Source: a virus
Lineage: Duplodnaviria; Caudoviricetes
Direction: 5' to 3' (one strand)
Virus record (IMG/VR): IMGVR_UViG_3300042196_000418
Length of the DNA stretch: 64,000 bases
Part shown: in pieces, positions 1 through 64,000 of the stretch
Layout: each line of letters begins with the position of its first letter
Position numbering within the stretch: the first letter of the stretch is position 1
Program-made: the position numbers and the translations under genes
The notes under the pieces: model-generated
What the model was told of the DNA's origin: nothing
What the model saw: the letters and a program-made list of their open reading frames with translations, nothing else
Database searches by the model: none

Positions 1-507
1 TGCCCGAGAAGACGACGGTGATCCCCGAGCCGGGCAACGGCCTGCGGGCCTACCTCAAGGTCGCCGAGATGGCAGACGCCGCGATGAACCTCTACCGGTC
101 TGGCGTGATGGGCGACCTCGCCGATCTGCCCGACGGCATCCGCGTGCTGATCGGCGCACTCGACGAGCTGCGCGCCAAGAAGCCGGCTCATGGGGAGCGT
201 CGCCCGTGAACGAGTACGAGTACATGGCCCACTTGTGCTCGATCTACGCCAGCGATCGCGCGGGTAAGACGCAGACGATCGGCCTGCCGCTGCCCGGCAC
301 GCCCGAGTGCAACGCACTCTTCCTCGCCACGTGGGAGGCGTTCCGGCACGTGACCACGGAGATGGGCAAGCTCCGCATGGCCGCGCAAGGGCTCCGCGTG
401 AAAACGTCAGATCTGCTTGAGGCGTTCGTGCACGGCCGCCAGATTCCTGCACACGTCCGCTGGGCAGAGACCGAGGCGTTGATCCGTGCCGGTGAATGGC
501 CGTGCCC

Positions 508-1443
508 ATGAAGCGAACGTTGACGGAAGCGGAGTGGAACCAGGTGTTCCAACTGCGCTGTCGCTCAAAGCAAGGGCAGTACCTGCCGCCGGACGCTAGC
601 GCGCTCGTTGATGCCGCCTTCAAGGAGGACCCAAAGCGCTATGGCGCAGCGGAGGACGACGTCTTCAATGCAACCGTGCCGTTCGGATCACATGCGCGTA
701 TAAAACGGCGCGCCATGCAGAAGTACCTGTTCCTCGGCGACACGCACAACGATCTCGACTTCGTCGAGAGCGCCAGCAAGCTCGCACGAGAGCACGCGGC
801 GGAGATCATCCAGCTTGGCGACTGGGGCTTCATCTGGCCGCGCAACCCGCAGCTCACCGAGCTCTCTGACATGCTCGTCGGACTCGGCGTCACGATGCGC
901 TTCGTCGACGGCAACCACGACGACCATCCAACGTTGAAGAAGCTGCGGAAGCGGGTGCGCACGCGCGCGGTCACGATCGCCACGAACGTGATTTATCAGC
1001 CCCGCGGATCGGTGCACGAGGACGAAGACGGCACGCGCTTTCTGTTCTGCGGCGGGGCGCCATCGATCGATCGCGCCGGCCGCGTCGAAGGCGAATCGTG
1101 GTGGCCCGAGGAAACCATCACGGAGGCCGAGTTCAAGCTCGCGCTCTCGGCGAAGGACCCGATCCACGTCCTCGTCACGCACGATGCACCCACCTATCCG
1201 CCCGGCTACTCGGCCAAGGGCACGCCTGACTACAAGCGCGCTCAACTGCTCTCGATGAAGCGCATCGCCGCACTCATCAAGAAGCACCGCCCGCTGCGCC
1301 ACTTTCATGGTCACTGGCACACGAACTACACGCGCCGCCACGCGAAGGGCACGATCGTCACCGGGCTCGACTGCAACAAGCTCGACTCCACGTACCTCGA
1401 CGAGGCCACGCTGCTGTGGTCGCGCGACCAGGAAACAACGTGA
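508..1443 (+). CDS. Calcineurin-like metallophosphoesterase with ~70-aa N-terminal extension
   Basis: Motifs GDTHN, QLGDWG, DGNHD, THD and HGHWH. ATG at 508 overlaps the upstream TGA. Confidence 0.85.
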   Translation: MKRTLTEAEWNQVFQLRCRSKQGQYLPPDASALVDAAFKEDPKRYGAAEDDVFNATVPFGSHARIKRRAMQKYLFLGDTHNDLDFVESASKLAREHAAEIIQLGDWGFIWPRNPQLTELSDMLVGLGVTMRFVDGNHDDHPTLKKLRKRVRTRAVTIATNVIYQPRGSVHEDEDGTRFLFCGGAPSIDRAGRVEGESWWPEETITEAEFKLALSAKDPIHVLVTHDAPTYPPGYSAKGTPDYKRAQLLSMKRIAALIKKHRPLRHFHGHWHTNYTRRHAKGTIVTGLDCNKLDSTYLDEATLLWSRDQETT

Positions 1444-2225
1444 AGTCGGCCAACAAGCGCATGAGCGCCGCCGACAAACACTGGACGCGAGGCTACGCAA
1501 CCGCGCTCGCGACCTGCTATCGCAACCACCACGAGAAGGACACCGTGCGCCACGCCATGATCGGTGACGGCATCACGATCGAAGAGTTGGAGCGGGCCGG
1601 CGTGGAATCGTACGACCTCGACGTGATCAAGGAGGCATTGCAATGAGTGACCAGCCGCTTAACAAGAACACGTGGCCGTGCCTCGGCAAGCCCGAGGACC
1701 TCAAGGGTCAGCCGATCGGCATGTACCACTGCGAGTTCTGCGGTGAGATGCAACTCGCAGGAGCGCTGCATCTACCGCCGCAGTTCCCGTCGCAGTGGGA
1801 AGAGCCGTTCCCATTTCAATCCACACGATCGCGGAATAAAGATCGTGACGCTCATGAGGATGCACTACAACTCGGCGAACGTCGACTACCAGAAACCATC
1901 TCGCTGATCGGGGCGACACATACGCCACACGCACTCGTGCCTCCATCAAGCTTTCCGGTGCTGAAAGCAACGTGTCCGTCCTGCCACGAGTACAGCGTTA
2001 CGTTCACCCGCGAAGAGGAGCGCTTTCCCTACGGGATCGCTCCACACACGGTGGAGCTCACCGCCATCGTGGACAAAGGTCGTTGCTTGGCGTGCACGTT
2101 CGAGTTTACCGACGTGCGCGCGGAGAACGAGAGAGACCGCGCGGTGCAGGCGCATCCACAAGCCATCCGCAAGGAGCAGCCGTGATGCCCACGGTCGGTA
2201 AGGGCGTACTCCGCAGGAGTAACGC

Positions 2226-3032
2226 GTGACGAAGGATGACCTCGGGGATCGTTGCAAGAGTTACGAACTTGCAGAAGCAGGGCGTCGGGCGATGCGTGGA
2301 CTTCCCCTGATCGCACGGTTGGACGGGCGTGCGTTTCATACGTTCACGCGAGATCTGAGCAGGCCCTACGAACACGGCATGTCGATCGCGATGATTGAAA
2401 CCGCGCGCTACCTCGTACAAGAAATGACTCCACGCATCTGCTACACGCAGAGCGACGAAATCACGCTCGCGTGGTTCGAGTCGTCACAGTCCGCCTCAGA
2501 TTACGCGTTCGATGGACGCTTCCAAAAGCTTGCCTCCGTACTTGCTGGAATGACCTCCGCGAAATTCGGCAAACTTGTCATCGAGCACCTGCCCTCGAAG
2601 TCGATCGAGGTGCCTCACTTCGACTGCCGCGTATGGCAGGTACCAACGCTTCATGACGCAGCGGAGATCTTCCTCTGGCGCGAAGATGACGCGGTCAAGA
2701 ACAGCATCACAATGGCTGCCAGTGCCTACTACTCGCATCGAGAACTCGATGGAAAAAGCGGCTCTGTCAAGCAGGAGCTGCTCTGGCAGAAGGGGATCAA
2801 CTGGCACGATTTCCCGGCCTTCTTCAAGCGCGGGACGTATCTTCAGCGACGCGTATTCGATCGCGAATTGACCGCCGAAGAGCGAGAGCGCATACCAGAA
2901 GCGCATCGCCCGCCAATCGGTGCGACGTTCCAACGAACGCAGGTCGTAGAGCTGGACCTTCCGCCTGCGCGCAAGATCACGAATCTGATCGACGTCCTAT
3001 TTGAACGTGCTGATCCTGTGAGCGCGGCATGA
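2226..3032 (+). CDS. tRNA-His guanylyltransferase Thg1-like protein (3'-5' polymerase)
   Basis: Thg1/TLP motifs RLDGRAFHTFT, YTQSDEI, FDGRFQKLAS, FDCR and WREDDAVKNS. Confidence 0.9.
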   Translation: MTKDDLGDRCKSYELAEAGRRAMRGLPLIARLDGRAFHTFTRDLSRPYEHGMSIAMIETARYLVQEMTPRICYTQSDEITLAWFESSQSASDYAFDGRFQKLASVLAGMTSAKFGKLVIEHLPSKSIEVPHFDCRVWQVPTLHDAAEIFLWREDDAVKNSITMAASAYYSHRELDGKSGSVKQELLWQKGINWHDFPAFFKRGTYLQRRVFDRELTAEERERIPEAHRPPIGATFQRTQVVELDLPPARKITNLIDVLFERADPVSAA

Positions 3033-3262
3033 AGTGGCGCATCGTCTCGAACAAGGGTGCACCTGCACGCTGGAGCAAGCCGTGTGCGCTTGTTCAGATG
3101 TACGTCCAAGATCATCCAGACGAGCGTACTCATTCCATGCGCTGGCCGGACATCGAGCGCGCGTACAGCGAAGTTCAAGGCCGTGACAGTGGCACGTCAG
3201 GCACTGTGCCAAGCGCTGACGCACATCGCTGGCTACCGAATTGCGATCGTACGGCAACATCC

Positions 3263-3862
3263 ATGAGAGCTGACATCAACCTCTACATCAACTTCGCGCT
3301 GCACGCAGTCCTGGGGAAGCTCGGCGAAGCCGACACGATCATGCGTTTTAAGGGAGATGCCGTTCGCCGCGTCGCCGACGAGATCGCTGCAAAATGTCCG
3401 ATCGAGCCGGCACCGATCTACCGCGGCATGCTCCTCGATCCAGCGGTACCCTTCCGCGCCGAGTCCAGCCTCTCGTTTCTATCGTGGAGCGAGGATCTCG
3501 ACGTCGCGCGATGGTTCGCGTGCCCGCGCTCCATCATTAACGAACCCCTCGTGCAGCGGAATCCAACGTTCTGCGGCTACCTCGCGGAGCTGCCGGCGCC
3601 ACGGTCCCGCGTACTGTTCCACCACTCCTGGGCAAGCGCCCTCGGCGGCCTTGCCTGCTTCGCGCTCGCACACCCGCTCATGGGCAGAGAAGGGAAACGG
3701 CAGATCGAGTGGTCACTGCGAAGCCAGCGTGAAGTTATCACCGATCCGATCGTGGACCTCCACCCCGAGATCGCCAACGACCTCGACACTGCTGCACTGG
3801 AGATCCTGGAACGGCGCCTGTCGCCGCCGTGGATCGTCGCGGAGGAGAGCATTCGGCGATGA
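3263..3862 (+). CDS. Putative ADP-ribosyltransferase-like protein (R-S-E type)
   Basis: IYRG, then LSWSEDLDVARWFA, then SQREVI, in the order expected for ART catalytic strands. ATG at 3263 has an ATGA overlap; the frame is open from 3029. Confidence 0.5.
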   Translation: MRADINLYINFALHAVLGKLGEADTIMRFKGDAVRRVADEIAAKCPIEPAPIYRGMLLDPAVPFRAESSLSFLSWSEDLDVARWFACPRSIINEPLVQRNPTFCGYLAELPAPRSRVLFHHSWASALGGLACFALAHPLMGREGKRQIEWSLRSQREVITDPIVDLHPEIANDLDTAALEILERRLSPPWIVAEESIRR

Positions 3863-4385
3863 CGAAGAAGCCACCCGTACGCGCTAATCAAAGGAAGTCG
3901 GGTAAGCAGGACAGCAAAGCCCCGCGCCGCGAGAGCCGAGCGCTTGCACGGGTGCCGCGGGCCCGCGAGGAGGTCCGTCACGCCGATCGTCCAACGAGCG
4001 AAGGGCGGGTCAAGTCGCATATCGATCCGCTTCTCAACGACCTGCCTGCTGTCACCCTCAAGGACGAGCACGAGGTCCTCTTTCACTTCGGGCGCATCGA
4101 TCCACGTCTCGCAGAGGCGTGGAAGCGCGACGTGGTGGTCCACGAAGGGCCGATCACGCTCCGTCGTGTCATGTATCCCGCGAGCTTCGGCGGTGCGACA
4201 CACTACGCGTACGTCGATCGACGCCTGCTCTGGTATCTCAGCCACGATCCATCCGATCCGGACGGCGCGCGTTGGGACGGCTACCTGGCCAGCGCCCGTG
4301 ATGCGCCACCGGGCACGACCGTGGTCGTTGTCGGCCGTGACATCGTGGTCAAGAAGCGTCCGCCGCAGCTCGGGAAGGGTGGGGA

Positions 4386-4595
4386 ATGAACCATCGCAGA
4401 AGAGAGAATCTGATCGTGAAGCTCACCGAGAAGCAGCTCCAATGCCTAACGTATGTTGCGGACGGCGACCGACCGCCATTCAAGATCACGACCGTAGAGT
4501 CGTTGGCACGAAAAGGGCTCGTCGAGCACACGTCCCTCGGTTGGCGCGTGACGCCAGATGGCGCCGAGCTGCTGGCAAAGGCGCGTACGACATGA
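4386..4595 (+). CDS. Small winged-helix-like protein
   Basis: KLTEKQLQCL...TVESLARKGLVE...WRVTPDG pattern; coupled to both neighbours. Confidence 0.45.
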   Translation: MNHRRRENLIVKLTEKQLQCLTYVADGDRPPFKITTVESLARKGLVEHTSLGWRVTPDGAELLAKARTT

Positions 4596-5110
4596 CGTTG
4601 CGTCTCACCGAGATCTGCGACCTCGCGCACCGCTTCGTTCCCGGCGTAGCTGCCGACGAGCGTCTCTACCGGTATGGGGCTAAATCGTGGTGGCCAGCTC
4701 ACGAGATCGGGCACTTTCTCGTCGCCACGAAGACCGAGTGCCAGCAGTACATGTTCGGCCTCGACGGCGAGTTTCTGCACCAGGCGAGGATCCAGGGAGA
4801 CGAATCTCAGCCGTCTCGCCGCTACCTCTACGCGATCGCGAAGGAGATCGCAGCGATCTCGATCTCGCAGCGCATGCTTCGCCGATCAGGGCACGTCGAA
4901 CTCGCCGACGAGGAAATCCAGTACACGGACGAGGACACGCTCGAGTGTGCGTTCGAGCGCTGGTGCAAGAGAGCAGTCGACAAGATGCTCCGCACGCATC
5001 GCCTCATACGGCTGCCGGCCACGTTCGCGAGCATGGAAGCCCTGCTCGCACGCAAGGCCCGCGAGGTCGGCACGACACCGCAACACACCGCTGAAAGTGG
5101 TCAACGGTGA
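4592..5110 (+). CDS. Hypothetical protein with HExxH (possible zinc metallopeptidase)
   Basis: AHEIGHF motif; ATGA-coupled start. Confidence 0.45.
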   Translation: MTLRLTEICDLAHRFVPGVAADERLYRYGAKSWWPAHEIGHFLVATKTECQQYMFGLDGEFLHQARIQGDESQPSRRYLYAIAKEIAAISISQRMLRRSGHVELADEEIQYTDEDTLECAFERWCKRAVDKMLRTHRLIRLPATFASMEALLARKAREVGTTPQHTAESGQR

Positions 5111-5336
5111 GCAAAGGCGACAAGGACGCTCGTGTACTGCAAGACGCCACCGGGGCGAGATACATGACGTGCCTAGCGCGTGTGCGCGCCCTTCGAGGGC
5201 TCCGTTTCGAGAAGGCCCTCGACACGTTCATGAACAGCGTCGACCTGTTGCCCGACCTCATCGAGGGCCAGACGCGCTGCGTAACCTGCCTGCAAGATCT
5301 CACGCCAGCCAAGAGCTGCACGTGCCTGTGAGTAGC

Positions 5337-6227
5337 TCAGCGAACCCCGCCGCCGCTGTTTCGCGCTCCGCTGCGCTTGTCGACCAGCGTGCGAAGCTCA
5401 TCGCCGCGCGATCCGCGTCGGTAGTAGTTGATTCGTTCCTCGTCAGGCGCGACAGCGGCTTCGAGCGCGGCCATGCGCTCGAACGCCATCGGCTGAAACG
5501 CCGAAGCGATCGCCGCGTTGCGCTCAAGCTGCCCGATGTTCTCGATGCCCACGATTGCGAGATCGACGGGCAGCGACCACACGTATCCGAGCGCGTCCTC
5601 GGCCGACCCGATCCTGCGGAATACCTCTCCCCGCGCGAACACCTTCATGGCCACGATCCCAATGCCGGACTGGACCGCGTAGGGCAAGAGGCGATCCTGG
5701 AACGACAACCGGTGAACATCTGCCGGGTTCATCGCGAGAAGAATCGAGTCGAAGTGGTAGCTCGCGAGCGCCCGAAGCAGAACCTCGGGATCGGAATGCC
5801 CGCTGATCCCGACGTAGCGCACGAGGCCCTGGGCCTGAGCCTCCGCGGCCATCGTGACCGCTCCACCGGGTCCGAGCACTGCGTCGACCTCGGCTTGATC
5901 GTCGAGATGGTGGATCTGGAGCAAGTCGACGTGATCGGTGCGAAGTCGCCGCAACGAGGTCTCGAACTGCCGCCAGGCATCGTCGCGCGATCGCTGATCG
6001 GTCTTGGTCGCCAAGAACATCCGATCTCGCGCATACGGCGTAACCTCGCCGTAGTTCAGCTCGGAGTCCTTGTAGAGCGGAGCGGTATCGAAGTAGTTCA
6101 CCCCGAGCTCCAGCGCGCGCACGATGATCGCTACCGCCGCATTGGAGTGCTGGTAGAGCGCCGACTCGCCGCCAAGGCCCAGGATCGAGCATTGGATGCC
6201 GGTCGAACCGAAGGTTCTGTATTGCAC
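5337..6227 (-). CDS. Aldo/keto reductase
   Basis: YRTFGSTG, GVNYFDTAPLY, LATKT, SLRRLRTDHVDLLQIH, GLVRYVGISGH and GIVAMKV. Lies antisense within a + strand gene run. Confidence 0.9.
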   Translation of the reverse strand: MQYRTFGSTGIQCSILGLGGESALYQHSNAAVAIIVRALELGVNYFDTAPLYKDSELNYGEVTPYARDRMFLATKTDQRSRDDAWRQFETSLRRLRTDHVDLLQIHHLDDQAEVDAVLGPGGAVTMAAEAQAQGLVRYVGISGHSDPEVLLRALASYHFDSILLAMNPADVHRLSFQDRLLPYAVQSGIGIVAMKVFARGEVFRRIGSAEDALGYVWSLPVDLAIVGIENIGQLERNAAIASAFQPMAFERMAALEAAVAPDEERINYYRRGSRGDELRTLVDKRSGARNSGGGVR

Positions 6228-6280
6228 GGCCCCATGATCGCACGGAAGGAATACATGCCCAACAAACGTGAGGTTCACTG

Positions 6281-6616
6281 ATGGACGGATACCTCGGAGA
6301 GTTTCCCGTCAAGCTCAAGGACACGCCGTTCGCGCAGTTTACGAGCACCGACTGGGCGCTCTACTTCATCGAGCGCTACGGCGGGATCGACGGTGCGCAT
6401 CACAAGCAATGGCTGATCGATCAGACTGCGCGCGGCCTAAACGGTGCGCCCATCGAAATCGTCGAAGCGCGCTGGATGGGCGGTAACGGGCTGCCCGACG
6501 CCGAGTACCGCATCCGTGTCGGCACCAGCGACAAATACACCACGTGGGTCACAAAGATGAAGGCCGGTGAAGACGGTCCCGAGACCTATACGTGGGACGA
6601 AGGAATTGCACCGTGA
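6281..6616 (+). CDS. Hypothetical phage-type protein
   Basis: Clean ORF (YGGIDGAHHKQW...WDEGIAP) coupled to the next gene. Confidence 0.6.
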   Translation: MDGYLGEFPVKLKDTPFAQFTSTDWALYFIERYGGIDGAHHKQWLIDQTARGLNGAPIEIVEARWMGGNGLPDAEYRIRVGTSDKYTTWVTKMKAGEDGPETYTWDEGIAP

Positions 6617-6825
6617 CGCGTACCGAGGAACAAGAGCGTGCACGTCAACAGCTGATCGACGCCGTCAAAGCGTGGCGTGAGGCACGTTGCCTGTATGCAC
6701 AATCGCCGGGACGCGAAGGCGAGCTGTGCGACGGCGACAACCACCTGCTGGAGTGTCCCGTCGAGACCACCCGCCAAGGCATCCTCGCTGCGCACAACAA
6801 GGTGGAGCTACTCCGTGCCGGATAG
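6613..6825 (+). CDS. Small Cys/His protein (CDGDNHLLECPVE)
   Basis: GTGA-coupled start; a decayed paralog lies at 8084-8162. Confidence 0.6.
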   Translation: MTRTEEQERARQQLIDAVKAWREARCLYAQSPGREGELCDGDNHLLECPVETTRQGILAAHNKVELLRAG

Positions 6826-7070
6826 AAAGACAACGACGAGCTGATCGCCCGAGGGCGCCGCATCCGCCGCGCGAAGAGCACTCATGCGCGATGAAATCGC
6901 CTAGTGGCGTCGGAGGTCGAGCGTTTACGACGTTCACGTGATCATGGATTAGGGTCAGGAGTTACCTGGGTATATTCGTACCCATCCTGTCGTACTTCCA
7001 GCCAAAAACCGCTTGCACGCTTGCGACAAGATCCTTAAAAAGAAATGAACCGTCCACCCGACAGGAATTC

Positions 7071-8009
7071 ATGAAACGCGCTCTCCTTCTCACTTTTGCT
7101 CTCACTGTTTTGTCGGCATGTGCCGACGAAGTCCCCCCAGGAATCGTGCTTGGCCGTGCCTTGGTCACCGCATGTCCGGTCGCAGCTGCGAACGATGCTG
7201 CTGCACGCGAGGCGTGTGCCGATGCACTGACCGACATGACCGAGCTACGCGACGCACTGACCGATCCGGTGCTGTGGGGAGGACAGCCCGATGGCTTCCA
7301 CGCCGCCGATCTTCTCACCGACGCGAGCCTCACCCAATTCGATCCGCGCGTCTGGCGACGGATGTACTTGTCGACGTTCATGTTCGAAGCTGCTCCGTCC
7401 GAGATGGAGCAGGATGGCAAGTACCAGGTGCTCCGCATGCGCGTGCAGTTCCGCAACAAGCTCGATGCGGGCGACTATCCGTATCCGTTCTGGCACAGCG
7501 GCAAAAAGTGGACGGCCTATGAACAGGCAACCGAGGTACTGTTCGTCTTCGACAGCGCCGGCCGAATTCCGGTGGCAGTGCGCACAACACCCGATCCAAC
7601 GCACGAGCATGATCCTCGGACGTGGGATGGCGTCTGGACATGGAACGCTGGTCAGGAGCCCCACGTCTCTTTGTATACGTACCTGTTCTCGCCCGGAAAC
7701 CCGCACGTCGCGGCGCTCGACACGGCGTATCGCAGCCTTGAAGAGACGATGCGCGAACAGGATTGCAGCAAGTGTCACAGCCCGTCGAACAGTGCGATGG
7801 CCCTGCATCTGGAATTGCTCAACTATCCGAATCAAGCTCTCACCGCACGGCACAAGATCGCGCATCTGATCCAGATCAACGCGATGCCCCCTGTGACCGG
7901 CATTCCAAGCGACGACACGCGTGCCGATCTGATTCAGCGGGCCATGACCTTCGCCAATGCCGGCGATGCAGCCTTGGCGTATGAAGGCGAACCCGTTCCC
8001 TCGCTATAG
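7071..8009 (+). CDS. Lipoprotein with c-type heme motif (cytochrome c-like)
   Basis: Signal peptide and lipobox LSAC; CSKCH; downstream MPP (possible axial Met); AT-rich upstream region. Confidence 0.7.
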   Translation: MKRALLLTFALTVLSACADEVPPGIVLGRALVTACPVAAANDAAAREACADALTDMTELRDALTDPVLWGGQPDGFHAADLLTDASLTQFDPRVWRRMYLSTFMFEAAPSEMEQDGKYQVLRMRVQFRNKLDAGDYPYPFWHSGKKWTAYEQATEVLFVFDSAGRIPVAVRTTPDPTHEHDPRTWDGVWTWNAGQEPHVSLYTYLFSPGNPHVAALDTAYRSLEETMREQDCSKCHSPSNSAMALHLELLNYPNQALTARHKIAHLIQINAMPPVTGIPSDDTRADLIQRAMTFANAGDAALAYEGEPVPSL

Positions 8010-8083
8010 GTGAAGGTGCTCGTGGCGCTGTCTGCCTGAAGCCTGCACCCAAAGGATCCTCGTGGCAGCCGAATGCTGACTAC

Positions 8084-8162
8084 TGCGTCGGCGACAACCA
8101 CCTGAAGGCGTGTCCGGTCGAACGTGCCACACACCAAGGTCGAGCAGCTCCGTGCTGGCTGA
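8084..8162 (+). pseudogene. Decayed copy of the 3' end of gene 6613..6825
   Basis: Translates as CVGDNHLKACPVE..., frameshift/deletion, ...KVEQLRAG*, against CDGDNHLLECPVE...KVELLRAG* in the intact gene. Confidence 0.7.
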
Positions 8163-8203
8163 CCAAGCGCAACAACCTCCAAGAAACCATCAAGGTCCCG
8201 CAA

Positions 8204-9112
8204 ATGACGAAGTGCCTCGCCGTGTCCCCATTCACGATGCCCGCCGCGCTCGCCGCTGCTGACGCCCTGCTAATCAACCCGACGTGGCGCGGCGAGCCCG
8301 GCACTGCGGAACAAACTGCCGCCTGGCTCTCCAACCCAACGTGGCTAGGAAAGCCCGACAACGAGGAGCAGGCAGTGTGGCTCAGCAGCTTTCGGCGCCG
8401 TGCTGAGCTGGCAGCTGCGATGCCCGAGATCCATCGCAACGCCACCGATTCCGCCGCGCAGCACGTGGCATGGCTGAAGAGCGAAGGCTGGGAGGCCCAG
8501 ATCCCGCAGGGCACGTCCATGGATCTTTTCCTCGCGAGCACACTGAACATCGTCGCCAAGTGGCGTGAAATCGGCCGCGCTTACCAAGAGCAAGGCATTG
8601 ATCGCGTCCTCTTGAAGAAGGGGGCGCGTGCCTCCGTGCCCGGAGCGCAACATCCCGTGGTGGCGGTCAGCACCCAGCAGGATCGTTTCAACTTCTGTTT
8701 TCAGCAAGTCGACACGGCGCCGACAACCGTGGACGCGTTGACCACGTGCGCGCTGGACATGATCGGCACCACGGCACGCGAGGAAGTCCATCTCGACTTT
8801 CCAATGGTCGATCTACTCGTACGTGACGACGCGAAGTACATGCTGGGCATCCACGCCGGAACGAACGTGATCACGCAGGCCGCCGAGCAGCTTCGCCTGG
8901 AGCTGAACGAAGTCGGTGGACGAGCGAGCGCCGCGGCGGAGATTCGGGTGACCCGGGGCATTCGCAAAACTCCCACCATCAAGCTGGACGGTCCGTTCGT
9001 GGTCGCGATCGCGATCCACCGCAACGGAACACCCCACGACGCGGCCCCGATCCTGTTCGCAGCCTATGTCGATCGTGACGCGTGGAAGAAGCCTGCCGAG
9101 GGGCGCATCTAA
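8204..9112 (+). CDS. Serpin-like protein (C-terminal serpin signature)
   Basis: EQLRLELNEVGGRASAAAEIRVTRG...KLDGPFVVAI...PILFAAYV resembles the serpin hinge, reactive loop and DxPF...ILF signature. Confidence 0.55.
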   Translation: MTKCLAVSPFTMPAALAAADALLINPTWRGEPGTAEQTAAWLSNPTWLGKPDNEEQAVWLSSFRRRAELAAAMPEIHRNATDSAAQHVAWLKSEGWEAQIPQGTSMDLFLASTLNIVAKWREIGRAYQEQGIDRVLLKKGARASVPGAQHPVVAVSTQQDRFNFCFQQVDTAPTTVDALTTCALDMIGTTAREEVHLDFPMVDLLVRDDAKYMLGIHAGTNVITQAAEQLRLELNEVGGRASAAAEIRVTRGIRKTPTIKLDGPFVVAIAIHRNGTPHDAAPILFAAYVDRDAWKKPAEGRI

Positions 9113-9279
9113 CAGGCCCGCCCGACACGACACGGGCCGCAAACGGAGAAAGGAGAACGGAGAACGGCACGATCCACTCCCGGGAAGCACACTTCGAGTC
9201 CCGTCTATTTTCCGGGAACCGCGGATTCGAGTCCCGTCCGAGTCGTACGGTCATCTCGCCACGCTTATAACTAGGTGCG

Positions 9280-9789
9280 ATGAAAGAGCCCAGCGACGCG
9301 GAATACCTCCCGATGATTTACGTCAAGATGACCTCTAAGGGGCCGCAGGTCTACGTCGGCCCTGTCAAGCCGGCCGTAAAAGACGTTGCCCACGCTTACA
9401 CTGACAAGGTCCTCGACCCATCGAAGAAATGGGTGTTGCCGCTGTCGACGGGCGTCCCGGTCTTGCCCACACAGTCAGCACACATCACTGCATGCCCGAG
9501 GATGCTCTGTGTGCCAAACCGCTTCATGATCTCGAGCTCGGGTACGGCAGGAGGGGCAGCTGACTGGATCGTCAAAGACATCAAGATCGACGGCTGCTCA
9601 CAATTCAGAAGACCAGGTGATATTTCCGGAGAAATGTTCGCACCGAACGCGGGCATTGCTTCGGATGTGCTTGAACGCTTCGTTCAGTTCACTGCGATCC
9701 AGCCGAACACGGATGTTGATATAATTGTGACGTACGTCGGTATTAACGAGCATGGCTGCCCCTTGTTCGCGTCGCTGGATCGGGATTGA
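9280..9789 (+). CDS. Hypothetical beta-rich protein
   Basis: Clean ORF; function not recognised. Confidence 0.5.
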   Translation: MKEPSDAEYLPMIYVKMTSKGPQVYVGPVKPAVKDVAHAYTDKVLDPSKKWVLPLSTGVPVLPTQSAHITACPRMLCVPNRFMISSSGTAGGAADWIVKDIKIDGCSQFRRPGDISGEMFAPNAGIASDVLERFVQFTAIQPNTDVDIIVTYVGINEHGCPLFASLDRD

Positions 9790-9836
9790 CAGCACTGATC
9801 CCACCAGCCTGGGCAGACCATCACCTCGTCGCGCAC

Positions 9837-10295
9837 TTAGCGGCAGCCGAGACCAACGCGTCGACACGCGAGGGCCTTGTCCTCGGCACACGGCATAAAA
9901 TCTTGTCCGCTCATGATCCCGCACGCCGTGTGCGTGCTCGTATCGAGCACCGCGTGCCCGACCTCGTGGGCAAGAGCCACCCACAACCCGAAGCCGGTCA
10001 AGTCCGCGCGTATCTGGATACGACGCTCCAACCTGTTCGTAACGCCGCCCGCATTTTTGGGCGTTTGTGCCACGCGCTCGACGAGCACGGCCGAAATCTG
10101 ACCCCCCGTCTTTACACGGACAAGTCCGATCGAGGCCCAGCCAACGAGGGCCTTGTCCAGATCAGCCTCCAGGGTTGGATCCGGCACGATCAGCTCAAAA
10201 GTCACGCGGCCTGTCTGCTGCCCCGACGGCAAGGAGCGCTCCGGCAGATGACAGCACGCGAGCAGCAACACTACGAAGATCATGCCTGTGCGCAT
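9837..10295 (-). CDS. Putative lipoprotein zinc metalloprotease (matrixin-like)
   Basis: Signal/lipobox LLAC, AHEVGHAV and downstream GIM (Met-turn-like). Confidence 0.6.
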   Translation of the reverse strand: MRTGMIFVVLLLACCHLPERSLPSGQQTGRVTFELIVPDPTLEADLDKALVGWASIGLVRVKTGGQISAVLVERVAQTPKNAGGVTNRLERRIQIRADLTGFGLWVALAHEVGHAVLDTSTHTACGIMSGQDFMPCAEDKALACRRVGLGCR

Positions 10296-10324
10296 GCTTT
10301 ACAGAATGGCACGAGCGCGCGGCT

Positions 10325-10543
10325 TCAACGCATTTTTTGCCACGGCCCGACCTCGTAGTCGCCGACCTCGTAGTCGCCGGCCGGCAGCTCGAAGCGCCGT
10401 GGATCCTGATAGCCGCACGCCAGACACCGCGGATTGAGCGCCTGGCAGTCTCGAGCCGCCCTGCACCTCGGGCAGGTGAACGTGCTCGTAGCCACATCGA
10501 CGCCCGGTGCGAAGCCTCGGACTTCTTCCTGGTCCTTTTTCAT
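10325..10543 (-). CDS. Small zinc-ribbon protein
   Basis: CPRC...CLAC; in-frame 15-bp duplication (GDYEV x2, 10347-10376); TACACT 7 nt upstream of the ATG. Confidence 0.55.
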   Translation of the reverse strand: MKKDQEEVRGFAPGVDVATSTFTCPRCRAARDCQALNPRCLACGYQDPRRFELPAGDYEVGDYEVGPWQKMR

Positions 10544-10719
10544 AGTGTTTAGTGTACACCATTGGGCACGGATGGGTGCGTAGATACCCATGTCCCGGTG
10601 CGACGTCTTGAGTGTGCCCCAAAAGCCTCAGGTTCCCCAATACCCACCCCTCTTCCTCAAAAGCTCGATCAACGTTCGGTAATCACGCGCGTCGATGCGC
10701 GGCCCGCGAGAGCTGCTCG

Positions 10720-10788
10720 GACAAAAGTAGAACGGCGTCGCGACAGAAGTAGAACAGCCTCTACCTCAAAACTCGACAGAAGTAGAAC
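10720..10788. repeat. Left subterminal repeats: GACAGAAGTAGAAC x3 and CTACCTCAAAA
   Basis: Copies at 10720 (one mismatch), 10742 and 10775; CTACCTCAAAA at 10761. Confidence 0.85.
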
Positions 10789-10895
10789 GGGCTAACGGCG
10801 TCACGGCAGACGGGATACGCGGCGACCCACGTGTTCCGACATTCACGATCACGTGGCGCGCTAGAGACGGGGTTCGCCGACACCCCGGCGCTCCC

Positions 10896-11210
10896 TTACC
10901 AGCCGCGTTCGCGTTTGTTCCGCGCCCACTGCTCGCGCTGCTCGCGACGGATGCGCCGGGATTCCTCTGCGGTGAGGTCAAGCACGATGGGACCGGGCAT
11001 GCTGTTCAGGATGTCCATCGTTCGCACGAAAAATAGCGCGCGATCGACATCGATGAGCCGTTCACCGTTTGCAGCTCGGGTCGGGCGAAGGATGTCGTCG
11101 ATCCTACGAATGCGCGCTGCGGTCCATCCCAGCATGCGCGCGACGGCATGGATGGTCACGACGTGCTTCGAGCCCACGGGCGGCATGCGATTGGGATTTC
11201 GCTGGCGCAT
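10896..11210 (-). CDS. MerR-like HTH protein
   Basis: TIHAVARMLGWTAARIRR...PTRAANGERL pattern. Confidence 0.5.
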   Translation of the reverse strand: MRQRNPNRMPPVGSKHVVTIHAVARMLGWTAARIRRIDDILRPTRAANGERLIDVDRALFFVRTMDILNSMPGPIVLDLTAEESRRIRREQREQWARNKRERGW

Positions 11211-11268
11211 CTGCCGTTCGTAAGGCGCACGAGGCTAGACCGCAATGGCAGGCGAGATCCCGGGCTAC

Positions 11269-11697
11269 CTACTTCTTGCGCAGTGCTTCCGCGATCTCGG
11301 CATCGAGCTGCGCCGACGTCTTGCGGTCCGTGCGATGCCCGACGAGAACTGTCGCGGTACGTAAGCCGTGGCGATGTGCCGTAAGCATCCGATGCGTACC
11401 GTCGAGAACAGTGCCGTCATCGAAAGCCAAGATGGGACTTGCATGGAGAGCTTTTGCGAGTCCGCCGCGCGCCTTCGCCCACTGCTCGATGGTTTCGATT
11501 CGATCTAGATCGTCTTTATCGAGTGGTTGTCGCGCGTAGTCTTCAAGCGTTCCGACACCTGAAAAACGGAACCACCCTAAGGGACGCTTCTCTTCTGTCC
11601 AGGGCAGATCAAATTCATCACCTTCGAGAATGAACTCGGCGTCTGGCGATCTTGTGGTGACGTCGTTAACAACCTTCAGACCCTTCACGCCCGTCAC
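11269..11697 (-). CDS. ParB/Srx-like domain protein with C-terminal AQLDxEI motif
   Basis: PILAFDDGTVLDGTHRM; ends KTSAQLDAEIAEALRKK. Confidence 0.7.
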   Translation of the reverse strand: MTGVKGLKVVNDVTTRSPDAEFILEGDEFDLPWTEEKRPLGWFRFSGVGTLEDYARQPLDKDDLDRIETIEQWAKARGGLAKALHASPILAFDDGTVLDGTHRMLTAHRHGLRTATVLVGHRTDRKTSAQLDAEIAEALRKK

Positions 11698-12216
11698 TCA
11701 CGCGCACTCAACGCGGTTGGTGCGGCACCATTCGTAGGCCGCGTCTTTCGCTGCGGTCATCGCAGCCTTCTTGCTTGAATAGCCGCCTTCGGCGACGAGC
11801 GACTCGGTGAAGCTGCCCGTGTCGCTGTCGACCGTGGCGAGCGCCCACCACGTGCCGCCCTTCTTCAGCGCTCCGTAGTACACGCCGTCGCCTTTGCTGC
11901 CCATGTACTCGGCGTCGTCCCAGTCGAGGTGCGGCGGCGCGCCGTACTTCGCCTGCGTCTTTGAATAGGCGCTTTCCGTCTCCGGGATCTGTTCGGTGAC
12001 AGTGAAGCTATGGGCGCCCTTTGATTTCTCGTTGAGCACGTGGACTGCCGCGCTGTCCTTGATGAGACCGCGTGGATCGGCGAGGAAGTATTCGCGCACG
12101 TAAGAAGGGATCTGCGAGCCCTTCTTCCATTTCCCTTCGCCGCGCTTTACCGCCAGCAGGCCAAAGCCTGAGATGGCTCGTTGAACCTTTGCCGTCCATG
12201 TCGATTCAGACTTCAT
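11698..12216 (-). CDS. Hypothetical protein
   Basis: Clean, coupled ORF. Confidence 0.65.
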   Translation of the reverse strand: MKSESTWTAKVQRAISGFGLLAVKRGEGKWKKGSQIPSYVREYFLADPRGLIKDSAAVHVLNEKSKGAHSFTVTEQIPETESAYSKTQAKYGAPPHLDWDDAEYMGSKGDGVYYGALKKGGTWWALATVDSDTGSFTESLVAEGGYSSKKAAMTAAKDAAYEWCRTNRVECA

Positions 12217-12422
12217 TTGTACCGAACCTCGTCGATATGCTCAGCCGCCTTCTGGACGGCCTGCCACGCCTTGTCGAGGGCCTTATAGGTGGCCGGCGGA
12301 GCGGCGCCTTGTAGCGCGAATGCTTGGGTGAGTTCGCCCTGCACCTCGCCCAGCAGCTCGAAGATGAGCGTAAGCTTCCCGTACATCGCAGGGTTGTTTC
12401 GTTTCGCCTCCGTGCTCGCCAT
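12213..12422 (-). CDS. Hypothetical protein (probably leaderless)
   Basis: TACCAT 6 nt upstream of the ATG; coupled to the next gene. Confidence 0.55.
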   Translation of the reverse strand: MASTEAKRNNPAMYGKLTLIFELLGEVQGELTQAFALQGAAPPATYKALDKAWQAVQKAAEHIDEVRYK

Positions 12423-12485
12423 GCAGCGATGGTAACAAAACGACTGGACTTTCGTCCATTTTGTTACCGTCGAGTCGCACGTCTG

Positions 12486-12758
12486 CTAGCCGATCACCTT
12501 CCCGCAGTGCGGGCACGTCGGCTTGGGCAGCGCGATGCCCTGGATCACGTCGTGGAGCGACACCTCCAGGAGCTTGGCGATGCGGAACGCGATCGTGGTG
12601 CTCACCTCGGAGCGCCCCGAGGTCATCTCGACGCGCTGGCTGTGCGAGATCGGCAGCGCGCGCTCGACGGTGAGCCAGTTGCCGAAGCGAGCTCGCAGCG
12701 CGCGTAGCGTATCGAGCACGTTCTGCTGCTCGATGCGGGACAGGTCGCGGTACGGCAT
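12486..12758 (-). CDS. XRE-like HTH protein with CPHC zinc knuckle
   Basis: Helix pattern ...SEVSTTIAFRIAKLLEVSLHDVI...CPHCG; directly downstream of the transposase. Confidence 0.6.
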   Translation of the reverse strand: MPYRDLSRIEQQNVLDTLRALRARFGNWLTVERALPISHSQRVEMTSGRSEVSTTIAFRIAKLLEVSLHDVIQGIALPKPTCPHCGKVIG

Positions 12759-12760
12759 GA

Positions 12761-14125
12761 CTACTCGATCTCCTTCGGACGATCGAACCGTGCACGCGTT
12801 GTCTCAGGAGGCTGCATGCTTCCGAAGTCAGGCAGCTTGGCGATCAGATCTTGCGCCCAGTAGCGCGGATCGACGTTCAGCTCCTGCACTGCCGTGATGA
12901 GCTGCGCGATGTTGTGACAGACGAGGCGGAGCATCACCTCCGCGCACTGCGCGTTCAGGGCACGCGATCGGAGCGCGTGCCCGAACCGCGACTTGATGGA
13001 ATTCATGCCCGCCTCGGCCAGCGTGCGCCAATCGTAGTTCTCCCAATATAGGTCCTGGTCGTCTTTCATCCTGTTGTAGAGGCGACCGACGGTCTCGGGC
13101 TGGGTCTTCCCGGTGACGTTGTCTCGAAAATCAAAGAACGGCGTGGCGCCGATCTCCTCGACGGCGAGGACGTTGTACCAAGAGTTGTAGGCTGAATCGC
13201 CCAGCCACTTGGCCACGCGCCCGCCGTTGGCCACGATGCGCCGGACCAGCTCGGGCATGAGCGGGCATTCACCGATTTTATCCGTGACCTGCGCAGCGGG
13301 AGCCACGAGCGTCCGCACGCCAAAGACGATCGTCGCGTTGAGCCAGCGGTGCCTCAGCGTGGGAAGTCGTTGCTGCTCTTCCTTCCCGTGCTTGCGCGTG
13401 AAGTGGTGATCGTACACAGAGCTTCCGAAGCCGGTACCGTCGATCGCGAACGTGTCCTCAAGACCGATGAGCGGCAACGCGGAGCCCGCGAGGAGCCGAT
13501 GGAGCAGCACCATGTGCTCGGGCTCTGCGAACACGCGGAGCAACGTGTTGTAGGACGGCACCTGCGTCATGCGGATGAGACCCGCCTTGCAGTAGAGCTG
13601 GACCTGGACAACAGCCTCAGCGGCGGTCAGGTTCTCGAAGGCTCTAATCAGCGCGGTCAGCAGGACATCACGCAGCGGAATTGCGGGCCGACCATTCTCG
13701 CCGATCACGCGACCACTCAACCCGAGGCCGTCTACAAGCAGCTCGCAGTAGTGGGGAGCCAGGTGCGGGATCAGCGTCCGGCAGGCATTCGTCGCCTTCC
13801 AGTCGCGCGTGAACGCCCTCCTTAGCTCCTTCGGCTTGCGCGGCTTCTGCGTCACGATCAGCTCGCTACCGTCCGCCAGCTTCAGGACGTGAACGACGGC
13901 CCAAATGTGCTTGCAGCGATGGGGTCGATCGTGGCCACCGAGCCGGGACCAATCGAGGCACGAGCATGTCTCGGCCTTCGTGTCGACGACGTAGGTGCTG
14001 CCGTTGCTCGCTGCGCTCGGCACGAGGTACTTCGCGCCGACCAGAACCTTGATCGCGTCCTTCTTTGCCTTGGCGATCGCAAGACCCCGCTGCGAGCGGA
14101 CGTCCGAGGAGATCTCTTCGTTCAT
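12761..14125 (-). CDS. Transposase: N-terminal SWIM zinc finger plus IS4/IS5-superfamily DDE domain
   Basis: CSCLD...CKHIWAV (SWIM); AIDGTG, LGDSAY, YDWRTLAEAGMNSIK (YREK-like) and LVCHNI. Confidence 0.9.
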   Translation of the reverse strand: MNEEISSDVRSQRGLAIAKAKKDAIKVLVGAKYLVPSAASNGSTYVVDTKAETCSCLDWSRLGGHDRPHRCKHIWAVVHVLKLADGSELIVTQKPRKPKELRRAFTRDWKATNACRTLIPHLAPHYCELLVDGLGLSGRVIGENGRPAIPLRDVLLTALIRAFENLTAAEAVVQVQLYCKAGLIRMTQVPSYNTLLRVFAEPEHMVLLHRLLAGSALPLIGLEDTFAIDGTGFGSSVYDHHFTRKHGKEEQQRLPTLRHRWLNATIVFGVRTLVAPAAQVTDKIGECPLMPELVRRIVANGGRVAKWLGDSAYNSWYNVLAVEEIGATPFFDFRDNVTGKTQPETVGRLYNRMKDDQDLYWENYDWRTLAEAGMNSIKSRFGHALRSRALNAQCAEVMLRLVCHNIAQLITAVQELNVDPRYWAQDLIAKLPDFGSMQPPETTRARFDRPKEIE

Positions 14126-14208
14126 GATATCTATTGTATAGCTGGTAGATATGACAGATCATGGAATTGACTCCGTGCGCTAACCGATATACAAGCGCTA
14201 TCAACAAC

Positions 14209-14427
14209 ATGGCGACCAAGACGAAACCAGCGGCCAAGAAGGACACGTCGGAAAAGAAGCGCCGCAAGGCCGTACTCAAGGACAAAGGGATCCTGGTCCG
14301 CGTCACCGCAGACGAGAAAGAAGCGATCGAGGCGGCAGCGAAGAAAGAGCACCTCGCCGTCTCGACATGGTTGCTGACTGTGGCGTTTCGCGAGATCGAG
14401 AGGCAGGCGAAGGCCGCTGCGAAGTGA
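14209..14427 (+). CDS. Ribbon-helix-helix DNA-binding protein
   Basis: ILVRVTADEKEAIEAAAKKEHLAVSTWLL; divergent from the transposase. Confidence 0.7.
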   Translation: MATKTKPAAKKDTSEKKRRKAVLKDKGILVRVTADEKEAIEAAAKKEHLAVSTWLLTVAFREIERQAKAAAK

Positions 14428-15306
14428 TCAGTTCAGATCGGATCCTTCCTCCGAGACGGGCACGGTCAGCGCGTACAGCGCTCCGTGCTCGTTCGCGCCG
14501 TGGAACGCGATGACGCCCTTCTCAAGTAGGCGCAAGAGATCATGCCTGAGCGTCGCCTCATTGAGCTTGCGGCCCTTGCGATGCAGACGGCTCTCGACCT
14601 GGCGCGCAATGAAACGCTGACCCAGCGGCAGACTCTCGTTCGAGAGGACGTCGACAATCATCGCGGGGATCGAGTCGACGCGCGCCGCGACGTCAACGCC
14701 AGGAAGCGCCCACGTCGTGTTGTGGTGCGCGCCGTGACGCTGTATTCGCTTCTTGCGCTCAAGGTACTTCAAGAGGCTCCAGACGTTTGGGAGCGCCAGG
14801 CGAATCCTCTTTGCAATCTCGCTCGCCCGGAGACCTGTCCGATCAGCGTCGAGAAGCTTGAGAATTCGATCCGTGTGCTTTTGAGCTGGCCTCTTGTTTC
14901 CAGGCTCGCGTAGTCCCGCGCGTTGAAGGCGCCTTCGGAAGTTGGTGCGATCGACGCCTGCGATGCGCGCTGCATCGCTAATGGTGCCGTTTGACTGTTC
15001 CATGATGCGCGTGAGGTGATCGCGCTCGATATCTTCGGCCGCACGGCGCTTGGCCACCTCGATCGGTACATCAGTCGGCGTCTCGATCGTGGGCTCGGCC
15101 GTCGGCGTCTCGATCATGGGCTCGGGCGTCGACGCGGTAGTGGTGCCCGCAGCGTTCGTAGCGGCAGCGAGCCTTTCCTCGATCTTGAAGTAGATTGCCT
15201 CGCACTGATCGTCGGTGAGCTTGTCCACCGCTGCGATTGCAACCGCGAGCAGCTCGGCCTTGAGCAAGGCAAACTGGCGGGCCTTCTCGCGTGGGTTCGT
15301 CGGCAC
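14428..15306 (-). CDS. Fis-type HTH plus winged-helix DNA-binding protein
   Basis: ERDHLTRIMEQSNGTISDAARIAGVDRTNFRRRL followed by wHTH-like segments; 27-bp tandem repeat in the linker. Confidence 0.7.
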   Translation of the reverse strand: MPTNPREKARQFALLKAELLAVAIAAVDKLTDDQCEAIYFKIEERLAAATNAAGTTTASTPEPMIETPTAEPTIETPTDVPIEVAKRRAAEDIERDHLTRIMEQSNGTISDAARIAGVDRTNFRRRLQRAGLREPGNKRPAQKHTDRILKLLDADRTGLRASEIAKRIRLALPNVWSLLKYLERKKRIQRHGAHHNTTWALPGVDVAARVDSIPAMIVDVLSNESLPLGQRFIARQVESRLHRKGRKLNEATLRHDLLRLLEKGVIAFHGANEHGALYALTVPVSEEGSDLN

Positions 15307-15373
15307 CCATGTGATTTCGCACGACGACGCATCACGAAAGCCTGCGAATGATCTCGCGCTTCGTGACTCGGGC

Positions 15374-15514
15374 AGTAACAGATCGGGCTGTCGGCCGCGT
15401 TGTTTTGTTACCTTCGGATGCCCTAGGTAACAGAACGGGTCGGTCGAGCGTCTGATCTGTTACCTATCGGCGCGTCGAGTAACAAAACGGACCGCTGCGA
15501 CGGTGTTTGTTACT
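15374..15514. repeat. Three inverted-repeat units RGTAACARA...TYTGTTACY with 52-bp period
   Basis: Units at 15374-15412, 15426-15464 and 15478-15514; a fourth unit at 12431-12468. Confidence 0.8.
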
Positions 15515-16112
15515 CCCTGTGTTGGGAAAGGTACGTCGTCAAGGTGCGTGGCTTGAAACGCTTCCCGCGTATCCCGCCCTCGTAGAGTCGCTGGGACATC
15601 TCGGTGGCGCCGACCTCCCATTCGAGCATCTTCAGGAAGACCTCGTGCTTTGCGACCGACGGTGTGCGTCCTGCCTTCGACGGCCAAAGCTTGTCCAACT
15701 GCTCTGCGTGCCATTGCAGCGTCGTTCGGATCAGCTCGGCCGCGTCCAGGAGCGTCGCGGCTTGCCGTCGAAGATTCTCGCGTATCCCGCCTTCCACGAG
15801 CTGATCGAGACGGCCCTCGGTGAGTCGCATATGCGGGCCGTCGTGTTTCCACTTCAGCTTGTCCAGGATCACGCTGCGCGCGTAGCGCGAAGGTTTCACG
15901 TCGCGAAGCTGGTACTTGAAGGTACTGAGGCCCTCTAGAAGATCGGCGCTCCGATGAGCAGCGTGGCCTTCTCTCTCGATCATGTCCGCAAGCCTCGTCG
16001 CCTCGTCGCGGAACTTCTTCTTGTCGAGATCGCAGACAACCGAGATCCAGGCGGTCAGCGCTTTCCAGTCCTCTTTCGTCGCAGGCTCGAACTTGCGCTG
16101 CTTCTTGGCCAC
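15510..16112 (-). CDS. Hypothetical transposon cargo protein
   Basis: Clean 200-aa ORF inside the TIRs. Confidence 0.65.
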   Translation of the reverse strand: MAKKQRKFEPATKEDWKALTAWISVVCDLDKKKFRDEATRLADMIEREGHAAHRSADLLEGLSTFKYQLRDVKPSRYARSVILDKLKWKHDGPHMRLTEGRLDQLVEGGIRENLRRQAATLLDAAELIRTTLQWHAEQLDKLWPSKAGRTPSVAKHEVFLKMLEWEVGATEMSQRLYEGGIRGKRFKPRTLTTYLSQHRE

Positions 16113-16269
16113 TTGCCGAGATCGTCGAACGGCCGATCGCGCGGCGCAAAAAAGAGCGTGGCGTTTCGTCGGTTACGTAAGCACGTCGAGAAGTGCGCAA
16201 CCCTGAAAAGGAACGAATGCAGACGCATCCCTTCGAGACCGAGCTGCGGCTCTTTTCCGGTCGCGCGCT

Positions 16270-16349
16270 GTTCTACTTCTGTCCGCTACCTCAAAAGGCG
16301 ACAGAAGTAGAACTGCGCAGCGTTCAACTAGAGTCGCGTTACCTCAAAA
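16270..16349. repeat. Right subterminal repeats: GACAGAAGTAGAAC x2 (one inverted) and TACCTCAAAA x2
   Basis: 16270-16283 (reverse) and 16300-16313; TACCTCAAAA at 16287 and 16340. Confidence 0.85.
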
Positions 16350-16432
16350 CCCATGTCGGTTCCCTAAAACCCCCGATTTCCGACGAGGTTTTGGGGCACA
16401 CTCACGACGTCTTCCCGTATCACTCCTGCAAC

Positions 16433-16510
16433 GGGTACCTTGATACCCAGGTGTCCTTGCGCGGACTTGCCTGCTTCACTGGGCTTTCCCAGCCCGGCAC
16501 GCTGCGTGTA
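16433..16510 (+). promoter_or_regulatory. GGGTA-N6-TACCC palindrome plus sigma54-like box
   Basis: Palindrome 16433-16448; cGGCACGctgcgtGTa at 16495-16510, 14 nt before ATG 16523 (GT in place of GC). Confidence 0.65.
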
Positions 16511-16522
16511 CTACCAAACAGC

Positions 16523-17020
16523 ATGACGACCGTAACGATCGACACCAGCAAGAACGACGACACGAGTAACCTCATGGTCCAGATCAAGCTCCGTGATCGC
16601 GACCTCAACGCCAAAGGCAGCGGCACGGAGGAGCATCGCCTCGTCGTGCTACTCGACACCGCGCCCGAAGATCCTACCGTCATGGGCACGGGGCGAGCGA
16701 AGTGGGCACGTGACTGCGCGGAGCGCGTGACTGGCGACTGGCTGCGAATGGATTTCCGCGCGGCGAATCGCAAGTGTGGCGAGCGTGGATGGGTCCCGAT
16801 CGGCACACTCGTGATCGCGATCGACAAGTCGATTCGCGGCTACAAAAGTGAGGGACGTGCAACCTACGCGCTCGGTGTCGTCGGCGCCGATGCGGAAGGA
16901 AAGACCAAGATCACGTGGAACCTGCCCGGCAAGGACGGCCACGTTAAGGTCGAGTCCAACGGATCGGGTTGGACGCACACGATCGTGTACCAGGGTCGCC
17001 GCTACGAGGTGCGATCGTGA
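16523..17020 (+). CDS. Hypothetical protein, first gene of the + operon
   Basis: Start placed outside the transposon, just downstream of the promoter motif. Confidence 0.65.
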   Translation: MTTVTIDTSKNDDTSNLMVQIKLRDRDLNAKGSGTEEHRLVVLLDTAPEDPTVMGTGRAKWARDCAERVTGDWLRMDFRAANRKCGERGWVPIGTLVIAIDKSIRGYKSEGRATYALGVVGADAEGKTKITWNLPGKDGHVKVESNGSGWTHTIVYQGRRYEVRS

Positions 17021-17647
17021 ACGCCCGCGACATCGAGAAGCAGATCCTGAACCTCATCGAGTCCTCGTTCGAGGACACCCGCGTCCCCGACGCGATCGCC
17101 GCGCACGCCGACAAGCGCACAGGCAAGTTGGTCACCAAGACCGACGCGGAGCAGCTCGAAGCACAGCTCGGAGTCCCCGTGCGCATCCTGCGCCGGTACG
17201 GCATGACGCAGGTCGCGAAAACGGGTATCGAGATCCAAGCAGTGACCTCTCCGATCAACGCAGCAATCGACGCGGCAACCGGAGCCAGCACAAGTACCGC
17301 CACACGATTCATCGAATGGGCCACGCGCGAGCACTGGGGCATCGAGCACGCGCCCGTGGCGTACCAAAAGGCGCTCACCGCCAAGGAAGCACAGATCTGA
17401 TGGGCACAAAATCGACGCGCAAGTACCCGCGGTGGATCGTCCTCTACTACATCCACACCCCCGGTTCGACGTGGCTCGGAAAGGGCGTGGAGTTTTTCGA
17501 CGACGAAGCGCCTGCGCGTGAGCGTGGTCGCGTAACAAACGGCACCAGCCGCCCGTTCTATCCGCCCTGGGATCGCCAGTACCTGGGCGCCGCACAGGGG
17601 CACGCCAACCCTGTAGCCTTGACGGCCTACCTTCAGGAGTACCGGCC

Positions 17648-18094
17648 GTGACGTGCGGTCGCTGCCGCGAGAGCGGCCACAACCGGACGACGTGCCCCAA
17701 GTCAGAGCATCTGCCGCAAGCGCCGCCCGCCGAGCTGCTGCGGGTGCTGATCGATCCGATGCATGCGCTCACGCTCGTCACGGAAGGCAAGACAGCTGAG
17801 GCGCTTGCGAATGCCACGCGTCAAATCGGAGAACTCAACCGCGACGGGCTCGGGCACCTGGCGTGCAGCGACATCTTGATCGCGCTCGCCGAGTTGGAGC
17901 TGCGCTCCAGGCAGATTCCTGCGGCAATCGAAAACGTCCGATCAACACGCATGTCCGTCGAATCCGCCAAAGCAGCGCTCGCCGCCGCCAGGCACGAACA
18001 TGCGCGGTCCGAAGCCGAGATCCTCATCGCGCTCGGGTACCACGAGAAGGCCGAAGCATTGGGCTTCCCCCTCCTGCACGAACGAACCTCCTGA
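17648..18094 (+). CDS. CCHC zinc-knuckle protein
   Basis: CGRCRESGHNRTTC. Confidence 0.55.
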   Translation: MTCGRCRESGHNRTTCPKSEHLPQAPPAELLRVLIDPMHALTLVTEGKTAEALANATRQIGELNRDGLGHLACSDILIALAELELRSRQIPAAIENVRSTRMSVESAKAALAAARHEHARSEAEILIALGYHEKAEALGFPLLHERTS

Positions 18095-18383
18095 TGGCGA
18101 GGGCGGAAAAGCACGTCCTGACCGAGACGGACTACTGCGCCACGATGTTCGAGCATCCGAAAGTCAACGGGCGCTACCGGTGCACGGCCGCTGGGCGTTA
18201 CATGGACACGGACGGGCGAGTGATCTGCGAGCGGTGCGCCGTTGATCTCGTGGTAGTTAAGCTCACCGACGTCCCGAAGCTCATCAATCTCGTCGATCGC
18301 CTCGTCGAGCTGACACCACCGATGACCAACGATCTGCGAGCACAACTGCGCACCCTGGTGAGCCGTTTGGCGAAAGTTTCGCC

Positions 18384-18953
18384 GTGATCACGCTCGTGCA
18401 TGGCGGGCAGACCGGCGTTGATCGCGGCGGCCACGAAGGCGCGATCGACAACGGCTGGCGGATCGCGGGCTACATGCCGAGCGACGCGCGTGACGAGCTC
18501 GGTGCGATCCCAGAGGCGGTCGCACGATTTCTCGTGCCGCACGACAAGGCGCGCTACTCCGCGCGCACCGAGGCAAATGTAGCCTCGGTCAACGCTGCAC
18601 TGATCGTCGTGCGCGACGCGAACGCCCCGCGGGAGACGCCAGGCACTGCCATGACGATCGACCTGGCTGCCCAGCGGCAGCTGCCCCGCAAGATCGCCGA
18701 TCCGAGTACCGATGCGACGCAGATCGCCCTCTGGATTTGGAACGATCTGCTCAGGCCAAGCACGCTGATGCTGCCGCTCGACGGATTCCAGCCCGATCCA
18801 GTGACCACACGGCTGCTAATCGCCGGCCCACGCGAGAGTAAATGGCGTGGCGCGCAAGCCGATACAGCGGAACTCCTGCGCCAGATCGCCCTCGCGATCA
18901 CCGAGATCCGCACCCCCATCCCAGATCAAGATCTGTCCCTCCAGCAGCGATAA
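18384..18953 (+). CDS. SLOG-superfamily (YpsA-like / putative molybdenum carrier) protein
   Basis: GGQTGVDRGG, RTEANV and IAGPRES. Confidence 0.8.
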   Translation: MITLVHGGQTGVDRGGHEGAIDNGWRIAGYMPSDARDELGAIPEAVARFLVPHDKARYSARTEANVASVNAALIVVRDANAPRETPGTAMTIDLAAQRQLPRKIADPSTDATQIALWIWNDLLRPSTLMLPLDGFQPDPVTTRLLIAGPRESKWRGAQADTAELLRQIALAITEIRTPIPDQDLSLQQR

Positions 18954-19851
18954 TATCCGACCAGACATGCAGAAAAAGGGTCCCAAGTCCATTCCGAGCC
19001 AGGTCCAGCTGCCTGGTGGCATCACGCTCAAGGGCGTGCCGTTCAAGATCGTCGAGTACAACCCGGATGGCACACCAAAGCTGTTCGAGCTGCTGCCGCT
19101 CGGCGCTGCGTTCGACATCACGGAGAACGATACGTGCGTGCTGTTCGCACGGGAAACGGTCATGCGAAAGCCGTGGCAGAACGGGAAGCCGCCGAAGGAA
19201 AGCTGACCCGAACGTATCGGCCACCGCAGCAAGAAAAGTTGCGCGCTACGTGGAGCTGGGAGAGCGTTGAACCGTGACCGATTCCAAGAACATCACTGAA
19301 GCGACGACCCTCGCCGAGTTGCGCGAGCAATGCCTCCTCCTCGAAGTCATCTCACTCCGGCTCTATCCATCCATGAACGGCGAGGGACGCACAGCGGGCG
19401 TGCATCACGCGACGGGGATCTATGTGGACACAGGGCCGACCGAGGCGACGGCGATCGAGGCAGCCTTTGTCAAGCTCCGACACGCGCTTCTGTCCGAGCC
19501 ACTCAAGCAGTACCTTGAAGAGATCGAAGACAAGGAGTCGCGATGAAGCATCGTTTCATTCCCCTCGCCACGATCAAGCGCTACGAGACGCTCGCGCGCA
19601 AACGCAAGGTCTCCGAAGTCGCGCGAGGGCCCGGAGGCTTTCTGCCCGCATACAAGCGCGCAGGATCTGCGGCGGCGCTTCCCGACTACTGGCGGAGCAA
19701 GCGCGAAGCCTTCATCGCCCGGCACATGGCGCAGGTCGAGGAGCGTAACGAGCCTTTGTGGGATTTGGACGGGCATCCCTCTCGTCGTCACCTGGCGCTC
19801 ATTATGTGGGCCTACTCGCCCGCAGCAAGTCGTCTATAGAAGGACCTCGTC

Positions 19852-20361
19852 ATGACGCGCAAGAAGACAGGTGCCCAGCTCGATCGAGATGTCGCGAAGG
19901 CCCTCAAGAAGCCTGCGTTGACGGTCAAGCGCGCCGACGAGGTCATCCGCGCAGCGCAGCTGGAGGGCTTCAGCGGCCGATGCGGCCGTGTCGCGATCGC
20001 GATCAACAGCATCTTGTTTGACAACAAGGGGCGCTACGTCGTCGCCACGAACCCCGCGATCAACAAACACCGCGGGCAGCTGTTCATGGGTCACGTCGTC
20101 GTCGAGTGGAAGAAACGGCTGTTCGACGCAACGGGTGTCATCAACGACGAGGACACGATCGAGTCTTGGGGAATGGTCGACCACACCGATCCAGACTACG
20201 ACTACCTCACCGAGGACGAAGCCAACGACGGTCAACTTCACTACATCGACGACCTGTTCCGAAGTCGCGCAGAGCAAGAGAAGGCCATCGAGGTTGGAAC
20301 GCGGGGACAGTGCCCGCTGCGCGATGTGGAGAAAGCCCTCCGCGAGGCCATGGAGTCATGA
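19852..20361 (+). CDS. Papain/transglutaminase-like protein with N-terminal AQLD motif
   Basis: KKTGAQLDRDVAKAL; possible Cys-His-Asp triad GRCG...GHVVV...FDATG. Confidence 0.55.
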   Translation: MTRKKTGAQLDRDVAKALKKPALTVKRADEVIRAAQLEGFSGRCGRVAIAINSILFDNKGRYVVATNPAINKHRGQLFMGHVVVEWKKRLFDATGVINDEDTIESWGMVDHTDPDYDYLTEDEANDGQLHYIDDLFRSRAEQEKAIEVGTRGQCPLRDVEKALREAMES

Positions 20362-20861
20362 TGCGCAAGAAGATCAGCGAAGAGGACGCAGTGAAGATCG
20401 CCGAGCTGCGTGCTACCTATGAAGAGACCCGGCGCACCGCAGCAGTCGAACCTACTGCGGCAACACGGGCCGCCGCGAAGGAGGCATGGGCAGCGCTGGA
20501 CGCCGCGAGCCCCCGCACGGCGACGAAGACGAGCTTTGCAAGCCGCGCCGGCAAGAGACAGGACGCGCAAGGGATCCGCGCTTATCGACAGGGCCGATCG
20601 CACGCGACGAAGAAGACCCCAGCCCAGCTCAATCGCGAAATCGCCGCCGCGCTCGCGTCCGAGGACGAGGGCGTCTTCTACCTCACCGACACCAGGGAGC
20701 AGCCGCTGGAACTCGAGTTCTCATCCCGCCCCGCGGCAAAGCGCGCGGCAATGAAACTCGTACGCGAAGGCGTGCACCCCAGGGTTGAAATCTGGCACCG
20801 ATGGCACGGCGGTCGCTACATGCAGGGCCTCGCAGACGAGGACGGCTGGTCCGATGTCTAA
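20358..20861 (+). CDS. Hypothetical protein with internal AQLNREI motif
   Basis: HATKKTPAQLNREIAAAL (motif at 20610-20654). Confidence 0.7.
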   Translation: MMRKKISEEDAVKIAELRATYEETRRTAAVEPTAATRAAAKEAWAALDAASPRTATKTSFASRAGKRQDAQGIRAYRQGRSHATKKTPAQLNREIAAALASEDEGVFYLTDTREQPLELEFSSRPAAKRAAMKLVREGVHPRVEIWHRWHGGRYMQGLADEDGWSDV

Positions 20862-21882
20862 GTTACGCTACGCAAAGTTCACGCTGACCGACGGCACGCG
20901 TTTCATCCTGCGCGTCACCAGCGAGTCGCCCACCATCGTCCGAGGCTACGAGGTCAATGCCGACGGCGACGAGGTCGTTCCGCCCGGCGCCTGCAACCGG
21001 TTGCGCATCGTCGGGCGCGACTTCATCAAGAAGACCGTCGAAATGCGCATGAACAACAAGTACGCGACGCTTGAGGTCGTACCGCACGAGGCGGGCGCCA
21101 TCGCGAAGCTTGTGAACATCGTCACCGACACCGCGACGCTCGCCGAAGCGCTGTACCCAGGCAGCGGCCTTCCGACAATGAACACCGGCGTCTACGAGGG
21201 CACACGGACTCCGATCAGAAAGCTCACCGGCCGTGAGGTCGTCACGGTAGCCGGCACGACCGCGGGCGCGAAGGTCCTGTCCGACGAGACCTGGATCATC
21301 GACCGCTTCGGACCGCTCGGCGCGAGGCAGATCAAGAAGCTGCGCGAGCTCACGAAGGAAGCATTATGAGCAGAAAACTGAACTACGGCGACTTCTCGCG
21401 GACCGGCTACCAGGACTGCGCCAACGTGTTCGACACGAACAACCACAACGACGCCTGGCACCGCCTCGGCAAGCCGCGTGGGACCGGCGTCGCCATCAAG
21501 GTCGTGCGTGAGGCGTGGGGAAACGACGAGGACCAGTACGAGCAATGGCTTTCTCAGGCCGACGTCGACGAGATTCTCAAAGACGGCCTCGAACTGCGGT
21601 CCGCATATCGGGCGTGGCGTGACGCCTGGCAGGGCTGCGCGGAGAGCGCCGTGAAAGCCGACCTGAAGGAGTGGATCGCGCAAGAAGACGAAGAAGACCG
21701 ATGAAGTCCAAGGCCGATCCGCACAAGCTCATGATCGAAGGCAAAGGGCCCTCGACAATGGGCCGCTGTGCGTGCGGCACCGTCTTTCTGTCGGGTCTCG
21801 GCCGCGGCACCGAACGGCAGCAAGTCCGCGACCAGCATACCAGGCACCTCACGAACGTTGCGTGGATGGAGTCGTTGCCAAA

Positions 21883-22293
21883 ATGACCAAGACCCCTGCC
21901 CAACTAGACGCTGAGATTGCCGAAGCGCTCGGCAAGGACCGATCGACGCATCCGAACGTCATCGAATACGCCGTGCAATACCTTTTCAAGAACAAGACAC
22001 CAAAGGCTGCCGCCGCGGCCACGGCGAAGAAGCTATCCGGCGGTCCGAATATGTTCTTGGACGTGCATCCACCCGACGTTGTGAAGATCGACGTGTCCCA
22101 GCTCGAAGGCGCTGTTTGGGATCGAATGGTTGACTACACGCTCAAGGGCGTCGCCAGCTTCAAGGCCGACAAAGCACACTGGGCCCTCGACGGCGCTCTT
22201 CAACGCTTCCACCAGCGCCCGAGCCTGCGCGCAGAGCTCAAGCGCCGCGTGATCGAACGGCTTGGCCGCGATCCATTCGAGGGCCTCGAATGA
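21883..22293 (+). CDS. Hypothetical protein with N-terminal AQLDAEI motif
   Basis: MTKTPAQLDAEIAEAL; ATGA-coupled. Confidence 0.75.
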   Translation: MTKTPAQLDAEIAEALGKDRSTHPNVIEYAVQYLFKNKTPKAAAAATAKKLSGGPNMFLDVHPPDVVKIDVSQLEGAVWDRMVDYTLKGVASFKADKAHWALDGALQRFHQRPSLRAELKRRVIERLGRDPFEGLE

Positions 22294-22733
22294 CAAAGTC
22301 CGCCCAACTGGATCGGGAGATCACCGAAGCGCTAAACGGCCCCGCATGGCTGGTCTCTCAAACGAAAAAGCGCGTCGATCCGAAGTCCTTCCGCGATCTC
22401 ATCCAGAAGGCCGTCAAGTTCCCCGAGTTCAAGGCACCCTCGAAATACACGTGGGACTTGATCCGTGGCGTCCCTATCCGCGAGCTGGATCCAGGATCGA
22501 AGTTCGACTATGAGACGGATCCCGAGAGTAACGACGAGGAAGCCGGCGAGAATCTCGCGCGCTACCACCGGGTTGAAGCGCTCCTCGTCCACCAGGGAAA
22601 GAAGCCTTGGCCCATTGTCGTGGGTCAAGACGGCGCGGTGATCGACGGCCACCATCGGCTAGCCGTGCTCTCCGATCATGGAGCCGAAACGGTAGACGTC
22701 CTGTGGGTCCGGCCAAAGGGCAAGTACCGGTGA
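22290..22733 (+). CDS. ParB/Srx-like domain protein with N-terminal AQLDREI motif
   Basis: MTKSAQLDREITEAL; PIVVGQDGAVIDGHHRL. Confidence 0.75.
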   Translation: MTKSAQLDREITEALNGPAWLVSQTKKRVDPKSFRDLIQKAVKFPEFKAPSKYTWDLIRGVPIRELDPGSKFDYETDPESNDEEAGENLARYHRVEALLVHQGKKPWPIVVGQDGAVIDGHHRLAVLSDHGAETVDVLWVRPKGKYR

Positions 22734-23122
22734 CCAAGACCGCCGCCCAACTCGACGCCGAAATCGCCGAGGCCCTGCACGCCAAGGCCGTCCAATCATC
22801 AGAGGCCGCCAAGCGCCTGTCCGACGGCGTCTATGACGCCGCCGAGCACCGCGCCGCGGCCAAGGCACATCGACGCACAGCTCGACTTCACAAAGCTGAT
22901 CCGACCGGGGGCGACGCTGCGTGGCTGCACGAGCTGGCCGCGATCAATCACCGACAAGCAGCCACGGCACGTGCCTCTCGAGCACTCACGGCGGCGAACC
23001 CGGCACGGACGCAGAAGACCTTCGCCGCGTTCAAGGAGAAGCTCTCCGCCGCCAACGAGCACACGTCGATGGCCCAGGAGTACGCACGACAGGCGCTCGC
23101 CGCGGCAAAAAAGCGCCCATGA
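22730..23122 (+). CDS. Ala/His-rich helical protein with N-terminal AQLDAEI motif
   Basis: GTG start, TKTAAQLDAEIAEAL. Confidence 0.7.
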   Translation: MTKTAAQLDAEIAEALHAKAVQSSEAAKRLSDGVYDAAEHRAAAKAHRRTARLHKADPTGGDAAWLHELAAINHRQAATARASRALTAANPARTQKTFAAFKEKLSAANEHTSMAQEYARQALAAAKKRP

Positions 23123-23517
23123 GGAATGCAGGGACACCTACGATCTCGATCGCCACGCCATGGGGCGAAGCAACCGTCACGGTTGAAATCGCGTCGACAC
23201 CGGCTGAGATCGCGCGTGGTCTCATGTACCGAAATCATCTTCCGTACGATGCCGGGATGCTGTTTGTCATGGGCAGCGACGCCGTGTGGTCGTTCTACAT
23301 GCGAAACACCTTCATCCCACTCGACATGATCTTCATCACGCGTGATTTGACCGTCGCAGGCATGATTGCCAACGCTGAGCCCTGCACCAACACGCTGCGC
23401 AGCATCCACAAGCCGTCGTCGTACGTGCTGGAGGTGAACGGCGGATGGGCCGCTGCCCACCAGATCACCGCGGGCGCCAAGGTGCGTCCAGGGCACCAGG
23501 ACAAGAGGCACGGCTGA
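23119..23517 (+). CDS. DUF192 family protein
   Basis: RGLMYR, GMLF, MRNTFIPLDMIFI and YVLEVNGG. Confidence 0.85.
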   Translation: MRNAGTPTISIATPWGEATVTVEIASTPAEIARGLMYRNHLPYDAGMLFVMGSDAVWSFYMRNTFIPLDMIFITRDLTVAGMIANAEPCTNTLRSIHKPSSYVLEVNGGWAAAHQITAGAKVRPGHQDKRHG

Positions 23518-24643
23518 ACATGCAAGAGCGGCGTTTAGAAGAGCGTGAAGTTTTTGAAGACGTAACGACTGAATGGGGTCCTGCGTGGGAACAGCCAGCA
23601 GGTTCGCGTTACTGGAACGAAGCCGACTGGCGAGCTTACGTCCGACAGCGCAACGCCGAGTTGAAAGCAAAAGGATCCTATACGCGTGTCCGAAGCGTGC
23701 CGGTGAACGAGTAACCTACCGCACAAACATCAAGGCGAGGACGAAGAACACATGAGCGATCCGATACGCAACATCATGGGTGACGGCTTTATCGAGCTGC
23801 GTTGTTGCGGGCAGATCGCTGGCTTCGTGAACGCGCGCCTGTTCACCCCGGAAACGAACGAGCGCTTCTGTGCGATCCAGCAAAGTCTTGGCAAGGCATG
23901 GGAAGAAGACGCCGAGGTCAGGACATTGCTGTCAGATCCCCGCCTCCTACGGACCCCCGGCTGACGGCACGCCAATCCTGTTTCCGTGCGGTACATGTGG
24001 TGCGCAATTCGCCTGGGCCGGTGGCAGACCCGTCCAGATCTCGTCGACGTGATCCCCGTGCAGTCCCCTGTCAAATCCCACTATCCAACCAAGTAGACTC
24101 CCCATTGATGCCCGCTTGCTCCAACCCTCCGAACCGACCACCACGCGAAGTGATCGATCGCCTGATCGACTCCATCGCGTGGGCGAAGACCTGCATGCTC
24201 CTCGCCGCGGCAACGGCGCCGAAAACGCCCGCGCGAGAGCACGAGCTGGAGAAGCTCCGTAAAGCCGTCATCGAACCACGACGCGACGTCGACGCTGTCT
24301 TCAACCAAGGGAAGTCCCTGCCGCGCGAGCTGCTCATCGAGCTGCGGACGTGCGAGCTGGCGATCCCGAAGCTTGAGACAGGCGCTGTGCTCCGGCAGAC
24401 AACCGAAGGCACGCCATGAAAACCCGCGAGCTGCGACGGCAATGCGAACGGTTCACCGCACGCGTGATCGCAGAGGGCGCCAACCCTGACGAGCTCGCCG
24501 GTCTCATGATCGGATCGCTGATGCGCATCATGCGCGACCGCGGCGTCTCGCGAGAGCTATACCTGCAAGCGTGCGCGCTGCTGTGGGACAACAACAACCC
24601 GACCGATGTCCCCGTGGACGAAGAAGAGCGGGGGAGCTGACCG

Positions 24644-25762
24644 ATGCAGGACCTTTACGCGGTGCTCGGTGTCGAGCGAGCAGCATCCCAGGCCGACCTC
24701 AAGAAGGCGTACCGAAAACTCGCGCAGCAGTACCACCCCGATCACCACCCGGGTGACAAAAGCGCCGAGGACAAGTTCAAGGAAGCTGCGAACGCCTACC
24801 ACATCCTCTCGGACGACGAGAAACGTGCCGCCTACGATCGCTGGGGCCACGACGGCCTACGCCGCGGCGGCGGTGGAGCTGGTCCAGGCCCCGGCCCAGG
24901 AGGATTCGGCGGCGGCTTCGAGAACGTTGAGGATATCTTCTCCGCGTTCGGCGATCTATTCGGCGATTTCTTCGCGGGGCGTGGGAGAGCGCGACAGGCA
25001 GGGCGCGGCGCCGATCTCAGCGTCGATCTGTCGATCGCGTTTCACGAGGCCGTGTGGGGTGTGCGAAAGAGCGTCGAGATCACGCGATCGGTTGGCTGCT
25101 CGACGTGCCGCGGGACTGGCGCAGCAAACGGCGTTAGACCAGAAGTCTGCCGCGGATGCCAGGGTAAGGGCCAAGTCACCCACCCCCAGGGTTTCTTCAT
25201 GGTGCAGACGACGTGCGCGCAGTGTCAGGGCGCTGGCAAAACGATCAAAGATCCCTGCCGTGACTGCCGTGGTCGCGCGATCCGGTCGGAGACCTCGACG
25301 CTGACCGTGACCGTGCCGGCCGGCGTCGACAAAGGGCAGACACTTCGCATCGCCGGCAAGGGCGAGAGCCTCCCTGGCGGCACCCCGGGCGACCTCTACG
25401 TCATACTGCTCGTCGCCGAGGACAAGCGCTTCGAGCGTGACGGCAACGACATTATCAGCGAGGTGCCCATCAGCTTCTTCCAAGCCGCGCTCGGCGGCGA
25501 GATCGAGGTCGACACACTCGACGAGGGTTGTGAAGGAACTGCGATCCTCGAGCTACGGCCCGGGACACAACCCGGAGACGAGATCGTGCGCCGCGGCCAA
25601 GGCATCCAGCACGTGACCGACCACGGTCGCGGCGACCACTACATCCGCTTCTCCATCGAGATTCCCAAGAAGCTGACCTCCAAGCAGGAGAAACTCCTGC
25701 GCGAGTTAGCAGCAGATTTCGGTGAGGATCGATCACGCCCCAAGAAGAAGGCGAAACGGTGA
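24644..25762 (+). CDS. dnaJ: Chaperone DnaJ (full-length class A)
   Basis: J domain with HPD, G/F linker, four CxxCxGxG-type repeats and C-terminal domain. Confidence 0.95.
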   Translation: MQDLYAVLGVERAASQADLKKAYRKLAQQYHPDHHPGDKSAEDKFKEAANAYHILSDDEKRAAYDRWGHDGLRRGGGGAGPGPGPGGFGGGFENVEDIFSAFGDLFGDFFAGRGRARQAGRGADLSVDLSIAFHEAVWGVRKSVEITRSVGCSTCRGTGAANGVRPEVCRGCQGKGQVTHPQGFFMVQTTCAQCQGAGKTIKDPCRDCRGRAIRSETSTLTVTVPAGVDKGQTLRIAGKGESLPGGTPGDLYVILLVAEDKRFERDGNDIISEVPISFFQAALGGEIEVDTLDEGCEGTAILELRPGTQPGDEIVRRGQGIQHVTDHGRGDHYIRFSIEIPKKLTSKQEKLLRELAADFGEDRSRPKKKAKR

Positions 25763-26615
25763 AGAGCGATCCCGCTTGGCCGTCACCGCCAACGCTACGT
25801 CGCATGTTGTACTGGGGTGACGGTCTCAGCGGCCGACCTCACGATCACGTGCGTCACGACATTCCCGACGTTCATCGCCGCTCGATCACACTCGTCTTGG
25901 AGCACGGAAACGACGCGCATCCAGCGACGCAGGCGATGGGTTGGGCGGACTGTCGCATCTGTGGAGCGAAGCTCGGATCGCGGGATATAACCGCATTCGG
26001 TTTCGTCTGGCCCGAGAAGGCCGAACACTATCTCCTCGCGCATCACGTGTGGACACCGGAGTGCGCGGAGCTTCTTCAAGAAGTCCTGCGCAGAGCACCG
26101 CCATGACAGCGCGCGGAATATGCGAACGCTGTGGCGTGACGGTCATCGGATCTCGTGCCGATCGCCGTGTGTGGGCACACTGCATCTGCGTCGGGTGCCT
26201 GCCGCCACCGAAACCATTGCCTCTGATTTACGCTGGCAAGTTTCGTCAAGCGAAGAGGGATTCGTGACCTCGCAACCTGACTACTGGATGGACGGGACCA
26301 CGGTCGTCGAGTTTCGATCTGGCGTCCGCGTGCTGCACATCTCCACCTGCACGGCGCTTTGTGGCCTGCCAGGTTGTCCCCAGAGCGAGAGCTGCCGGAG
26401 CTACTTCATCTATCAGCTACGCTTCCACGGCGACGGATCCCGCGAATGGCGTCGCGCCAGTTCCGCCGGCATACCTCGCGATCAAGCGATCGCAGAGGCC
26501 AGCCGACGCGCCATCGACGCAGAGGCGTTCGCAGATCATCGACCTGAAGATCGCGCCGCGATCGATCACTGGAACGCGGAGGGATGCCCATGATCGCAGA
26601 GCGGCCGGTGAACGC

Positions 26616-27248
26616 GTGAGCCAGGACGAGCGCCGCGCCAAGCGCGCGGGCAAGGTCGTGCTCCAGCTCTACCGGGACAACGCTTCGTACGTCGCCGAGT
26701 CCGCCGAGAGCTTGGGAGTGACCTGCAAGGAGGGCTGTGCGCACTGCTGCATGCTGCCCGCGACCGCCACGGTCCCCGAGATGGTTCCCATCGTCGAGTA
26801 CCTCGCGAGCCGTTGCGACTGGGATCGTCGCCGCCCTGCGCTCGAGCGCGAGCTGGCGCATCAGCTCTCCGAGTACGCGGGAGTCAACGTCCTCGACGAG
26901 CGCGAGCGTGACGCCTTCTTCAAGCGCCAGCTCCCCTGCGCGTTCCTGAAAGACAAGCGCTGCGAGATCTACGCGGTGAGGCCCGCCGTGTGCCGCTATC
27001 ACATGGTGGTATCACCGCCTGAGAACTGCGCACTCGGCGCAGGAGATCCCATCGTCGCCCGCGTTGACTTTCGCAAGATCGAAGCCACGGTCGCGGTCCA
27101 CGCAGCACAGGCGTTCGGCGAGCTCACGGGAGGCCCGATCGCCCTCGCGTTCGTGCTCGCGGCCCAGGTCCTCGGCGTCAAGCTCAACGTCGATCGCGAG
27201 CTGGTACGTCGCGTGACGAAGGTCAACATCGAGGTGAAACCGTCGTGA
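26616..27248 (+). CDS. YkgJ-family Cys-cluster (Fe-S/Zn) protein
   Basis: CKEGCAHCC and CAFLKDKRCEIYAVRPAVCR. Confidence 0.85.
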   Translation: MSQDERRAKRAGKVVLQLYRDNASYVAESAESLGVTCKEGCAHCCMLPATATVPEMVPIVEYLASRCDWDRRRPALERELAHQLSEYAGVNVLDERERDAFFKRQLPCAFLKDKRCEIYAVRPAVCRYHMVVSPPENCALGAGDPIVARVDFRKIEATVAVHAAQAFGELTGGPIALAFVLAAQVLGVKLNVDRELVRRVTKVNIEVKPS

Positions 27249-28461
27249 AACTACTGCGGCGACTGCTCTGCGCGTTCACGTGGCACTCGTGGGTACCCCT
27301 GGTGGTCGAGGCGCGCTTGCTCTGCCAGTGCTCATTCTGCGGGACCCGGCGCTGGATCACGCTCTCGTGTTTCGACAAACGATCGTAAGATCTGCCATGA
27401 CCCTGGAACAAAAAACCCTCGTGGACGCGGCCCTACATCGTTACGGCGCGCATCTCACCGAAGACAACTTCATTGCGAAAGGTCCCAAAGTGATGAGCGT
27501 GCACGTCGATGTACAGAAGGGTCGACTGCGCATGCTCGGAGGAACCTCGGTGCTGGCCAGCTATCCTGCCGCCCGCATCGAGAAGGGTGTCGGTGACTTC
27601 GTCCAGAAGTTCTGGTTTTGGAAACCTGCATGACACGACCGAAGATGCGCGAACGCGCGCTTGCCGTGACATGTCCGACGTGCGAAGCACCGCCTGGCCA
27701 GAGCTGCGGCGGAAACTTCATGGGTCGACCCGACGTTCACCCAAAGCGCATCGTGCTGGCCGATCGGACGTATCCGCGATGAGAACACTTGCAGTCAAGA
27801 TCGGAGATCCGTAGGGTGAGCGTCGTGGTCGTGACGACAATCTCCTGCGACGCGGCGATCTTGCGCTGCTCGAGCTGCCAGGCAGAAGTCGCCACCGCGT
27901 CAGCTGTGTCCGATGTCGACTGCCGGCTGTGCAACGGCACCATGCAGTTCGCTCATCGCTGCGAGACCGGCTTCTCGCTGCACAAGGACAGCATCTTGAT
28001 CCGCTGCATCGCCGAGAACAAAGACGGCTGGTGTTGCGAGGCTCGCGGAGGTCGCGACTTCTGCCCCGCGCATATCCACCTCGCGAATCCAGCCCGCGTC
28101 TCGCAGCCGACGCCACGTGCGATCGGCGACCGATGAAACTCCGCGCACGCTGGCACGGTTCGCCGCCGCGCGTCGGCGACTACCTGGCAAGTCCCACGAG
28201 GCCACGCTTCGCGTACCACGTTCGCGGCGTTGCTTGCGTCGACTCGCTCGTGCGCTGGGATCCTGTGCAAAAGGCAGAGCTGCGCCGTCTCGCCATCGAA
28301 GTCGATCGCGTACCTATCGCTGAGCTGCCAGCTGCGGCACGCGTTCACGCTTGGCGCTGGGACGCGCGCACGTCGAAAAGAGATCTCACGCACTTACGAG
28401 CTGACGCGTTGCCACGCTGACCTCGGTCAGTTTCTGGCGGAAGATCGCCCACCAGGGCTAG

Positions 28462-30163
<1,702 letters not shown>

Positions 30164-30167
<4 letters not shown>

Positions 30168-31693
30168 GCTTCTTCCGCCGCGCTGGCGCGCTCATCGCGC
30201 GCTTCTTCACCTCCACTGCTGATCCAGGGGCAGCCGCTGGAGAGTTTCAGCTCTACAGCAAGGGCGACGGGGGCGGCGTCACGCAGTTGTTCGGGCAGTC
30301 TGATGACGGCACGGTGCATCAGATCACGCCATCGGCTGCCGGCGATAGCACCTGCTTGGTCTTCAAGCCCGGCAGTGGTGAGACCGGCCCGGTCATCTTC
30401 GATACGTGGGCTGGGTTGTACGCGCAGCTCACGACATTGCGTGCCACTGCGAACGGCGGTGGCTGCTACACGATCCAGTTCGACAGCTCGACGGCTGCCG
30501 ACTTCTTCGGGACAACGATCCCGGCTGGCGCGTACGACATGACGGGCGTCTCCTGGGAGGGCACGAATGTCGGGAACGCGATCGGCGGTACGCCACCCAC
30601 GGCGGCCGTGATCGCGGAAGGCGCGACGTTCACGGGCGGTCCGCTTCGTTTCGAAGCATTGCTCTTGTTCTCTCGCGCCACGGCCACGCCGCCCTTCACG
30701 ATCACGAACACGGCGACGGATACAGTCGAGCTGATCAACGTGATCATTCAAACCGAGACGTCACCAATTCCGGTGTTCAATGTATCAGGTGGTGGGTTTC
30801 TACAGCTCCATCTCACGTTCACCGACTTTGCCGGCGGTACCGGGAAACCTACGCTTGAAGTGGGAGCGTCCAGCGCTGCAAATCTTCGACTGGGACCTGG
30901 AGCAGTCGTCGAAGCAAATGCCTTCATCACGACGGGCGACGGCGGAATCGGTATCACGCTCGACGCCTCGACAGCGAACTACAGTGAGGATCAACCGTTA
31001 GCGACCGGCGCAGCAATCGCACCCGACGGCGACGTGAATGACACGATCACTCGTCACTTCACGACGGACGTCCAGGTCGCCAACGCTGACGTCTTCCCGC
31101 AGCAGCTCGCCCTGTTCAATGCTTCAGGGGGTTCACTGCCCGTTGCCCAGCTTCCGCAAGCGCTGCTCAGCGACAACCGTTACAAATGGGTACTGATCAA
31201 GGAGACGTCTGGTCAGCCGTCTTCGAGCGCTGACGGCAGCATGGGTGTCGTGATCCAGCCGTTCGCGGGGGATTCGATCGACGGCGTTCCAGGTGCTGCG
31301 TTGCTTCTGCCCGGAGCGCAGGTCGCATATCTCTCGCGCGGTAACGGCAACTGGAACTCAGCCTGGAAGACTGCGGGCGTTCCCGAGAAGGTCTTCGCGA
31401 GCGTCGTAATCAATCCGAACGGCGGTGTCGAGCAGCGCGTCGCCTTCTTCAACGTCGGTGCCGTGACCAAGAACGGCAACGGCGACTGGACGCTCACGTT
31501 CAGCAATCCGTTCCCGACCGGCTACTTTCCGATCGTCACGTTTGGATTCCGTGATCAGGGGTTGGTCTTCGGCAACTACGTCTTGATCGATAACTCCAGC
31601 ATCGAAATCCTCACGTACAACGCTGCCGGCGTGCTCACGGATCCCAATTACGTCAATGTCGTGGTGCATCTCGCACCGGAGCTCGTTGATTGA
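30164..31693 (+). CDS. Fibre/appendage-like protein 2 (shared N-module)
   Basis: Same N-module; G/T/A-rich beta body; IQPFAGDSIDG and VTKNGNGDWTLTF segments like those in phage fibres. Confidence 0.65.
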
Positions 31694-32820
31694 TGAGCTT
31701 CTTCCGTCGAGCCGGCGCACTCATTGCGCGTTTCTTCACATCAGCTGCTGATCCGGGTGCTGCCGTTGGAGAGTTCCAGCTCTACAGCAAGGGCGACGGG
31801 GGCGGCGTCACGCAGTTGTTCGGGCAGTCTGATGACGGAACGGTGCATCAGATCACGCCGGCCGCGGGCGGCGGCGGTTTGCAGTACGCCTTCGTGTACC
31901 AACCGGGCGGCGTTCCGCACGACAACGTCTATGACGACTGGACAGTGCTGGTCTCCGCAATGAGCGCAATCAGTGGCCCGAAGTTGCTCCAGTTCGACGA
32001 TCAGTTCGGCACGCTATCGGTTCCCGTCGGCACATGGGACATGACGAGCACCGTATGGGAAGGCGTCGATAAGGGGCCGACGCTTGCGCTGGGCTCGACG
32101 ACAGTCCTGTTCGACGATGGCGCGGTGATTACGCGGCTGCGTACGGTCCGAGGGCTACACCTCCAGTGTCTCGGAGCGACGGCCATCAACGATCTTGACG
32201 ATGGGGACATCTTCATCCTCGACGACTACTCTGTCATCGGCGGTGACGACTTCCCCGTGATCAGCCTGGCCGGCATCGGGCTATTCAAGACCGCTACGAT
32301 CTGCGTCCGTCACGGCTCCCAAGTGCTTCAGCAGGAGATAGCGATCACGGATCTCACGCAGACCTTGGTCATCGAAGTGGACAAGTTCTCGCTGCTCGAA
32401 TCGAACACCATATCCAACGGCTTCTCAGGTACCGGCACCCTCGTCATTCACAGCCAAGGTTCGACGCTGAGCGCGCCCGCGCTGCAAAGTTTCTTTGCTG
32501 GCATTGTGCAGCTACGCTACGACATCAGCGGCTTCAACCCGGTAGCGGACCAAACGCCACTGGCGCTTGATCCCGGCATGGTTGCCTACTACACGCTCGG
32601 CGCGGCCAGCACGATCGTCAACCTGCCTGTGGCATCGTGGCACCCCGGCGCGATGATCATCGTGAAGAATTCGTCGTCGTCCCCAAATCCGATCGTGATC
32701 ACGCCGACCGCGCCCGACACGATCGACGGTGCGGTGGACTACACCATCACGGTCGCGCAAGGTTCAGCGATCGTGGTCTCAGATGGCGTCTCGAATTGGA
32801 TGATCGTGTCAAAGACCTAA
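31693..32820 (+). CDS. Fibre/appendage-like protein 3 (shared N-module)
   Basis: Same N-module; C-terminal LP...IIVKN...DTIDG...SDGVSNW module. Confidence 0.65.
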   Translation: MSFFRRAGALIARFFTSAADPGAAVGEFQLYSKGDGGGVTQLFGQSDDGTVHQITPAAGGGGLQYAFVYQPGGVPHDNVYDDWTVLVSAMSAISGPKLLQFDDQFGTLSVPVGTWDMTSTVWEGVDKGPTLALGSTTVLFDDGAVITRLRTVRGLHLQCLGATAINDLDDGDIFILDDYSVIGGDDFPVISLAGIGLFKTATICVRHGSQVLQQEIAITDLTQTLVIEVDKFSLLESNTISNGFSGTGTLVIHSQGSTLSAPALQSFFAGIVQLRYDISGFNPVADQTPLALDPGMVAYYTLGAASTIVNLPVASWHPGAMIIVKNSSSSPNPIVITPTAPDTIDGAVDYTITVAQGSAIVVSDGVSNWMIVSKT

Positions 32821-32846
32821 CGTCACTCCACGGCGACGAAGAGAAC

Positions 32847-33338
32847 ATGATCAATAAGCCCCTCGAGTTCTGTACACACCTTGCCCGCGCGATCCGCGCA
32901 AACGTGAAGACGACCACGTGGAAGCCACTGTCCCCCGCAGACCAGGAACGTCGTGCAGCGGGCTATACGAGTCCGAACGTGCCATTCCCTGCGGGATCGG
33001 TGTCACCGCTGATGGAGCCGTGGGGCTACGTGAATGGCAAGATCACGTTCGCCTCTTCATTCGCGCCGGACACTGCGACCGGACCCTCAACGCCACCACC
33101 TGGATGGCGTCCGATGCGGGGAACACGCTGGGAAAAGTCACTGCTCATCAGCTCATGTGACCTCGTCCAGCTCTCGACGATCACCGAGGAGAAGGCACGC
33201 CTCACAGGAACGAACCCTCCCGAAGGCTCGACGTACCTTGCCGAGTTCGAACGGCAGTGGCGTGCTGCCTACCGTGGAGCGCAGGCGTGGGACAGCGATC
33301 CGTACTGCTGGTTGATCGCGTTCACGCTCGCCGTATAG
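32847..33338 (+). CDS. ASCH/PUA-like phage protein
   Basis: C-terminal LSTITEEKARLTG...F..QW...WDSDPYCWLIAF pattern. Confidence 0.55.
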   Translation: MINKPLEFCTHLARAIRANVKTTTWKPLSPADQERRAAGYTSPNVPFPAGSVSPLMEPWGYVNGKITFASSFAPDTATGPSTPPPGWRPMRGTRWEKSLLISSCDLVQLSTITEEKARLTGTNPPEGSTYLAEFERQWRAAYRGAQAWDSDPYCWLIAFTLAV

Positions 33339-34165
33339 CACTGCAAGAGCCCGCAATCCCTCCAACGTGGTGACTTAGCGGTCGGCCTCGTCTGTTCAAG
33401 GCAGCGAGGTGCGGAAACGGTCGGCGACGCTGCCCTCTATCTACCAGCGAATCTCCCAGCCACCTGGTGCCCAGCCCTGGCGCACGATCGCCGCGACGCA
33501 CTGATCCTTTGCATCTCGCAGCGACGAGCACTCACTGTTCTCACCGCCCGTGCCGCGGTCGTCCCACGTATGCCACGTAAACCGATCTTCACTGTTCTGC
33601 CAAATCGTGGCTCGTTCGCGACCGCGACCGTCGAGGAGATCCCACTGCCGTTGCAGTCCGAGATGCGGAGCGATGGATCGATCGACCCAGCGCCACGACT
33701 TGATCACGAACGCCCCTGATGCTTCTCGATCGCGCGTGCCAGCCCGCGGATACGCGAGAGCGTGAGCCGCAGTCGACCGCCCGGGCTCCACCTCGAGTGC
33801 GAGTCCCTCGGGCCACGCGCGATACCACTCATCACACCCTCACAGCGAGGGCTTCCTTTCGAGTTCGCCGTCCGCGTCGAGTTCGTTCACGAGCCGGAAC
33901 AGCTCGCGGTACGCAACCTCGCGACCCGTCGCGCTGCTCTGGACCTCAAGAGAGGTGTACTTCTTGACCTGGTCAGCGAGCATAACGAGCGCCTCAAGCA
34001 CGGTCGAGTACGCGGTCTTGTCGTGCGGGATGTCGTGCTGGAACCGGTCCGACTCGACGACCTGGCGCGCGGTCTTGATGATGTTATGCAAACGCTCGTT
34101 CATCGTATCTCCGTTGAAGTTAACCGAACAGCTCACGCATTCTTCTCACATGCATCGGCACTCAG

Positions 34166-34678
34166 TCACCAGCGCTCTCCAAACAGGTCGAGCTGCGTCG
34201 CTGCCGAGGAAGCACACTCTGGTTCTAAGCTGCCGTTACCCCGGACGTGGACCACCGCGGCACCAGAACGTGCGAGGACGGGCGCGATAAGAAGACGGCG
34301 ATGACAGCGTGACGGATCTTCCTCGGCGCAGAGAATCACGGTCTGCCGGCACCGCGCGATCGCAACAAGGTTTGCGATTCCCTCCGCGAAATCAGGAGCC
34401 AACGCACGGCGATCGTAATCGACGGTACCGTCCTGCCGATAGAACGTCCGATCGTCAGGACGACCGCCGAGCTGCCGGCCCAAGAAGACATAGGCGACTT
34501 GCTCGCCGAGCAAACGCGCCAACTCAGCTTTGTCGAAGTGCGGTGCCCACTTCGAGTGAGGCTGCGATCGAACATCAACGAGCTGCTCGATCGCGTGTGT
34601 ACGCAGGAGTGCTAGGAAATGCTCGGCCGTGTGCCTCGAATGCCCGATGGTAAAAATCGTGTTTTCGGGCATGGGCAA
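34166..34678 (-). CDS. DUF488 family protein
   Basis: IFTIGHS, LVDVRSQP, LGGR and CAEEDPSRCHR. Confidence 0.9.
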   Translation of the reverse strand: MPMPENTIFTIGHSRHTAEHFLALLRTHAIEQLVDVRSQPHSKWAPHFDKAELARLLGEQVAYVFLGRQLGGRPDDRTFYRQDGTVDYDRRALAPDFAEGIANLVAIARCRQTVILCAEEDPSRCHRRLLIAPVLARSGAAVVHVRGNGSLEPECASSAATQLDLFGERW

Positions 34679-35254
34679 CGATATCTTCCTTCAGAGTACA
34701 AGAGCGGCGATCTGAGCGCGAAGGTTCCGCAGCGCGGGCCCTGGCGGTCCATTAAACCACACGTCGTCCTTACCGCGCTCCATGCTCTTGTTGCTATCGA
34801 ACTGCGTAACCACGCCGAGCGACCGTGCACGATCGAGCAGGGCCGTCGCGCGCTCGATGTCGATATCACCACCGAACCGGTAGCCAACAACGCGTGACAG
34901 CGACGGCTTGTGGGACGGGCGACGCTTCATATCGATTCCTTGAGCTTGTAGAGCTTGGCGGCCAAGAAAGCTGGATTGGGCGAAACGCCGAGCTCGCAGT
35001 GGATGCAGCGGACGCGCTCCGGCGCAAACGGCGGCTTCTCACCGTTCAACACACGCGCGGTCCTCGGGCCCAGTGCTGGGATCGAGCGAAAGGCGAGATG
35101 TCCGCATTCGAGCGTCAGCATCCACGCCTCCCCACCATGTACTCCGGTCTGTGTCTCGATGAACCGGACCTCGCGCCACGGCGCGGTCGATGCAGTTCGA
35201 GACTTCGGCGGAAGGCCGACCGATCGCCGCTTCGTACCCATTACGTTAGCCTCT

Positions 35255-35893
35255 TCACGGTACCATCTCCGTCGCGAGCGCGTGTTGCGCCCAGAAGGTC
35301 TGGGCCTCCTCAAGCTGCTTCCACAACTGAGTCAACTTCGCGTCGGTAGCGTCCACTGTCCCAGCGATCGCGGTGATCTGCGCGGAAAGGTCGCCCGGCT
35401 CCTTCGGCGACGCAGGCGTGTCGAGCGCTGCAACACCATATGCGGTGTAGAGGATGCACGGATGCTTGATCGTCTTCGACCCCGCGCAATGCACGCAAGT
35501 CACATTTCCCTCCCCGTTGCAGGTGGAACACGCCTCTTGGTGCGGACCCGCAATCATGCGCACGAAACGCGTCGGCCTCTTCGGCCGTGTGACGAGTCGC
35601 GAGACCCATGCGCGATCACCGCGCTGCGCGTAGTAGACGTCGGCTTCGGGGACAGGCGGATCGCCCGCGCTTGGCCCGTAAAGCTCATTCGTTGCCGTCC
35701 CGAGATAGTCAGGAAGCTCGAACGTATGAACGAAGACCCGTGCGTTCCGCGGCAACGTTGCGCAACCTCGTTCGTTGAGGGTCTCGTAATTCCCCGTGCG
35801 CGCACGAAACACCGCACGCCCTTCAGCGAAGATGTGGTCCCATTGCTCGTCCGTGAACACGTGATCCACATGCGAAAACTTGTGTAGAAGCAT
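35255..35893 (-). CDS. Hypothetical protein with DnaJ-type zinc finger
   Basis: CSTCNGEG...CVHCAGS. Confidence 0.55.
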   Translation of the reverse strand: MLLHKFSHVDHVFTDEQWDHIFAEGRAVFRARTGNYETLNERGCATLPRNARVFVHTFELPDYLGTATNELYGPSAGDPPVPEADVYYAQRGDRAWVSRLVTRPKRPTRFVRMIAGPHQEACSTCNGEGNVTCVHCAGSKTIKHPCILYTAYGVAALDTPASPKEPGDLSAQITAIAGTVDATDAKLTQLWKQLEEAQTFWAQHALATEMVP

Positions 35894-35895
35894 CC

Positions 35896-36492
35896 CTACG
35901 TTTGCCTCTTGGTCAGTCCATCATCGTTTGATGGCAGTGCTCCCCAGGTCTCGCCGTGCTGTACGTCGACGCACAACGGGATCTTTCCAAACTCGCAGGG
36001 CTCATCCAGCGTGGAAATCATCTCCCGTTCCATCGCGCGCAGCGCGCCCAGGTCGGAATCCGGCGCGTCTTCGATCCCGAGCTGGATCGTGAACGCGACA
36101 GCAGCGACCGTCAGATCCCTCGGAACGATCCTTTGCGCGACGCGTATCGCGGCGGACTCCGAGGCGACCAGCTGCGGAAGCGCGTAACGACGAGCCGCAC
36201 GCGCCAGGTCGCTGAGGACGCACGACATGTCATGGGTCATCACCAGCCGCAACGTCATGGCACCCCACTCGTCGTGCCACGTCCCCAGCTTGGAGATCAC
36301 GGCACGTTCCAGCTCGTGGGCCTCATCCGAGGAGCGGCCCGCCTCGATCGCGAGCTGGATCGTGAACGCAACTGCTGCTTCGATGAGGTGTTTGGGAACA
36401 CCCGTCTCGTTGGACGGCGTGTACCGGTAAGCGGCGCTCTTCAGCGCTTCGAGAGCCTCCCAGAGATCGTTGGTCATGAGGACGAGCTTCAC
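35896..36492 (-). CDS. Hypothetical protein with internal tandem domain duplication
   Basis: MTND/MTHD...AAYRY/AARRY...AAVAFTIQL occurs twice. Confidence 0.65.
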   Translation of the reverse strand: MKLVLMTNDLWEALEALKSAAYRYTPSNETGVPKHLIEAAVAFTIQLAIEAGRSSDEAHELERAVISKLGTWHDEWGAMTLRLVMTHDMSCVLSDLARAARRYALPQLVASESAAIRVAQRIVPRDLTVAAVAFTIQLGIEDAPDSDLGALRAMEREMISTLDEPCEFGKIPLCVDVQHGETWGALPSNDDGLTKRQT

Positions 36493-36865
36493 GCTGGATC
36501 CCTCCTGTGTGGACGCATGTTGAAGTAGCGGTGCGCGAAATCGCGAAGAGCGAGCGGTTCGCTCCACGCTCCGGGAGCAGACATCGCGCACCGCTCACAC
36601 TCCCTCACGCACCATTTGTTCATGTGCTCCGCCGAGGTCGCACCAACCGGCTTTGCGTGCCCACCCTCGTACGTCCCAGGATCAACCGGAGCGTCGCCTA
36701 GCTCGTCATCGGAGAGCCATGCGAAGTCATCCGGATCGGAGCCGTCGCCGACCATGACGTGCGGCCTCGTGTTGGTGCCCCACGCCTTATCGCAGCGACC
36801 GTCACACGCGACCTTGGCGAGCTGGTCGCCAAAGTCGACGAAATTCTCGAACCTGCGTGGACCGC

Positions 36866-38074
36866 TCACTCGGGCCTTTTTCCGATCACCTCGACCTCGT
36901 CGAAGTCTAGTTCACGGTTGATGAGATACACGGGATCCTCGTAGTCACCCTTGTAGTCGAGGATCGAGACGATCGTGCACGCACGCACGCGGAGGAAGTC
37001 GTTGACCTCCTCCTGAGTGAAGCAGTCGCGTTGACCCTTGATCGCCTCCGCGAGCGTCTTGCGGCGCTTCTCGTAGGCCGCGTGATCGGCAACGTAGATG
37101 CCGCGAGCGTCCTTCGGCGTCACCTTGACGAGCTGGTTCTCGCACGATCCACGCGAGTGGCCTGGAACGCGCCAGCCCTCGGCGCCGATCACGCCACACC
37201 AGAGGAACCCGTCATAGGCCACCTCGGGAAGATCAGGTCCGCTCTTGATGTAGGTCGGCGCCAGCCGCTGACCCGAGCCGTCCATGCCGTAGCGATCGGC
37301 CAACTGCAACTCGTCCAGACACTTCTTCCCCAGCTCGATGCGCCGCGCGTCGCGTGGCTCGCCGTATGCGAAGAAAGGTCCGATCCCCGACGGAAACGGG
37401 ATCGGAGCCGGCTCTGCGCATACATCGGGAATTACTTCCACGAGAGGAAACTCTTCGATGTATGCGAGGACACCCTGAAGGTGCGTGCGTACTTCGTTCA
37501 TAACCTCCGCCGTGTCGTAGGACTTGGGTTCGTCGCCCTCAGGGCCGTACTCGCGTCCGTCCTGGTCCCACTCCAAACTGCTGGCCCGCTGCCCACGATA
37601 AGAACGCTGCCCCGAGTATTTGACGCACACGCGCGGTTCGTTGTTGAGCCGCGCGTTGGGACGCGTCCACCAGGTAGCGCGATCTCCTTCCCAGTTATCG
37701 CCGACGTAGACGTAGAAGGTGGGTCCCGAGTCGTCCTCGTACACGGTCAGCGATCGCGTACCGAAGCGAACGTCGTGGACCGCCGCCGTATCGTTCCACC
37801 GCCCTCCGGCTAGCTGACCTTGCGGACGTCCAAAGTGGATCATGATGTCGTGATGGCCAAGATCGATGGCGTTCTGGTCGCTCGTAACGCTCTCGACGTA
37901 TCGGAGCTTCTGGGCCCCGCTGCCGTAGTCGTAGAAGACGACGGACAAACCAGGGACCTTCCAGTCGCGTGCATGGAGGGCACGGACGATCTGCTCGGAC
38001 ACCTCGTCAAACGGGAACTGACGGCTCTTGGGGTAGAGAAACTGCATCGAGAGTAGGGCTCCTGGTTGATTCAC
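36866..38074 (-). CDS. Hypothetical protein (402 aa), operon head
   Basis: Long clean ORF downstream of the palindrome/sigma54-like promoter. Confidence 0.75.
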   Translation of the reverse strand: MNQPGALLSMQFLYPKSRQFPFDEVSEQIVRALHARDWKVPGLSVVFYDYGSGAQKLRYVESVTSDQNAIDLGHHDIMIHFGRPQGQLAGGRWNDTAAVHDVRFGTRSLTVYEDDSGPTFYVYVGDNWEGDRATWWTRPNARLNNEPRVCVKYSGQRSYRGQRASSLEWDQDGREYGPEGDEPKSYDTAEVMNEVRTHLQGVLAYIEEFPLVEVIPDVCAEPAPIPFPSGIGPFFAYGEPRDARRIELGKKCLDELQLADRYGMDGSGQRLAPTYIKSGPDLPEVAYDGFLWCGVIGAEGWRVPGHSRGSCENQLVKVTPKDARGIYVADHAAYEKRRKTLAEAIKGQRDCFTQEEVNDFLRVRACTIVSILDYKGDYEDPVYLINRELDFDEVEVIGKRPE

Positions 38075-38087
38075 GGTGGACTGCTAT

Positions 38088-38209
38088 TGCGCTCCGCGTG
38101 CCGAGACCGGCACGTGCAACACCGCGATCATAGTGCCTGGGTGTCGCAGTACCTGGCTCGGAACGAACACGCTGGCCGTGACGCTCGAGAGACGGGTATG
38201 CAGGTACCC
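38088..38209 (-). promoter_or_regulatory. Sigma54-like box plus palindrome pair
   Basis: cGGCACGcggagcGCa (38103-38088); palindromes at 38139-38154 and 38194-38209, 55 bp apart. Confidence 0.7.
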
Positions 38210-38497
38210 AGGACCATCAGCGCTTGAAGTCCGTGCGCGCCGCGAGTTGCGGAAGCTGGCTCCGACGAATCCGATAGACCTGGCAGCCGCTTGCATCGAC
38301 TGTCCATGCGTCGCCGGTGCCGAAGTAATCGTGGAAGAGCTTGGACGGCACGGTGCCCAGAACCGCCTGAATCAGCACGCAACCAACCTTGCGGTGTTTG
38401 ACGTCGTAGGCAATCCGATACTCTGGATCGTCCTCGGGATCGGCGAAGTCTTTCGGTGACGTCGGTGCAGAAGACACTTTGTTCTTGGTAGACATCC

Positions 38498-39055
38498 CTA
38501 TTCCTTTACGGCGGGCGGAGTGCCGGCTGCCGCGCGCGCTGCAACCTTCGGCAGCTTCGACACTGTAATTTCGGAGGCGCGTGTGAGCTGATCTTGAGTC
38601 ACGCCGACGGCGACGAGCGCTTGGAGGAATGTCTGCCGTCCCGCTTCGAAGTCGGCGAAGGCTTCCTCGCTCAATGCGTTGAACTCAGCCTTCAGCGTAT
38701 CGATATTGGCGTTGGTCTCCTTGGCCATCGCGTCGATAGCGTCGTTGGTCTCCTTGGCCATCGCGTCGATGTCGTCTTTGAGCATCATCTCGGCGATCGG
38801 CGCAAGCAAATCAACGCGGTGATCGTGTAACCAGAGCAGCAGATCCTTCAAGTCGACGAGCGTCGAGTTGTGGCCGCCTTCGTTTGTCGCTTCGAGCACG
38901 AAACGTCGTTCTCCGCCAACATCGACGATCTTGTCGTCGGCGATCTGCACCTCGTTGAGGTACACGAGGTAGCTCTCCGCGTACTCGCGCACACCGAGGG
39001 TCACGCCATCGCGAACAAATGTCATCGGGACACCTTCTCGCTGTCGCCGGTTCAT
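38498..39055 (-). CDS. Hypothetical protein with 33-bp tandem repeat
   Basis: IDAMAKETN x2 (38710-38770). Confidence 0.6.
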   Translation of the reverse strand: MNRRQREGVPMTFVRDGVTLGVREYAESYLVYLNEVQIADDKIVDVGGERRFVLEATNEGGHNSTLVDLKDLLLWLHDHRVDLLAPIAEMMLKDDIDAMAKETNDAIDAMAKETNANIDTLKAEFNALSEEAFADFEAGRQTFLQALVAVGVTQDQLTRASEITVSKLPKVAARAAAGTPPAVKE

Positions 39056-41688
39056 GCTGCCGCCTCCAGCAGCTCGACGTCACGAGGCCGCAGCTGCCGC
39101 AGCCATTCGAGGACCGCGGCCCAGCTGCGACGTGGCTCGAGCGCGCCATCCCCGAAGTCGACACACCACTGACCGTCCGTGGTGCGAAGCACCTCGTACG
39201 TGCGATTGGTCCACGTCATGCCAGGCCCCGTCTGGATCTGGCAGGTGATCAACGCACGACTTTGCGGTTCGCGAAGTGCCTCGATGGTCGCGTAGTCAGC
39301 TCTCTCGTACGTAGTCATTTGCGGTACCTCCCCTTCGCCTCTGGTAGCAGCTTCGTCGACCACTGCTCGATCGCGTGCGTGGCATCGTCGAACGTCGCAC
39401 GCGGATCTAGTACCCAACGCCAGTATGGGAGCTCGGTGGAATGCGGCGTCGCCTCGACATAGCTCTCGGCCCAGCGACCACCGACCCAGCGCCGGTAGAA
39501 CCGGAAGCGCCAGAGGCCCAGGACATCGAGCAGCCGCTGGAGGCGCGTCACGGTTTCCTCTTGGAAACGACGTCGTCCACAACACGACGAATCTCACGTC
39601 GCAAAAACGTCTCGACGCTCGCCGGTACGTGCTCGCCGGCCGCAACGCGGAAACGATTCGCATGGTACCCACGCGACAAGTGCCGGCCGCGCCGTGTACC
39701 GCTCCAGCAGCGCGTGCCGACCTCGGCGCCGCACTGGGGACAGGCGACGGAGAGGGCGTCGGTCTTCGCCGTCGCATCCATCACAGCTTGACCTCCGAGG
39801 CGATGATCACCTCACCATCCGCGAAATGGTACCAGCCGCGGCCGTGACGCCCGGCATGGTCCACGAGGGCGGACAGCGCGCAGCTGATCGCGTAGTAGTA
39901 GAGCTTCATCTCGGCCCGCGATATCTGCGTCATTCGTCGGGCTCCGCGAGCCAGCGCAGGTATGACCGGTAGATAGACCGACCGTCAGGGCACATCGCAG
40001 AGAGCACGCCATCCGGGACCGACAGTCGCAGCTCCTTGACCTGGGCGACGCGAACGTTCTCGGGATCGGTAGCTTTGCACTGCGAACAGTTCCCGAAGTG
40101 CCGAGAGACGTCATCGTGGATCCACGAGCCCTTCGTCACGAGCCGGCCTTCTTCCGAACGACAACCTCATCCGTGATGTCCTTGCCGCAGCTCTCGCAGA
40201 TCCACGCTTCTAGAGGTGCGCCATGCAGGCGGCCGTGCCCTAAGCGCGTAGGTCCGAGGTGCTTGCCATAGGAGCATGCTCGAATGGCCGGTGCGACGAC
40301 GGCGAACGTGAACTCCGGGTGCTGCCGCAAGCAGTCGGGTCCGATCGGCAAGAGCGTGGGAGCGCGAGAACCGTCGGGCCACGTCTGAAAGTCGCGCCAC
40401 TCATCGGCCAAAAGGTCAACGTCCGCAGCCACGAGCCACCACTCACCGTCGTTGGTGCGCGCCGTGCGCAGTCGAACCGCGTCCGGCCGCACGGGCCGCG
40501 CGCAGTACGCGCACAGCGCCTCGTCGTAGACGCCCATCCCGGCATCCATCCCGCCAAAGCGCTTGCACCAGCGATCGGACTGTACGAACACGAGCCGCTG
40601 CGTCACGGCAGATCGCTGTGTCACGGCAGGACCTTCGGCGCGTGTTTGCTCATGTATTCGAAGACCCTTCGTACTTCGGCTTTCGTCAGGCCATCCTCCA
40701 TCGCCACGGAGGACCAGTCCCCTGCGGTAGGGTCGTATCTCCATGCCGTGATGAAGAGACGCCACCGATCCGAGTCGCCGATGTCGCTGATCTGCGCAGT
40801 AATGGCGAGCGGAACGTGATCCTCGTAGGAATCGATACGAACGCCGGGTGGTGGTGGATGCACAGCGGTCATGGCAGTGCCTCCAGCGCCAGCTTCAACC
40901 GGTCACGAATCGTAGGCATTGGGCCCGCAGCGTCAGGCGCTGTCGTGTGCGCGGCCACCGTGGCTAGCTGTGCGGCGACAAGTCCGCAAAGTGCGTGAAC
41001 ATCATCCTCGTAGAGCTCGACGAGAACTTGCTTGCGATCGTTGCCTTCCTTGCGCCACGCGGCATCCATCGCGTCGGTCCAGGTGGCGACGAGCGTGATC
41101 TCGATCGTGGGCCGTGCCTCGCCGTCCACGATCGTCGCTCCGATCAAGGCCCTCGACCACGCCATGGCCGTGTGGTCGAACAGGTATACGAGGTCGACGC
41201 CGATCGCGATGCCGCGGGGCAATACGATCGTCACCGAGTTCCGATCGATCCGGATCTCGCTGGCCTGATACACGGCCCACGCACCGCTGTCGCGAACCTC
41301 GTAGCCAGGCTGCCCCCGCTTTTCCGGATGCTGGAGCAGAACGACTTCCAGCTCGGCAGCGTCACGCGCGCGGGACGCCACGTTGTGCGCCTCGAAGCGC
41401 GCACGGATCTCGGAACGAAAGCTCTCGGCAACGACTTCGTCGGACCATTGAAGTAGCGAGGCTTCGGTCATGACTGCCTCCACGCGTCAAAGCGCTTGAG
41501 CACGAGACGCGCGAGTGCCTGTCCTAGGATGATGACCATCACGAGGACACCGCCCTCCCATAGGCCGCGGTCGTAGTCCGCATGGTCCGCGAGCAACCAC
41601 TCGAGGCACCAATAGGTACAGGACGCGCTCAGGCTAATTGCGATGCCGAGCATGAACGGCAGGACGAAGCTTCGAAGTACACCACGCA

Positions 41689-42297
41689 TCAGGAGAGCCC
41701 CTTCCCATTAGAACCACCGTGAATCGCGCACCCTGCGTCACGACAGCCGCCTGCCTCGGACAGGATCGCGCTCGCGAGCTTACTGGCCAGTGCGGCGCTC
41801 TCGTCGGAGACGTAGGACAGCTCGTGGTAGCCGCTCACCGAGTAGCCGATGAGCTGCGCGAGCTGCTCCTCATCTTCCTGCGGGAAGTCTTGCGTACCGG
41901 TCCAGTTCAGACCGCCGTCGGAACGCGCTGGGAAGTCGGGATACACCCTGCCGCGTTCGGTATCACGATCGAGGAGTGCGTCCACGATCGTGTTCTTGCG
42001 GAAGCGGATGGTACCGCGTGCGTCCACGTGGACGGGCTGCATGGGATGCGGATCATAGCCCTTCAGTTTCTTCCCGCCGCCGAGCAGCGGAAGCGTGGGC
42101 CGCGTGACGCGGAGACCGAGAAGCTGTGCGAACTGCATGTGATCTTCGGGCGGAGCGTCGAACTTCACGATCTGACCAAGAGCGCCGCCATCGCGGTCGA
42201 ACAAGGCTCGAACGATCGCGTTCGCGCGGAAGCGAACCACGCCGTGCTCGTCTTGGATGACAGGCTGCATGGGATGGGATGGCAGCTCTTTCTTCAC
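41689..42297 (-). CDS. Hypothetical protein with duplicated HPMQPV domain
   Basis: HPMQPV...RFR.N.IV.AL.DRD...AQL.G occurs twice. Confidence 0.7.
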   Translation of the reverse strand: MKKELPSHPMQPVIQDEHGVVRFRANAIVRALFDRDGGALGQIVKFDAPPEDHMQFAQLLGLRVTRPTLPLLGGGKKLKGYDPHPMQPVHVDARGTIRFRKNTIVDALLDRDTERGRVYPDFPARSDGGLNWTGTQDFPQEDEEQLAQLIGYSVSGYHELSYVSDESAALASKLASAILSEAGGCRDAGCAIHGGSNGKGLS

Positions 42298-42707
42298 GAG
42301 GATTTTCTCCCCCAGCGCTTGAGGCGCTTGGGGCGCGGCGCCATCTTGACGAGTCCGTGCCGCTGGAGCAGCCGACGAAAGTTCGAACGATCGACACCGG
42401 CCAAGAGCGCAGCATCCACCGCCGATCCCTTCGCGGACTCCATCGCGCGCACGAGATAGTTGCGCTCGAACGCGGTCGTTGCCAAGCGCTTCGCTTCGGT
42501 GAGCGGCATCAAGGTCCAGTCGACGATCAGTTCGAGCTGACGTGCATCAACCGCGATCGGCAGGCTCCAGTGCTGCTGTGCACCGCGCCAGCGGCAAATT
42601 CGAAGTTGCCCGGAGCTCTTGGAGGTGCCGACCACGATCGCAGCACCCTTGGAAGAGGTGCGCATACGATCGTAGACGATCTGGCCGATCAAAAGGCTGG
42701 TCTTCAC
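42294..42707 (-). CDS. Fis-type HTH protein lacking an AAA+ domain
   Basis: FERNYLVRAMESAKGSAVDAALLAGVDRSNFRRLLQRHGL. Confidence 0.75.
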   Translation of the reverse strand: MKTSLLIGQIVYDRMRTSSKGAAIVVGTSKSSGQLRICRWRGAQQHWSLPIAVDARQLELIVDWTLMPLTEAKRLATTAFERNYLVRAMESAKGSAVDAALLAGVDRSNFRRLLQRHGLVKMAPRPKRLKRWGRKSS

Positions 42708-43525
42708 GCTGCATCCTCCGTTGCTGGCAGCGCGAGCGGCAGGTCGGGCAAGACCTCAGGCGCATGCTCGGCCAGGAACACACGCCACGATCCTGGCTTC
42801 TTTTCTCCGCCACGCGTGCCCTTGACGCCACAGCCCCACAGTCCCTGGATCTTGGTCAGGCGTGGCCGGGCACGATCCTCCATCGCGACTGCACGGCGTG
42901 CGAGATCTGGGTGCTTCTTCGCGAGCTGGATGAGTTCAGCGGGCTTGAGCGACGGACAAAACCAGCAGCTCGACTTCGGTGGCACTGGCAGGCCCGCGGC
43001 GGCGATCTCCTTCATGCACCGATCACGATCCCAGCCCCACTCACGCAGGGGATAGATCCAGTTCCACGGCCCCTTGGTCTCGACGCCACCACGGCGCGAG
43101 TCGCATGGGCCCGCGTCGTAGCCGATCGCGCGACGGACCTTGCCGCCGGCCTTGATGTGCGCAGCGAAGTAGTCGGCGCAGGCGGCGTCGAGCGGCTCGC
43201 CCTTCCACTTGAGCGAGCACTTCTTGTAGCCGAACGCGAGCGACGGCAGCGTTTGGTTCACGAGGCAATTCTCCTCAAGCGTCGCGTAGTGCCCGTGCTT
43301 GGGCCGCTGCACGACGTACTGCACGTCGGTGATCGTCGGGAAGCCCACCTCGGCGAGCCACTTGTCGATGATCGGACGGTACGCGTAGGTCTCGGGCCAC
43401 TCGTTGCCGACCTGTGCGTGGCCGATCCAATGCGGTCGGATGCCGAGACGCCACCAGCCGACGAGCACTGCGGTCGAATCGACGCCCATGCCGTACGAGA
43501 GAGCCAGTAGATTGCCTGCGCTCAT
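42704..43525 (-). CDS. PAPS-reductase-like PP-loop protein 1
   Basis: SYGMGVDS, CSLKWK, YPLREWGWDR and PPKSSCWFCP. Confidence 0.8.
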   Translation of the reverse strand: MSAGNLLALSYGMGVDSTAVLVGWWRLGIRPHWIGHAQVGNEWPETYAYRPIIDKWLAEVGFPTITDVQYVVQRPKHGHYATLEENCLVNQTLPSLAFGYKKCSLKWKGEPLDAACADYFAAHIKAGGKVRRAIGYDAGPCDSRRGGVETKGPWNWIYPLREWGWDRDRCMKEIAAAGLPVPPKSSCWFCPSLKPAELIQLAKKHPDLARRAVAMEDRARPRLTKIQGLWGCGVKGTRGGEKKPGSWRVFLAEHAPEVLPDLPLALPATEDAA

Positions 43526-46011
43526 CGCGAAACTCCTCTTTCGACGCCCTCGACACCGAGGGCCTTGCGTGCCAGGTCCGCGTCGAGTTGCTTCCCGAGC
43601 ACGATGTAAGGCGCGTGGTAGTAGCGAAGTACCTTGCGCACGAGCGTGTCGTCCCAGTTGTACTGAACTTCGCCTGTAAGCTCCAAGTGCTCGATGTCGA
43701 GCGGTGCGTCGTTCGCAAAGTCGGTCGTGAGCGTTATCCTCGGACCAGCCTGCCCGGCGAAGCAGAGCACAAAAGCTCTCCTATAGGAGAGCGGCTCGAT
43801 CGCCCAATCAAATGAGGGCAGCGTCAGGTCGAAGGTCGGATTTCCCGCCTCGTTGCGAAAGCCGTGTGCGCGATACTGCGCGCCCGTCTTGTCATCAGGG
43901 CCACGATCAGACAGGACCAGGGCGTTCGTATGGGTAAGAACCTTCCCGAAGCCCGTGTCGATAGCAACGTCGAGCAGGTTGGTGATCAAGACGATCCGTT
44001 CCATTACGTCTCCTCGGTGTTCACAGCAATGCAGATTTCGAGATCACCCTGAATGATCGCATCCCCGTGCGACACCGGACTGGACTGACAGCGCTTCGAC
44101 GTGATGGAGCCGTTCAGCGTCTTGAGGCGAAGGACGGTTCCACCCTGCGAACTGTGGATCCAGAGCGTGTTCCCGCCCTCACGAAACTCGATCGCGCCTA
44201 CCGGGATCATGACCGTGTCCCCTTTTCGAACACCGCGTAGCATTCGCTCACGCTTCTTCGTAGCAGCTCGCGTCACGAAGACCTCCCGAACACAGCGAGC
44301 CCGAGACGCGCGTCATTGCGCGAGCAGATGCGCACGTACGGCAGCTGCGGATCGTCCCCGTAGTGCGCGATGAACACCTCGTCGGGCATCGTGTCACCGC
44401 TGAGTCCAAGCACGATCGGCAAGTCGCCGTTGTCAGGGTCGCAACGCTTCAGCTCGTCGAGCTTCTTGATGAGATCGTTAACGGTCATCGTCATGACTTC
44501 TTCTCCACCTCGGGAAACTCGACACTGCTGCGCAGCTCGACACCAGGCTTGCAGTCCTTCGCGAAGCGGCCGAACAGCGTGCGGAACATCGAGAGCGCGA
44601 TCGTTTCCTCTGTAAGTGACAGCTCGCGATCGCCGAGCATGCGTCGCAGCTGGACGCGCGCTCCCTTCTTGGCCAAGCCCATGAACGTGAGCGTTGCGAC
44701 CGGCAGATAGGGCTCGGCGAACTCGACCATGTCCGCCCTCGCGCCAGTCTGGATGGGACGGATCCACAGCGTGTTCTCAATCGTCGACACGCCGAAGCCG
44801 CTATCGTAGGGATGCTGATCTTCCACCGCGATGAAGGTGTACTTCTCGTCGCCAGGAGAACGCCACTCGGGCTTCCACACGACGCGCATGCCGCGCTTAA
44901 TGACGACAGTCTTCACAAGAACCCCTCTCGCAGCGGTGGAAGACCGGCGGACTCGCGCTCGTCGGCGTTCTTGAACGCGTCTTCCCACGTCGGCCCTTCA
45001 CCGATCAATAGTGGACTGCACCGTCGACGATCGGCGTCGGTCCAGAGCATGTAGCCCACCATGCAGCGGTTGAGCACTTTTTTCGCGCGCAGACAGACCT
45101 GTGCCGTCGACCCAAACGCGCCGCGGGATCGCCACCGCTGATTGGCTTCATTCCATGCTTGGTGTTTGGTCACCAGTCACCTCCCGAGATACGCAGGCTG
45201 CCCGTGCTGTCGATAACGTTTTGCTGTTGTGGCCGTCCGTGGTCATCGTGCGACGGCCCGCGCATGAGGCAGAGCGTGTCGCTAGCGACGTACAACGACA
45301 GATCCGGATCGATGCTACGAAGCAGACCGATCGCCTGGCGGAACGCTCGAATCGAGGATGCGCGACTCACGACGTCGATCCCTTCCGTGCAAGAAGCTGT
45401 CGCCAGAACGCCACCCAGCCGCGGCAGCAGCATGCGAGCCGCACGCCGGGCACACCGCGCGCGTAGCCGCACACGGAGCACGTCGTGGTGTGCAAAATCG
45501 CATCGTACGTCACGGCATCACTGCCTTTCGCGAACGACCTGTTGCGTCTAGGCGTCGCCTTGAACTAGGTTTACGCTTCGCAATTGCAATTCGCGATTGT
45601 GTGGATTGTGTGGATTGAAATGTGTCCCACGGCTCGCCCTGGTGGCCCTTGGTCCACGTCTGTCCGCAGCGCCCTTCGAGGCACCGGTACTGCGGACGAC
45701 CGTCCGCGGCCTTGCCGTCGCGGACTGCTGTGCGCTGACCGCAGGCGCCGCAATGCCCTCGCTCTGACTTCACGGTTTGTCTCCCAGCGACGACACATGA
45801 AGTGGGCGTCGAATGAATTGGAGCCGCTCAAACTCGCGAAACGTCAGGGTCTCGCGGCGCATGACAGCGCGTACGAGACCGACCTTCGCCACGACGTTGA
45901 AAGCGATCTCGCCGTTGCCGCCTCCTGAGAACGGAACGATCGCAGTGACGACGAGCTGCCGACCACGTAGGTAATCCTCAAGCTCGTCACCGATCTGAAG
46001 ATCAGCGATCT

Positions 46012-46809
46012 TCACGGCAGCACGATCCCCGCCTCGCCGATCGCGAGCTTTTGCGCCTGAGTCAGATTGTCGACGAGGCCGCACTTGTTACACGCCATGC
46101 CCACGAGCGCGCGGGTGACCTGGTCGGCCGTCGAGTGGACGTCGCCGATCGGAAAGCAGTTGCTCGTCTCGCCGGCAACAATCGTCCCGTCGCACGAGAT
46201 ACTCGGCGAACAGTTGCCCGACATACCGAGCGCGGCCCGCGCGCGCAGCATCGTCAGCGCGGCGCGAACGTCGCCGAGCGAGCGCGTGAGCGAGCGCAGA
46301 TTGAACGACGTAGGTCCCTTGCGAACGGGCAGGCCGTCCTTGCCAGAGTGAGCGCGCGCAGGCTTCATGCGGCCGAGCGGAATCAGGATCGAGAGCGTCG
46401 GCACGAACACGACACGTGGATCGTCCGTCGGAACAGCCGTCGGCCGCCTTGGATAGAAGCGTGGATCGTTGGTGATCTGCACCATCAGGCGCGGCCATTC
46501 GGGCCGCAGGATCTTCGCCCGGAGCGTCGGATCGTCGAGCCACATCCCGTTGGTGATGAGGATGACGTCGTACCCTCCGTCAATCACCGTCGAAAGGAAC
46601 CACTCGACGTCGGGGTGCTCGGTAGCCTCGCCACCGCTGATCAGGATCCGGCGCGGAATGCCCGAACGCCACGCGTCGCCTTCGAGACGCTCGGTGAGCG
46701 CGAGCGCAGCAAGAAAAGTCTCGCGCGTCATGTGCTCGCCAGCTACCGTGGACCCCTCGGAGCAGTGGTTGCAGCCCATGGAGCAGTAGTTCGTGATCTT
46801 GATCAGCAC
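46012..46809 (-). CDS. Radical SAM protein
   Basis: CSMGCNHC, ISGGEATEHP, ITNG and a C-terminal Cys cluster. Confidence 0.85.
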   Translation of the reverse strand: MLIKITNYCSMGCNHCSEGSTVAGEHMTRETFLAALALTERLEGDAWRSGIPRRILISGGEATEHPDVEWFLSTVIDGGYDVILITNGMWLDDPTLRAKILRPEWPRLMVQITNDPRFYPRRPTAVPTDDPRVVFVPTLSILIPLGRMKPARAHSGKDGLPVRKGPTSFNLRSLTRSLGDVRAALTMLRARAALGMSGNCSPSISCDGTIVAGETSNCFPIGDVHSTADQVTRALVGMACNKCGLVDNLTQAQKLAIGEAGIVLP

Positions 46810-47576
46810 TACTCGCCCCACCCACGCAAATCGTTGGCGACGTCGAGCCAATATTGCGACTTCGCCAGCATCTTCTCCGCAGCTTTCGCGCGCCCGGCCT
46901 CAAGCTCCTCGTTGTAGTTGCCGAGATAGCGTGCGGCCATCGCCTCGGCGTGCACGATGCGCTCCCCGACGGTGCGCTTGGTCATCGTCTTCGCGGTCAT
47001 CTACCGCTTCCTCCGCCGACGGCCGAACAGGCCCGCGACCAGATCGGCCGCCATGTAGCCCGCGATGCCGGCGCAGATGCCACGAGCTTCCGCTGCGACG
47101 TTGAACGACCGCAACCGCATCACGTGCAGGAAGAAGTACGCAACAAGGATCGCGATCATGACGATGCAGAGACGGCGGACGGTGTCGCTCATGGCTTGGC
47201 CTCCGACTTGGGAGAGAGCTTGACGAAAGCCGCGAACGCAGCGTCCTCGATCACGCGCGCGGGCACCATGCCGCTGCGCGGCTGCATGAACTTCTCGTCG
47301 TCGAGCACCAGCTCTATCGCCGTGCGGATCACGGCCCGCGGCTGCGCGCCGAGGAGCAGCCCGTGCGCCATGTCGACAGCGCGCTTGCGGACCTCGGATC
47401 GCGTCCAGATCTTGCCCTTGCGGCTCGTGATCGTGTAGCGCTCCTGCCACTCCTTATCGGTCATGGGCGCTTGCTCCCACAGCGGTTGCAGCGACCGTCC
47501 GATCCTTGCGTGCCGTTGCAGCGGCCCCAGATGCAGGACTTCGCGGCGAGAAAGCGGCGAACAGTGCTCGTGGTGC

Positions 47577-47999
47577 TCACGACGCGACCTCAGAGGTGAG
47601 CGGGATCTCCTTGGTGGGCCAGGCGCCCGGCTCCCACGCGCGACCGTTGTAGCTGATCTTGGCGATCACCTTGGCGCCCTGCTTGACCTCGCCGCCGAGC
47701 CAGTTGCCGCCGCCCAGCTCGTAGTGCTCGATGTACGCGCGGCATGCCTTGCTAGCGTCGGCAAGCGAGGCCACGCGGAGGGTCCGTCGCGGCACGCCAG
47801 GCATCGAGCGACGGCTGTCCTGCCCGAAGTCCGGGTTGCCGACGCTCGCGAGCAGGACCTTGTAGGCACCCTTGGGCGCGACCAGCGCGGCGATCGTGCG
47901 CGTATACGCAGCCTCGTGCTCGCACACCACGCAGGAGGTTGCACCGTACAGCGGAAGGCCGCAGGTGCCACAGGGCGTCTCGGTAGCGTCGAGGTTCAT
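47577..47999 (-). CDS. Hypothetical phage-type protein, operon head
   Basis: GNPDFGQ...GGGNW...ISYNGRAW; ATG 14 nt after the sigma54-like box. Confidence 0.65.
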   Translation of the reverse strand: MNLDATETPCGTCGLPLYGATSCVVCEHEAAYTRTIAALVAPKGAYKVLLASVGNPDFGQDSRRSMPGVPRRTLRVASLADASKACRAYIEHYELGGGNWLGGEVKQGAKVIAKISYNGRAWEPGAWPTKEIPLTSEVAS

Positions 48000-48011
48000 A
48001 CGGACAGGTAG

Positions 48012-48135
48012 AGCAGATCGCGTGCCCAGTCCACGGTCATCGTAAGTGTGCGACCGCGAACGCTGGGTACTTTGTAACCCGGTTCCGCGCTGCGTCGCGA
48101 TCCGTAACGCTCGAGACACGGGTAATTTTCTACCC
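48012..48135 (-). promoter_or_regulatory. Sigma54-like box plus palindrome pair
   Basis: gGGCACGcgatctGCt (48027-48012); palindromes at 48065-48080 and 48120-48135, 55 bp apart. Confidence 0.75.
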
Positions 48136-49854
48136 AGCTCCGCTCGACGGGATCTCGCGCCACTTCGATGCGTACAGCTTCGCGTCGTCTCATCGACGCA
48201 CCTTCGGGCCGTCGAAGCGGTGATGGCACTCCAGGCACCACCAGCGCGAGGTCCCTGGCTGGTCTCCGACGATCGGCTTGCCGTAGTTGCGGAGCGGCAC
48301 CGTGTCCGTGTGGCTGCACCGCGGGCACGCGAGATCGGGAAGCTGTTGTTTCTTCAGCATCAACGCGCGTTGCGCTCCGCAAAGGCCCGCAGCTCCGCGA
48401 GCTGTGCCTCGCGCTTCTCGAAGCGGTGATCCGCCGCGAGCTTCGTTCCGTGCCACCACTTCCGCGGCACGTCACCCTCTTGCCGGATCCGCTGATAGAG
48501 CGTGTCCATCAGTGTTTCGTTCGGGCCGCGTCCGAAGTCCGCGGTGACCGCGAGGTAGAGCTTGTCGCCCTCGCGAAGGAGTTGCGGATTCTTGAACGCA
48601 GCGACGCGCTGCTCTTTCGTCCACATCACGTCAGCTCCGTCAACTCGCCGATCGTCTCGGCTATCCGGCGAACGAACTCCTCGCGCGTCTCCCCTTCCTG
48701 CCAGGTAAGGCGCTTCTTGTACGTGTTCTTGTTCGTGTCGACCTCGACGGTCACGGCGATCTCGCGAATGTGCTCAGCCATGCGGCACCTCCACGTTCGG
48801 ATCGTACGGAATCCGCACCACCGCGCCCAGCCGGTAGAACCTGCCGGGTTCGAGCGGCTTCGCGTGCGGCACGCAGCGCCCACGCCCGCGATCGGCGAGC
48901 TGCTCGATCGTCGGCCGCGCGGCGCGGAGCGCCTCGGTCTCGTCGGCCGCGTCGACCACCGCGAGCGCGATGTCGGGCTCGCCGTAGAGCGTTTTGTCTT
49001 GAATCGTGACGATGAAGATCATCGGCGCCTCCCACGGCGATTCTTGTACGCGTCGAAGATAACGAAGCCGATGACGGCTCCGAGCGCCATGAACGCCACG
49101 AGCCAGGAGAACGCCGTAATGACGAACTCCCACGTGTGATCGCGCCAGGTCATCGAAGCGTCTCCACCGTGACCGGCACTACCCTCGCCGGATAGCTGTT
49201 GTTGAGCCGGTCTGCAATCCGACGCGCCGTCGGTCCGTCGAACACGCTTGCTTGATCGACGTGGCAGTCCCAACGATCCGTCCCGTCGTCGATCCATGAC
49301 GAGAGAAAGTACGGCATGAAGCCGGTACGCTGCACAACGATGTACTTCACGACGGGATCCCCGTCGGAGGCCGAACGAGCCGAAAAGCCCCGTCCTGCCA
49401 ATCATACAGCCAGAAGCGCGGGAACTTGTCCGGGTCACCAGCGTAGGCCGCGTCGACACGCGCGATCAGGTCCCAGTCCTTTGGGTCGCGATCCGTCGGA
49501 TCGATCGGCACCATCCCGTCGAACGCGGAGATGTCTTTCTGACGAAGTCCGTGCGCCTGCATCAACGTCGTCGACGCGCGCAGGATTTCGCGCCACCGCG
49601 GCATTGGCCACGGCACGCGCACGAACATGAGCGGACCCGGGCTGATGACGGTCATGTAGTGCCTCTGCGTCACCGCAGCTCCTCCAGCTGAGAGGGCTGC
49701 ACGCGTACGCTGCGCAGCCCGTCGTCGTCCTCGAATTCGATGACGACGTAGACTCCTTGCGCGTCGCGACCGCGGCGGATGACATGCGCCGCGTAACGAT
49801 CGCCGTCCGAATCGGTCCAGACAACGTCAGGGACGACGTAGCGGCCATCACAGA

Positions 49855-50832
49855 TCACGCAGCCACCGCCGTCCCATCATCCAGATATCCGCATCCCGCC
49901 GCCTTTGTCGCGCGCTGCGCGGCGCCGCACACGGGGCACGGCATGATCTTTCGCTTGTACGGCCGACTCGCGAACACTGGCAACGGAGTACCGGTCTTGG
50001 TCTTCGAATCGAAGCCCATGATCGAGAGCTTGATCCCGTTCTTGGTAGTCGGTGCCTTGCGTGCCTCCAGCTCGACGATCTTGGCGAACACGCGCGGACG
50101 TTCAGCGGCGAGGACCTTCCAATCACCACGTGAACCGTAGGGACATTTCATACAGGCTGATTTCCGGGGCACCGGGTAGCCGCTCGCGCGGGCGAGCGCC
50201 TCGCAGCGACAACGGCAGAGTCCGCGCTCCATGAGCGGGAAGCGATTGACGCGCCCTGCATGAGTCATCGCGAACGCAAGCGCCTTCGTCCACCGCCACG
50301 CGATCGTCAGATCGCGCAGTGGAGCCGATTTGCCAGGCTCGCGACCGTAGCTCGGGCCGCGTGGCTTGCCCGCGTTCGGATCGTTCTCGACGCGGCTCGT
50401 CTCCGCACCATCGAAACCGATCCACACTTCGACTTCCTGGCCGTGGAAGCGATCGTCGAGCCAACGCTCGAAGCGCTCCACCTTGGCGATCCGCGTGCAG
50501 ATGCGGTTGGGCCCGGCGACAGGGATCTGACCCATGTTCCAGAGCCACTGGAACAGCGATCGTGCGGCCTGGTTGTCGGGACGGATCAAGTAGCCCGTGC
50601 GCGCAGAGATCTCGACGAACTCGATACCGCGGGCCGCACACCACGGCTGAACGATCTCCTCAACGTGGCGGTACGTGCCATCCCACTCGCCGGGATGCTC
50701 GTCACGATCGTCAGCATCCCCGACGTCGACGAACGCGACAATGTCGGGCAGTTCGCCGCGAATCTCGGCATCGAGCAGCATCGCCCACGAGTCGAGACCA
50801 CCACCGAGCGAGAGGACCTTGGGACGCTTCAT
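49855..50832 (-). CDS. PAPS-reductase-like PP-loop protein 2
   Basis: SLGGGLDS, CTRIAKV, WIGFD, RFPL and PRKSACMKCPY. Confidence 0.8.
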   Translation of the reverse strand: MKRPKVLSLGGGLDSWAMLLDAEIRGELPDIVAFVDVGDADDRDEHPGEWDGTYRHVEEIVQPWCAARGIEFVEISARTGYLIRPDNQAARSLFQWLWNMGQIPVAGPNRICTRIAKVERFERWLDDRFHGQEVEVWIGFDGAETSRVENDPNAGKPRGPSYGREPGKSAPLRDLTIAWRWTKALAFAMTHAGRVNRFPLMERGLCRCRCEALARASGYPVPRKSACMKCPYGSRGDWKVLAAERPRVFAKIVELEARKAPTTKNGIKLSIMGFDSKTKTGTPLPVFASRPYKRKIMPCPVCGAAQRATKAAGCGYLDDGTAVAA

Positions 50833-51324
50833 CGTGAAGTCCCGCGGCGTCGAGCGACCTCGGCCAGCTCGGCCTCGATGTTCGCGCCCGTGATGATGGC
50901 GATCGGGCGTCCCGCGCGCTCTGTGTAGAGCCGCACGAGCCACGGGGACGTCCAGCAGCACTGGAGCTTCTTGCTCTCGTTGTTCGCCACGTCTACCACT
51001 CCCCTCGCTTGATCTCGCGGATGTGGAGGCCAAGCTGGTTGTTGTATGCGACTTCGAGGTTGAGCAGCTTGCAGATGTTCTGCGGTAGATCTTCGTTCTG
51101 AACATGGTCCTCGGGCCGATAGTACGGCGCGGTATCCGCCGAGGGCTTGGAGATGCTCCATCCCCACCCTGCGCCCGCGACGAAGCTGAAGCCATGCAGC
51201 TTGAAGTACGGCAAGATCTCGACGCGGGCCTGTTCGGCAAGCTTCTCGACCTCGGCGTGGAACGCAGCCTGCGCTGCCTCCAGCCCCTTGGAGAACTGGC
51301 CGAGGGTCCGCTTGGAAAGATCCT

Positions 51325-51657
51325 TCACGACACGAACCCACGGTTGAAGCGCGAAAACGTCTCTTCGTCGCGCGCTCGATCGATCTCATCCCAGAGCGCA
51401 CGTTCGTTCAACTCGCGAAGCGCTACGAGTTCACGGTAATCCTCGACCGCCTGCCATTCATGCGCGTCCGCCGCATGCTCGTCCGCCGCCATGCTGATCG
51501 TGTCGCGAATGACATTCCAGTCGCGCGCATCATCGAGTCCGCACGCGATTGCGTCACGCGTGTCGCGAAGCGCAAGAGCCTTCAACCTACGAGCCCGCTG
51601 TGCGCGTCCAGTGCGCATGATGGCGCGGAGTAGTTTCATGTGCCGCGTGATCCGCAT
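51325..51657 (-). CDS. Hypothetical protein, operon head
   Basis: ATG 14 nt after TGGCGCGgcggTTGCT. Confidence 0.6.
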   Translation of the reverse strand: MRITRHMKLLRAIMRTGRAQRARRLKALALRDTRDAIACGLDDARDWNVIRDTISMAADEHAADAHEWQAVEDYRELVALRELNERALWDEIDRARDEETFSRFNRGFVS

Positions 51658-51669
51658 GTCCTATCCAGG

Positions 51670-51891
51670 AGCAACCGCCGCGCCATCCTGACAGCAATGT
51701 GGCTGCACGCCAAGTCCCTGGTCCAAGCCAGCGGGTACTTGTAGACCCAGGGTCTAATATTCACAGATCCCGAAGCGCTCGAGACACGGGTAGCCAGCCA
51801 CTCAGGCACGGGCAATCGCGAGCTTGACGTACCGGGCGAGACCTACGGCGTCTCTTCATAGGACGTGTCAGGTCGTGGAATGCAGGGTGCA
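51670..51891. promoter_or_regulatory. Divergent control region: two sigma54-like boxes and a palindrome pair
   Basis: TGGCGCGGCGGTTGCT (-, 51685-51670); TGGAATGCAGGGTGCA (+, 51876-51891); palindromes at 51733-51748 and 51788-51803 (second degenerate). Confidence 0.75.
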
Positions 51892-51904
51892 ATTAACCTC
51901 GGGC

Positions 51905-52282
51905 ATGGCGAACATGGGAACGAAGAAGGCGGCGAACGGCACGATCCTCGGAACCTACCGCGTGTGCGGTCGCTGCAAGGGTACGGGGTGGTGGTCGGGT
52001 CAGGTTCTGCGCGGGTGCTTCGCGTGCGGCGGGCAAACCATGCGCATCGGCTCGGGCCGCGTGTTCGTCGAGAGCGCGGCCGGCAAAATTGCCCGCATGG
52101 AATCTCACGCCGCGCAGGTCCGCGCCGACATCGCGGAACACATGGCGCGCCTAGAGAAGCTCGGACCCAACGCCCCTCGCTGGAAGCGTATGTCACCCGA
52201 AGCGTGGCTGGCTCGCGACCGCGATAACCTCGCACGCATCGAAGGCGAAATCGCAAGCACTCGCAAGGAAGCGGGCCTGTGA
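51905..52282 (+). CDS. Zinc-finger protein (CGRCKGTG...CFACGG)
   Basis: Cys motifs; start 15 nt after the sigma54-like box. Confidence 0.6.
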   Translation: MANMGTKKAANGTILGTYRVCGRCKGTGWWSGQVLRGCFACGGQTMRIGSGRVFVESAAGKIARMESHAAQVRADIAEHMARLEKLGPNAPRWKRMSPEAWLARDRDNLARIEGEIASTRKEAGL

Positions 52283-52585
52283 TGCTCGGACGCGTGAAGA
52301 TGATCTCGAACACAGGCTGCCCGTTACCCAGCCTGGTGGAAGTCGAGTTCGACCAGGCCGACGTTGTCCAACTCGGCAAGCTCTACTGCTGGGGCAGCGC
52401 GGGATGCCAGTTCATCGTGCGGCTGCGTGACGGTCGTGAAGTGTTCGTGAATGCGAGCAAGCAGCGCAAGGACGATGAGCGCTTCCTGCGCCGCCTCGCC
52501 AAACCGATTCGCGGTTGGGCGCCAGGCCGCTCTGAAGGCTTCCGCACGGTGTGGAGCACGCTGATATACTCGTCGTGAAGGACCC

Positions 52586-52969
52586 ATGGCGAAGAAAAAG
52601 TCGCTCGACAGCTACTTGCAGCTCGCGAATCATGCGGCCCGTTGGGCAGCTCCCAACAGTCCCTTCGCGGCGGCGAATCCAGCGCTGCGTCCGTACATGA
52701 CGCGTGTGCCTAGGGAGATCGGACCTCGCATCGATCGTCAGTTCTGGTTTGGTGAAGTGCTCGATGATCTCCGCCGCGCTGCCGAGCGCGACCTCAATTC
52801 AACCGAGCTGAAGCGCCTCGATAACGTCCTTCGACTCATGATCGCGACACCTCCTGCTGGCTATGGCTCGGACTCGAAACACATGACGACTCATCACGCG
52901 GCCCGCAAGAAGAGTCCAGCTCAGCTCGACCGCGAGATCGCGGAAGCGACCTCGCGGTCTCGACGCTGA
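52586..52969 (+). CDS. Hypothetical protein with C-terminal AQLDREI motif
   Basis: Ends HHAARKKSPAQLDREIAEATSRSRR. Confidence 0.7.
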   Translation: MAKKKSLDSYLQLANHAARWAAPNSPFAAANPALRPYMTRVPREIGPRIDRQFWFGEVLDDLRRAAERDLNSTELKRLDNVLRLMIATPPAGYGSDSKHMTTHHAARKKSPAQLDREIAEATSRSRR

Positions 52970-53191
52970 TCACGCTTCAACGCGTGCCGAACACACCGGG
53001 AAGTTGCGTCGAGACAACGCCGTCAGCACTGCGCAGCCGCGCCTCCCGCTGACGCCAGCTCGGCAGTTAGTGTACAGATCCCGGAGAGAACGAAACACGG
53101 GTGCTTTGCGCACCCACCCCACACTTCAACAGCTAGCGCGGGAGTGCCGCGGCCCGTGATACTTTCCGCTTCCAACCACAACGAGGTCTCC

Positions 53192-53938
53192 GTGAAGCAG
53201 CTCAGTGTTCTCTTTCTTCTGTTCGTGTTCGCAAACTGCACCATCGACGACGAGACCGTCTCGTCAGTCGAAGACGAAGTCGTCACGCCCGAGGCGATCT
53301 CGGCGGCACAGCTCAACAGTGCCAAGGCAGCTGCCAGCGCCATCGGCGGGGCAAGCCTGAACAGTAACAGCGCCGCCATCCAGAGCCTCGTATCGACGGC
53401 CAACGGCCAAGCCGTATTCGGAGCGATCGTGGCCTGCGCCGTCTCGAGCGGGCAGAGCGTCAGCGCCACAGGTCCCAGCGGCACGCTCACGTTCAACGGA
53501 GCGCTGGGTGTCGCGTCGGCCTGGCGCACGTCGGCTCCGACCAGCGCGAACAAGCGTTGGACGACTGCGTGCGTGCTGTCCAAGACCAGCGCCTTCGGCT
53601 TTACTTTGAACGTGTCGGTCCGTCACGATTCCTACCTGCCGTTGACATCCACCGCTGCGGAGCGCGCGACATACGCGGTCGCCGTCGGAGCGTTCTATGG
53701 CGACTTGTTCCAGGCTTCACCCAAGACGTTTGCCTGTGGCGCCATCAACTGGCCTGCGGGCTCAGATCCGCGCGTCGAATGCGCGCGCACGGTCAACGGC
53801 GTCACCACGACGTGTGGCTTCAGCTGGACGGGGCTGTGCACGAACACGCCTCCCTGTACGGACAAGACAGCGCCCTACGGAACGTGTACGGGCAGCGCTG
53901 TTCCGTACGCGGAAGTCGCAACGATCTTCATCCAGTGA
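53192..53938 (+). CDS. Secreted Cys-rich lipoprotein (host-type)
   Basis: Signal/lipobox FANC; ACVLS...GAFYGDLF...C-rich, which I associate with myxobacterial secreted proteins. Confidence 0.6.
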   Translation: MKQLSVLFLLFVFANCTIDDETVSSVEDEVVTPEAISAAQLNSAKAAASAIGGASLNSNSAAIQSLVSTANGQAVFGAIVACAVSSGQSVSATGPSGTLTFNGALGVASAWRTSAPTSANKRWTTACVLSKTSAFGFTLNVSVRHDSYLPLTSTAAERATYAVAVGAFYGDLFQASPKTFACGAINWPAGSDPRVECARTVNGVTTTCGFSWTGLCTNTPPCTDKTAPYGTCTGSAVPYAEVATIFIQ

Positions 53939-54230
53939 AGGACTGAGGTCTCGGCCGCCGCGCAGCTGATATACTCGCCGTAACGAGGCAGACGTCGACC
54001 AGGGCACTCGAACAAGCCCGAACGCAGGTGCGCCGCGGCTTTGACCAAGGCTACCCGGTCGACGCGGTGGCGGCCTTCATCGAAGATGTCGGACCCGACG
54101 TCGACGCACGTTTGTGGGCGTGGTGGATGACGCTCTCAAACCTGACGACCGGCCCAAAAACGAACGTGGTTTTCGGCGCTACTACGAGGGTGTGTACGAA
54201 GACCTCGAAAATCTATGGCCGCGACGCTGA

Positions 54231-54632
54231 TCAACGCGCCATGCCCGGAAGTTTGGAGGCGACGATACCCTCGTCGCTGCGCAGTCGCGCATGCCGCTGT
54301 CGCCAGCGCGGCATGTAGTGATCCATCAACGTGTAGAAGCGTGCGTCGTGCCCGGATCCCTTCTCGTCACCGATGAGGAGGTGCACGAGCTCGTGTACGA
54401 TCACGTACTCGAGGTCCGCTGGCTGCATCGTTGCGAGCGCCTGGCTGATCCACATGCGACGCGTGGCCAGGTTGAGCGATCCAAACCGCCGCATCTTCTT
54501 GACCCGAAAGTCGCTGAGAGCCACGCCGAGAATGGGTTGCCACTTGTCGAGGAGCGTCTGCACGCGAGCCACGAGCCGCGTGCGCTCCTGGTGGTTCGCG
54601 ATTTCGCGATCGAGCTGGCGTGCCGTCTTCAT
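54231..54632 (-). CDS. YgjP/M48-like zinc metallopeptidase with N-terminal RQLDREI motif
   Basis: KKMRRFGS, LEYVIVHELVHL and GHDARFY..MD..MP.W. Confidence 0.85.
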   Translation of the reverse strand: MKTARQLDREIANHQERTRLVARVQTLLDKWQPILGVALSDFRVKKMRRFGSLNLATRRMWISQALATMQPADLEYVIVHELVHLLIGDEKGSGHDARFYTLMDHYMPRWRQRHARLRSDEGIVASKLPGMAR

Positions 54633-54648
54633 GTACCGAGTACCAAGG

Positions 54649-54997
54649 TCATTCTTTCCCTGGGCGATGAGCCAGCGCATCGGCGATCTCGCGATCTAAC
54701 TGTGCAGAAGACTTTTTCGTCGCCGTCGTCCCCTCGCGTGCATCGATAATCTCTTTTGCCTCTGCAATGATCGGCGCTCGGCGCCGCATTGGTCCACCCC
54801 CAACTGAAGCCAGAAATGGCAAGGAACGCAGGTGCGTCCTTGATGGTCTCGAAGCGCCAGCTCCCCGGCGTGCCGAGCAGCGCGACGACCCAGTGTCCAC
54901 CATCCATGCGCAGCTCGACGTCGTAGCTGCGCCCCGCCTGATCGAGCGCCTTGGTGGAAAGAGGGATGCGCTCGGTGAGCTTCCACTTGCTGGCCAT
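54649..54997 (-). pseudogene. Frameshifted gene with C-terminal AQLDREI motif
   Basis: 7-bp tandem duplication TCGGCGC at 54771-54784; removing one copy joins MASKWKL...WTNAAP to IIAEAKE...KKSSAQLDREIADALAHRPGKE*. Confidence 0.75.
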
Positions 54998-55283
54998 GGC
55001 ATCTCGATTCTAGTTGTTATCGTCGTTGGACGCGACGATCACGACAGCTCCCGATCGTAGCTCAAGCACTCGCCGTCGGACGAATCTGCCGGGGCCACCC
55101 CCGGAGATCTTTGCTCATCGCCCACGCAGGACGGCGACTAAGGCACCACAAGAAGAAGCGCCCGTTCCAGTAGATCAAATCCGTCGACTCTGGTTGTAAA
55201 GGCGCTCCATGCATGTCCACGACGCTACAAGGCGCCTCTGACGTTCGTGGGCCGGCGCCAGGCACGGAGCCGCGGTCCCGTGG

Positions 55284-55838
55284 CTACGGTCGGAAATTAT
55301 CCCACGCTTCATGCACGCCATGGAGCTCGGGATGGAAATGATGGTCACGCATCTCTTGGTACGCACGATCCTTCGTCCAGTGGTCGTGCAACACGCGATA
55401 GCGGCCGATAACGTACCCAGTGCGATCTTGGCCGTGGGTGCAGTGGACGAGCCACAGCTCGTCGGCGGTCGCTCCAACGAGCAGTGTCTCTGCCTCGTCG
55501 ACGAGCAGGGGATCCGGCCCTTTGAACACACTCTTCAGATCGTCCCACGTGCTTTGATCTCCCTCGGGTTGAATCGCGAGAACATGCACTTCGATGCCCA
55601 TGCGCGCCGCGAGGTCATCGGATCCTTCCGTGTCAAAGTTCAACTTGATTACGTGCACGTGTCGACCGTTCGCGAGCGCGCGGATGTAGTTCCAACCCTC
55701 CTGCGTCGTGATCTGGCCAGAGCGCCAGACGTTGGTGTTGACCTGCGCGAGGTTAGGGATCCCGTGCGTGTAGTGCATGGGAGAGCAGGCGGTGAGCGTG
55801 GCGAAGACGAGGACGAGGGCGAAGGTACGAATCGACAT
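55284..55838 (-). CDS. Protein-tyrosine/dual-specificity phosphatase-fold lipoprotein
   Basis: HCTHGQDRTG (CX5R); lipobox LTAC. Confidence 0.85.
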   Translation of the reverse strand: MSIRTFALVLVFATLTACSPMHYTHGIPNLAQVNTNVWRSGQITTQEGWNYIRALANGRHVHVIKLNFDTEGSDDLAARMGIEVHVLAIQPEGDQSTWDDLKSVFKGPDPLLVDEAETLLVGATADELWLVHCTHGQDRTGYVIGRYRVLHDHWTKDRAYQEMRDHHFHPELHGVHEAWDNFRP

Positions 55839-55873
55839 GCCGCGAGGCTAGCGCGATAGTGTCTCGCGCAGAT

Positions 55874-56203
55874 CTAGAACGCCTTCAGCTTCCACTTCTT
55901 CGGCGAGACCTGCTTGAGCGCGTCCTCGACGCTCGAGTGCTGCGAATCTCGGACGGGCCCCAGCTCGTCGAAGAAGCTGACCTGCCACTTACCGATGGAC
56001 TTGGTCGAGGGGTGGACGATCGCCGACTCGTCGCGCCTCATTCTCGACGAAAATTCGGCGCCCCGCAGCGGACCCACGACCTTCCAGTCACAGCTCTTGA
56101 TCCCAAACGCGAGCGTGCGACAGACCACGCGCAGCGGAGACTTGTGCCGTGCCAGGGCCTCTGCGATCTCACGATCAAGCTGGGCGGACTTGTTCACCGA
56201 CAT
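55874..56203 (-). CDS. Hypothetical protein with N-terminal AQLDREI motif
   Basis: MSVNKSAQLDREIAEAL. Confidence 0.7.
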   Translation of the reverse strand: MSVNKSAQLDREIAEALARHKSPLRVVCRTLAFGIKSCDWKVVGPLRGAEFSSRMRRDESAIVHPSTKSIGKWQVSFFDELGPVRDSQHSSVEDALKQVSPKKWKLKAF

Positions 56204-56385
56204 GGGCCTCCGTGGTCTTGGGGTTCCGCGTTCCGCGCGTTCGAGTCTACTGCGTGGAACTGCAAAGCCCCAATTTCGAGCGAGCGATCGCCACAAGTGA
56301 GGCAGCCTTCGCGAAACAGCTCTCGTGCTACGATCAAAGGAGGCGTCGAAGCCGCGGCCTCCGCGCAACGCGCAACACCTAAAGT

Positions 56386-56898
56386 CTATTCCTCGATCGT
56401 CGCGCCAGCACGCTCGGCCGCCGCGCGGCCCGCCTTCGTGAAGGGGCCGACCACGACCAGCTCGGGCGAGACCTCGGACCGGTACGCGTCGAACAAGACC
56501 TGCGCGAGCCCGCGTCCGCGCGCATCGGAATCGACCCAGAAGTGATGCACGTAGGGCCGGTCGAGTTCGACGGAATACGCGAGACCGGCCAACGGATCCT
56601 CGACGCCGCCCTTGGGCAAAACGATCAAAATGCGGCCAGAGCGCCCGCCGCCATACATTTTACCGACGGTGAAGATCAGATCCCAAGCACTCGGAATGCC
56701 TGCGAGCGTGACCTCGATCGGCTCGCGCCGTGTGATGCGCTCGCCCATGAGCGCCTCATGCACGCGCTCGCGCGTGATCCGCTCCATGCCGCCGTTGCCG
56801 TCAGGCCGCTTCGCCAGCGTCTCCTCGATCTCGCGCTCGAGTTGCTTGGCGGGCGTCTTCTTCTTCGCGGGAGCCGCCTTCTTCGGCGTGCGCGGCAC
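56386..56898 (-). CDS. GNAT acetyltransferase-like protein with N-terminal KQLEREI motif
   Basis: FWVDSDARGRGLAQVLF (motif A); GAGGAG upstream of the GTG. Confidence 0.75.
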   Translation of the reverse strand: MPRTPKKAAPAKKKTPAKQLEREIEETLAKRPDGNGGMERITRERVHEALMGERITRREPIEVTLAGIPSAWDLIFTVGKMYGGGRSGRILIVLPKGGVEDPLAGLAYSVELDRPYVHHFWVDSDARGRGLAQVLFDAYRSEVSPELVVVGPFTKAGRAAAERAGATIEE

Positions 56899-56900
56899 GG

Positions 56901-57410
56901 CTACTCCTCGCTCTGCGCGCTCGCAATTTCCGCCTGCAACGCACTCTCCAGTGCAGCCTTCTCGCTTGCGGAGAGCTTCTTCCACGCCGCACGCACCATG
57001 TCGTCGGGAGTCATCCACTCGAAGGCCCCAACCATCTGCGTGAGAGCCGCAGAGCGATTCATGCGCGGGTTCGCGAGCACCTGCTTGGCCATGAGCATCG
57101 AGCCGTAACCGTAGTTACCAGCGAGCAACCAGCCGACGCGCTCTGCCACCAAATTGGGGTCTTCGCTCATCGCCTTGTAGAACTCCGCCTGTGCCTCCTT
57201 CCGATCGGAGAGCGGTGCCCGACGAAGCCCGTCGAGATGCTTGCGCGCATCTGCAAGCTCGCGACGCTCGTACTCCGCCTGACTCGGAACGCCGGAGGCT
57301 TTGGCCTTCGCGCCCGTCGCCGCTCCCTGCTTCTTTTCGCGCATGCGCAGGACCTCGTCGATCTCACGATCGAGCTGCGCGCCACGCGTCTTCGTACCGT
57401 TGTTCGCCAT
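56901..57410 (-). CDS. Hypothetical protein with N-terminal AQLDREI motif
   Basis: KTRGAQLDREIDEVL. Confidence 0.75.
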   Translation of the reverse strand: MANNGTKTRGAQLDREIDEVLRMREKKQGAATGAKAKASGVPSQAEYERRELADARKHLDGLRRAPLSDRKEAQAEFYKAMSEDPNLVAERVGWLLAGNYGYGSMLMAKQVLANPRMNRSAALTQMVGAFEWMTPDDMVRAAWKKLSASEKAALESALQAEIASAQSEE

Positions 57411-57435
57411 CAGCCTATGCTCCCTTTCGTTCGAA

Positions 57436-57936
57436 TCAATCGTCGGTGTTCATGGCGTCATCGACAGACAAAAAGCCCCGACGAACGGATTCCGCGACGT
57501 CCTCGTCACGCCCTTTGGACATTCCGGTGCGGCGGACGTTGTCAGCAAACTTCCGCAGCTCTTCGTCGCGGAGCGACTCCCCGATCTCACGATCAAGCTC
57601 GGCAGCACTCTTCGCAGAGGGCTTGCAGGCGCCCGGCACATACTGCTGGCGTGAGCGACATCGCGAACGATGCCCGAGCTTGCCGGCATCAACTCCGTGC
57701 TTGGTCAGCTTACTGAGCCAGTTCGCTGCTCCACATTCTTTGCATTCGATCCAGGTGTCACCGTCTGGCGCAGGTTCGATCAACAGCTGATCGACCGGGT
57801 TCCCAGCCTCATGACCGACACACTCCGCATGTACTGCGGGCTTCCCTTTTTCATAGGCGATCGCTCTGCCAGGCTTGATCCTTTGGGAGCACGCTGGACA
57901 GGTCGACTCGAACTTTGCCGTGATGATTTTGGGCAT
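57436..57936 (-). CDS. Zinc-finger protein with internal AELDREI motif
   Basis: CPAC...HAEC, CKEC...H...C and KSAAELDREIGESL. Confidence 0.7.
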   Translation of the reverse strand: MPKIITAKFESTCPACSQRIKPGRAIAYEKGKPAVHAECVGHEAGNPVDQLLIEPAPDGDTWIECKECGAANWLSKLTKHGVDAGKLGHRSRCRSRQQYVPGACKPSAKSAAELDREIGESLRDEELRKFADNVRRTGMSKGRDEDVAESVRRGFLSVDDAMNTDD

Positions 57937-58215
57937 CTTTGCCGGTGTGCTCTCGTCCCCCGAGTCTCGCTCAAATCCCGCAGAGCTGGAAGATTTCGTC
58001 CTGCACCTTGCGCTGCTCGTCAGAGGTCCAGTCGCGCCAGTCCATCAGCTTGTGCCCGTAGCCCTGAGGGTAGCGACGTCGAAAACCGCTTTCCCAGCAC
58101 ACCTCATACTGCCGCGGTCCCTCGCGTGTCACGACACCGATCCGTAGGCGAATCATGCTAGCGCCCTCGTTGACCAGCTCCTGTACGTATTGCCCGCGCG
58201 TCCGCTTCGTATCCG

Positions 58216-58770
58216 TCATAGCAACGACAGTTGCTCCACGATCTCTGCGGCCCTCTCTGCCGGACGAAGCGCCATCCACAGCACGCCCAGCGTATTCGTA
58301 CCGTGCCACGTCCCATCCGCCTGCCGCGCAGCGCCCCAGAACAAACCAGATTCGTTCGCCCTCGCAGTACAGTCCTCCACGATACGGCGGTTTCCCGTCG
58401 CGCGCAGGGCCTCCAATAACAGCGGATGCTGTTCCAGCTTCAGGCCCAAGATCACGCGCATGTTGGAGATGTCCTGCTCGGAGCGCGGCTGCACGATCAT
58501 CTCGCGTGCATGCTCTTTCGCGATCCTCTTCACCATCATGGGACTCGTCGCAGCCATGATCAGCTTCCTGACCTCGGAGGTGTCAGGGAAACGCTGCGCT
58601 TGGAACGCATGTTCCGCGGTGCGCCAGAGCCCCACCGGATGCGGCGACATGTTGCCGAGCCATCCGTAGGGCTCACGTACCTTTCTGATCACGATGTCGT
58701 CGGTCACGAAACGGGCGCCAGCTCCGAAAGCGGAAAGATCCACGGGCCGCGCCCGATCCGTTTGGTACAT
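58216..58770 (-). CDS. NADAR (YbiA-like) family protein
   Basis: LGNMS, TAEHAFQAQRF, KLEQHP, TGNRRIVE, FWG and GTNTLG. Confidence 0.9.
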   Translation of the reverse strand: MYQTDRARPVDLSAFGAGARFVTDDIVIRKVREPYGWLGNMSPHPVGLWRTAEHAFQAQRFPDTSEVRKLIMAATSPMMVKRIAKEHAREMIVQPRSEQDISNMRVILGLKLEQHPLLLEALRATGNRRIVEDCTARANESGLFWGAARQADGTWHGTNTLGVLWMALRPAERAAEIVEQLSLL

Positions 58771-59507
58771 TCCATGCCTATCCAGTTAGCGCCCGCTGTG
58801 CGCCTTTTCAATGACTGCGTACCCAAGTGCCTGGAGCAGCCTAGGCATCTGCGTGCCAGTTGGCACTTCGATCGTCTTGTAAATGCTGTCAGTAGACGAC
58901 GGAAGCGCGATTCTTCGTCGTGCATCCTTAACGCAATCACCGTCCCATTCAAGCGTGACGCCGACTCGTCGTCCCGCTGCGGTAATCAATGTCGCCAGAG
59001 TGAAGGAACTTTGGTTACTCATTGTAGGCGTCCGTGCCGACGATCCGCTCGATCGCCGCCACCGCACCGTCCGGAAGCATCACGATGTCGCCCGGCCGTA
59101 ACGGATCGTGCTCCTCGCGCGGAGCGAACGTCCTTGGTGTCGCCGCCACGGGTTTCTTCTTCGAGCATGCTTTTCGGGTCACGAGCCCTCTCCACTGCCG
59201 GCCAGCTCCAGCTCCGCATGCACGTACCGCGTCAGCTCGCGCTCGATCGTACCATCCGAGAGGATGGTCGCCGCAAGATCGCCGGTCTTGACGGCGAGTC
59301 GCTCCTGGATCACCGCGCACGCGGCGTCGACGGCACGTTCGACCAGCGCCTCGATCGCGACCTTGCACGTCTGAATCGCGTGCTGTCCGACGTGCCCATG
59401 ATCGCCGCGGAACGAGCGGAGAGCGTTGGACCACGTCGCACTGTCGATGAGGCCGCGGGTATAGAGCACCTGGATCTGGGACTGAGTGAGCGGGGCAGCT
59501 TCCTTCG

Positions 59508-60851
59508 TCACGACACGACCTCCTTCGACAAGATCTTCGACGTCTTCATCTTCTGCGCCTTGCGCGCGGTCTTCTTCGCGAGCGCCTCAGCCTTCGCCGC
59601 ATTCATGGCCATCAGCTCCGCGTAACGGGCGATGATCGAGGCGGCATCGGTGTATTTCACTTCGAGCCCCAGCAACGCCGCGACTGCGAGACGAACCTTG
59701 GCCAACAGATCCGCCTCGTCCGCCGTGGGCATGACCGTCGGCCAGCCCTCGGTATAAAGCAAGTGCTTCGGGATGCGAGCCTCGATCTGCTCACGTGCAC
59801 GAGCACGCTGCTTAGCGGCGGCGATCGCAGCCGCCGTCTCCTCGTCGAGCAACTGCGGGGCAATGTCAGCGAGCCACGACGAGCCCTGGAACGCGAAGGT
59901 CGACGCGATCTCCAGCGCGACCATCGTGCGGAACACCGGTACGTTGTCCTCGCACGTCGTAGACGCGACCAGGTCCGAACGCTGCGCCATAATGCAGTAC
60001 CGACACGAGATCCGACTCATGCCGTAAACCGTGTAGCCCTCGTGGAGATCGAAGCCGCGCGCTGCGCAGAACGCATAGACATCGCGATCGGTCCACTCGG
60101 CGATCGGGTTCCAGTCGAGGCCCGTGGTGCAGGAGCCCTTGTGCTCAAGGCGCTTGTTGCGCTGCGCCGTCTTGGCGCCGCTACGCTGGCGACTCTCCGC
60201 GCGGCGGATGCCAGCGGCCGAAATGATCGTCTGACCAGGAAACCGCTTGACGAGCGCGGCGGCGATCGGCGCACTCTTGAGTTCTGACGTGCAGAACCGC
60301 ATCGAGGGCGTCGACCAGGGGAGGATGACCTTGACGCATTCGAGATTCGCGTAACGGCGACGGTTGTTCGACCAGCGGCCCTGCCAGCGCTTCATCATGC
60401 CGCCGGCTGCACGACGCACGACAATCAGCTCGACGCCGAGCCGGTCTGCGAGGCGCTGACACGTCGGCAGCGAGTCGGTCCATTCGACGCTCAGCTCCGG
60501 GCGCTCGTCGCCGAGGTCGGCGTGTACGAGGATGCGCGGACCGGTGTGGCCGATCGTGTCCAGGTACTCGATCGTCGCAAGGGCGGCGGCGCAGGAATCC
60601 TTGCCGCCGGACACACCGATCGCGACCGGAGCGTTCGCGGCCAGCGCCGCGGCCAAATCGGAGATCGCCGCGATCTCGACCTTGGCCTCCTTGCACTTGG
60701 CAGCTGACGTCGATCGCGCCGCGATCAATGCTTCGAGCTTCGCGATCCGCTCCGAGAGCGACTCGACACCGCGGTCGATGCGACCGGGGAGCCCGAGCGA
60801 AACAAGCTTCTGACCTGGGCTGCATGCCGACATTTGAACCTTCGACATCAT
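59508..60851 (-). CDS. PAPS-reductase-family protein 3 (phage type)
   Basis: VSGGKDS, CTSELK, GIRRAESRQR, PIAEW and RISCRYCI. Confidence 0.9.
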   Translation of the reverse strand: MMSKVQMSACSPGQKLVSLGLPGRIDRGVESLSERIAKLEALIAARSTSAAKCKEAKVEIAAISDLAAALAANAPVAIGVSGGKDSCAAALATIEYLDTIGHTGPRILVHADLGDERPELSVEWTDSLPTCQRLADRLGVELIVVRRAAGGMMKRWQGRWSNNRRRYANLECVKVILPWSTPSMRFCTSELKSAPIAAALVKRFPGQTIISAAGIRRAESRQRSGAKTAQRNKRLEHKGSCTTGLDWNPIAEWTDRDVYAFCAARGFDLHEGYTVYGMSRISCRYCIMAQRSDLVASTTCEDNVPVFRTMVALEIASTFAFQGSSWLADIAPQLLDEETAAAIAAAKQRARAREQIEARIPKHLLYTEGWPTVMPTADEADLLAKVRLAVAALLGLEVKYTDAASIIARYAELMAMNAAKAEALAKKTARKAQKMKTSKILSKEVVS

Positions 60852-60863
60852 GTCCCTCAACTA

Positions 60864-61058
60864 TCCACGCGCGGTGCCAGCGTGAGTACGAGCCTAAGCC
60901 ACTGATCTGACACCGAGGTAGCGCCGCACCCACCCGAGCTCGTGGCGAGCCGGATTCTGGGTAGCTCTCTACCCGTGTCTTGAGCACGCCAATCAGCACT
61001 GCGGCCAAACGGCTTGACGCGAGCTTAGCTTCGGATCACGTCCGGCACGCCGCGAGCA
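60864..61058. promoter_or_regulatory. Divergent control region: sigma54-like boxes and palindromes
   Basis: TGGCACCgcgcgtGGa (-, 60879-60864); cGGCACGccgcgaGCa (+, 61043-61058); palindromes at 60959-60974 and degenerate 60916-60931. Confidence 0.7.
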
Positions 61059-61070
61059 GGAGACGTTGGC

Positions 61071-61364
61071 ATGCAGAACGTTGATCTCGCTGCCACGCTC
61101 GCTCGCCTCAAGGAAACCGCCACCGCGCAGGTCGCCCAGTATCCGCAGTACAGGAACCACTTCACACCCTACCGGCTCGTGCGCATCAAGGGCGACGTCA
61201 AAACGAAGGCGGGCCTGGCGTTCGCGCGCGGAGAATTCGCGATCGCAACCGAGAAGAAGGACGAGCTGCCCGGCCTTCCGTCCAGCGGCAAGTTCGTCAC
61301 CGTGTGGTCGCGTCGCAACAAGATCGACACCAGCGTCCGCGTGACGGACGTGGAGTGGCTGTAA
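61071..61364 (+). CDS. Hypothetical protein, operon head
   Basis: ATG 14 nt after the sigma54-like box. Confidence 0.65.
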   Translation: MQNVDLAATLARLKETATAQVAQYPQYRNHFTPYRLVRIKGDVKTKAGLAFARGEFAIATEKKDELPGLPSSGKFVTVWSRRNKIDTSVRVTDVEWL

Positions 61365-62249
61365 TGCTGATGCTCAGGCTCGCGACCAAGCCCGGCCAGC
61401 GCGTCAGCGGTGCAGCCGACGTGTACTACGTCAGCGAGCGCCGCGGCGAGTTCGTGCTCCAGAGTCACGACCTCGCACCGCGCAGCTACGCGTCCCTCGA
61501 CAAGCTCGCGCACACCCTCGGCGGGATCGTTCCCTGGGAGCAATGGTCGGACGAAGCGCAGACCCAGCTCGATCACCTCAAACTTCGCGGAGCCTTCTAG
61601 GATGCTGATCCCGACCGTCCACTTGAACGGTACCGCGGGAGAGGTCCTGCGCGACCAGTACGCCGAGGCGGCCGAGGCCGTCCGCAAGGCGATCGACGCC
61701 GTGTGCGACGCCGGTCCCAACGCGCGCGACTACTACGTGCAGGGCCCGGACGCCGGGCTCACCGCGCAGCGCGAGCACGAGGCCCGCGTCAAGGCACTCA
61801 AGACCGTGCGCGATGAACTCGCCGCGATCACGGAAGGCATCCAGGATCAGATCGACACCAAGGAAGCTTCGCGGAGGAGCCGATGAAGGAGCCTGCGTGG
61901 GATGCCGGCCAGGTGAAGATGTTCGCCAAGCAGATCGCGACGTCCGACGAAGATCAGGCATGGTGGTCCTTCCACTCGAAGATTCGCAACGCGGCCGTGA
62001 CGCTGCAAGAGCTTCTTGCAACGCAGCGCGATCTCGTGCCATGACCTTGCTCATGCCCAAGTCCCAGCGGAAGGCCAAGCGCGACGCCCGCGTCGTCACG
62101 TACGTGCGCGTGAAACCAGAAGAGCACGCGCTGATCGCCGAGATCGCCGGAAAGCGTGGCTGGCCGCACACGATCGCCAGCGTCACCGCCGAGATGATCA
62201 CGCGCGGCCTCAAGGCCGAAGCAGACACCAGCCCGGCCGAAGTTCGCTC

Positions 62250-62648
62250 ATGAGCAGCCGCAAGAACCCCAAGAAACTCGTCGTCTCGTACAACGTCACC
62301 GATCTCTCCAAGGACGAGATCGGTCAGCTCGCACAGGAAGCGCAAATGCAAAACGAAGCGTCCGATGGTATGGGCGGTAAACACTTCGATGGCAAGACGG
62401 GACACCCCGACGTGCCTGTACTCGACACGCGCGTCGTCAAGCGTGGCAAGAGCCAGTACCTCGTCGTCGAGTTCGACGTTACCGGCCTCACCAAGACCGC
62501 GATCGGTCACCTCGCGAGTGAAGCAGAAGTGCAGGCTGAAGCGTCCGACGCCGAGGAGTGGGTGAACGATCCATCGTTGAATACCCCGGGTCATCCCAAT
62601 GTCGCCGTCACGAGCAAGGTCGTCTCTCGCGCGAAAAGGTCCCGGTGA
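62250..62648 (+). CDS. Hypothetical protein with internal domain duplication
   Basis: LVV...VT.L.K..IG.LA.EA..Q.EASD...GHP.V occurs twice. Confidence 0.7.
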   Translation: MSSRKNPKKLVVSYNVTDLSKDEIGQLAQEAQMQNEASDGMGGKHFDGKTGHPDVPVLDTRVVKRGKSQYLVVEFDVTGLTKTAIGHLASEAEVQAEASDAEEWVNDPSLNTPGHPNVAVTSKVVSRAKRSR

Positions 62649-63289
62649 CCAAGACCAAGACCAAACGATCCGAGCGTTGCTGCCGTATGCCGAACGGCAT
62701 GCACGCGAAGAGTTGCGCGACCTGGAAAGCAAAACAGGCGTTCGACACGCGACGTGCAGCCAATGAGGCGGTTGGCATGGAAGTCTGCATGGTCGTCGTC
62801 GGTTACGTATCTGGCCGCGATCCGTTCAGATTGATCGGGCGCGTCTCTGCCGATACCGGCAATGATGCGATGCCTGATCCTCCGCTCACGATGGAGGAAA
62901 TGCAGCCCGTCGCGTTCGCCGCAAAGATGGCGCTCGCGAAGGTACTCATCGCCCGTCGAAAGCGCGGCAATGGGTGACAACCGGCTTGAAGACATCCGTG
63001 GACAAGCGGGGATTCCGGTGGTCACCACCTCCGGGAACCACATGGTCTTCTCGTGCCCCAAAGCCACGACGAGACCTCTTCCCGTGATCACGGGTCCCGT
63101 GACCGTGACGTTCAAGTGCGCACACACCATGGCCGACCTGGCCATAGGCCCCGTCACGGTGATCGATCAACAGGGCTACGACGCCAGCGACGAAACGTCC
63201 GTAGGTCGTTACGGCCTCGGCTGGGTAACCCGGCACGTCGCTGGTGAGATCGCGAAACACTACGGCGTCGCACTGAAGGAGTTCTAGTC

Positions 63290-63808
63290 ATGCCGAACAC
63301 GACCGTCGTCCTCAACGAGCAGCTCGCGACCGTCGAGAAGCGAGCCACGTCAGGCCCGCAACTCTCGGGCTCCGAGCGCGCGGAGTACAACCGCATCGAC
63401 AACCGGATCAGCCGCGCGACGGCTGACCTGCGGCGCGCAAAGAAGCGCGGCGACAAGAAGAAAGCGGCCAGCGCGGAGCGTGCACTCGCCAACGCCAACG
63501 CCATGCGCGACGAGTTCTTGGCACCCAAGGTCGGCCATTTGTGGGCACCGACGCGGATCATCGCCAAGTTCGAGGGTCACTGGCACGGGCAAACTGGTTC
63601 CGGCGTGCACCGTCACGAGTGCGAAATGGTCCTCGATCACAAGGATCTCTCTGGCCCGAACTACCGCACTGTGCGCGTGCTCAAAGACGAAGGCGGACCG
63701 CCCACCAACGCGCGTTCAGCGCCCGACGTGATGGGAGTGTCGTGGCTCTACCTCGGAGAACAGATCGAGCGCGGACAGATCATCGAGGTCGAAGGAGCAT
63801 CCTCGTGA
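63290..63808 (+). CDS. Hypothetical protein
   Basis: Clean ORF in a coupled run. Confidence 0.55.
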   Translation: MPNTTVVLNEQLATVEKRATSGPQLSGSERAEYNRIDNRISRATADLRRAKKRGDKKKAASAERALANANAMRDEFLAPKVGHLWAPTRIIAKFEGHWHGQTGSGVHRHECEMVLDHKDLSGPNYRTVRVLKDEGGPPTNARSAPDVMGVSWLYLGEQIERGQIIEVEGASS

Positions 63809-64000
63809 AGAAGAAGTCCACGAAGTCTGCGAAGGCGCCACAGACGAAGATCGGCAACGCGCGCAGACGCGCGCTCGTCCGCGAAAAACCGAGCGAGACC
63901 GACGCCGCGGTGGCGGTCGCCCAGGCATGGCTCTCCAAGGCCGGCTTCCACGAAGACCCTGCCGGCGACGATCCCGCCCGCATCGAGATCCAAGGCCCCG

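Follow-up and report, generated by a model that had tools for sequence, protein, structure and literature searches.

The window, that is, the whole 64,000-nucleotide stretch of DNA analyzed here, carries a recurring palindrome, GGGTA-N6-TACCC (referred to below as the box), together with sigma-54-type promoters, genes for two helix-turn-helix (HTH) proteins, and a transposon. Boxes and promoters that belong together are called cassettes and numbered C2 to C6. The features are given in the following lines; boxes and the transposon are listed without a strand.

6952-6983: orphan pair, a box with 2 mismatches (6952-6967) abutting an exact one (6968-6983), ahead of a plus-strand gene at 7071
10574-10589: C2 distal box, parted from its partner by the transposon
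10609-16404: transposon bounded by 16-bp terminal inverted repeats, its 8-bp target duplication at 10601-10608 and 16405-16412
14428-15306, minus strand: 292-aa transposon-borne protein, HTH_8 related to that of the 137-aa protein plus a winged helix
16433-16448: C2 proximal box, exact, 63 bp ahead of the GG at 16496
16495-16510, plus strand: C2 sigma-54-type promoter, variant -12 (GT); start codon 16523, 14 nt past the -12
38088-38103, minus strand: C3 sigma-54-type promoter, 42-nt leader with AGGAG; start codon 38047 of a conserved 393-aa gene
38139-38154: C3 proximal box, 2 mismatches, 52 bp ahead of the GG
38183-38209: C3 distal box (38194-38209) with inter-box extension (38183-38193)
42294-42707, minus strand: 137-aa protein, AAA-less Fis/NtrC-type HTH (HTH_8) whose recognition helix is HsfA-like; a candidate for binding the boxes or competing at them
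48012-48027, minus strand: C4 sigma-54-type promoter; start codon 47999, 14 nt past the -12 C
48065-48080: C4 proximal box, 54 bp ahead of the GG
48109-48135: C4 distal box (48120-48135) with extension (48109-48119)
51670-51685, minus strand: C5 leftward sigma-54-type promoter, matching the consensus at 11 of 12 positions; start codon 51657
51733-51748: C5 box that serves the leftward promoter as proximal site (64 bp) and the rightward one as distal site (144 bp)
51777-51803: the other C5 box (51788-51803), which has 2 mismatches, together with its extension (51777-51787)
51876-51891, plus strand: C5 rightward sigma-54-like promoter whose -24 is weaker; start codon 51905, 15 nt past the -12 C
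60864-60879, minus strand: C6 leftward promoter with a perfect hexamer at -24 and a variant -12 (GG); start codon of a PAPS-reductase-like gene at 60851
60916-60931: C6 box, 2 mismatches, 53 bp ahead of the leftward GG
60959-60985: C6 box without mismatches (60959-60974), 85 bp ahead of the rightward GG, and its extension (60975-60985)
61043-61058, plus strand: C6 rightward sigma-54-type promoter; start codon 61071

An earlier note on this DNA had proposed GGGTA-N6-TACCC as an element-wide operator, and the repeat proved to be real. Five exact copies (6968, 16433, 38194, 48120, and 60959) were found in the window, compared with 0.00 expected from 100 dinucleotide shuffles. When one mismatch was allowed, nine boxes were obtained versus 0.31 expected, the gains being 10574, 48065, 51733, and a coding copy at 43932. 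On a codon-usage gene map of the window, eight of these nine boxes were intergenic, the intergenic fraction being 0.167 (binomial P = 5e-6). The boxes at 38139, 51788, and 60916 are degenerate partners with two mismatches each, and their fixed positions support them as genuine, as does, for 38139, an orthologous box in relatives.

The spacing of 55 bp that had been proposed for the pairs was found for 38139/38194, 48065/48120, and 51733/51788; 60916 and 60959 lie 43 bp apart. It is not a fixed spacing: the pairs in relatives are spaced by 51-55 or 62-64 bp. The further suggestion that a transposon had split another such pair was borne out. The transposon, whose cargo consists of a DDE transposase and the 292-aa HTH_8 and winged-helix protein, sits between both C2 boxes, and its removal in silico together with one target duplicate placed 10574 and 16433 exactly 55 bp apart. 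The site at 6968, described before as one intergenic copy, is indeed an exact box, but it abuts a degenerate partner at 6952, and this pair, unlike the other boxes, has no sigma-54-type promoter, with no phased GG-N10-GC on either strand. No sigma-70 consensus was found there.

A 16-nt extension had also been claimed for four copies, and four were found in the window compared with 0.17 expected. The extension (GCTCGAGACAC) sits between both boxes, flanking the distal one on the side that faces the promoter. From this position it follows that cassettes 38139/38194, 48065/48120, and 51733/51788 drive minus-strand genes and that 60959 drives the plus-strand gene at 61071, so the orientation implied in the note is not supported. 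A plus-strand open reading frame beyond the 48120 box (48168-49139) was not accepted as a gene, since this region is taken up by four coupled minus-strand genes whose codon scores are better.

Within the boxes, the half-site bases are conserved and the central 6 nt are free to vary, which points to recognition by a protein rather than to a hairpin. The arms of the dyad are 11 bp apart from centre to centre. A hairpin or terminator was dismissed, given that the arms have only 5 bp, that specific bases rather than pairing are kept, and that the palindromes lie upstream of predicted start sites.

Seven box-linked promoters of the GG-N10-GC (-24/-12) type were found in the window; this type is defined by GG and GC exactly 10 bp apart in a sequence similar to TGGCACG-N4-TTGCW. 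The GG-N10-GC itself is present in five of the seven and in all eight promoters (8/8) of relatives, with 9-11 of 12 consensus positions; the other two window promoters keep the geometry with a non-canonical -12 (GT in C2, GG in leftward C6). The distance from the start of the proximal box to the GG is quantised in the window (52, 53, 54, 63, and 64 bp, with 85 and 89 bp on the far side of shared pairs), and across six genomes the proximal offsets were 52-54 or 63-65 bp and the distal ones 105-109, 117-119, or 127 bp. The offsets step by about one helical turn, one shared-pair offset (89 bp) being out of register. The probability that at least three of eight boxes would have a GG-N10-GC promoter at phased offsets by chance is about 8e-7. 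No sigma-70 consensus promoter was seen in four cassettes. A GGCAC abutting the 38139 box was considered as a promoter and discarded, the alignment with L007 and L036 placing the conserved -24/-12 52 bp downstream.

The second box lies 51-64 bp upstream of the proximal box, at least 36 bp lie between the downstream end of a box and the -24 GG, and divergent gene pairs have one box pair in common. Counted from the predicted start sites, they are found about 70 and 125 bp upstream, which is the geometry of an enhancer and not of an operator overlapping the promoter. They neither overlap nor flank the core promoter, as the site of a classical repressor does, and they form paired dyads upstream of the -24, as the upstream activator sites of bacterial enhancer-binding proteins (EBPs) do, usually in pairs roughly 70-150 bp from the start site and in a face-of-helix dependent manner. 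We predict, with a probability of roughly 0.8, that the palindromes serve at least seven sigma-54-type promoters as upstream activator sites. The proposed regulon of one dimeric regulator is supported in that a single type of palindromic site, probably read throughout by one dimeric DNA binder, is spread over operon heads and divergent regions, and the note's pointer to host enhancer-binding proteins was apt; the term operator is not supported, the sites having the character of enhancers upstream of GG-N10-GC. Most operons of the element probably depend on one NtrC-type activator. Six of the seven window promoters have their start codon 14-15 nt past the -12 C; with transcription predicted to begin about 12 nt past that C, the transcripts would be near-leaderless.

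The same cassette architecture was observed in the related metagenomic genomes L005, L007 (twice), L009 (twice), L035, and L036, the offsets there being 53-54 or 65 bp. These relatives are not near-identical copies (69-75% protein identity), and where orthologous cassettes were aligned (68-77% mean identity), boxes and -24/-12 stood out as invariant islands between diverging spacers. Neither boxes nor cassettes were found in 21 kb of the more distant relative L011, and the sampled pieces of still more distant ones showed no comparable cassettes. One could suppose that the repeats descend from duplicated promoter DNA, or are palindromes that arose by chance, and have no binding function, as some cassettes have the extension as a common flank, possibly by common descent, and cassettes have been gained and lost among relatives. 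This explanation is very hard to credit in view of the five exact copies that shuffling never produced, the invariance of half-sites and -24/-12 alone, and a geometry kept in six genomes of such limited identity.

Sigma-54 transcription is strictly activator-gated and has zero basal activity. A NarL/FruA-type heptamer reading of the palindrome was set aside, since sigma-54 cores need an AAA+ activator. A motif scan of all six frames of the window and of about 130 kb of related loci yielded no EBP AAA+ motif, and the scan of the same DNA yielded no RpoN box. The combination of a sigma-54-interaction AAA+ domain with GAFTGA loop and a C-terminal HTH was not found in the window or the related loci, where only AAA-less HTH_8 proteins were found; the activator would therefore be encoded elsewhere. 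The recognition helix of these AAA-less Fis-type proteins is identical to that of myxobacterial HsfA. The closest longer relatives of the element HTH protein are REC-AAA-HTH EBPs of Myxococcota, one of them named HsfA, in a protein search that runs on shared 5-residue words and is therefore biased towards any protein with that helix.

The hsfB-hsfA promoters of Myxococcus, Corallococcus, Stigmatella, and Hyalangium contain conserved GGGT-N8-ACCC dyads upstream of a sigma-54 promoter, and this core is shared by the boxes of the element. Besides hsfB, the known targets of HsfA are lonD, pilY1.1, pilY1.3, dkxanthene, and myxovirescin. HsfA boxes are present in PhsfB, and HsfA binds pilY1 promoters directly (PMC9109919). 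The element thus resembles the HsfB-HsfA system in its dyads with a sigma-54 promoter and in HTH proteins with the HsfA recognition helix. It differs in that its proteins have neither receiver nor AAA+ domains, in that the fifth arm position is A/T where the host dyads mostly have C/G, and in that its boxes are 51-64 bp apart while the host dyads are 29 bp apart and accompanied by a third, shorter dyad. This difference in box spacing, the non-canonical -12 of two promoters, the promoterless boxes at 6952/6968, the lack of an EBP AAA+ motif and an RpoN box in the scanned DNA, and the lack of boxes and cassettes in 21 kb of L011 sit awkwardly with the upstream-activator reading. We put it at about even odds that the activator is an HsfA-like response regulator of a myxobacterial host.

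The activator might instead be self-encoded elsewhere in the element of about 240 kb, with the same architecture serving an autonomous temporal class (middle or late) rather than the hijacking of a host regulator. Large phages often supply their own transcription factors, the scanned DNA comprised 64 kb of the element along with parts of its relatives, and the several HsfA-like HTH domains on the element would be parts acquired from such a gene. The 26-nt distal (extended) motif, moreover, is absent from 185,579 species genomes save for one match (about 4 expected by chance), in a metagenome-assembled genome whose box count equals the control. Weighed against the lack of an AAA+ EBP motif in the window and the related loci, self-encoding appears rather unlikely. 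The 26-nt motif also had no match in viral contigs, where the 16-nt extension had three, all by chance (no palindrome, different GC content), and megablast of 20 kb of the window against plasmid and phage collections gave no match.

The HTH proteins of the element could also be the true ligands of the boxes, acting as repressors or architectural proteins, with the sigma-54 promoters activated from solution by an EBP without a DNA-binding domain. At least two such proteins are present on the element, and a homodimer model of the HTH region of one scored 0.59 versus 0.00 for the best control (pLDDT at least 77; at least 94% of contacts agreeing between runs). The mark for a dimer was reached by 21 of 30 proteins solved as pairs and by none of 23 solved as single chains; the model supports a homodimer, although the pass may reflect only likeness, as Fis/NtrC dimers have been solved. 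A gene for an AAA-only EBP adjoins one for an HsfA-like EBP on metagenomic contig L042, the orphan boxes 6952/6968 lack a sigma-54 promoter, and HsfA itself represses pilY1.3 (PMC9109919). Yet no box overlaps a -24/-12, the offsets change in helical-turn steps, enhancers typically have paired sites at about -70 and -125, and the 137-aa protein is absent from the sampled parts of L005 and L035, where cassettes are present. Such an operator role is improbable.

Returning to the boxes as upstream activator sites, a cassette would be ordered as distal box, proximal box 51-64 bp further on, and GG-N10-GC with its GG 52-54 or 63-65 bp beyond where the proximal box begins; a start codon 14-15 nt past the -12 C usually follows. 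The dyads would be occupied by dimers of a single NtrC-family EBP that has a Fis-type HTH, and these dimers would build an AAA+ ring, which would open the closed complex of RNA polymerase and sigma-54 by DNA looping. The modelled homodimer of the element's HTH region speaks for this reading as well. The AAA-less HTH proteins of the element, with the same recognition helix, may bind the same boxes as modulators or competitors. In its fullest form, the proposal is of a giant myxobacterial virus-like element that relies on host sigma-54 and HsfA to run most of its operons, with HsfA-type enhancers at every operon head, AAA-less HsfA-domain decoys that time or shut off its own and the host regulon, and near-leaderless transcripts; we advance it tentatively, as a whole that is doubtful.

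A single enhancer type at most operon heads would tie the whole programme of the element to one ATP-driven switch. If this switch is the host HsfBA phosphorelay, the element would sense a host stress signal directly, and the AAA-less HTH proteins would be natural decoy DNA-binding domains on the enhancer network. The phosphorelay of Myxococcus xanthus was reportedly described by Ueki and Inouye in 2002 and by Volz et al. in 2012. The cassettes amount to a compact, portable promoter module of fixed geometry and offer a rare set of sigma-54 promoters with a start codon at about +3, in which leaderless translation can be tested. The motif may serve as a practical marker for operon heads, and perhaps for the host, of this uncultured element family. 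The 393-aa gene behind C3 has no match in Pfam, PHROG, NCBIfam, or PDB.

Sigma-54 enhancer cassettes are of a known kind, and their setting on a giant virus-like element is new. Bacterial sigma-54 promoters with upstream activator sequences for the NtrC family, such as glnAp2/NtrC, have been reviewed (PMC7057263). The cassettes are like these in a GG-N10-GC core near TGGCACG-N4-TTGCW, in paired dyads about 70-130 bp upstream in quantised helical register, in an 11-bp arm spacing that fits a Fis-type HTH dimer, and in enhancers common to divergent promoters. They differ in heading most operons of an uncultured virus-like mobile element, in a box-to-box distance of 51-64 bp rather than about 30 bp, in start codons that would give near-leaderless transcripts, and in the lack of a cognate EBP or rpoN in the sampled element DNA. 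No report of a phage or giant element with operons run on sigma-54 enhancer cassettes was found in the searchable literature. The activator-dependent promoter classes of phages, such as T4 MotA-dependent middle promoters and T4 late transcription (PMC2988020 for the latter), likewise have one recurring cis element for co-regulated operons across a large viral genome; those systems, however, remodel the sigma-70 holoenzyme or use phage sigma factors, whereas the element has sigma-54-type cassettes.

The palindrome GGGTA-N6-TACCC (the box) was found in exact form five times in the 64-kb window and never in 100 dinucleotide-preserving shuffles; when one mismatch was allowed, nine sites were found against 0.31 expected. 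On a gene map drawn from codon usage, with two starts then corrected on later evidence, eight of these nine sites were intergenic, a fraction of sequence that makes up 16.7% of the window (P = 5e-6), and the exception in a coding region, at 43932, looks like a chance match. The repeated intergenic palindrome described in the earlier note was thus borne out, as were its three pairs spaced 55 bp apart and its four copies of a 16-nt extension (0.17 expected). Its fourth pair, 10574/16433, is split by a real transposon (10609-16404), which has a 16-bp inverted repeat at each end (10609-10624 and 16389-16404) and is flanked by an 8-bp target duplication; once the transposon and one duplicate were excised, the spacing was exactly 55 bp. 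A comparison of 21 boxes showed fixed arms and six free central bases, which is the signature of protein recognition and not of RNA or DNA pairing.

Paired boxes were also present in intergenic gaps of five related metagenomic genomes (L005, L007, L009, L035, and L036). When each cassette was oriented by the gene downstream of it, the order was distal box, proximal box, a conserved core with a close match to the sigma-54 consensus TGGCACG-N4-TTGCW, and the gene. The 16-nt extension proved to be inter-box sequence that directly follows the distal box, so the cassettes at 38139/38194, 48065/48120, and 51733/51788 serve minus-strand genes, and the box at 60959 belongs to the plus-strand gene at 61071. 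Seven box-linked promoters were located in the window.

Box-linked sigma-54-type promoters in the window
16495-16510, plus strand, sigma-54-type promoter
38088-38103, minus strand, sigma-54-type promoter
48012-48027, minus strand, sigma-54-type promoter
51670-51685, minus strand, sigma-54-type promoter
51876-51891, plus strand, sigma-54-type promoter
60864-60879, minus strand, sigma-54-type promoter
61043-61058, plus strand, sigma-54-type promoter

A systematic scan showed that the distance between the first base of the proximal box and the GG of the promoter was quantised: it was 52, 53, 54, 63, and 64 bp for window cassettes and 53, 53, 53, 54, 54, 54, and 65 bp for those of the relatives. 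The distal box lay 105-109, 117-119, or 127 bp from the GG, and the far promoter of a shared box pair lay at 85 and 89 bp. At the density of comparable GG-N10-GC matches seen in the window, three or more of eight boxes would have one at the phased offsets with a probability of about 8e-7. Four cassettes were checked for a sigma-70 consensus promoter, and none was detected. The cassettes are predicted to depend on sigma-54. Two observations do not fit this model: two of the seven promoters kept the geometry but had GT or GG at -12, and the abutting pair 6952/6968 had no sigma-54-type promoter.

The start codons were close to these promoters. An ATG followed the -12 C at a distance of 14-15 nt in six of the seven window promoters and in the majority of those from the relatives. 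Transcription from sigma-54 promoters begins about 12 nt after this C, so the predicted transcripts would have only about 2 nt ahead of the AUG. Downstream of the ATG at 47999, the window and L007 differed chiefly in the third positions of codons, in support of this start codon. The exception was the cassette before the gene for a 393-aa protein, which had a 42-nt leader with AGGAG.

Alignment of orthologous cassettes from three and from five genomes (mean identity 77% and 68%) showed invariant box arms and -24/-12 elements in both cases, with spacers that differed in sequence and length. The motif, its geometry, and its conservation are established by these analyses. The window, L007, and L036 have the cassette before the 393-aa gene; in L005, L009, and a further relative, L013, this gene was instead coupled to its upstream neighbour. 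Since a cassette present in some relatives is cleanly missing in others, the cassettes behave as gain-and-loss modules. This cassette occupies 9815-10003 in L007 and 6335-6532 in L036, and the stretches of L005 and L009 to compare, which lack it, lie near 9981-10001. In the 21 kb sampled from a more distant relative, L011, neither boxes nor cassettes were found.

An AAA+ enhancer-binding protein is required before sigma-54 holoenzyme can open DNA (PMC7057263). Neither a GAFTGA-type AAA+ domain nor an RpoN box was revealed by six-frame motif scans that covered the window and every fetched locus. Two Fis-type helix-turn-helix (HTH) proteins without an AAA+ domain were encoded, both aligning with the C-terminal DNA-binding domains of enhancer-binding proteins.

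AAA-less HTH proteins of the element
42294-42707, 137-aa Fis-type HTH protein, conserved in L007 and L036
on the transposon, 292-aa Fis-type HTH protein

A search for larger proteins related to the HTH of the 137-aa protein, which relied on shared 5-residue words and was biased to proteins with the same helix, yielded activators of REC-AAA-HTH architecture; most came from Myxococcota, and one carried the name HsfA. At the sequence level the HTH proteins of the element resemble HsfA: that of the 137-aa protein was 47% identical to a Myxococcus HsfA orthologue over 64 residues (E 1e-14), with a 12-residue identical run spanning the recognition helix. Structure prediction supported a homodimer of this region (score 0.59 against 0.00 for the best control; at least 94% of contacts agreeing between runs; pLDDT at least 77), the homodimer mark being passed by 21 of 30 proteins with a solved pair structure and by none of 23 with a solved single-chain structure, and the pass may only reflect likeness to Fis/NtrC dimers already solved.

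We compared the hsfB-hsfA loci of Corallococcus, Stigmatella, Myxococcus, and Hyalangium, whose gene neighbourhood was identical. In all four genera a sigma-54 promoter lay upstream of hsfB, with GGGT-N8-ACCC dyads 29 bp apart and a shorter third dyad further upstream.

hsfB promoters with three GGGT...ACCC dyads and a sigma-54 promoter
L038, 1240-1440
L040, 850-1030
L041, 840-1040
L037, 4255-4410

Dyads and promoter stood out as conserved islands in the upstream alignment, and exact GGGT-N8-ACCC occurred at most once elsewhere in each of the fetched loci (6.6-13.5 kb). These dyads are likely an autoregulatory HsfA enhancer. HsfA boxes occur in PhsfB, PpilY1.1, and PpilY1.3, and purified HsfA shifts pilY1.1 and pilY1.3 fragments (PMC9109919). 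The element boxes, however, are 51-64 bp apart, compared with 29 bp in the host hsfB promoters. P0121, the closest full-length relative of the element HTH, is encoded on a metagenomic contig of 64% GC (L042, 2202-5437), where one box lies 71 nt before a GG-N10-GC, upstream of the neighbouring divergent gene for an AAA-only enhancer-binding protein; this is suggestive only as regards the HsfA lead.

We propose that dimers of an HsfA-like activator, plausibly supplied by a myxobacterial host, would bind the two dyads and oligomerise into an active AAA+ ring, which looping would bring into contact with sigma-54 holoenzyme at -24/-12. Spacing steps of about one turn would hold the sites on the same helix face, and one enhancer pair could be common to divergent operons. 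The AAA-less proteins, one expressed from the operon of cassette C4 (48065/48120), may act as decoys that compete for the same dyads, giving feedback or a temporal switch, and host HsfA targets could be affected too. Two further features lie outside this model. The distal boxes are asymmetric, flanked by CCT upstream and GT-N-TC downstream in all 11 cassettes (full extension in 8), and one cassette type carries an ACTT(G/A)CG block. The block is placed some 20 nt ahead of the -24 GG and is conserved in C4-type cassettes of five genomes (window 47999-48060 and orthologous stretches).

Sigma-54 promoters with NtrC-type enhancers are textbook knowledge. What is new is a giant uncultured virus-like element with most of its sampled operon heads on this one cassette, the uniformity of the cassette with its near-leaderless starts, and the paired AAA-less domains carrying the activator's helix. 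No description of a phage or mobile element run on sigma-54 enhancer cassettes was found in the searchable full-text literature.

The window (62.6% GC) had no near match among deposited plasmids and phages. It encodes DnaJ, fibre- and collagen-like proteins, and long trains of tiny coupled genes, together with three PAPS-reductase/DndC-like paralogues and a radical-SAM protein (42704-43525, 49855-50832, 59508-60851, and 46012-46809) within cassette-driven operons; this last set may form a DNA or nucleotide modification pathway. Over 250 relatives of the 393-aa protein (36866-38047) were found on contigs from metagenomes, the longest measuring 430 kb, and the five related genomes, compared here as pieces, have 69-75% identity in this protein. 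It had no family or PDB match; its identity was 60-75% among dozens of these large contigs, and it had relatives at 40-50% identity on contigs labelled Patescibacteria.

The 5.8-kb transposon that splits the enhancer pair encodes a SWIM and DDE transposase and several small DNA-binding proteins, and the promoter remaining beside it has the deviant -12 GT. Three long dyads (GTAACA, 23-25 nt, TGTTAC) with a period of about 52 bp lie at 15376-15514, directly upstream of the transposon's 292-aa HTH_8/winged-helix gene, and may be the operator array of the 292-aa protein itself.

Follow-up and report, generated by a model that had tools for sequence, protein, structure and literature searches.

A cargo-carrying IS903-like transposon of phage-like genomes that appears to home to a promoter palindrome

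Introduction

IS903 is a 1.06-kb insertion sequence with a single gene. Like the element described here, IS903 and IS903B make 9-bp target duplications (PMC9769513, PMC10569121). The element has the best NCBIfam model (NF033579) and the DDE and YREK residues in common with them, and nearly the whole IS903B transposase aligns by hhalign with residues ~111 to 406 of its transposase. Compared with IS903, it adds a SWIM module of ~105 aa and four conserved partner genes for predicted DNA-binding proteins; it also has long subterminal regions that are asymmetric and a bay for cargo. Its ends begin with GAGTGTG, and its insertions keep a constant distance to a specific palindrome. Among known structures, the predicted model best matches the Tn5 transposase (IS4 family, IS50), over both the N-terminal DNA-binding domain and the catalytic domain. 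The YREK signature and 9-bp duplications are common to both, but the sequence identity is ~11%, and Tn5 lacks SWIM, accessory genes, and site-specific targeting.

Tn7 and Tn7-like transposons have asymmetric ends with several internal binding sites, as the element does. Their target selection by TnsD/TniQ is orientation specific, keeps a fixed distance from the recognized sequence, and leads to a "safe" intergenic place, again as in the element. In Tn7, a variable cargo region adjoins one end (PMC8649781), an arrangement also found here. However, the element has no TnsA, rve-type TnsB, or AAA+ TnsC and encodes a single Tn5/IS903-type transposase. It duplicates 9 bp instead of 5 bp, and its target, rather than a single attachment site, is a regulatory palindrome that a phage genome contains many times. 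In phage Mu and other transposable phages, too, there are multiple subterminal binding sites whose arrangement differs from one end to the other, and the operator-like dyad cluster near one end of the element could double as a transposition enhancer, analogous to the internal enhancer of Mu. Unlike Mu, which integrates almost at random, the 5.8-kb element inserts selectively, and it has no MuA/rve-type transposase, MuB ATPase, or virion genes. The yeast retroelements Ty3 (at Pol III start sites), Ty1, and Tf1 integrate a short, set distance away from a promoter element and avoid coding DNA, a concept that also fits the element; what is read is probably the site of a transcription factor or the bound factor itself. 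As integrase-encoding LTR retrotransposons of eukaryotes, they show no homology to the element and a different mobilization chemistry, whereas the host here is a phage-like genome and the landmark a bacterial-type upstream palindrome. We found no published description of such an element in the literature. The hosts form a lineage of huge phage-like elements that are uncultured and come from soil and sediment.

Results

The window analyzed is a 64,000-nucleotide stretch of phage DNA. By sequence comparison, positions 10610 to 16403 are very probably an intact, recently mobile DDE transposon of 5.8 kb (Table 1). The window has TGAGTGTGCCCCAAAA at two places only, 10609 to 10624 (+) and 16389 to 16404 (-). 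The initial annotation had given 16-bp terminal inverted repeats and an 8-bp target duplication, CGACGTCT (10601 to 10608 and 16405 to 16412). The letters are as described, and comparison across the family led to an equivalent parse, in which the ends are GAGTG...CACTC, only the terminal 15 bp are inverted (perfectly), 9 bp are duplicated, and one extra A (position 16404) stands at the right junction.

Direct evidence for a bounded transposon with a SWIM-DDE transposase, whose insertion separated a palindrome pair, was found in run X2, a sediment metagenome from an independent study. There, a 1,797-bp contig of the same phage joins 10600 to 16405, skipping 5,804 bp, with 9 nt common at the joint and 0 mismatches on either side. 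This contig contains the exact empty site, with exactly one copy of the 9-mer. This site proves insertion, yet it may be an ancestral allele that was never occupied and not a product of excision. In run X3, a close copy of the element lies in different flanks, with bounds at exactly 10610 and 16403. With the insert removed, the GGGT-N8-ACCC palindromes at 10574 and 16433 stand 55 bp apart, as initially calculated, and an intact palindrome pair at 48065 and 48120 has the same spacing.

The element is made up of short inverted termini with long asymmetric subterminal regions, a 4-kb conserved core, and a variable cargo block reaching up to End B. The 14-bp subterminal repeats reported earlier at both ends held up: GACAGAAGTAGAAC was found only at 10720 (1 mismatch), 10742, 10775 (+), 16270 (-), and 16300 (+), that is, 5 matches against 0.24 expected by chance, a number reached in 0 of 100 shuffles. 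A second repeated motif, C(T/C)ACCTCAAAA, is located at 10650, 10759, 16284, and 16337, and a palindrome-like GGGT-N7/8-AACC motif is present at both ends. The ends are asymmetric because the composite unit CCTCAAAA-N-GACAGAAGTAGAAC has the same orientation at End A and End B. In relatives, the End B subterminal region is kept over ~190 bp.

Table 1. Features of the element and of the surrounding phage DNA
Feature	Position	Strand	Details
Distal promoter palindrome GGGTGCGTAGATACCC, target DNA	10574-10589		20 bp outside End B
Left target-site duplication CGACGTCTT, 9 bp	10601-10609		Family comparison; 9 nt common at empty-site joint
End B (cargo-side) terminal inverted repeat GAGTGTGCCCCAAAA	10610-10624	+	Run X3 contig match breaks exactly at 10610
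End B subterminal region	10630-10788	+	Contains GGTTCCCCAATACCC; CCTCAAAA at 10650, 10759; GACA(G/A)AAGTAGAAC at 10720, 10742, 10775
Cargo gene 4, 104 aa	10896-11210	-	No significant family match; End B-adjoining homologue in L029 (68% identity) and L048 (85%)
Cargo gene 3, 142 aa	11269-11697	-	DGTHR motif; C terminus is the phage's portable tag ...KTSAQLDAEIAEAL
Cargo gene 2, 172 aa	11698-12216	-	No family
Cargo gene 1, 69 aa	12213-12422	-	No family
Dyad GGTAACAAAA-N18-TTTTGTTACC, between gene E and cargo	12431-12468	-	Conserved
Core gene E, 90 aa	12486-12758	-	XRE-type HTH and C-terminal CPHCG knuckle; starts 2 nt past transposase stop
Transposase, 454 aa	12761-14125	-	SWIM C54, C56, C71, H73; DDE D229, D310, E371; Y364-x2-R367-x3-E371-x6-K378
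Core gene C, 88 aa	14161-14427	+	Ribbon-helix-helix (NikA/Arc-like); antisense, between gene B and transposase
Core gene B, 292 aa	14428-15306	-	Fis-type HTH_8 (residues 91-129), winged helix (147-185)
A-B control region	15332-15513	-	Three GTAACnAAA-N17-TTTnGTTAC dyads (15513-15479, 15464-15426, 15412-15375); TCACGAA...TTCGTGA dyad (15366-15332)
Core gene A, 200 aa	15510-16112	-	All-helical; no family or fold match
End A subterminal region	16270-16371		GACAGAAGTAGAAC 16270 (-), 16300 (+); CCTCAAAA 16284, 16337; GGTTCCCTAAAACCC 16357-16371
End A (gene A side) terminal inverted repeat	16389-16403	-	Run X3 contig match breaks exactly at 16403
Extra A (16404), then right 9-bp duplication CGACGTCTT (16405-16413)	16404-16413		Sequence; empty-site contig
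Promoter-proximal palindrome GGGTACCTTGATACCC, target DNA	16433-16448		29 bp outside End A; conserved landmark of family insertions
Host sigma54-like box cGGCACGctgcgtGT and downstream phage gene ATG (16523)	16495-16525	+	Pattern; both intact after insertion
Phage's own AAA-less Fis-HTH protein, 137 aa, outside element	42294-42707	-	Homology to gene B HTH

The transposase combines, in one fusion protein, an N-terminal SWIM zinc module (~105 aa) and an entire IS903-like enzyme (IS5 family) of Tn5-like fold. Its Pfam scores were 27 bits for DDE_Tnp_1 (cut-off, 23) and 18 bits for SWIM. On its best NCBIfam model, NF033579, it reached 77 bits against the IS903 family cut-off of 140, and IS903B scores 356 bits on this model. 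The hhalign comparison with IS903B gave a probability of 95.6% and an E value of 1.3e-8 over 268 columns, and the predicted structure matched the Tn5 transposase with a Z score of 17.0 and an rmsd of 3.9 over 254 residues. An enzyme first described as a SWIM-fused IS4/IS5-type transposase of no nameable family is thus assigned by NCBIfam, hhalign, and structure to the IS903 group of the IS5 family. Residues C54, C56, C71, D229, D310, R367, E371, and K378 are invariant among homologues, and with its D-D-E and YREK residues the protein is a complete transposase of the cut-and-paste type.

Eight passenger genes had been counted around the transposase. Four are cargo, and the other four (15510-16112, 14428-15306, 14161-14427, and 12486-12758; A, B, C, and E, respectively) belong to the conserved core, since they recur alongside the transposase in every close relative. 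The core order is A, three dyads, B, antisense C, transposase, E, and a dyad, and the identity of A, B, C, the transposase, and E across elements is 35 to 99%. For gene E, the identity is 90 to 99% among the complete elements aligned, 83 to 98% among all loci of the clade, and 35 to 40% with a distant clade. The HTH_8 of B and the phage's own AAA-less Fis-HTH protein are 55% identical over 55 aa (E value, 3e-16), with a DR(S/T)NFRR helix in both; we read the C-terminal region of B as a second winged helix. The dyad after gene E, probably an operator, marks the boundary between core and cargo because homology between elements stops just past it. Beyond this dyad, the cargo differs in every element and is unrelated between elements, and contig variants diverge at the core/cargo junction (12414 to 12473) in four runs. 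Cargo proteins often carry the phage's own peptide tag, which was found inside the cargo of 4 elements. The ParB-like call for 11269-11697, based on the DGTHR motif read by eye, had no support from Pfam at E values up to 5.

We collected 54 transposase homologues, all metagenomic. Relatives whose transposases are 57 to 91% identical have homologous ends and lie at other places in related phage genomes, each with a 9-bp duplication of its own. The DNA flanking these relatives has homologues of other window genes, at different positions. Complete relatives measure 4.9 to 7.8 kb, with one of ~12 kb, and have the perfect 9-bp duplications GTATGAAGC, GTTCGCAGT, TGTCGCTAT, TGTGCCGTG, and TCACAGGCC; the duplicated 9-mers have no consensus across elements. 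The transposase genes of L048 and L053 are cut short. The distant clade has SWIM, gene E, and 9-bp duplications, and A, B, and C are absent from it; no common palindrome was found at its insertion sites. Its IS903-like GGCTTTG ends resemble the IS903B inverted repeat, GGCTTTGTTGAATAAATC (PMC10569121).

Nine independent insertions, all with separate 9-bp duplications, have a GGGTA-N6-TACCC promoter palindrome 27 to 30 bp from End A. At 7/7 loci, a GGT-N8-ACC motif ends 28 to 31 nt from End A, which at a density of 3.6e-4 per base corresponds to a p of ~1.4e-20, a value to be read knowing that, in a compact phage genome, the insertions that survive favor intergenic DNA, where palindromes concentrate. 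With a tenfold higher intergenic palindrome density, p is still tiny, though less extreme. L029 and L040 obey the same spacing rule. The palindrome was absent at two loci where only one end is visible: L032, seen at End B, and L053/L061, the relic of a truncated copy in a Kofleriaceae MAG. Since the distance is fixed and the same end points toward the palindrome, insertion is site and orientation specific. Comparison of these insertions indicates that the element homes to one promoter palindrome, (A)CACG-GGTA-N6-TACC-C, with both its distance and its orientation fixed.

Outward from End A, the order is the 9-bp duplication, 19 nt, and the palindrome, followed in the clear cases by a sigma54-like -24/-12 box ~45 to 50 nt past the palindrome and then by the ATG of a phage gene. 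With this layout, the element is placed upstream of the promoter cassette, faces away from it, and cuts no gene. A promoter lies beyond the palindrome in this window, L040, L037, and L031. In this window, the insertion point is between the two palindromes of a pair, and the initial annotation had proposed that an operator pair was split. The split stands, yet relatives sometimes land outside a pair, and pair-splitting is a by-product. The upstream palindromes are present as stated; we now read them as the heads of sigma54-like promoter cassettes, the box having been checked by pattern only.

Discussion

The targeting could work as follows. A core DNA-binding protein would read the palindrome, or a protein bound there, and would deliver the transpososome one fixed step away from it. 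Protein B is our first, tentative candidate for this selector, by analogy with the phage's own Fis-HTH protein, a possible palindrome binder. E (XRE HTH) and C (RHH) are most likely repressors that act on promoters of the element itself via the conserved dyads, and the subterminal repeats would be bound by the transposase, possibly together with A or B. The distant clade, which has neither A, B, and C nor a common palindrome, is a further point for B.

It is quite conceivable that targeting is real and that the reader is another protein, either the transposase through its SWIM module or E or A, with B acting as a transcription regulator or as an architectural protein binding the ends. The SWIM module is the feature separating the whole family from IS903, and E, as the most conserved protein (90 to 99% among complete elements), would make a fitting partner for reading a DNA site that does not vary. 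However, the distant clade, whose insertion sites have no palindrome, possesses SWIM and E as well, and the internal GGTAAC...GTTACC dyads are as conserved as E, suggesting that E is an operator-binding repressor. Since GGGT-N7/8-AACC is present at both ends of the element, one protein could bind the ends as well as the target. Only B contains a domain that has a close relative in a phage DNA-binding protein.

It is improbable that the element is an ordinary, untargeted IS903-like transposon, found with palindromes near its ends since insertions survive only in short intergenic promoter regions. Such an explanation would suit a gene-dense genome in which palindromes mark most intergenic promoter regions, duplicated 9-mers without a consensus, and a distant clade of the same transposase family without a common target motif. 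Nevertheless, intergenic selection would not fix a distance of 27 to 30 bp, nor would it always turn End A to the palindrome and promoter, as in the nine independent events. Even within intergenic regions of 150 to 300 bp, hitting a window of 4 bp on a single side and in a single orientation remains unlikely for each event. The idea of a nonautonomous composite or defective block moved by interphage recombination, with the empty site arising by homologous replacement, is very improbable, for although the contig variants diverging at 12414 to 12473 show recombination within the family and L048 and L053 have truncated transposase genes, the transposase here is intact with all catalytic residues between perfect 15-bp terminal inverted repeats, and homologous replacement is contradicted by the separate 9-bp duplication of each copy, the single 9-mer at the empty site, and insertions at nonhomologous positions of related genomes.

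We retain homing to the promoter palindrome as the preferred reading. It suggests that in this family a simple IS903-type transposase has been given a target-finding system.

Ends, target-site duplication, and empty site

The transposon is bounded by End A, the terminus on the side of gene A (16389-16403), and End B, the terminus on the side of the cargo (10610-10624). The sequence TGAGTGTGCCCCAAAA was found at 10609-10624 (+) and at 16389-16404 (-), with no third match in the 64 kb, and both element ends were bordered by the direct repeat CGACGTCT. Five copies of the subterminal sequence GACAGAAGTAGAAC were present, every one of them less than 200 bp from an end; 0.24 copies were expected by chance, and five were reached in no shuffle. 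A second repeated motif, CCTCAAAA, occurred at 10650, 10759, 16284, and 16337. The inverted ends, the flanking direct repeat, and the subterminal repeats reported in the initial annotation are all present in the sequence. That annotation had also proposed that excision restores a pair of palindromes, which are GGGTA-N6-TACCC-type sites upstream of phage promoters. When the insert was excised in silico, the palindromes at 10574 and 16433 indeed came to lie 55 bp apart, start to start, the same spacing as in the intact pair 48065/48120 of the same window.

A search for an empty site in other reads, which had been suggested as a check, gave a direct answer. In the public sequencing run X2, a sediment metagenome from another study, a 1,797-bp contig covered 9517-10600 and 16405-17117 with zero mismatches. 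It joined 10600 to 16405, omitting exactly 5,804 bp, and 9 nt fitted either side of the joint. This contig represents the same phage, with the site unoccupied and carrying a single copy of CGACGTCTT. The site was filled in the window and in the public run X1 and empty in X2, giving occupied and empty alleles of one site; the insertion is genuine, and the element was mobile recently. A never-occupied allele is a simpler explanation of the exact single-copy empty site than precise excision is. In a third public run, X3, contigs with about 95% identity to the element stopped matching exactly at 10610 and 16403 and continued into unrelated sequence; the part past 16403 agreed with the palindrome-distance rule described below.

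The ends were then compared with those of metagenomic and IMG/VR loci encoding related transposases (L0xx). Inverted pairs of GAGTG(T/C)GCCC bracketed the transposase gene in L027, L031, L033, L036, and L037 (L033 and L034 being one element), and the ends of L029 and L040 were variants beginning with GGC(A/T)G(C/T)GCC. With the element taken as GAGTG...CACTC, the flanks became 9-bp direct repeats (see the table), and the duplicated 9-mers had no consensus across elements. In the window, the 9-mer CGACGTCTT abutted GAGTG at the left, and one base (A, 16404) separated it from CACTC at the right. The earlier division into an 8-bp target-site duplication (TSD) and 16-bp terminal inverted repeats (TIRs) covers the same letters as this 9-bp reading. 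The initial annotation had raised the possibility of homologs lacking such TIRs or a TSD; homologous ends with their own 9-bp duplications were found instead. The elements measured 4.9, 5.5, 5.8, 6.4, 6.7, 7.8, and about 12 kb. In L045, L046, and L049, whose transposases were 49 to 52% identical, the ends differed and no clean duplication could be defined. In L036, a stretch of about 37 bp of target DNA (GCCGGCACCCGGATACAGCGCGTGTCGCGTGTCGCTA) was present at both flanks (7680-7720 and 13225-13270) in addition to the 9-bp duplication, meaning either that a short tandem repeat including half a palindrome was the target or that a longer duplication arose.

Core genes, 9-bp duplications, and distances from the target palindrome to End A (identities are among six complete elements)
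Feature	Locus	Position	Strand	Description
Gene A	window	15510-16112	-	200 aa, all-helical; 35-68% identity
Gene B	window	14428-15306	-	HTH_8 + winged helix; 50-64% identity
Gene C	window	14161-14427	+	Ribbon-helix-helix, antisense; 52-98% identity
Transposase	window	12761-14125	-	SWIM + DDE; 66-91% identity
Gene E	window	12486-12758	-	XRE-type HTH + CPHCG; 90-99% identity
9-bp duplication	L027			GTATGAAGC, perfect
9-bp duplication	L031			GTTCGCAGT, perfect
9-bp duplication	L036			TGTCGCTAT, perfect
9-bp duplication	L037			TGTGCCGTG, perfect
9-bp duplication	L029			TCACAGGCC, perfect
9-bp duplication	L033			8/9 positions match
Palindrome to End A	window			29 bp, includes extra A
Palindrome to End A	L027			28 bp
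Palindrome to End A	L037			28 bp
Palindrome to End A	L033			28 bp
Palindrome to End A	L036			28 bp, imperfect palindrome
Palindrome to End A	L031			27 bp, imperfect palindrome
Palindrome to End A	L030			30 bp
Palindrome to End A	L029			29 bp
Palindrome to End A	L040			27 bp

Insertion at a set distance from promoter palindromes

The flanks of L030, L033, L040/L041, and L048 encoded homologs of other window genes at different map positions, so many insertions of the family have occurred within a single lineage of phage-like genomes. At every locus where End A was visible, a GGGTA-N6-TACCC-type palindrome lay 27 to 30 bp outside it. Targeting was scored with the relaxed motif GGT-N8-ACC, which has a density of 3.6e-4 per base. 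This motif ended 28 to 31 nt from End A in 7/7 loci (p ~1.4e-20), and the probability of such placement by chance remained very small after a 10-fold enrichment of the motif in intergenic DNA was allowed for. Outward from End A, the order was the 9-bp duplication, 19 nt of unconserved sequence, and (A)CACG-GGTA-N6-TACC-C. About 45 to 50 nt past the palindrome came a GG-N10-GC box, followed about 14 nt later by the ATG of a phage gene that is oriented away from the element; this promoter part was clear in the window, L040, L037, and L031. The palindrome is thus the landmark, with the insertion point fixed by distance, and the orientation of insertion may follow the asymmetric CACG extension. 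No palindrome was found at L032, where only End B was visible, or at L053/L061, a relic with a cut-off transposase in a Kofleriaceae MAG.

The window element landed between the two palindromes of a pair, and to that extent the initial annotation, which described an insertion splitting an operator pair, was right. However, the splitting is incidental, because the End A side holds both palindromes in L031 and L036. A GGGT-N7/8-(A)ACC motif resembling the target palindrome was found at both element ends (16357-16371 and 10630-10644). In the inserted state, 76 bp separate the End A copy from the target palindrome, and this copy might act as a substitute upstream site; the distance does not clearly match the phase of the natural palindrome spacings of 53 to 55, 63, or 73 bp.

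A predicted SWIM module ahead of an IS903-type transposase

The window transposase matched Pfam PF01609 (DDE_Tnp_1) with 27 bits against a cutoff of 23 and the SWIM family PF04434 weakly, with 18 bits against a cutoff of 19.6; some relatives have a precomputed PF04434 match. C54, C56, C71, D229, D310, R367, E371, and K378 were invariant in a 23-sequence alignment, in which Y364 (in Y-x2-R-x3-E-x6-K) was nearly so; H73 (within CxCxnCxH) was invariant or nearly so across the family. The best NCBIfam model, NF033579, scored 77 bits with the window transposase and 126 to 127 bits with a distant clade of relatives, all under its 140-bit cutoff, and 356 bits with IS903B of plasmid Rts1. When a profile of 36 family members was compared with IS903B (L066:1333-2301) by using hhalign, the probability was 95.6% (E 1.3e-8) over 268 columns, spanning window residues 111 to 406 and IS903B residues 22 to 302. 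An AF2 model of the transposase had a pLDDT of 77. In a VIA-align comparison of model residues 117 to 416, the best match was Tn5 (1muh_A; Z 17.0, rmsd 3.9, 254 residues), and integrase structures gave Z values of 8 to 9. The predicted model had a Tn5-like fold, namely, an RNase H-like core with an inserted domain and an N-terminal end-binding domain. From these comparisons, the protein is predicted to be a SWIM module of about 105 aa ahead of a full IS903-type transposase. The initial annotation had recognized a SWIM-fused IS4/IS5-type transposase; the DDE part stands, the SWIM part is predicted, and the family that it could not place is now linked by homology to IS903B.

IS903 and Tn5 move by DDE cut-and-paste with staggered 9-bp cuts, and IS903 can also yield cointegrates. 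By homology with both, the element's DDE enzyme would move it by cut-and-paste, cutting the target with a 9-bp stagger. The D, D, E triad, the Y-x2-R-x3-E-x6-K signature, and the 9-bp duplication of the IS903 group are all shared by the window family. IS903B, whose inverted repeat is GGCTTTGTTGAATAAATC, duplicates 9 bp of its target (PMC10569121, PMC9769513). Its ends start with GGC (GGCTTTGTTG...), whereas those of the window element and its close relatives start with GAGTG(T/C)GCCC and only the distant clade starts with GGCTTTGC. A simple IS is about 1 kb long with the transposase as its sole gene; in contrast, members of the window family are 4.9 to 12 kb long and carry four more conserved genes plus cargo.

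Conserved core and variable cargo

An all-against-all BLASTP of ORFs from six complete elements and a tblastn search of all loci with the nine element proteins of the window both revealed a conserved core in a single gene order (see the table). At loci with 56 to 69% identical transposases, the identities were 29 to 37% for A, 40 to 42% for B, and 83 to 88% for E. Gene A had no family in Pfam, NCBIfam, PHROG, or PADLOC, no PDB sequence match, no Foldseek match, and no informative Atlas neighbor. Genes A and B are separated by three long dyads, GTAACnAAA-N17-TTTnGTTAC, and a fourth directly follows E; all four were kept in every element examined. E and the ribbon-helix-helix protein C are most likely the repressors of the element, a role indicated for E because its extreme conservation is matched by that of the GGTAAC dyads. 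A GGGT-N8-ACCC site over the start codon of gene B (15293-15308) was considered as a sign of autoregulation of B and set aside as evidence for the family, since it occurred only in the window and its closest relative, L027, and was absent from the other four elements.

Homology between elements ended directly past the fourth dyad, and contig variants diverged at 12414-12473 in four runs. From there to End B (10610-12430 in the window), the sequences were unrelated, with one exception, an End-B-proximal gene of 104 aa common to the window, L029, and L048. Of the eight passenger genes counted in the initial annotation, four are therefore cargo, and the other four are core genes recurring with the transposase. 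The ParB-like reading of one passenger (11269-11697) was not confirmed by any profile. The cargo proteins of the window element and of five others were mostly without a family, and no defense system was recognized in the cargo of the window's clade. The phage's portable tag, K(K/T)(S/T)xAQL(D/N)xEI, was found within the cargo of the window, L027 (twice), L033, and L036, marking the cargo as phage-type genes. The cargo of L037 (13377-14090) contained a homolog, 41 to 46% identical over short stretches, of the phage gene at 9280-9789, which adjoins the window's own insertion, so the phage gene pool appears to be the source of cargo genes. When the 9280-9789 gene was used to search viral contigs for an empty site, no relative was found. 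The cargo region of L029 contained a nested IS1595-type transposase gene (7270-8304 [+]; DDE_Tnp_IS1595 plus zinc ribbon), which accounts for part of its 12-kb size.

Distribution and distant relatives

A total of 54 transposase homologs, all metagenomic, were found, and loci were obtained for many of them. A profile search of 1.8 billion representatives gave 1,150 clusters at an E value of ≤1e-30, most of them full length (400 to 430 aa), so the fused SWIM architecture is widespread. The whole element had no megablast match in the phage and plasmid collections. With the transposase as tblastn query, plasmids yielded only haloarchaeal IS5 genes of 25% identity, and phages yielded nothing. Viral contigs gave no match in a single-protein scan, and an alignment-based scan found relatives. 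The distant clade (24 to 32% identity, IMG/VR contigs) consists of elements of 3 to 7 kb whose ends begin with GGCTTTGC(A/C)C, with duplications of 9 bp in L001, L004, L005, L009, L010, and L015 and of 10 bp in L011. Several have an E-like gene (35 to 40% identity) directly after the transposase; A, B, and C were absent, and no common motif was found beside the insertion sites. Element L015:7312-11537 carries a BstXI-type restriction endonuclease gene (7427-8392 [+]; Pfam E 7e-104) adjoining a 391-aa ORF on the opposite strand, which suggests defense cargo in the wider family. Just past the right end of the L010 element (11891-11960), the element's end sequence recurred in additional partial copies (GGCTTTGCTACGCATTCG...), which suggests insertion beside the remnant of an earlier copy.

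A candidate for target selection

Gene B encodes a Fis-type HTH at residues 91 to 129. The sole other such domain in the window is in a phage protein of 137 aa (42294-42707 [-]), conserved in the relatives L031 and L040/L041, which consists of a short beta-rich N terminus and an NtrC/Fis-type HTH without an AAA+ domain. This protein was the closest relative of B's domain (55% identical over 55 aa, E 3e-16), and the predicted recognition helix, DR(S/T)NFRR, was the same in both and invariant among B orthologs. Fis/NtrC-type HTH dimers bind palindromes of such size. Because of this near kinship and the binding habit of such dimers, B is by analogy our best, if tentative, candidate for the target selector, a role that we rate somewhat short of even. 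The SWIM module of the transposase, A, or E may instead be the target reader. An exchangeable helix-turn-helix domain is probably what selects the target. A complex prediction for the transposase with E scored 0.00, which counts neither for nor against binding.

Discussion

The element is a DDE transposon of the IS4/IS5 superfamily. To our knowledge, transposases of this type are regarded as autonomous enzymes of a single protein whose target preference is weak. In this element, the transposase belongs to a conserved unit of five genes that inserts in a site- and orientation-specific manner, which points to a compact, protein-guided choice of target around a Tn5-like enzyme, the class used for tagmentation and transposon mutagenesis. 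The element works like Tn7 in selecting its target but shares none of Tn7's proteins; the hallmarks rve, AAA+, and TniQ had no match among the nine element proteins in Pfam, NCBIfam, and PHROG. In the literature, we found no name for the fused SWIM-DDE architecture and no description of a SWIM-IS903 or SWIM-IS5 transposon, of IS5 elements that carry accessory genes and insert at specific sites, of transposons that home to the promoter palindromes of phages, or of transposons of huge phages.

The surrounding genome encodes a calcineurin-like phosphoesterase (496-1443), a Thg1-like tRNA-His guanylyltransferase (2226-3032), a full DnaJ (24644-25762), a collagen-repeat protein (28471-29292), a radical SAM protein (46012-46851), and a PAPS-reductase-like protein (59508-60860), a mixed gene set typical for very large phage-like elements. 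The transposon is a parasite of a virus, living in virus-like genomes and homing to the promoter landmarks of huge phage-like elements. Because it homes to these landmarks and carries phage-type, tag-bearing genes, it is likely a vehicle for gene exchange between them, and it is likely also a natural marker of their promoter architecture. The polymorphic insertion separates the palindromes of one cassette, providing a natural mutant in which to probe the need of the pair for downstream expression.

It is possible, although we rate it as less likely than not, that the transposon captured in B a copy of the phage's enhancer-reading Fis-type domain and uses it as a ruler-like selector for a single-subunit Tn5/IS903-type transposase. 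If so, the element would home to the upstream palindromes of phage promoters, and its cargo would spread between coinfecting huge phages without gene breakage, possibly rewiring promoters. Such a mechanism would add to the IS4/IS5 superfamily a protein-guided route to target choice that has not been described before, and it would give bacterial viruses a counterpart of the promoter-tethered Ty elements.

Follow-up and report, generated by a model that had tools for sequence, protein, structure and literature searches.

In bacteriophage T4, the capsid-targeting sequence (CTS) is carried by the internal proteins IPI-III and Alt and is removed by the prohead protease gp21; a review has proposed that it represents an evolutionary way of loading varied proteins (PMC9026906). 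The giant phages phiKZ, 201phi2-1 and SPN3US have an S/A-X-E motif for head maturation and the gp175/gp245 proteases, and their propeptides are thought to have targeting roles (PMC9026906, PMC10052503). BMC encapsulation peptides consist of a 15-20-aa amphipathic helix plus a linker and are found at either terminus of the cargo (PMC4594438). Polyvalent proteins have been described as packaged, injected and processed by zincins, and the MPTases described by Iyer et al. in 2017 fall into 12 clades (PMC5512222).

Here, we describe a 64,000-nucleotide stretch of DNA (the window) from an uncultured huge phage-like element, in which approximately one gene in eight (~12%) is tagged with a short helix of consensus K-K-S/T-x-AQLDREIAEAL, present in 13 copies. 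On the sequence evidence, the tag is a clade-specific portable peptide module, and on balance we favour the view that the 13 motifs act as a docking or address label read by a putative shared partner. What is new here is that the tag is composite, being made up of the helix and an R-x-H-A-T-K-K site. The helix is undescribed, as had been predicted; it was not found in Pfam, among natural PDB chains or in the literature.

Thirteen tag copies and their carriers

All 13 copies in the original prediction were recovered at their coordinates and in protein frames by a six-frame scan (Table 1). An HMM built from them scored the copies at 21.6-30.3 bits, while the next best ORF of the window reached 7.4. 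The predicted split into eight N-terminal, three C-terminal and two internal copies agrees with the window ORFs, the GNAT copy counting as N-terminal if the start is a coupled GTG at 56898. Twelve copies are solid. Copy 9 lies in a frameshifted gene or a 46-aa mini-ORF, and a tandem 7-bp duplication puts it out of frame with the ORF upstream, which codes well.

The QLDREI DNA pattern occurs six times in the window versus 0.00 across 100 shuffles. Identity between copies at codon positions 1, 2 and 3 is 79, 83 and 45%, respectively. Pairs of codons for the same residue are identical in the window copies at a rate of 0.479, against 0.453 expected from codon usage, and codon identity over 101 tags is 0.546 against 0.486 expected. 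The tag is selected as a peptide, since its synonymous sites are randomised; both the codon-position identities and the codon-pair test bear out the claim of a peptide repeat rather than a DNA repeat.

The idea of a portable, peptide-selected module on otherwise unrelated proteins is likewise supported. The carrier classes held up unevenly. The YgjP-like assignment is solid (9e-23). Of two supposed ParB/Srx-like carriers, one is weakly matched and the second has no family match, and the GNAT and zinc-finger (zinc ribbon) carriers have only weak matches (Table 1). The carrier thought to be papain-like matched no family in domain searches. Genes for capsid, portal, terminase or maturation protease were not recognised among the window ORFs scanned, nor was any BMC shell family.

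Table 1. Tags, their carrier genes and other features of the window
Feature	Position	Strand	Placement and sequence	Bits	Carrier gene and relatives
Tag 1	11281..11322	(-)	C-terminal RKTSAQLDAEIAEALRKK-stop	27.9	11269-11697(-), 142 aa, DGTHR motif; no Pfam/PHROG match
Tag 2	19861..19905	(+)	N-terminal MTRKKTGAQLDRDVAKAL	25.9	19852-20361(+), 169 aa; homologues L113:1488-2012 and L027:4675-5925, both tagged
Tag 3	20610..20654	(+)	Internal RSHATKKTPAQLNREIAAAL; site+helix junction between two modules	26.2	20358-20861(+), 167 aa; C-terminal module conserved in L027:2274-2960 / P0090
Tag 4	21883..21930	(+)	N-terminal MTKTPAQLDAEIAEAL	28.0	21883-22293(+), 136 aa
Tag 5	22290..22334	(+)	N-terminal MTKSAQLDREITEAL		22290-22733(+), 147 aa; ParB/Srx-like, DGHHR; weak matches (ParBc_2 E 0.035, PHROG ParB-like 3.6e-4); tagged orthologues L116:5389-5955 and P0083; fused form P0076
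Tag 6	22730..22777	(+)	N-terminal V/M-TKTAAQLDAEIAEAL, GTG start	27.2	22730-23122(+), 130 aa; homologue L027:1321-1887, tagged
DnaJ gene	24644..25762			 	Full-length; after tag cluster 1, in the window and in L027; in L109 not adjoining the tag cluster
Tag 7	52907..52951	(+)	C-terminal THHAARKKSPAQLDREIAEATSRSRR-stop, degenerate site	30.3	52586-52969(+), 127 aa
Tag 8	54597..54632	(-)	N-terminal half-tag MKTARQLDREIAN, running into first helix of YgjP-like minimal zincin		54231-54632(-), 133 aa, family F1; Pfam YgjP-like 9.3e-23; N-terminus invariant in 13 orthologues; AF2 model with helix 4-35, three strands and HExxH helix
Tag 9	54673..54717	(-)	TKKSSAQLDREIADALAHRPGKE-stop	29.6	Frame separate from upstream ORF (start about 55000)
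7-bp tandem duplication	54771..54784	(-)	GCGCCGA x2		From three-frame translation and per-frame GC2/GC3
Tag 10	56153..56203	(-)	N-terminal MSVNKSAQLDREIAEAL		55874-56203(-), 109 aa; beta-rich domain, no fold match; 68 orthologues, 56 tagged and 12 untagged or decayed
Tag 11	56815..56865	(-)	Near-N-terminal KKKTPAKQLEREIEETL	21.6	56386-56898 (or start 57018)(-); GNAT-like, weak match (Acetyltransf_10 E 1.6e-3); orthologue L232:5465-5971, likewise tagged
Tag 12	57348..57392	(-)	N-terminal MANNGTKTRGAQLDREIDEVL	25.4	56901-57410(-), 169 aa; orthologues P0135 and P0142, tagged
Tag 13	57571..57612	(-)	Internal AKSAAELDREIGESL	22.4	57436-57936(-), 166 aa, zinc-ribbon protein, weak match (DUF7837 6.9e-4); homologue P0098 / L135:467-1156, tag at same place

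Anatomy and distribution of the helix and junction site

The tag is composed, in order, of a basic K-K pair, an S/T-P/A-A-Q helix N-cap, the L-D-R-E-I-A-E-A-L segment and a linker rich in Pro, Gly, Ser and Arg. For this segment, an autonomous amphipathic helix of three turns is predicted. In agreement with the amphipathic helix of the original prediction, AF2 places a helix at residues 4-18 (pLDDT about 71), followed by a 5-residue non-regular linker and a confident domain. Across 108 tags, L+1 is conserved in 108, I+5 in 105, E+4 in 103 and R+3 in 99, and L+1, I+5, A+8 and L+9 fall on one helix face (80-180 degrees). Conservation of the first six residues extends around every face of the helix, which fits an enclosed helix and other readings as well. 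Positions +2 and +6 show i/i+4 covariation, D+2/A+6 exchanging with Q+2/D+6 (7/7 and 30/31 cases), and an acidic residue occupies +2 or +6 in 96 of 101 tags. At +7, E is found in 71 of 101 tags, so that I-A-E is present in about 70%. The linker varies in sequence from +10 to +17, where A/S/R/G/P/K are frequent. Exactly one helix is carried by 82 of 84 proteins.

The original prediction captured the helix and missed the R-x-H-A-T-K-K site ahead of it, a second linear motif that usually precedes tags that are not N-terminal. In relatives, it is also found without the helix, where hydrophilic linkers join shuffled modules of 60-110 aa. A total of 84 sites were observed versus 4.2 expected in shuffles (maximum 13), and 51 of the 84 are without the helix. 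The distance between sites is 62-160 aa, polypeptides normally have zero to three extra sites, and the sites lie in a hydrophobicity dip (0.04-0.11 vs 0.255 overall). Some are found at the extreme C-terminus ('...GHSTKRRRSQGKHR-stop' in P0102 and P0105) or at the extreme N-terminus ('MARHHATKK...' in P0205 and P0219). Codon identity at the site is in mild excess (0.642 vs 0.500), and Ala is almost always GCG. Of 25 module families, 17 were seen in two or more contexts. Relatives reach up to five modules; most window carriers have a single module, and most modules have no recognised family.

The tag was absent from the 2.9 million IMG/VR contigs and 50,697 isolated phage genomes searched. In 596 Gb of cellular genomes, 86 pattern matches were found; five score 18 bits or more, there are no multi-copy cases, and the basic prefix is always missing. 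The tag is not characteristic of GC-rich proteomes in general. Soil-type metagenome contigs of up to 502 kb commonly carry it. Relatives were retrieved using the motif as seed, and tag frequencies in these loci are therefore biased upward. Placement in 108 tags is N-terminal in about 53%, internal in about 37% and C-terminal in about 10%. Orthologues exist both with and without the tag, the conserved domain being common to both; in lineage L025, 20 kb contain no tag and two orthologues are untagged. BLAST clustering placed 89 parts downstream of the tag in 66 clusters and 42 upstream parts in 35. A Pfam family is absent for >90% of 93 carriers, among which ART-PolyVal (1.3e-5), PARP (1.2e-7) and ParB_N (5.4e-4) were matched. 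The site+helix junction occurs in at least 575 protein clusters (E <= 1e-3), and among the tagged families a minimal zincin protease is the largest.

Comparison with described systems

Like the T4 CTS, which joins address with processing, the tag is a short, portable peptide shared by unrelated, fast-evolving carriers. However, the CTS is found only at the N-terminus, has about 10 residues and is cut at L/I-x-E, whereas only about half of the tags are N-terminal. The tag further differs in being a capped helix with a basic prefix and its own R-x-H-A-T-K-K site, borne by ~12% of genes. Packaging and cleavage are putative for the tag. As in giant-phage maturation, many proteins of a huge phage contain a short conserved linear site several times over, but R-x-H-A-T-K-K is unrelated in sequence to A-X-E.

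Similarity to BMC encapsulation peptides (PMC4594438, PMC11157265, PMC12339742) extends to the amphipathic helix, the hydrophilic linker, the occurrence at either terminus and the independence of the module. The AF2 helix has the length of these peptides, the linker is as poorly conserved, and the extension is limited to some homologues; encapsulation peptides were likewise recognised from homologues with and without the extension. In contrast, they share a pattern without a shared sequence, whereas the sequence of the tag hardly varies among hundreds of carriers. Further differences are its basic prefix, its companion site and its occurrence between domains. Encapsulin cargo-loading peptides bear a comparable likeness.

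With polyvalent proteins, the element shares a vocabulary of ART-PolyVal, ParB/Srx-like, GNAT and zincin domains and perhaps the combinatorial shuffling of modules; zincin, ART and ParB_N were found among the carriers, and GNAT weakly. Release of modules by zincins and delivery with DNA have been proposed for polyvalent proteins, much as in the candidate reading here. Their polypeptides combine 2-15 effector-type domains; relatives here have at most five modules, and most window carriers one. Unlike them, the modules here are mostly small and novel and occur as short separate genes or strings of 2-5, with a conserved junction code between modules; the word 'linker' is absent from the text of PMC5512222.

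The best PDB matches to the tag profile are designed coiled-coil heptads (EIAKALR). In CC-Hept and CC-Type2 (PDB 5eza, 7nfp and others), the heptad E-I-A-x-A-L-x is, as a unit of helix packing, the same as R-E-I-A-E-A-L of the tag. This resemblance is one of helix chemistry, not homology, and assembly of the designs requires four heptads, against roughly one and a half in the tag. No natural PDB ligand resembles the tag, the Pup helix, a possible look-alike, included.

A proposed docking label and the alternatives

The best reading is that the portable helix with its junction sites probably co-localises or loads effector-like modules. The L/I/L face of the helix, with alanines and an obligatory acidic residue (+2 or +6) beside it, would insert into a groove of a single common partner, for which either the element or its host would code. 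Docking would assemble in one place many small effector-like modules with fast turnover, including ParB/Srx-like, GNAT, ADP-ribosyltransferase and minimal zincin proteins. The H-A-T-K-K sites may be processing sites that free modules at the destination, or a second contact; the cleavage role is weakened because some sites are at extreme termini, where cutting achieves little. The favoured destination would be the particle interior, with co-packaging and delivery with DNA, by analogy with the T4 CTS, giant-phage head-protein processing and polyvalent proteins. We propose this virion address only tentatively, as one possible form of the docking label. Against the label, no reader was identified, structural genes were not recognised among the window ORFs scanned, and, for cargo that is packaged, ~12% of genes is a high share.

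The position of the sites in hydrophilic linkers, at domain-sized spacing and between shuffled modules, could also reflect polyprotein-type processing, in which the helix would be an exosite recruiting a dedicated protease, R-x-H-A-T-K-K the scissile site, and modular proteins would be cut into active pieces, a separate hub or destination playing no part. The obvious candidate protease is the tagged minimal zincin F1 (Table 1); a minimal zincin with an invariant N-terminal tag makes up the largest tagged family. N-terminal tags mostly begin M-x-K-K-S/T, resembling the product of a cut between A and T of H-A-T-K-K. Zincin processing of multidomain phage proteins has already been proposed (PMC5512222), and propeptides of phiKZ and SPN3US are known to have more than one cleavage site. 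We nevertheless consider this unlikely: about half of the tags are on single-module proteins without a site to cut, and sites at extreme termini include N-terminal forms that retain the full R-H-H-A-T-K-K. Mutual bundling of tags, coiled-coil-like, into an assembly or condensate without a reader is a more doubtful explanation still. It would suit the designed self-assembling heptads that are the sole PDB matches, the rule of one sticker per protein and the condensation that encapsulation peptides have in one account been reported to drive (PMC12339742). However, for a stable bundle, a single heptad and a partial one (11 helical residues) are very short; with one sticker on each protein, closed small oligomers and no networks would form; and the conservation of Q0, R+3, E+4 and the basic prefix is left unexplained.

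Position independence, typical of many short linear motifs for hubs, would also be expected of a host-hub ligand or degron that mimics or targets a host chaperone, AAA+ protease or polymerase, recruiting many viral proteins to a host machine or timing their turnover. The tag is indeed on small, clustered, early-type accessory proteins, and a DnaJ gene follows tag cluster 1 in the window and L027. In L109, however, the DnaJ gene is apart from the tag cluster; mimicry has no host template, because the motif was absent from the cellular genomes searched, and natural PDB ligands show no resemblance. We hold this to be improbable, the least likely of the peptide-level readings. Least credible of all, and largely refuted by the codon tests, is a DNA-level recombination linker, a segment kept as homology for module swaps with a functionless peptide. 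Tags and sites do coincide with module-swap boundaries, and the mild codon excess at the site points the same way; but synonymous positions of the helix are essentially randomised, flanking codons vary, uninterrupted identity is below about 15 nt, and i/i+4 covariation and helix capping are sensible only at the peptide level.

In its boldest form, which we regard as rather unlikely, the docking label would belong to a proteome-wide two-part code run by a huge phage-like clade, with one invariant capped helix per polypeptide as a zip code, R-x-H-A-T-K-K joints and a putative single reader. If this were true, the reader would gather hundreds of interchangeable mini-effector modules, with a co-targeted zincin perhaps cutting them; the shell or the particle interior of the element itself might be this reader. 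The code would then be a non-covalent, re-assortable version of polyvalent proteins.

Tag copies in the window and their distribution

A six-frame scan of the window recovered, each in its place, all 13 copies of the tag (K-K-S/T-x-AQLDREIAEAL) that the original prediction had listed. Scored with an HMM trained on them, these copies reached 21.6-30.3 bits, while the next best segment in any window ORF of at least 30 aa reached 7.4 bits. The back-translated pattern of QLDREI occurs six times in the window, compared with 0.00 in 100 dinucleotide-preserving shuffles. Rough GC3-based calling, with gene starts inferred, gave approximately 104 genes for the window, which puts the tagged share at about one gene in eight. 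In one case, copy #9, the peptide is present but its place in a protein needs qualification. It lies in a different frame from the well-coding upstream ORF, which is split by a tandem 7-bp duplication (Table). With a single 7-mer, the gene would encode a protein ending in the tag; the alternative frame ends at the start of the next gene. Recent mutation, reversible slippage and an assembly error are each possible origins of the duplication.

Identity between the tag copies is 79%, 83% and 45% at codon positions 1, 2 and 3, respectively. Codon pairs for the same residue are identical in 0.479 of cases among the window copies (0.453 expected from window codon usage) and in 0.546 among 101 tags from the window and its relatives (0.486 expected). 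Codon identity is thus close to the codon-usage expectation, and the peptide is therefore under selection, in agreement with the earlier proposal that the tag is not a DNA repeat.

The tag is all but missing from the large reference collections searched. IMG/VR contained no match to the strict pattern and 22 chance-type single matches to the looser AQLDREIA, each in an unrelated coiled coil that lacks the prefix. A single chance match (E = 7) was found in 50,697 isolated phage genomes. Species-representative genomes (596 Gb) gave 86 pattern matches, of which five scored at least 18 bits, none was multi-copy and none had the basic prefix. An ESM Atlas feature search with the tag region returned no usable match. 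Pfam and PHROGs hold no model of the tag, and neither the tag nor its accompanying junction site (see below) is printed in any paper found. Together with the lack of natural matches in the PDB, these searches leave standing the claim that the motif had not been described. In metagenome contigs, 120 pattern-positive loci contained true tags in 49 cases and at least two tags in 22. The densest locus, a 5.9-kb contig (L027), has up to 10 tagged ORFs, although local densities in the relatives are biased upward, as these were retrieved using the motif itself. When 1.84 billion representatives were scanned exhaustively with HMMER and a profile of the site joined to the helix, 575 clusters were identified at E ≤ 0.001, 52 of them at ≤ 1e-10. 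One artefact among the inspected matches, P0167 (264 aa, eight junction-profile matches), was rejected because its sequence translates a DNA repeat array (LLQCGPAQLGREI x8). False positives of this type may recur in motif censuses.

The helix, its carriers and the junction site

With residues numbered from Q0, the positions most conserved among 108 tags are L+1 (108), I+5 (105), Q0 and E+4 (103 each), R+3 (99) and D+2 (93). Positions after the helix vary, with Ala, Ser, Arg, Gly and Pro frequent. The S/T-P/A-A-Q segment of the tag is a classical helix N-cap (capping box). In the AlphaFold2 model of the carrier family, a helix at residues 4-18 (pLDDT ~71) is followed by a five-residue linker and a confident beta-rich domain (pLDDT 88-97). 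A Foldseek search of the PDB with the carrier model 55874-56203 gave no match at E ≤ 0.001. L+1, I+5, A+8 and L+9 form one face of the helix, and its first six residues are conserved on every face. Against all PDB sequences, the tag profile matched only de novo designed coiled coils (heptad EIAKALR) and no natural protein at E ≤ 10; the second half of the tag is therefore a textbook helix-packing unit. Mimicry of Pup, whose Mpa-binding helix looks similar to the tag, was dropped on the result of this unbiased search.

Two alleles, QLDREIAEAL and QLQREIDEAL, occur within the same genomes. Q+2 pairs with D+6 in seven of seven locus tags and in 30 of 31 tags of the protein set, and an acidic residue is found at +2 or +6 in 96 of 101 tags, these cases being partly orthologues and not all independent. 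Such i, i+4 covariation beside the hydrophobic face is what one would expect if a partner made a specific electrostatic contact there.

The tag is N-terminal in approximately 57, internal in approximately 40 and C-terminal in approximately 11 of the 108 non-redundant cases. The great majority of carriers are unrelated to one another: BLAST separated 89 downstream parts into 66 clusters, and 42 upstream parts formed 35. Only a handful of the 93 carriers matched Pfam: DUF6496 (three), YgjP-like, PARP/ART-PolyVal, SprT-like, ParB_N and DUF7837. Within families, the tag comes and goes. It is present in 56 of 68 orthologues of 55874-56203, while the other 12 begin directly at the domain or have a decayed tag (e.g. 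P0044). The product of 20785-21369 is untagged in the window and its L116 homologue is tagged C-terminally; the L024:10890-11699 family has members both with and without a tag. The L025 lineage has no tags in 20 kb, and two of its orthologues of tagged proteins end or begin precisely at the expected tag position. In the distant relative L232 (on a 502-kb contig), the GNAT and the zincin of the region syntenic to 50-61 kb are still tagged, while the other tagged genes differ. A maximum likelihood tree of the 55874-56203 family left most forks open, and with 89 columns tag gain and loss events are not countable. "Tag only" mini-ORFs (L060, L089, L055) were left out as possible frameshift remnants of the kind seen in copy #9. 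P0153 has two tandem tags 10 residues apart, the QLQREIDEAL type followed by a QLNREIAKAF type, and in P0076 the truncated C-terminal tag of one module is fused to the N-terminal tag of a ParB-like module. These two architectures suggest that fusion and fission occur at tags.

The largest tagged family is that of F1, the YgjP-like protein encoded by 54231-54632 (Pfam, 9.3e-23); its N-terminus does not vary among 13 orthologues (MK[TS]ARQLDREIA[DN]). In the AlphaFold2 model, the tag forms the tip of a long helix (4-35), and three strands, an HExxH helix and one further helix make up the rest. This predicted fold is the minimal zincin core, which in the account of Iyer et al. is more common in polyvalent proteins than any other domain and probably processes them (PMC5512222). 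Complex prediction of the F1 zincin with a joined site and helix scored 0.01 (mark 0.32), which bears neither way.

The second element is the junction site. In the locus set, H-(H)-A/S-T-K-K precedes the tag in 21 of 51 non-N-terminal cases and in none of 57 N-terminal ones. In 84 tagged proteins of the large collection, H-[AS]-[TR]-[KRVIM] was counted 84 times, where 200 shuffles gave an expectation of 4.2 and a maximum of 13. HMM reclassification showed that 33 of these sites lead into the helix and 51 stand without it, with zero residual helix similarity. The consensus, [SG]-[SKR]-R-x-H-A-T-K-K-[ST], lies in a hydrophilic dip of approximately 15 residues, where the hydrophobic fraction is 0.04-0.11 (0.255 overall) and that of G/S/P/R/K/T is 0.56-0.67 (0.40 overall). 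Codon identity in the site is in mild excess (0.642 versus 0.500), Ala being nearly always GCG; the flanks are variable, so the site too is mainly a peptide-level feature. Of the known motifs considered, beta-clamp and PIP-box, signal-peptidase A-x-A and H-Phi-S/T autoproteolysis were rejected because the sites, lying in unstructured basic linkers, do not fit them in spacing or context. H-H-A-T-type motifs are not enriched within the window alone. An untagged 90-aa protein (19274-19546, +) at the head of the first tag cluster has H-H-A-T in a seemingly folded region (...GVHHATGIY...).

Cutting the proteins at helices and sites produced 154 segments with 25 multi-member families, 17 of which are not confined to a single module context. 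Modules are always joined by a site, by a site with helix or, at N-termini, by a helix. The distance from one site to the next is mostly 62-160 residues, and 82 of the 84 proteins have exactly one helix. For example, one module begins 'MPAKKTPAQLQREIDEAL' in eight proteins, and P0122 joins it to the preceding module via '...AAHATKKTPPAQLEREINEAL'.

The element around the tagged genes

The window has a GC content of 62% and is densely packed with small orphan genes. Its recognisable genes are listed in the Table; no structural gene was recognised among the window ORFs scanned. Megablast of 20-kb window stretches against phage and plasmid collections gave no match. The carrier 55874-56203 is found on a 288,627-bp contig, and the metagenome contigs that bear its orthologues reach 501,972 bp.

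Table. Recognisable genes and a frame-disrupting duplication in the window
Feature	Position	Strand	Remarks
Thg1-like tRNA-His guanylyltransferase	2226-3029	+	PF04446, 1.8e-25
DDE transposase	12761-14125	-	PF01609
DnaJ	24644-25762	+	Full-length type I (J domain, zinc-finger, C-terminal domains)
PAPS-reductase-like gene	42704-43525	-	phrog_424
Tandem 7-bp duplication (GCGCCGA x2)	54771-54784	-	Frameshifts gene; C-terminal tag unread
PAPS-reductase-like gene	59508-60860	-	phrog_424
Metallophosphatase			
Aldo-keto reductase			
Radical-SAM protein			

Several of these genes recur in the relatives. The DDE transposase and a small neighbouring gene (12486-12758, -) have homologues in L085 (69% and 93% identical, respectively), which adjoin the same HTH_8 regulator (14428-15306) and the gene 15510-16112. 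DnaJ lies directly downstream of the first tag cluster, an order identical in L027; in L109 it adjoins a homologue of 18384-18953 instead. The second PAPS-reductase-like gene has a counterpart of 62% identity beside the tag cluster of the 502-kb relative (L232:410-1651). This relative also encodes a homologue of translation initiation factor IF3 (IF3_N and IF3_C; L232:7607-8338, -) inside the region syntenic to the second tag cluster of the window.

The untagged families that recur near tags include the following two. A beta-sandwich family (...DWIVxDIKIxxxSQF...GxLPGExF) is present once in the window (9280-9789, +), recurs in seven tag-bearing loci and forms a tandem of three in a single protein of the 502-kb relative (L023:190-1542). 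Collagen-like proteins (G-P-T/G-P-A repeats) with a conserved C-terminal beta domain (L024:8902-9420, L024:9481-9987, L023:4137-5228, L084:2880-3389), which are fibre-like candidates, occur in the relatives as adjacent paralogues directly beside a tagged gene. Both families are possible partners.

Readings of the tag and their significance

The tag module is clade-specific, peptide-selected, portable and two-part. A very diverse set of small proteins bears the tag, and junction sites lie between shuffled modules. The helix would be read by one common partner. The ART-PolyVal, ParB-like, GNAT and zincin vocabulary of the few recognisable carriers tilts the reading towards co-packaging and delivery of the tagged proteins. 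Among the closest working analogues is the capsid-targeting sequence of T4, which combines an address with processing (PMC9026906). Also close are the encapsulation peptides of microcompartments, in which an amphipathic helix and a linker are found at either terminus; their discovery came from comparisons between extended and unextended homologues (PMC4594438). Polyvalent proteins are a further analogue (PMC5512222). Another is the processing of head proteins in giant phages, with several short sites per protein.

A processing code, with the helix serving as a protease exosite, we consider unlikely. In its pure form, cleavage is at odds with sites at extreme C-termini (P0102, P0105) and with N-terminal tags that retain the entire site ('MARHHATKK...', P0205, P0219). 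Self-association of the tags, a reading that the designed coiled coils matched by the profile might bring to mind, is quite improbable, and a ligand for a host hub or a degron is very improbable. A linker serving DNA recombination is contradicted by the codon tests and is largely excluded. The preferred reading is an address recognised by a common partner.

If the helix is such an address, sequence alone reveals every protein that one huge uncultivated virus directs to a common destination. Such proteins would number dozens per genome and would make up, worldwide, at least 575 clusters, nearly all of unknown function. A single peptide and its two-residue mutant would then be enough to test loading or co-localisation in huge phages directly, and the tag would offer a natural, position-independent handle of 15-20 residues for loading foreign cargo. 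Further, the junction code illustrates a way in which these elements may rapidly re-assort mini-domains, a point of relevance to how anti-defence repertoires evolve.

What the first reader, a model, noticed from the sequence alone, without database searches (positions are those of the whole stretch)
16495..61058. Seven sigma54-like -24/-12 boxes placed 14-15 nt before start codons (near-leaderless sigma54 transcripts)
Boxes: 16495(+) cGGCACGctgcgtGT; 38103(-) cGGCACGcggagcGC; 48027(-) gGGCACGcgatctGC; 51685(-) tGGCGCGgcggttGC; 51876(+) tGGAATGcagggtGC; 60879(-) tGGCACCgcgcgtGG; 61043(+) cGGCACGccgcgaGC. In each case the start codon follows the -12 dinucleotide by 14-15 nt, so the predicted TSS is within a few nt of the start codon. 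Palindrome centres lie about 45-47, 56-57, 78, 89, 100-102 or 112 bp upstream of -24, mostly in ~11-bp steps. Established: sigma54 needs an activator bound to upstream sites. Inference: the element's operons are run by sigma54 plus an enhancer-binding protein, an unusual programme for a phage-like element. Two boxes have a non-consensus -12.
Basis: partly seen in the sequence, partly recalled or inferred. Interest (0 to 1): 0.8.

Follow-up and report, generated by a model that had tools for sequence, protein, structure and literature searches.

The report
Sigma-54-type promoters abutting start codons

Summary
Sigma-54-like boxes are not enriched across the window as a whole (248 found, 249 expected). 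These seven are not chance, because each has an ATG or GTG 27-28 nt after the first G of the GG, in frame with a long ORF. They match the published consensus yTGGCACGrnnnTTGCw at 9-12 of 14 positions (combined p about 3e-13). Three of them are among the five best hits in 128,000 positions. Each lies downstream of GGGT-N8-ACCC palindromes (9 found, 0.3 expected) phased at about 11 bp, and none has a sigma-70-type promoter. Two relatives of gene B were called with over-long N-termini, which lets their upstream DNA be read as protein. In both, the box is the only invariant island between the palindrome and the ATG, and the spacing is the same.

The near-leaderless reading holds well for B, C, D and G, which have no Shine-Dalgarno site although internal genes mostly do. 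It is doubtful for A, E and F.

Untested here: host identity, presence of RpoN, the activator, and real transcription start sites. No rpoN or AAA+ activator gene lies in the window.

This scan already reported the same cassette elsewhere on this genome and on other elements. Verdict: real, probably sigma-54-type, and a new variant of a known kind.

The parts
16495..16509 (+). Box G (-24/-12 type; -12 is GT). ATG at 16523, 27 nt after the first G. Heads the + strand gene train 16.5-33.3 kb.
   Evidence: rank 88 of 127,968; 10 of 14 consensus positions. No SD and no alternative start with an SD.
38089..38103 (-). Box A. GTG at 38074 (offset 28). The conserved protein start MQFLYPK is the ATG at 38047, with AGGAG 11 nt upstream.
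   Evidence: rank 39; N-termini of homologues
48013..48027 (-). Box B. ATG at 47999 (offset 27). No SD. The start is conserved in relatives.
   Evidence: (rank 4)
51671..51685 (-). Box C, the best match to the consensus (12 of 14). ATG at 51657 (offset 27). No SD.
   Evidence: (rank 2)
51876..51890 (+). Box D (TGGAAT type), divergent partner of C. ATG at 51905 (offset 28). No SD.
   Evidence: rank 5; two further copies of this cassette type keep the ATG at offset 27
60865..60879 (-). Box E (-12 is GG). ATG at 60851 (offset 27). First gene is PAPS-reductase-like.
   Evidence: (rank 223)
61043..61057 (+). Box F, divergent partner of E. ATG at 61071 (offset 27), but AGGAG lies 8 nt before that ATG.
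   Evidence: (rank 26)
38139..38209 (-). Cassette A enhancer: palindromes 38194-38209 and 38139-38154, exactly 55 bp apart, plus the third box (a GTGTCTCGAGCG-type motif) at 38182-38198.
48065..48135 (-). Cassette B enhancer: palindromes 48120-48135 and 48065-48080, 55 bp apart, plus the third box at 48108-48124.
51733..51803 (.). Shared C/D enhancer: palindrome 51733-51748, a one-mismatch palindrome at 51788-51803, and the third box at 51776-51792.
60916..60986 (.). Shared E/F enhancer: palindrome 60959-60974, a degenerate palindrome at 60916-60931 (43 bp away), and the third box at 60970-60986.
16433..16448 (+). Promoter-proximal palindrome of cassette G. The likely distal partner at 10574-10589 now lies 5.8 kb away, across an inserted transposon.
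42294..42707 (-). Small protein with an NtrC/Fis-type HTH and no AAA+ domain, inside the operon headed by cassette B. It is a candidate binder of the palindromes.
   Evidence: HTH_8 at 18.4 bits, below the cut-off of 22; 55% identical over 55 aa to the HTH_8 domain of the protein at 14428-15306
14428..15306 (-). Second AAA-less HTH_8 protein, which also carries an IclR-type winged helix. It is cargo of the transposon.
   Evidence: HTH_8 at 32.6 bits, above the cut-off

Best explanation
The seven boxes are the core promoters of seven transcription units that together cover 16.5-64 kb of the window. They are of the sigma-54 (-24 GG / -12 GC) type.

Proposed mechanism (inferred). Host RNA polymerase carrying sigma-54 would sit on the box as a closed complex. 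An AAA+ enhancer-binding activator, not yet identified, would bind the phased 16-bp GGGT-N8-ACCC palindromes 45-135 bp upstream and open the complex. The GTGTCTCGAGCG box next to the distal palindrome probably takes part too.

The -12 element lies 13-14 nt before the start codon, so initiation would fall on the AUG or within about 4 nt before it. For cassettes B, C, D and G, and probably E, the first gene would then be translated from a leaderless or near-leaderless mRNA. Later genes in each operon use ordinary Shine-Dalgarno sites. Cassette A more likely gives a leader of about 30 nt with an SD.

Shown by sequence: the motif, its spacing, its position at operon heads, its conservation in two relatives, and the lack of SD. 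Inferred: sigma-54 dependence, the activator, and the transcription start site.
For: 1. Match to the consensus yTGGCACGrnnnTTGCw (as quoted in PMC12754779): 9-12 of 14 positions, Fisher p = 2.6e-13. With an approximate weight matrix, the boxes rank 2, 4, 5, 26, 39, 88 and 223 among 127,968 positions.
2. Column conservation across the seven boxes: GG 7/7, G at -13 7/7, W at -11 7/7, C at -12 5/7, and CAC(G) at 6/7 for each of its four positions.
3. Fixed register: a start codon at offset 27/28 in 7 of 7, in frame with the ORF. The offset profile spikes only there. GGCAC is the only register-conserved 5-mer.
4. Two further cassette copies seen in sequencing contigs also keep GG-N10-GC-W and an ATG at offset 27 (loose ends at 51891 in run X2 and at 51880 in run X5).
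5. Palindromes are 30-fold over chance. Their spacing is exactly 55 bp in A, B and C, and their phasing is about 11 bp.
6. No sigma-70-type promoter is found in the cassettes and no Rfam RNA family matches.
7. Every divergent strand switch between 16 and 64 kb carries a cassette, and the convergent switches carry none.
8. Footprint in relatives. Two homologues of gene B were called with over-long N-termini that read through their cassettes (P0244 and P0393). Aligned to the window's conceptual translation, the seven codons spelling the box (GTRSALP) are invariant. Six of the 8 codons before them and both codons after them differ. The arms of both palindromes and the third box are kept, and there is no indel between the proximal palindrome and the ATG.
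9. Leaderless part. Cassettes B, C, D and G have no SD, whereas 71 of 95 gene starts in my rough gene model do. B, D, F and G have no usable alternative start. Three of the four closest representatives of gene B begin at the same Met. The databases call the same starts for B and E.
10. Geometry. In C. jejuni dRNA-seq the sigma-54 motif ends 8-13 nt before the TSS (PMC3847290). Here that range runs from 4 nt before the ATG to its first base.
11. The element encodes two NtrC/Fis-type HTH_8 proteins. A myxobacterial activator is known to bind 5-N6-5 palindromes of the same geometry (PexR, PMC12754779).
Against: 1. The host is unknown, so the presence of RpoN is unverified. Labels on related contigs conflict: one says Myxococcota (P0148) and one says Gaiellaceae, an actinobacterial family (P0055). 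From general knowledge, Actinobacteria lack sigma-54 and have many leaderless genes.
2. No rpoN and no AAA+ activator hallmark (GAFTGA, the activator-type Walker A, the RpoN box) is found in any frame of the window.
3. Two boxes lack GC at -12. Across the window, such boxes are at chance level, and the best-scoring hit of all, at 20802, is an intragenic chance match.
4. Cassette F has a canonical AGGAG 8 nt before its ATG, inside the spacer that would not be transcribed.
5. In A the conserved protein begins 9 codons downstream, behind an AGGAG. In E relatives begin about 5 codons downstream.
6. The same palindrome stands about 70 bp upstream of the predicted start of a sigma-70-like promoter (TTGCAC-17-TAAAAA) that has an SD-led gene, at 6968-7071.
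7. If initiation were exactly on the A of the ATG, the C of the -12 GC would lie 14-15 nt upstream instead of the canonical 12.
8. The footprint in relatives was read through protein translations, so third codon positions are unseen.
Confidence: 0.65

Rival explanations
1. The box is a real promoter element but is read by something other than sigma-54. Candidates are an RNA polymerase or sigma-like factor encoded elsewhere on the ~240-290 kb element, or a host sigma-70-family enzyme using a '-10 next to the ORF' leaderless promoter. In the second case GGCAC would be the site of an accessory protein.
For: The host is unknown, and one related contig is labelled Gaiellaceae. A TA dinucleotide lies 10-12 nt before the start codon in A, B, D, E and G, where leaderless sigma-A promoters carry TANNNT (the theme of PMC12340547). 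No rpoN or activator gene is in the window. Huge phages often carry their own transcription machinery (general knowledge).
Against: The T at the sixth position of a -10 hexamer is present only in D, and C and F have no TA there at all. The invariant columns are exactly those of sigma-54 (GG, N10, G, C, W), at 14-27 nt before the ATG, where sigma-70 enzymes read nothing. No sigma or RNA polymerase domain was found in about 50 window proteins scanned. The HTH_8 domains point to a lineage that has enhancer-binding proteins.
Confidence: 0.13
2. The boxes are sigma-54 promoters, but the transcripts are not leaderless. On this view translation starts at downstream or SD-led codons, or an upstream start site supplies a leader, and the ATG at +27 is only a by-product of a duplicated cassette module.
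For: Gene A's conserved N-terminus begins 9 codons downstream, behind an AGGAG. Relatives of E begin about 5 codons downstream. F has a proper SD. The cassettes are clearly a copied module: a paralogous copy aligns from the palindrome to position -11. No paper linking sigma-54 promoters to leaderless mRNAs was found.
Against: The copied module ends at -11. The spacer down to the ATG differs between copies, yet its length is kept at 27-28 nt in 9 of 9 copies. All seven ATG/GTG codons are in frame. B, D and G have no other possible start before conserved Cys motifs. B's Met is conserved in relatives. B, C, D and G have no SD, although internal genes mostly do.
Confidence: 0.12
3. The box is an operator or recombination site for a DNA-binding protein, such as a repressor covering the start of each operon. 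On this view it is not a promoter element, and the resemblance to the -24/-12 consensus is a coincidence.
For: The element encodes HTH proteins of unknown target. Conservation alone cannot tell a promoter from an operator.
Against: The box is asymmetric, not a dyad. No other promoter is detectable in the cassettes, although each one heads an operon. A chance match of 9-12 of 14 positions at seven fixed places has p about 3e-13.
Confidence: 0.05
4. The boxes are chance matches, picked by eye in G+C-rich DNA.
For: Window-wide counts are at chance. GGCACG occurs 125 times. Three other box-plus-ATG hits at offsets 27/28 lie inside genes with no palindromes upstream, and look like chance.
Against: See the positional statistics, the association with palindromes found independently of the boxes, and the conservation in relatives.
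Confidence: 0.02

Closest known systems
Classical enhancer-dependent sigma-54 promoters (glnAp2/NtrC, nifH/NifA; in myxobacteria katB/PexR with tandem CACCG-n6-CGGTG sites, PMC12754779)
   Same: A -24 GG and -12 GC separated by 10 nt. An extended match to yTGGCACGrnnnTTGCw. No -35/-10. Two or more 16-bp interrupted palindromes 70-160 bp upstream of the predicted start, on one face of the helix.
   Different: They sit on a huge phage-like element and head essentially all of its operons in this region. The start codon follows the -12 element by only 13-14 nt. A third conserved box flanks the distal palindrome. The activator and sigma-54 itself are unidentified.
Leaderless mRNAs from sigma-70/sigma-A promoters (lambda cI from PRM; Actinobacteria; Deinococcus-Thermus '-10 next to the ORF', PMC12340547; S. 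meliloti, 171 leaderless TSS, all AUG, PMC3616915)
   Same: An AUG without an SD at the predicted 5' end. ATG in six of seven cases. Later genes in each operon use an SD.
   Different: The promoter next to the ORF is of -24/-12 type, not a -10 hexamer. I found no paper describing sigma-54-driven leaderless transcripts. That covers only the library searched.
Sigma-54-dependent transcription in Pseudomonas phage YuA (Ceyssens et al. 2008, as cited in PMC10914365, which confirmed one sigma-54-like promoter by ONT-cappable-seq)
   Same: A phage using the host's sigma-54 for part of its programme.
   Different: In YuA one such promoter was confirmed, beside sigma-70 and phage-specific ones. Here there is a repeated cassette with its own enhancer sites at seven operon heads in 48 kb, with more elsewhere on the element according to earlier notes of this scan.
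Sigma-54 cassettes reported earlier by this scan (e1-5496779 on this genome; e1-5468896, e1-5666006 and e1-5468921 on related elements)
   Same: The same GGGT-N8-ACCC palindromes, a -24/-12 box, and an ATG about 15 nt after it.
   Different: Those are unchecked AI notes. What this report adds: per-cassette tests of the start codons, a contrast in SD use between first and internal genes, a footprint read from relatives' protein translations, and the exceptions (A, E, F, and the sigma-70-like site at 6968).

Membership tests
Sigma-54 (RpoN)-dependent promoter | GG at -25/-24 and GC at -13/-12, separated by exactly 10 nt | tested here: met
   GG is present in 7 of 7 and G at -13 in 7 of 7. C at -12 is present in 5 of 7 (T in G, G in E). 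The spacing is exact in all seven.
Sigma-54 (RpoN)-dependent promoter | Extended consensus yTGGCACGrnnnTTGCw | tested here: met
   9-12 of 14 positions match. Each box is in the top 0.004-0.9% of window positions. Fisher p = 2.6e-13. W at -11 in 7 of 7.
Sigma-54 (RpoN)-dependent promoter | No sigma-70 -35/-10 elements at the same place | tested here: met
   The consensus scan found none in the five cassette regions. By eye, the candidate -10 hexamers lack the conserved T at position 6.
Sigma-54 (RpoN)-dependent promoter | Upstream activator (enhancer) sites, typically dyads more than 70 bp upstream and dependent on helical face | tested here: met
   Palindromes occur 9 times against 0.31 expected. 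Their centres lie 44.5-136.5 bp upstream of the GG, with a period of 11 bp.
Sigma-54 (RpoN)-dependent promoter | The host or the element encodes RpoN | not testable with these tools
   No whole genome is held for this window. No RpoN box is found in the window. The host is unresolved.
Sigma-54 (RpoN)-dependent promoter | A cognate AAA+ enhancer-binding protein (GAFTGA loop) | tested here: inconclusive
   None is found in the six frames of the window. Only AAA-less HTH_8 proteins are present. The rest of the element and the host could not be searched.
Sigma-54 (RpoN)-dependent promoter | Transcription starts about 12 nt after the GC and depends on rpoN | not testable with these tools
   No RNA run is listed for this DNA.
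Leaderless mRNA | The 5' end lies on the start codon or within 5 nt of it | not testable with these tools
   This is predicted from geometry alone. The motif ends 11-12 nt before the ATG, within the 8-13 nt range measured in C. jejuni (PMC3847290).
Leaderless mRNA | AUG start codon and no Shine-Dalgarno site | tested here: inconclusive
   Six of seven start with ATG. B, C, D and G have no SD. E has GAGG only 3 nt away. F has AGGAG at 8 nt. A starts with GTG.
Leaderless mRNA | The codon at the 5' end is the true N-terminus of the protein | tested here: inconclusive
   Met for B. B, D, F and G have no alternative start. Not met for A. Ambiguous for E.

The most novel reading that the evidence does not exclude
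A huge phage-like element runs most of its accessory operons through the host's sigma-54. Its promoters are placed so that RNA polymerase starts on the AUG itself. That would create a class of enhancer-dependent, leaderless first cistrons not described in the papers I could search. The element's own AAA-less NtrC-type DNA-binding proteins would compete for the enhancer palindromes and so gate the whole programme.
Probability: 0.3. Interest if true: 0.78.

Novelty: new variant of a known kind. Interest (0 to 1): 0.6.

Why it matters
Sigma-54 promoters stay silent until an ATP-driven activator fires them. An element that puts nearly all of its gene trains behind such promoters has tied its programme to one signalling protein, its own or the host's. 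That would be an unusually tight on/off switch for a virus-like element.

Pairing that switch with leaderless first cistrons would join two mechanisms that are normally studied separately. It would also give a simple, portable cassette (enhancer, box, ATG) that is easy to test in reporters.

There is a practical point for annotation. Gene callers sometimes read through these cassettes, as in P0244 and P0393. Start codons of the first genes in this family of elements should be set from the box, not from the longest ORF.

Tried and rejected
- Whole-genome search for rpoN (PF04552) and activator (PF00158) genes: no genome is held for this window.
- DNA of relatives could not be obtained:
  - megablast against phages found nothing;
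  - tblastn of gene A against phages found nothing;
  - Viral-contig searches with two proteins, an alignment and two DNA patterns found nothing related;
  - Genome contigs gave only homologues of gene A at about 40% identity, from Saccharibacteria;
- No RNA holder is listed for this DNA.
- Read laying gave only fragments. Its table of differences was cut, so it could not be used to score conservation inside box D.
- A search for full-length activators sharing the HTH of P0121 found nothing significant. PDB hits were weak: Fis at E = 0.07 and MarR at E = 0.06.
- Host identification failed. The transposase has no close plasmid hits. DnaJ gave mixed phyla.
- I considered and dropped 'C at -1 of the ATG' as a mark of the TSS. 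It is equally common at other gene starts (48 of 89).
- The top-scoring box, at 20802, is inside a gene. Three other box-plus-ATG hits (43516-, 49875-, 55358+) have no palindromes upstream.
- A possible eighth cassette at 58.78 kb matches only 6 of 14 consensus positions by my own count (sequence seen).
- The M-W-H start of P0220 hints at a TGGCAC about 41 nt before that gene's start, but its relative P0233 does not keep it. I gave it no weight.
- No tRNA genes and no Rfam families.

Full report
**What the window is.** The window has 62% G+C and holds many small genes of unknown function. Named domains include DnaJ, two PAPS-reductase-like proteins, radical SAM, NADAR, a GNAT-like domain, a phosphatase, a YgjP-like metallopeptidase, a SLOG domain and an IS5-type transposase. 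No whole genome is held for it. The window's own proteins occur on contigs of up to 288,627 bp. Homologues of its genes sit on many metagenomic contigs of 100-430 kb. It is therefore part of a large family of uncultured huge elements. Sequencing runs that hold it come from sediment.

**The observation.** Counted from the first G of the GG, a start codon begins at offset 27 (B, C, E, F, G) or 28 (A, D). Six are ATG and one is GTG. All are in frame with ORFs of 97-447 codons.

Sigma-54-like boxes are not enriched in the window as a whole. GGCACG-N6-GC occurs 9 times against 8.4 expected. The consensus with up to 3 mismatches occurs 248 times against 249 expected. GGCACG alone occurs 125 times. 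The case therefore rests on position.

- In the 60 nt before the seven start codons, the only 5-mer kept in register is GGCAC at -27/-28.
- Among all box-like hits followed by ATG/GTG and an ORF of at least 80 codons, offsets 27 and 28 hold 9 hits against about 0.6 at any other offset. The other two are intragenic, with no palindromes upstream.
- Against the published consensus yTGGCACGrnnnTTGCw (quoted in PMC12754779), the boxes match 9-12 of 14 positions. Combined p is 2.6e-13.
- With an approximate weight matrix they rank 2, 4, 5, 26, 39, 88 and 223 of 127,968 positions.
- GG, the G at -13 and a W at -11 are invariant.

**The surroundings.** GGGTA-N6-TACCC occurs 9 times against 0.31 expected. 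A second motif, GTGTCTCGAGCG, abuts the distal palindrome; together with the palindrome arm it occurs 5 times against 0.36 expected. In cassettes A, B and C the two palindromes are exactly 55 bp apart. Palindrome centres lie 44.5-136.5 bp upstream of the GG and fit an 11-bp period (R = 0.70, p about 0.002, uncorrected). Cassette D is about 4 bp off phase.

The consensus scan finds no sigma-70-type promoter in the cassettes. No Rfam family matches. Every divergent strand switch between 16 and 64 kb (16.1-16.5, 51.66-51.90 and 60.86-61.07 kb) carries a cassette. A and B head successive trains on the minus strand. The convergent switches carry none. These are therefore the operon promoters of this region.

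**Evidence from relatives.** Two indirect sources helped.

First, contigs laid on the C/D region include another copy of the D-type cassette at the element's own depth, and a copy from a different soil sample. Both continue after GG-N10-GC-W with 12 unrelated bases and then ATG, so the ATG is at offset 27.

Second, two homologues of gene B were called with over-long N-termini that read through their own cassettes (P0244, from a 189-kb contig, and P0393). I aligned these to the conceptual translation of the window's cassette B.

- The 29 codons from the proximal palindrome to the Met align without any gap.
- The seven codons that spell the box (GTRSALP, that is GGC ACG CGA TCT GCT CTA CCT) are invariant in all three sequences.
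- Six of the 8 codons before the box differ, and both codons after it differ.
- The GGGT and ACCC arms are kept while the inner 8 bases change. TGTCTCGA of the third box is also kept.

This is a phylogenetic footprint of palindromes, third box and -24/-12 box with fixed spacing. Its weakness is that it was read through translations, so third codon positions are unseen.

**Is it leaderless?** Genes inside the operons mostly have clear Shine-Dalgarno sites (GGAGG, AGGAG or AAGGAG at 5-9 nt; 71 of 95 starts in my rough gene model). The first genes behave as follows.

- B, C, D and G have no SD.
- In B, D and G the next in-frame start would delete conserved Cys motifs or also lacks an SD.
- Three of the four closest representatives of gene B begin at the same Met, nine residues before the first Cys.
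- The public gene calls for B and E use the same starts.

In C. jejuni the sigma-54 motif ends 8-13 nt before the mapped TSS (PMC3847290). Here that range runs from 4 nt before the ATG to its first base. For these cassettes a leader of 0-4 nt is therefore the straightforward reading.

Three cassettes do not fit cleanly.

- In A the start is GTG. The conserved protein (MQFLYPK in nearly all of the 17 homologues inspected) begins 9 codons further down, at an ATG preceded by AGGAG. A leader of about 30 nt is more likely there.
- In E most relatives begin about 5 codons after the window's first ATG.
- In F a canonical AGGAG lies 8 nt before the ATG, inside the spacer that a sigma-54 start would not transcribe.

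**What remains untested.** The host is unknown. The only taxon labels on related contigs conflict: Myxococcota for a protein 87% identical to E's product, and Gaiellaceae for one 66% identical to A's product. DnaJ and the transposase gave no host signal. No rpoN and no AAA+ activator hallmark occurs in the window.

The window does encode two AAA-less proteins with an NtrC/Fis-type HTH. One scores above the Pfam cut-off. The other is 55% identical to it over 55 residues. They could bind the palindromes as modulators, but they cannot activate sigma-54 on their own (established knowledge of bEBPs).

The same palindrome also stands upstream of a sigma-70-like promoter with an SD-led gene at 6968-7071. 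Its binder is therefore not necessarily dedicated to sigma-54.

**Comparison with what is known, and novelty.** The architecture is that of classical enhancer-dependent sigma-54 promoters. The M. xanthus activator PexR binds tandem 5-n6-5 palindromes of the same geometry (PMC12754779). Use of sigma-54 by a phage has a precedent in Pseudomonas phage YuA (PMC10914365, citing Ceyssens et al. 2008).

Two things differ here. The cassette is repeated at seven operon heads in 48 kb. The -24/-12 box is coupled to the start codon at a fixed 27-28 nt. Of 45 papers containing both 'leaderless' and 'sigma54' or 'sigma-54', I opened the four most promising and scanned the listed titles and abstracts; none of what I read links the two.

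This scan had already noted the same cassette on this genome (e1-5496779) and on related elements (e1-5468896, e1-5666006, e1-5468921). I treated those notes as leads only. My verdict is a new variant of a known kind: real in the sequence, probably sigma-54-type (about 0.65), and near-leaderless for most but not all cassettes.

Noticed in passing
6968-7071 (+): Two overlapping GGGT-N8-ACC(C/T) palindromes lie upstream of a sigma-70-like promoter (TTGCAC, 17 nt, TAAAAA) and an SD-led gene for a cytochrome-c-like protein. The palindrome centre is about 72 bp before the predicted start. So the palindrome is not exclusive to the -24/-12 cassettes.
   Followed up: partly
38182-38198, 48108-48124, 51776-51792, 60970-60986: A third conserved box (GTGTCTCGAGCG, containing CTCGAG) directly abuts the promoter-distal palindrome, always on its promoter-B/C/A/F side. 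It is also kept in two relatives. Its binder is unknown.
   Followed up: partly
10690-10800 and 16280-16330: Several copies of GACAGAAGTAGAAC and CTACCTCAAAA lie near both ends of the 5.8-kb insertion that separates the palindrome at 10574 from cassette G. They look like subterminal transposase-binding repeats. The insertion point is 11 nt after the palindrome, inside the position of the third box.
   Followed up: no
42294-42707 (-) and 14428-15306 (-): Two proteins share a 55-residue NtrC/Fis-type HTH (55% identity) but have no AAA+ domain. One is inside the operon headed by cassette B. The other is transposon cargo and also carries an IclR-type winged helix.
   Followed up: partly
51659-51666, 58776-58783, 60859-60866 (-): The hexamer GGATAG lies 3-9 nt before the ATG of three minus-strand genes (C, E and the NADAR gene at 58770). 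In E it supplies an in-frame TAG that closes the upstream frame. The 58.78-kb copy has no convincing -24/-12 box.
   Followed up: partly
47577-47999 (-): The product of gene B has an N-terminal CxxC...CxxC zinc ribbon. Its C-terminal domain of about 90 residues has more than 1,200 relatives among cluster representatives but no Pfam family.
   Followed up: no
Proteins P0244 and P0393 (relatives of gene B): Public gene calls for first genes of this element family sometimes run 50-58 codons upstream through the non-coding cassette. This gives Arg/Ser/Gly-rich false N-termini. Those false N-termini let the upstream DNA of relatives be read indirectly.
   Followed up: yes
42704-43525 (-) and 59508-60851 (-): Two diverged PAPS-reductase-like genes (PF01507, phrog_424) lie in different cassette-driven operons. 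The family is very large in metagenomes: 2,128 hits among the 8,000 candidates scored.
   Followed up: no
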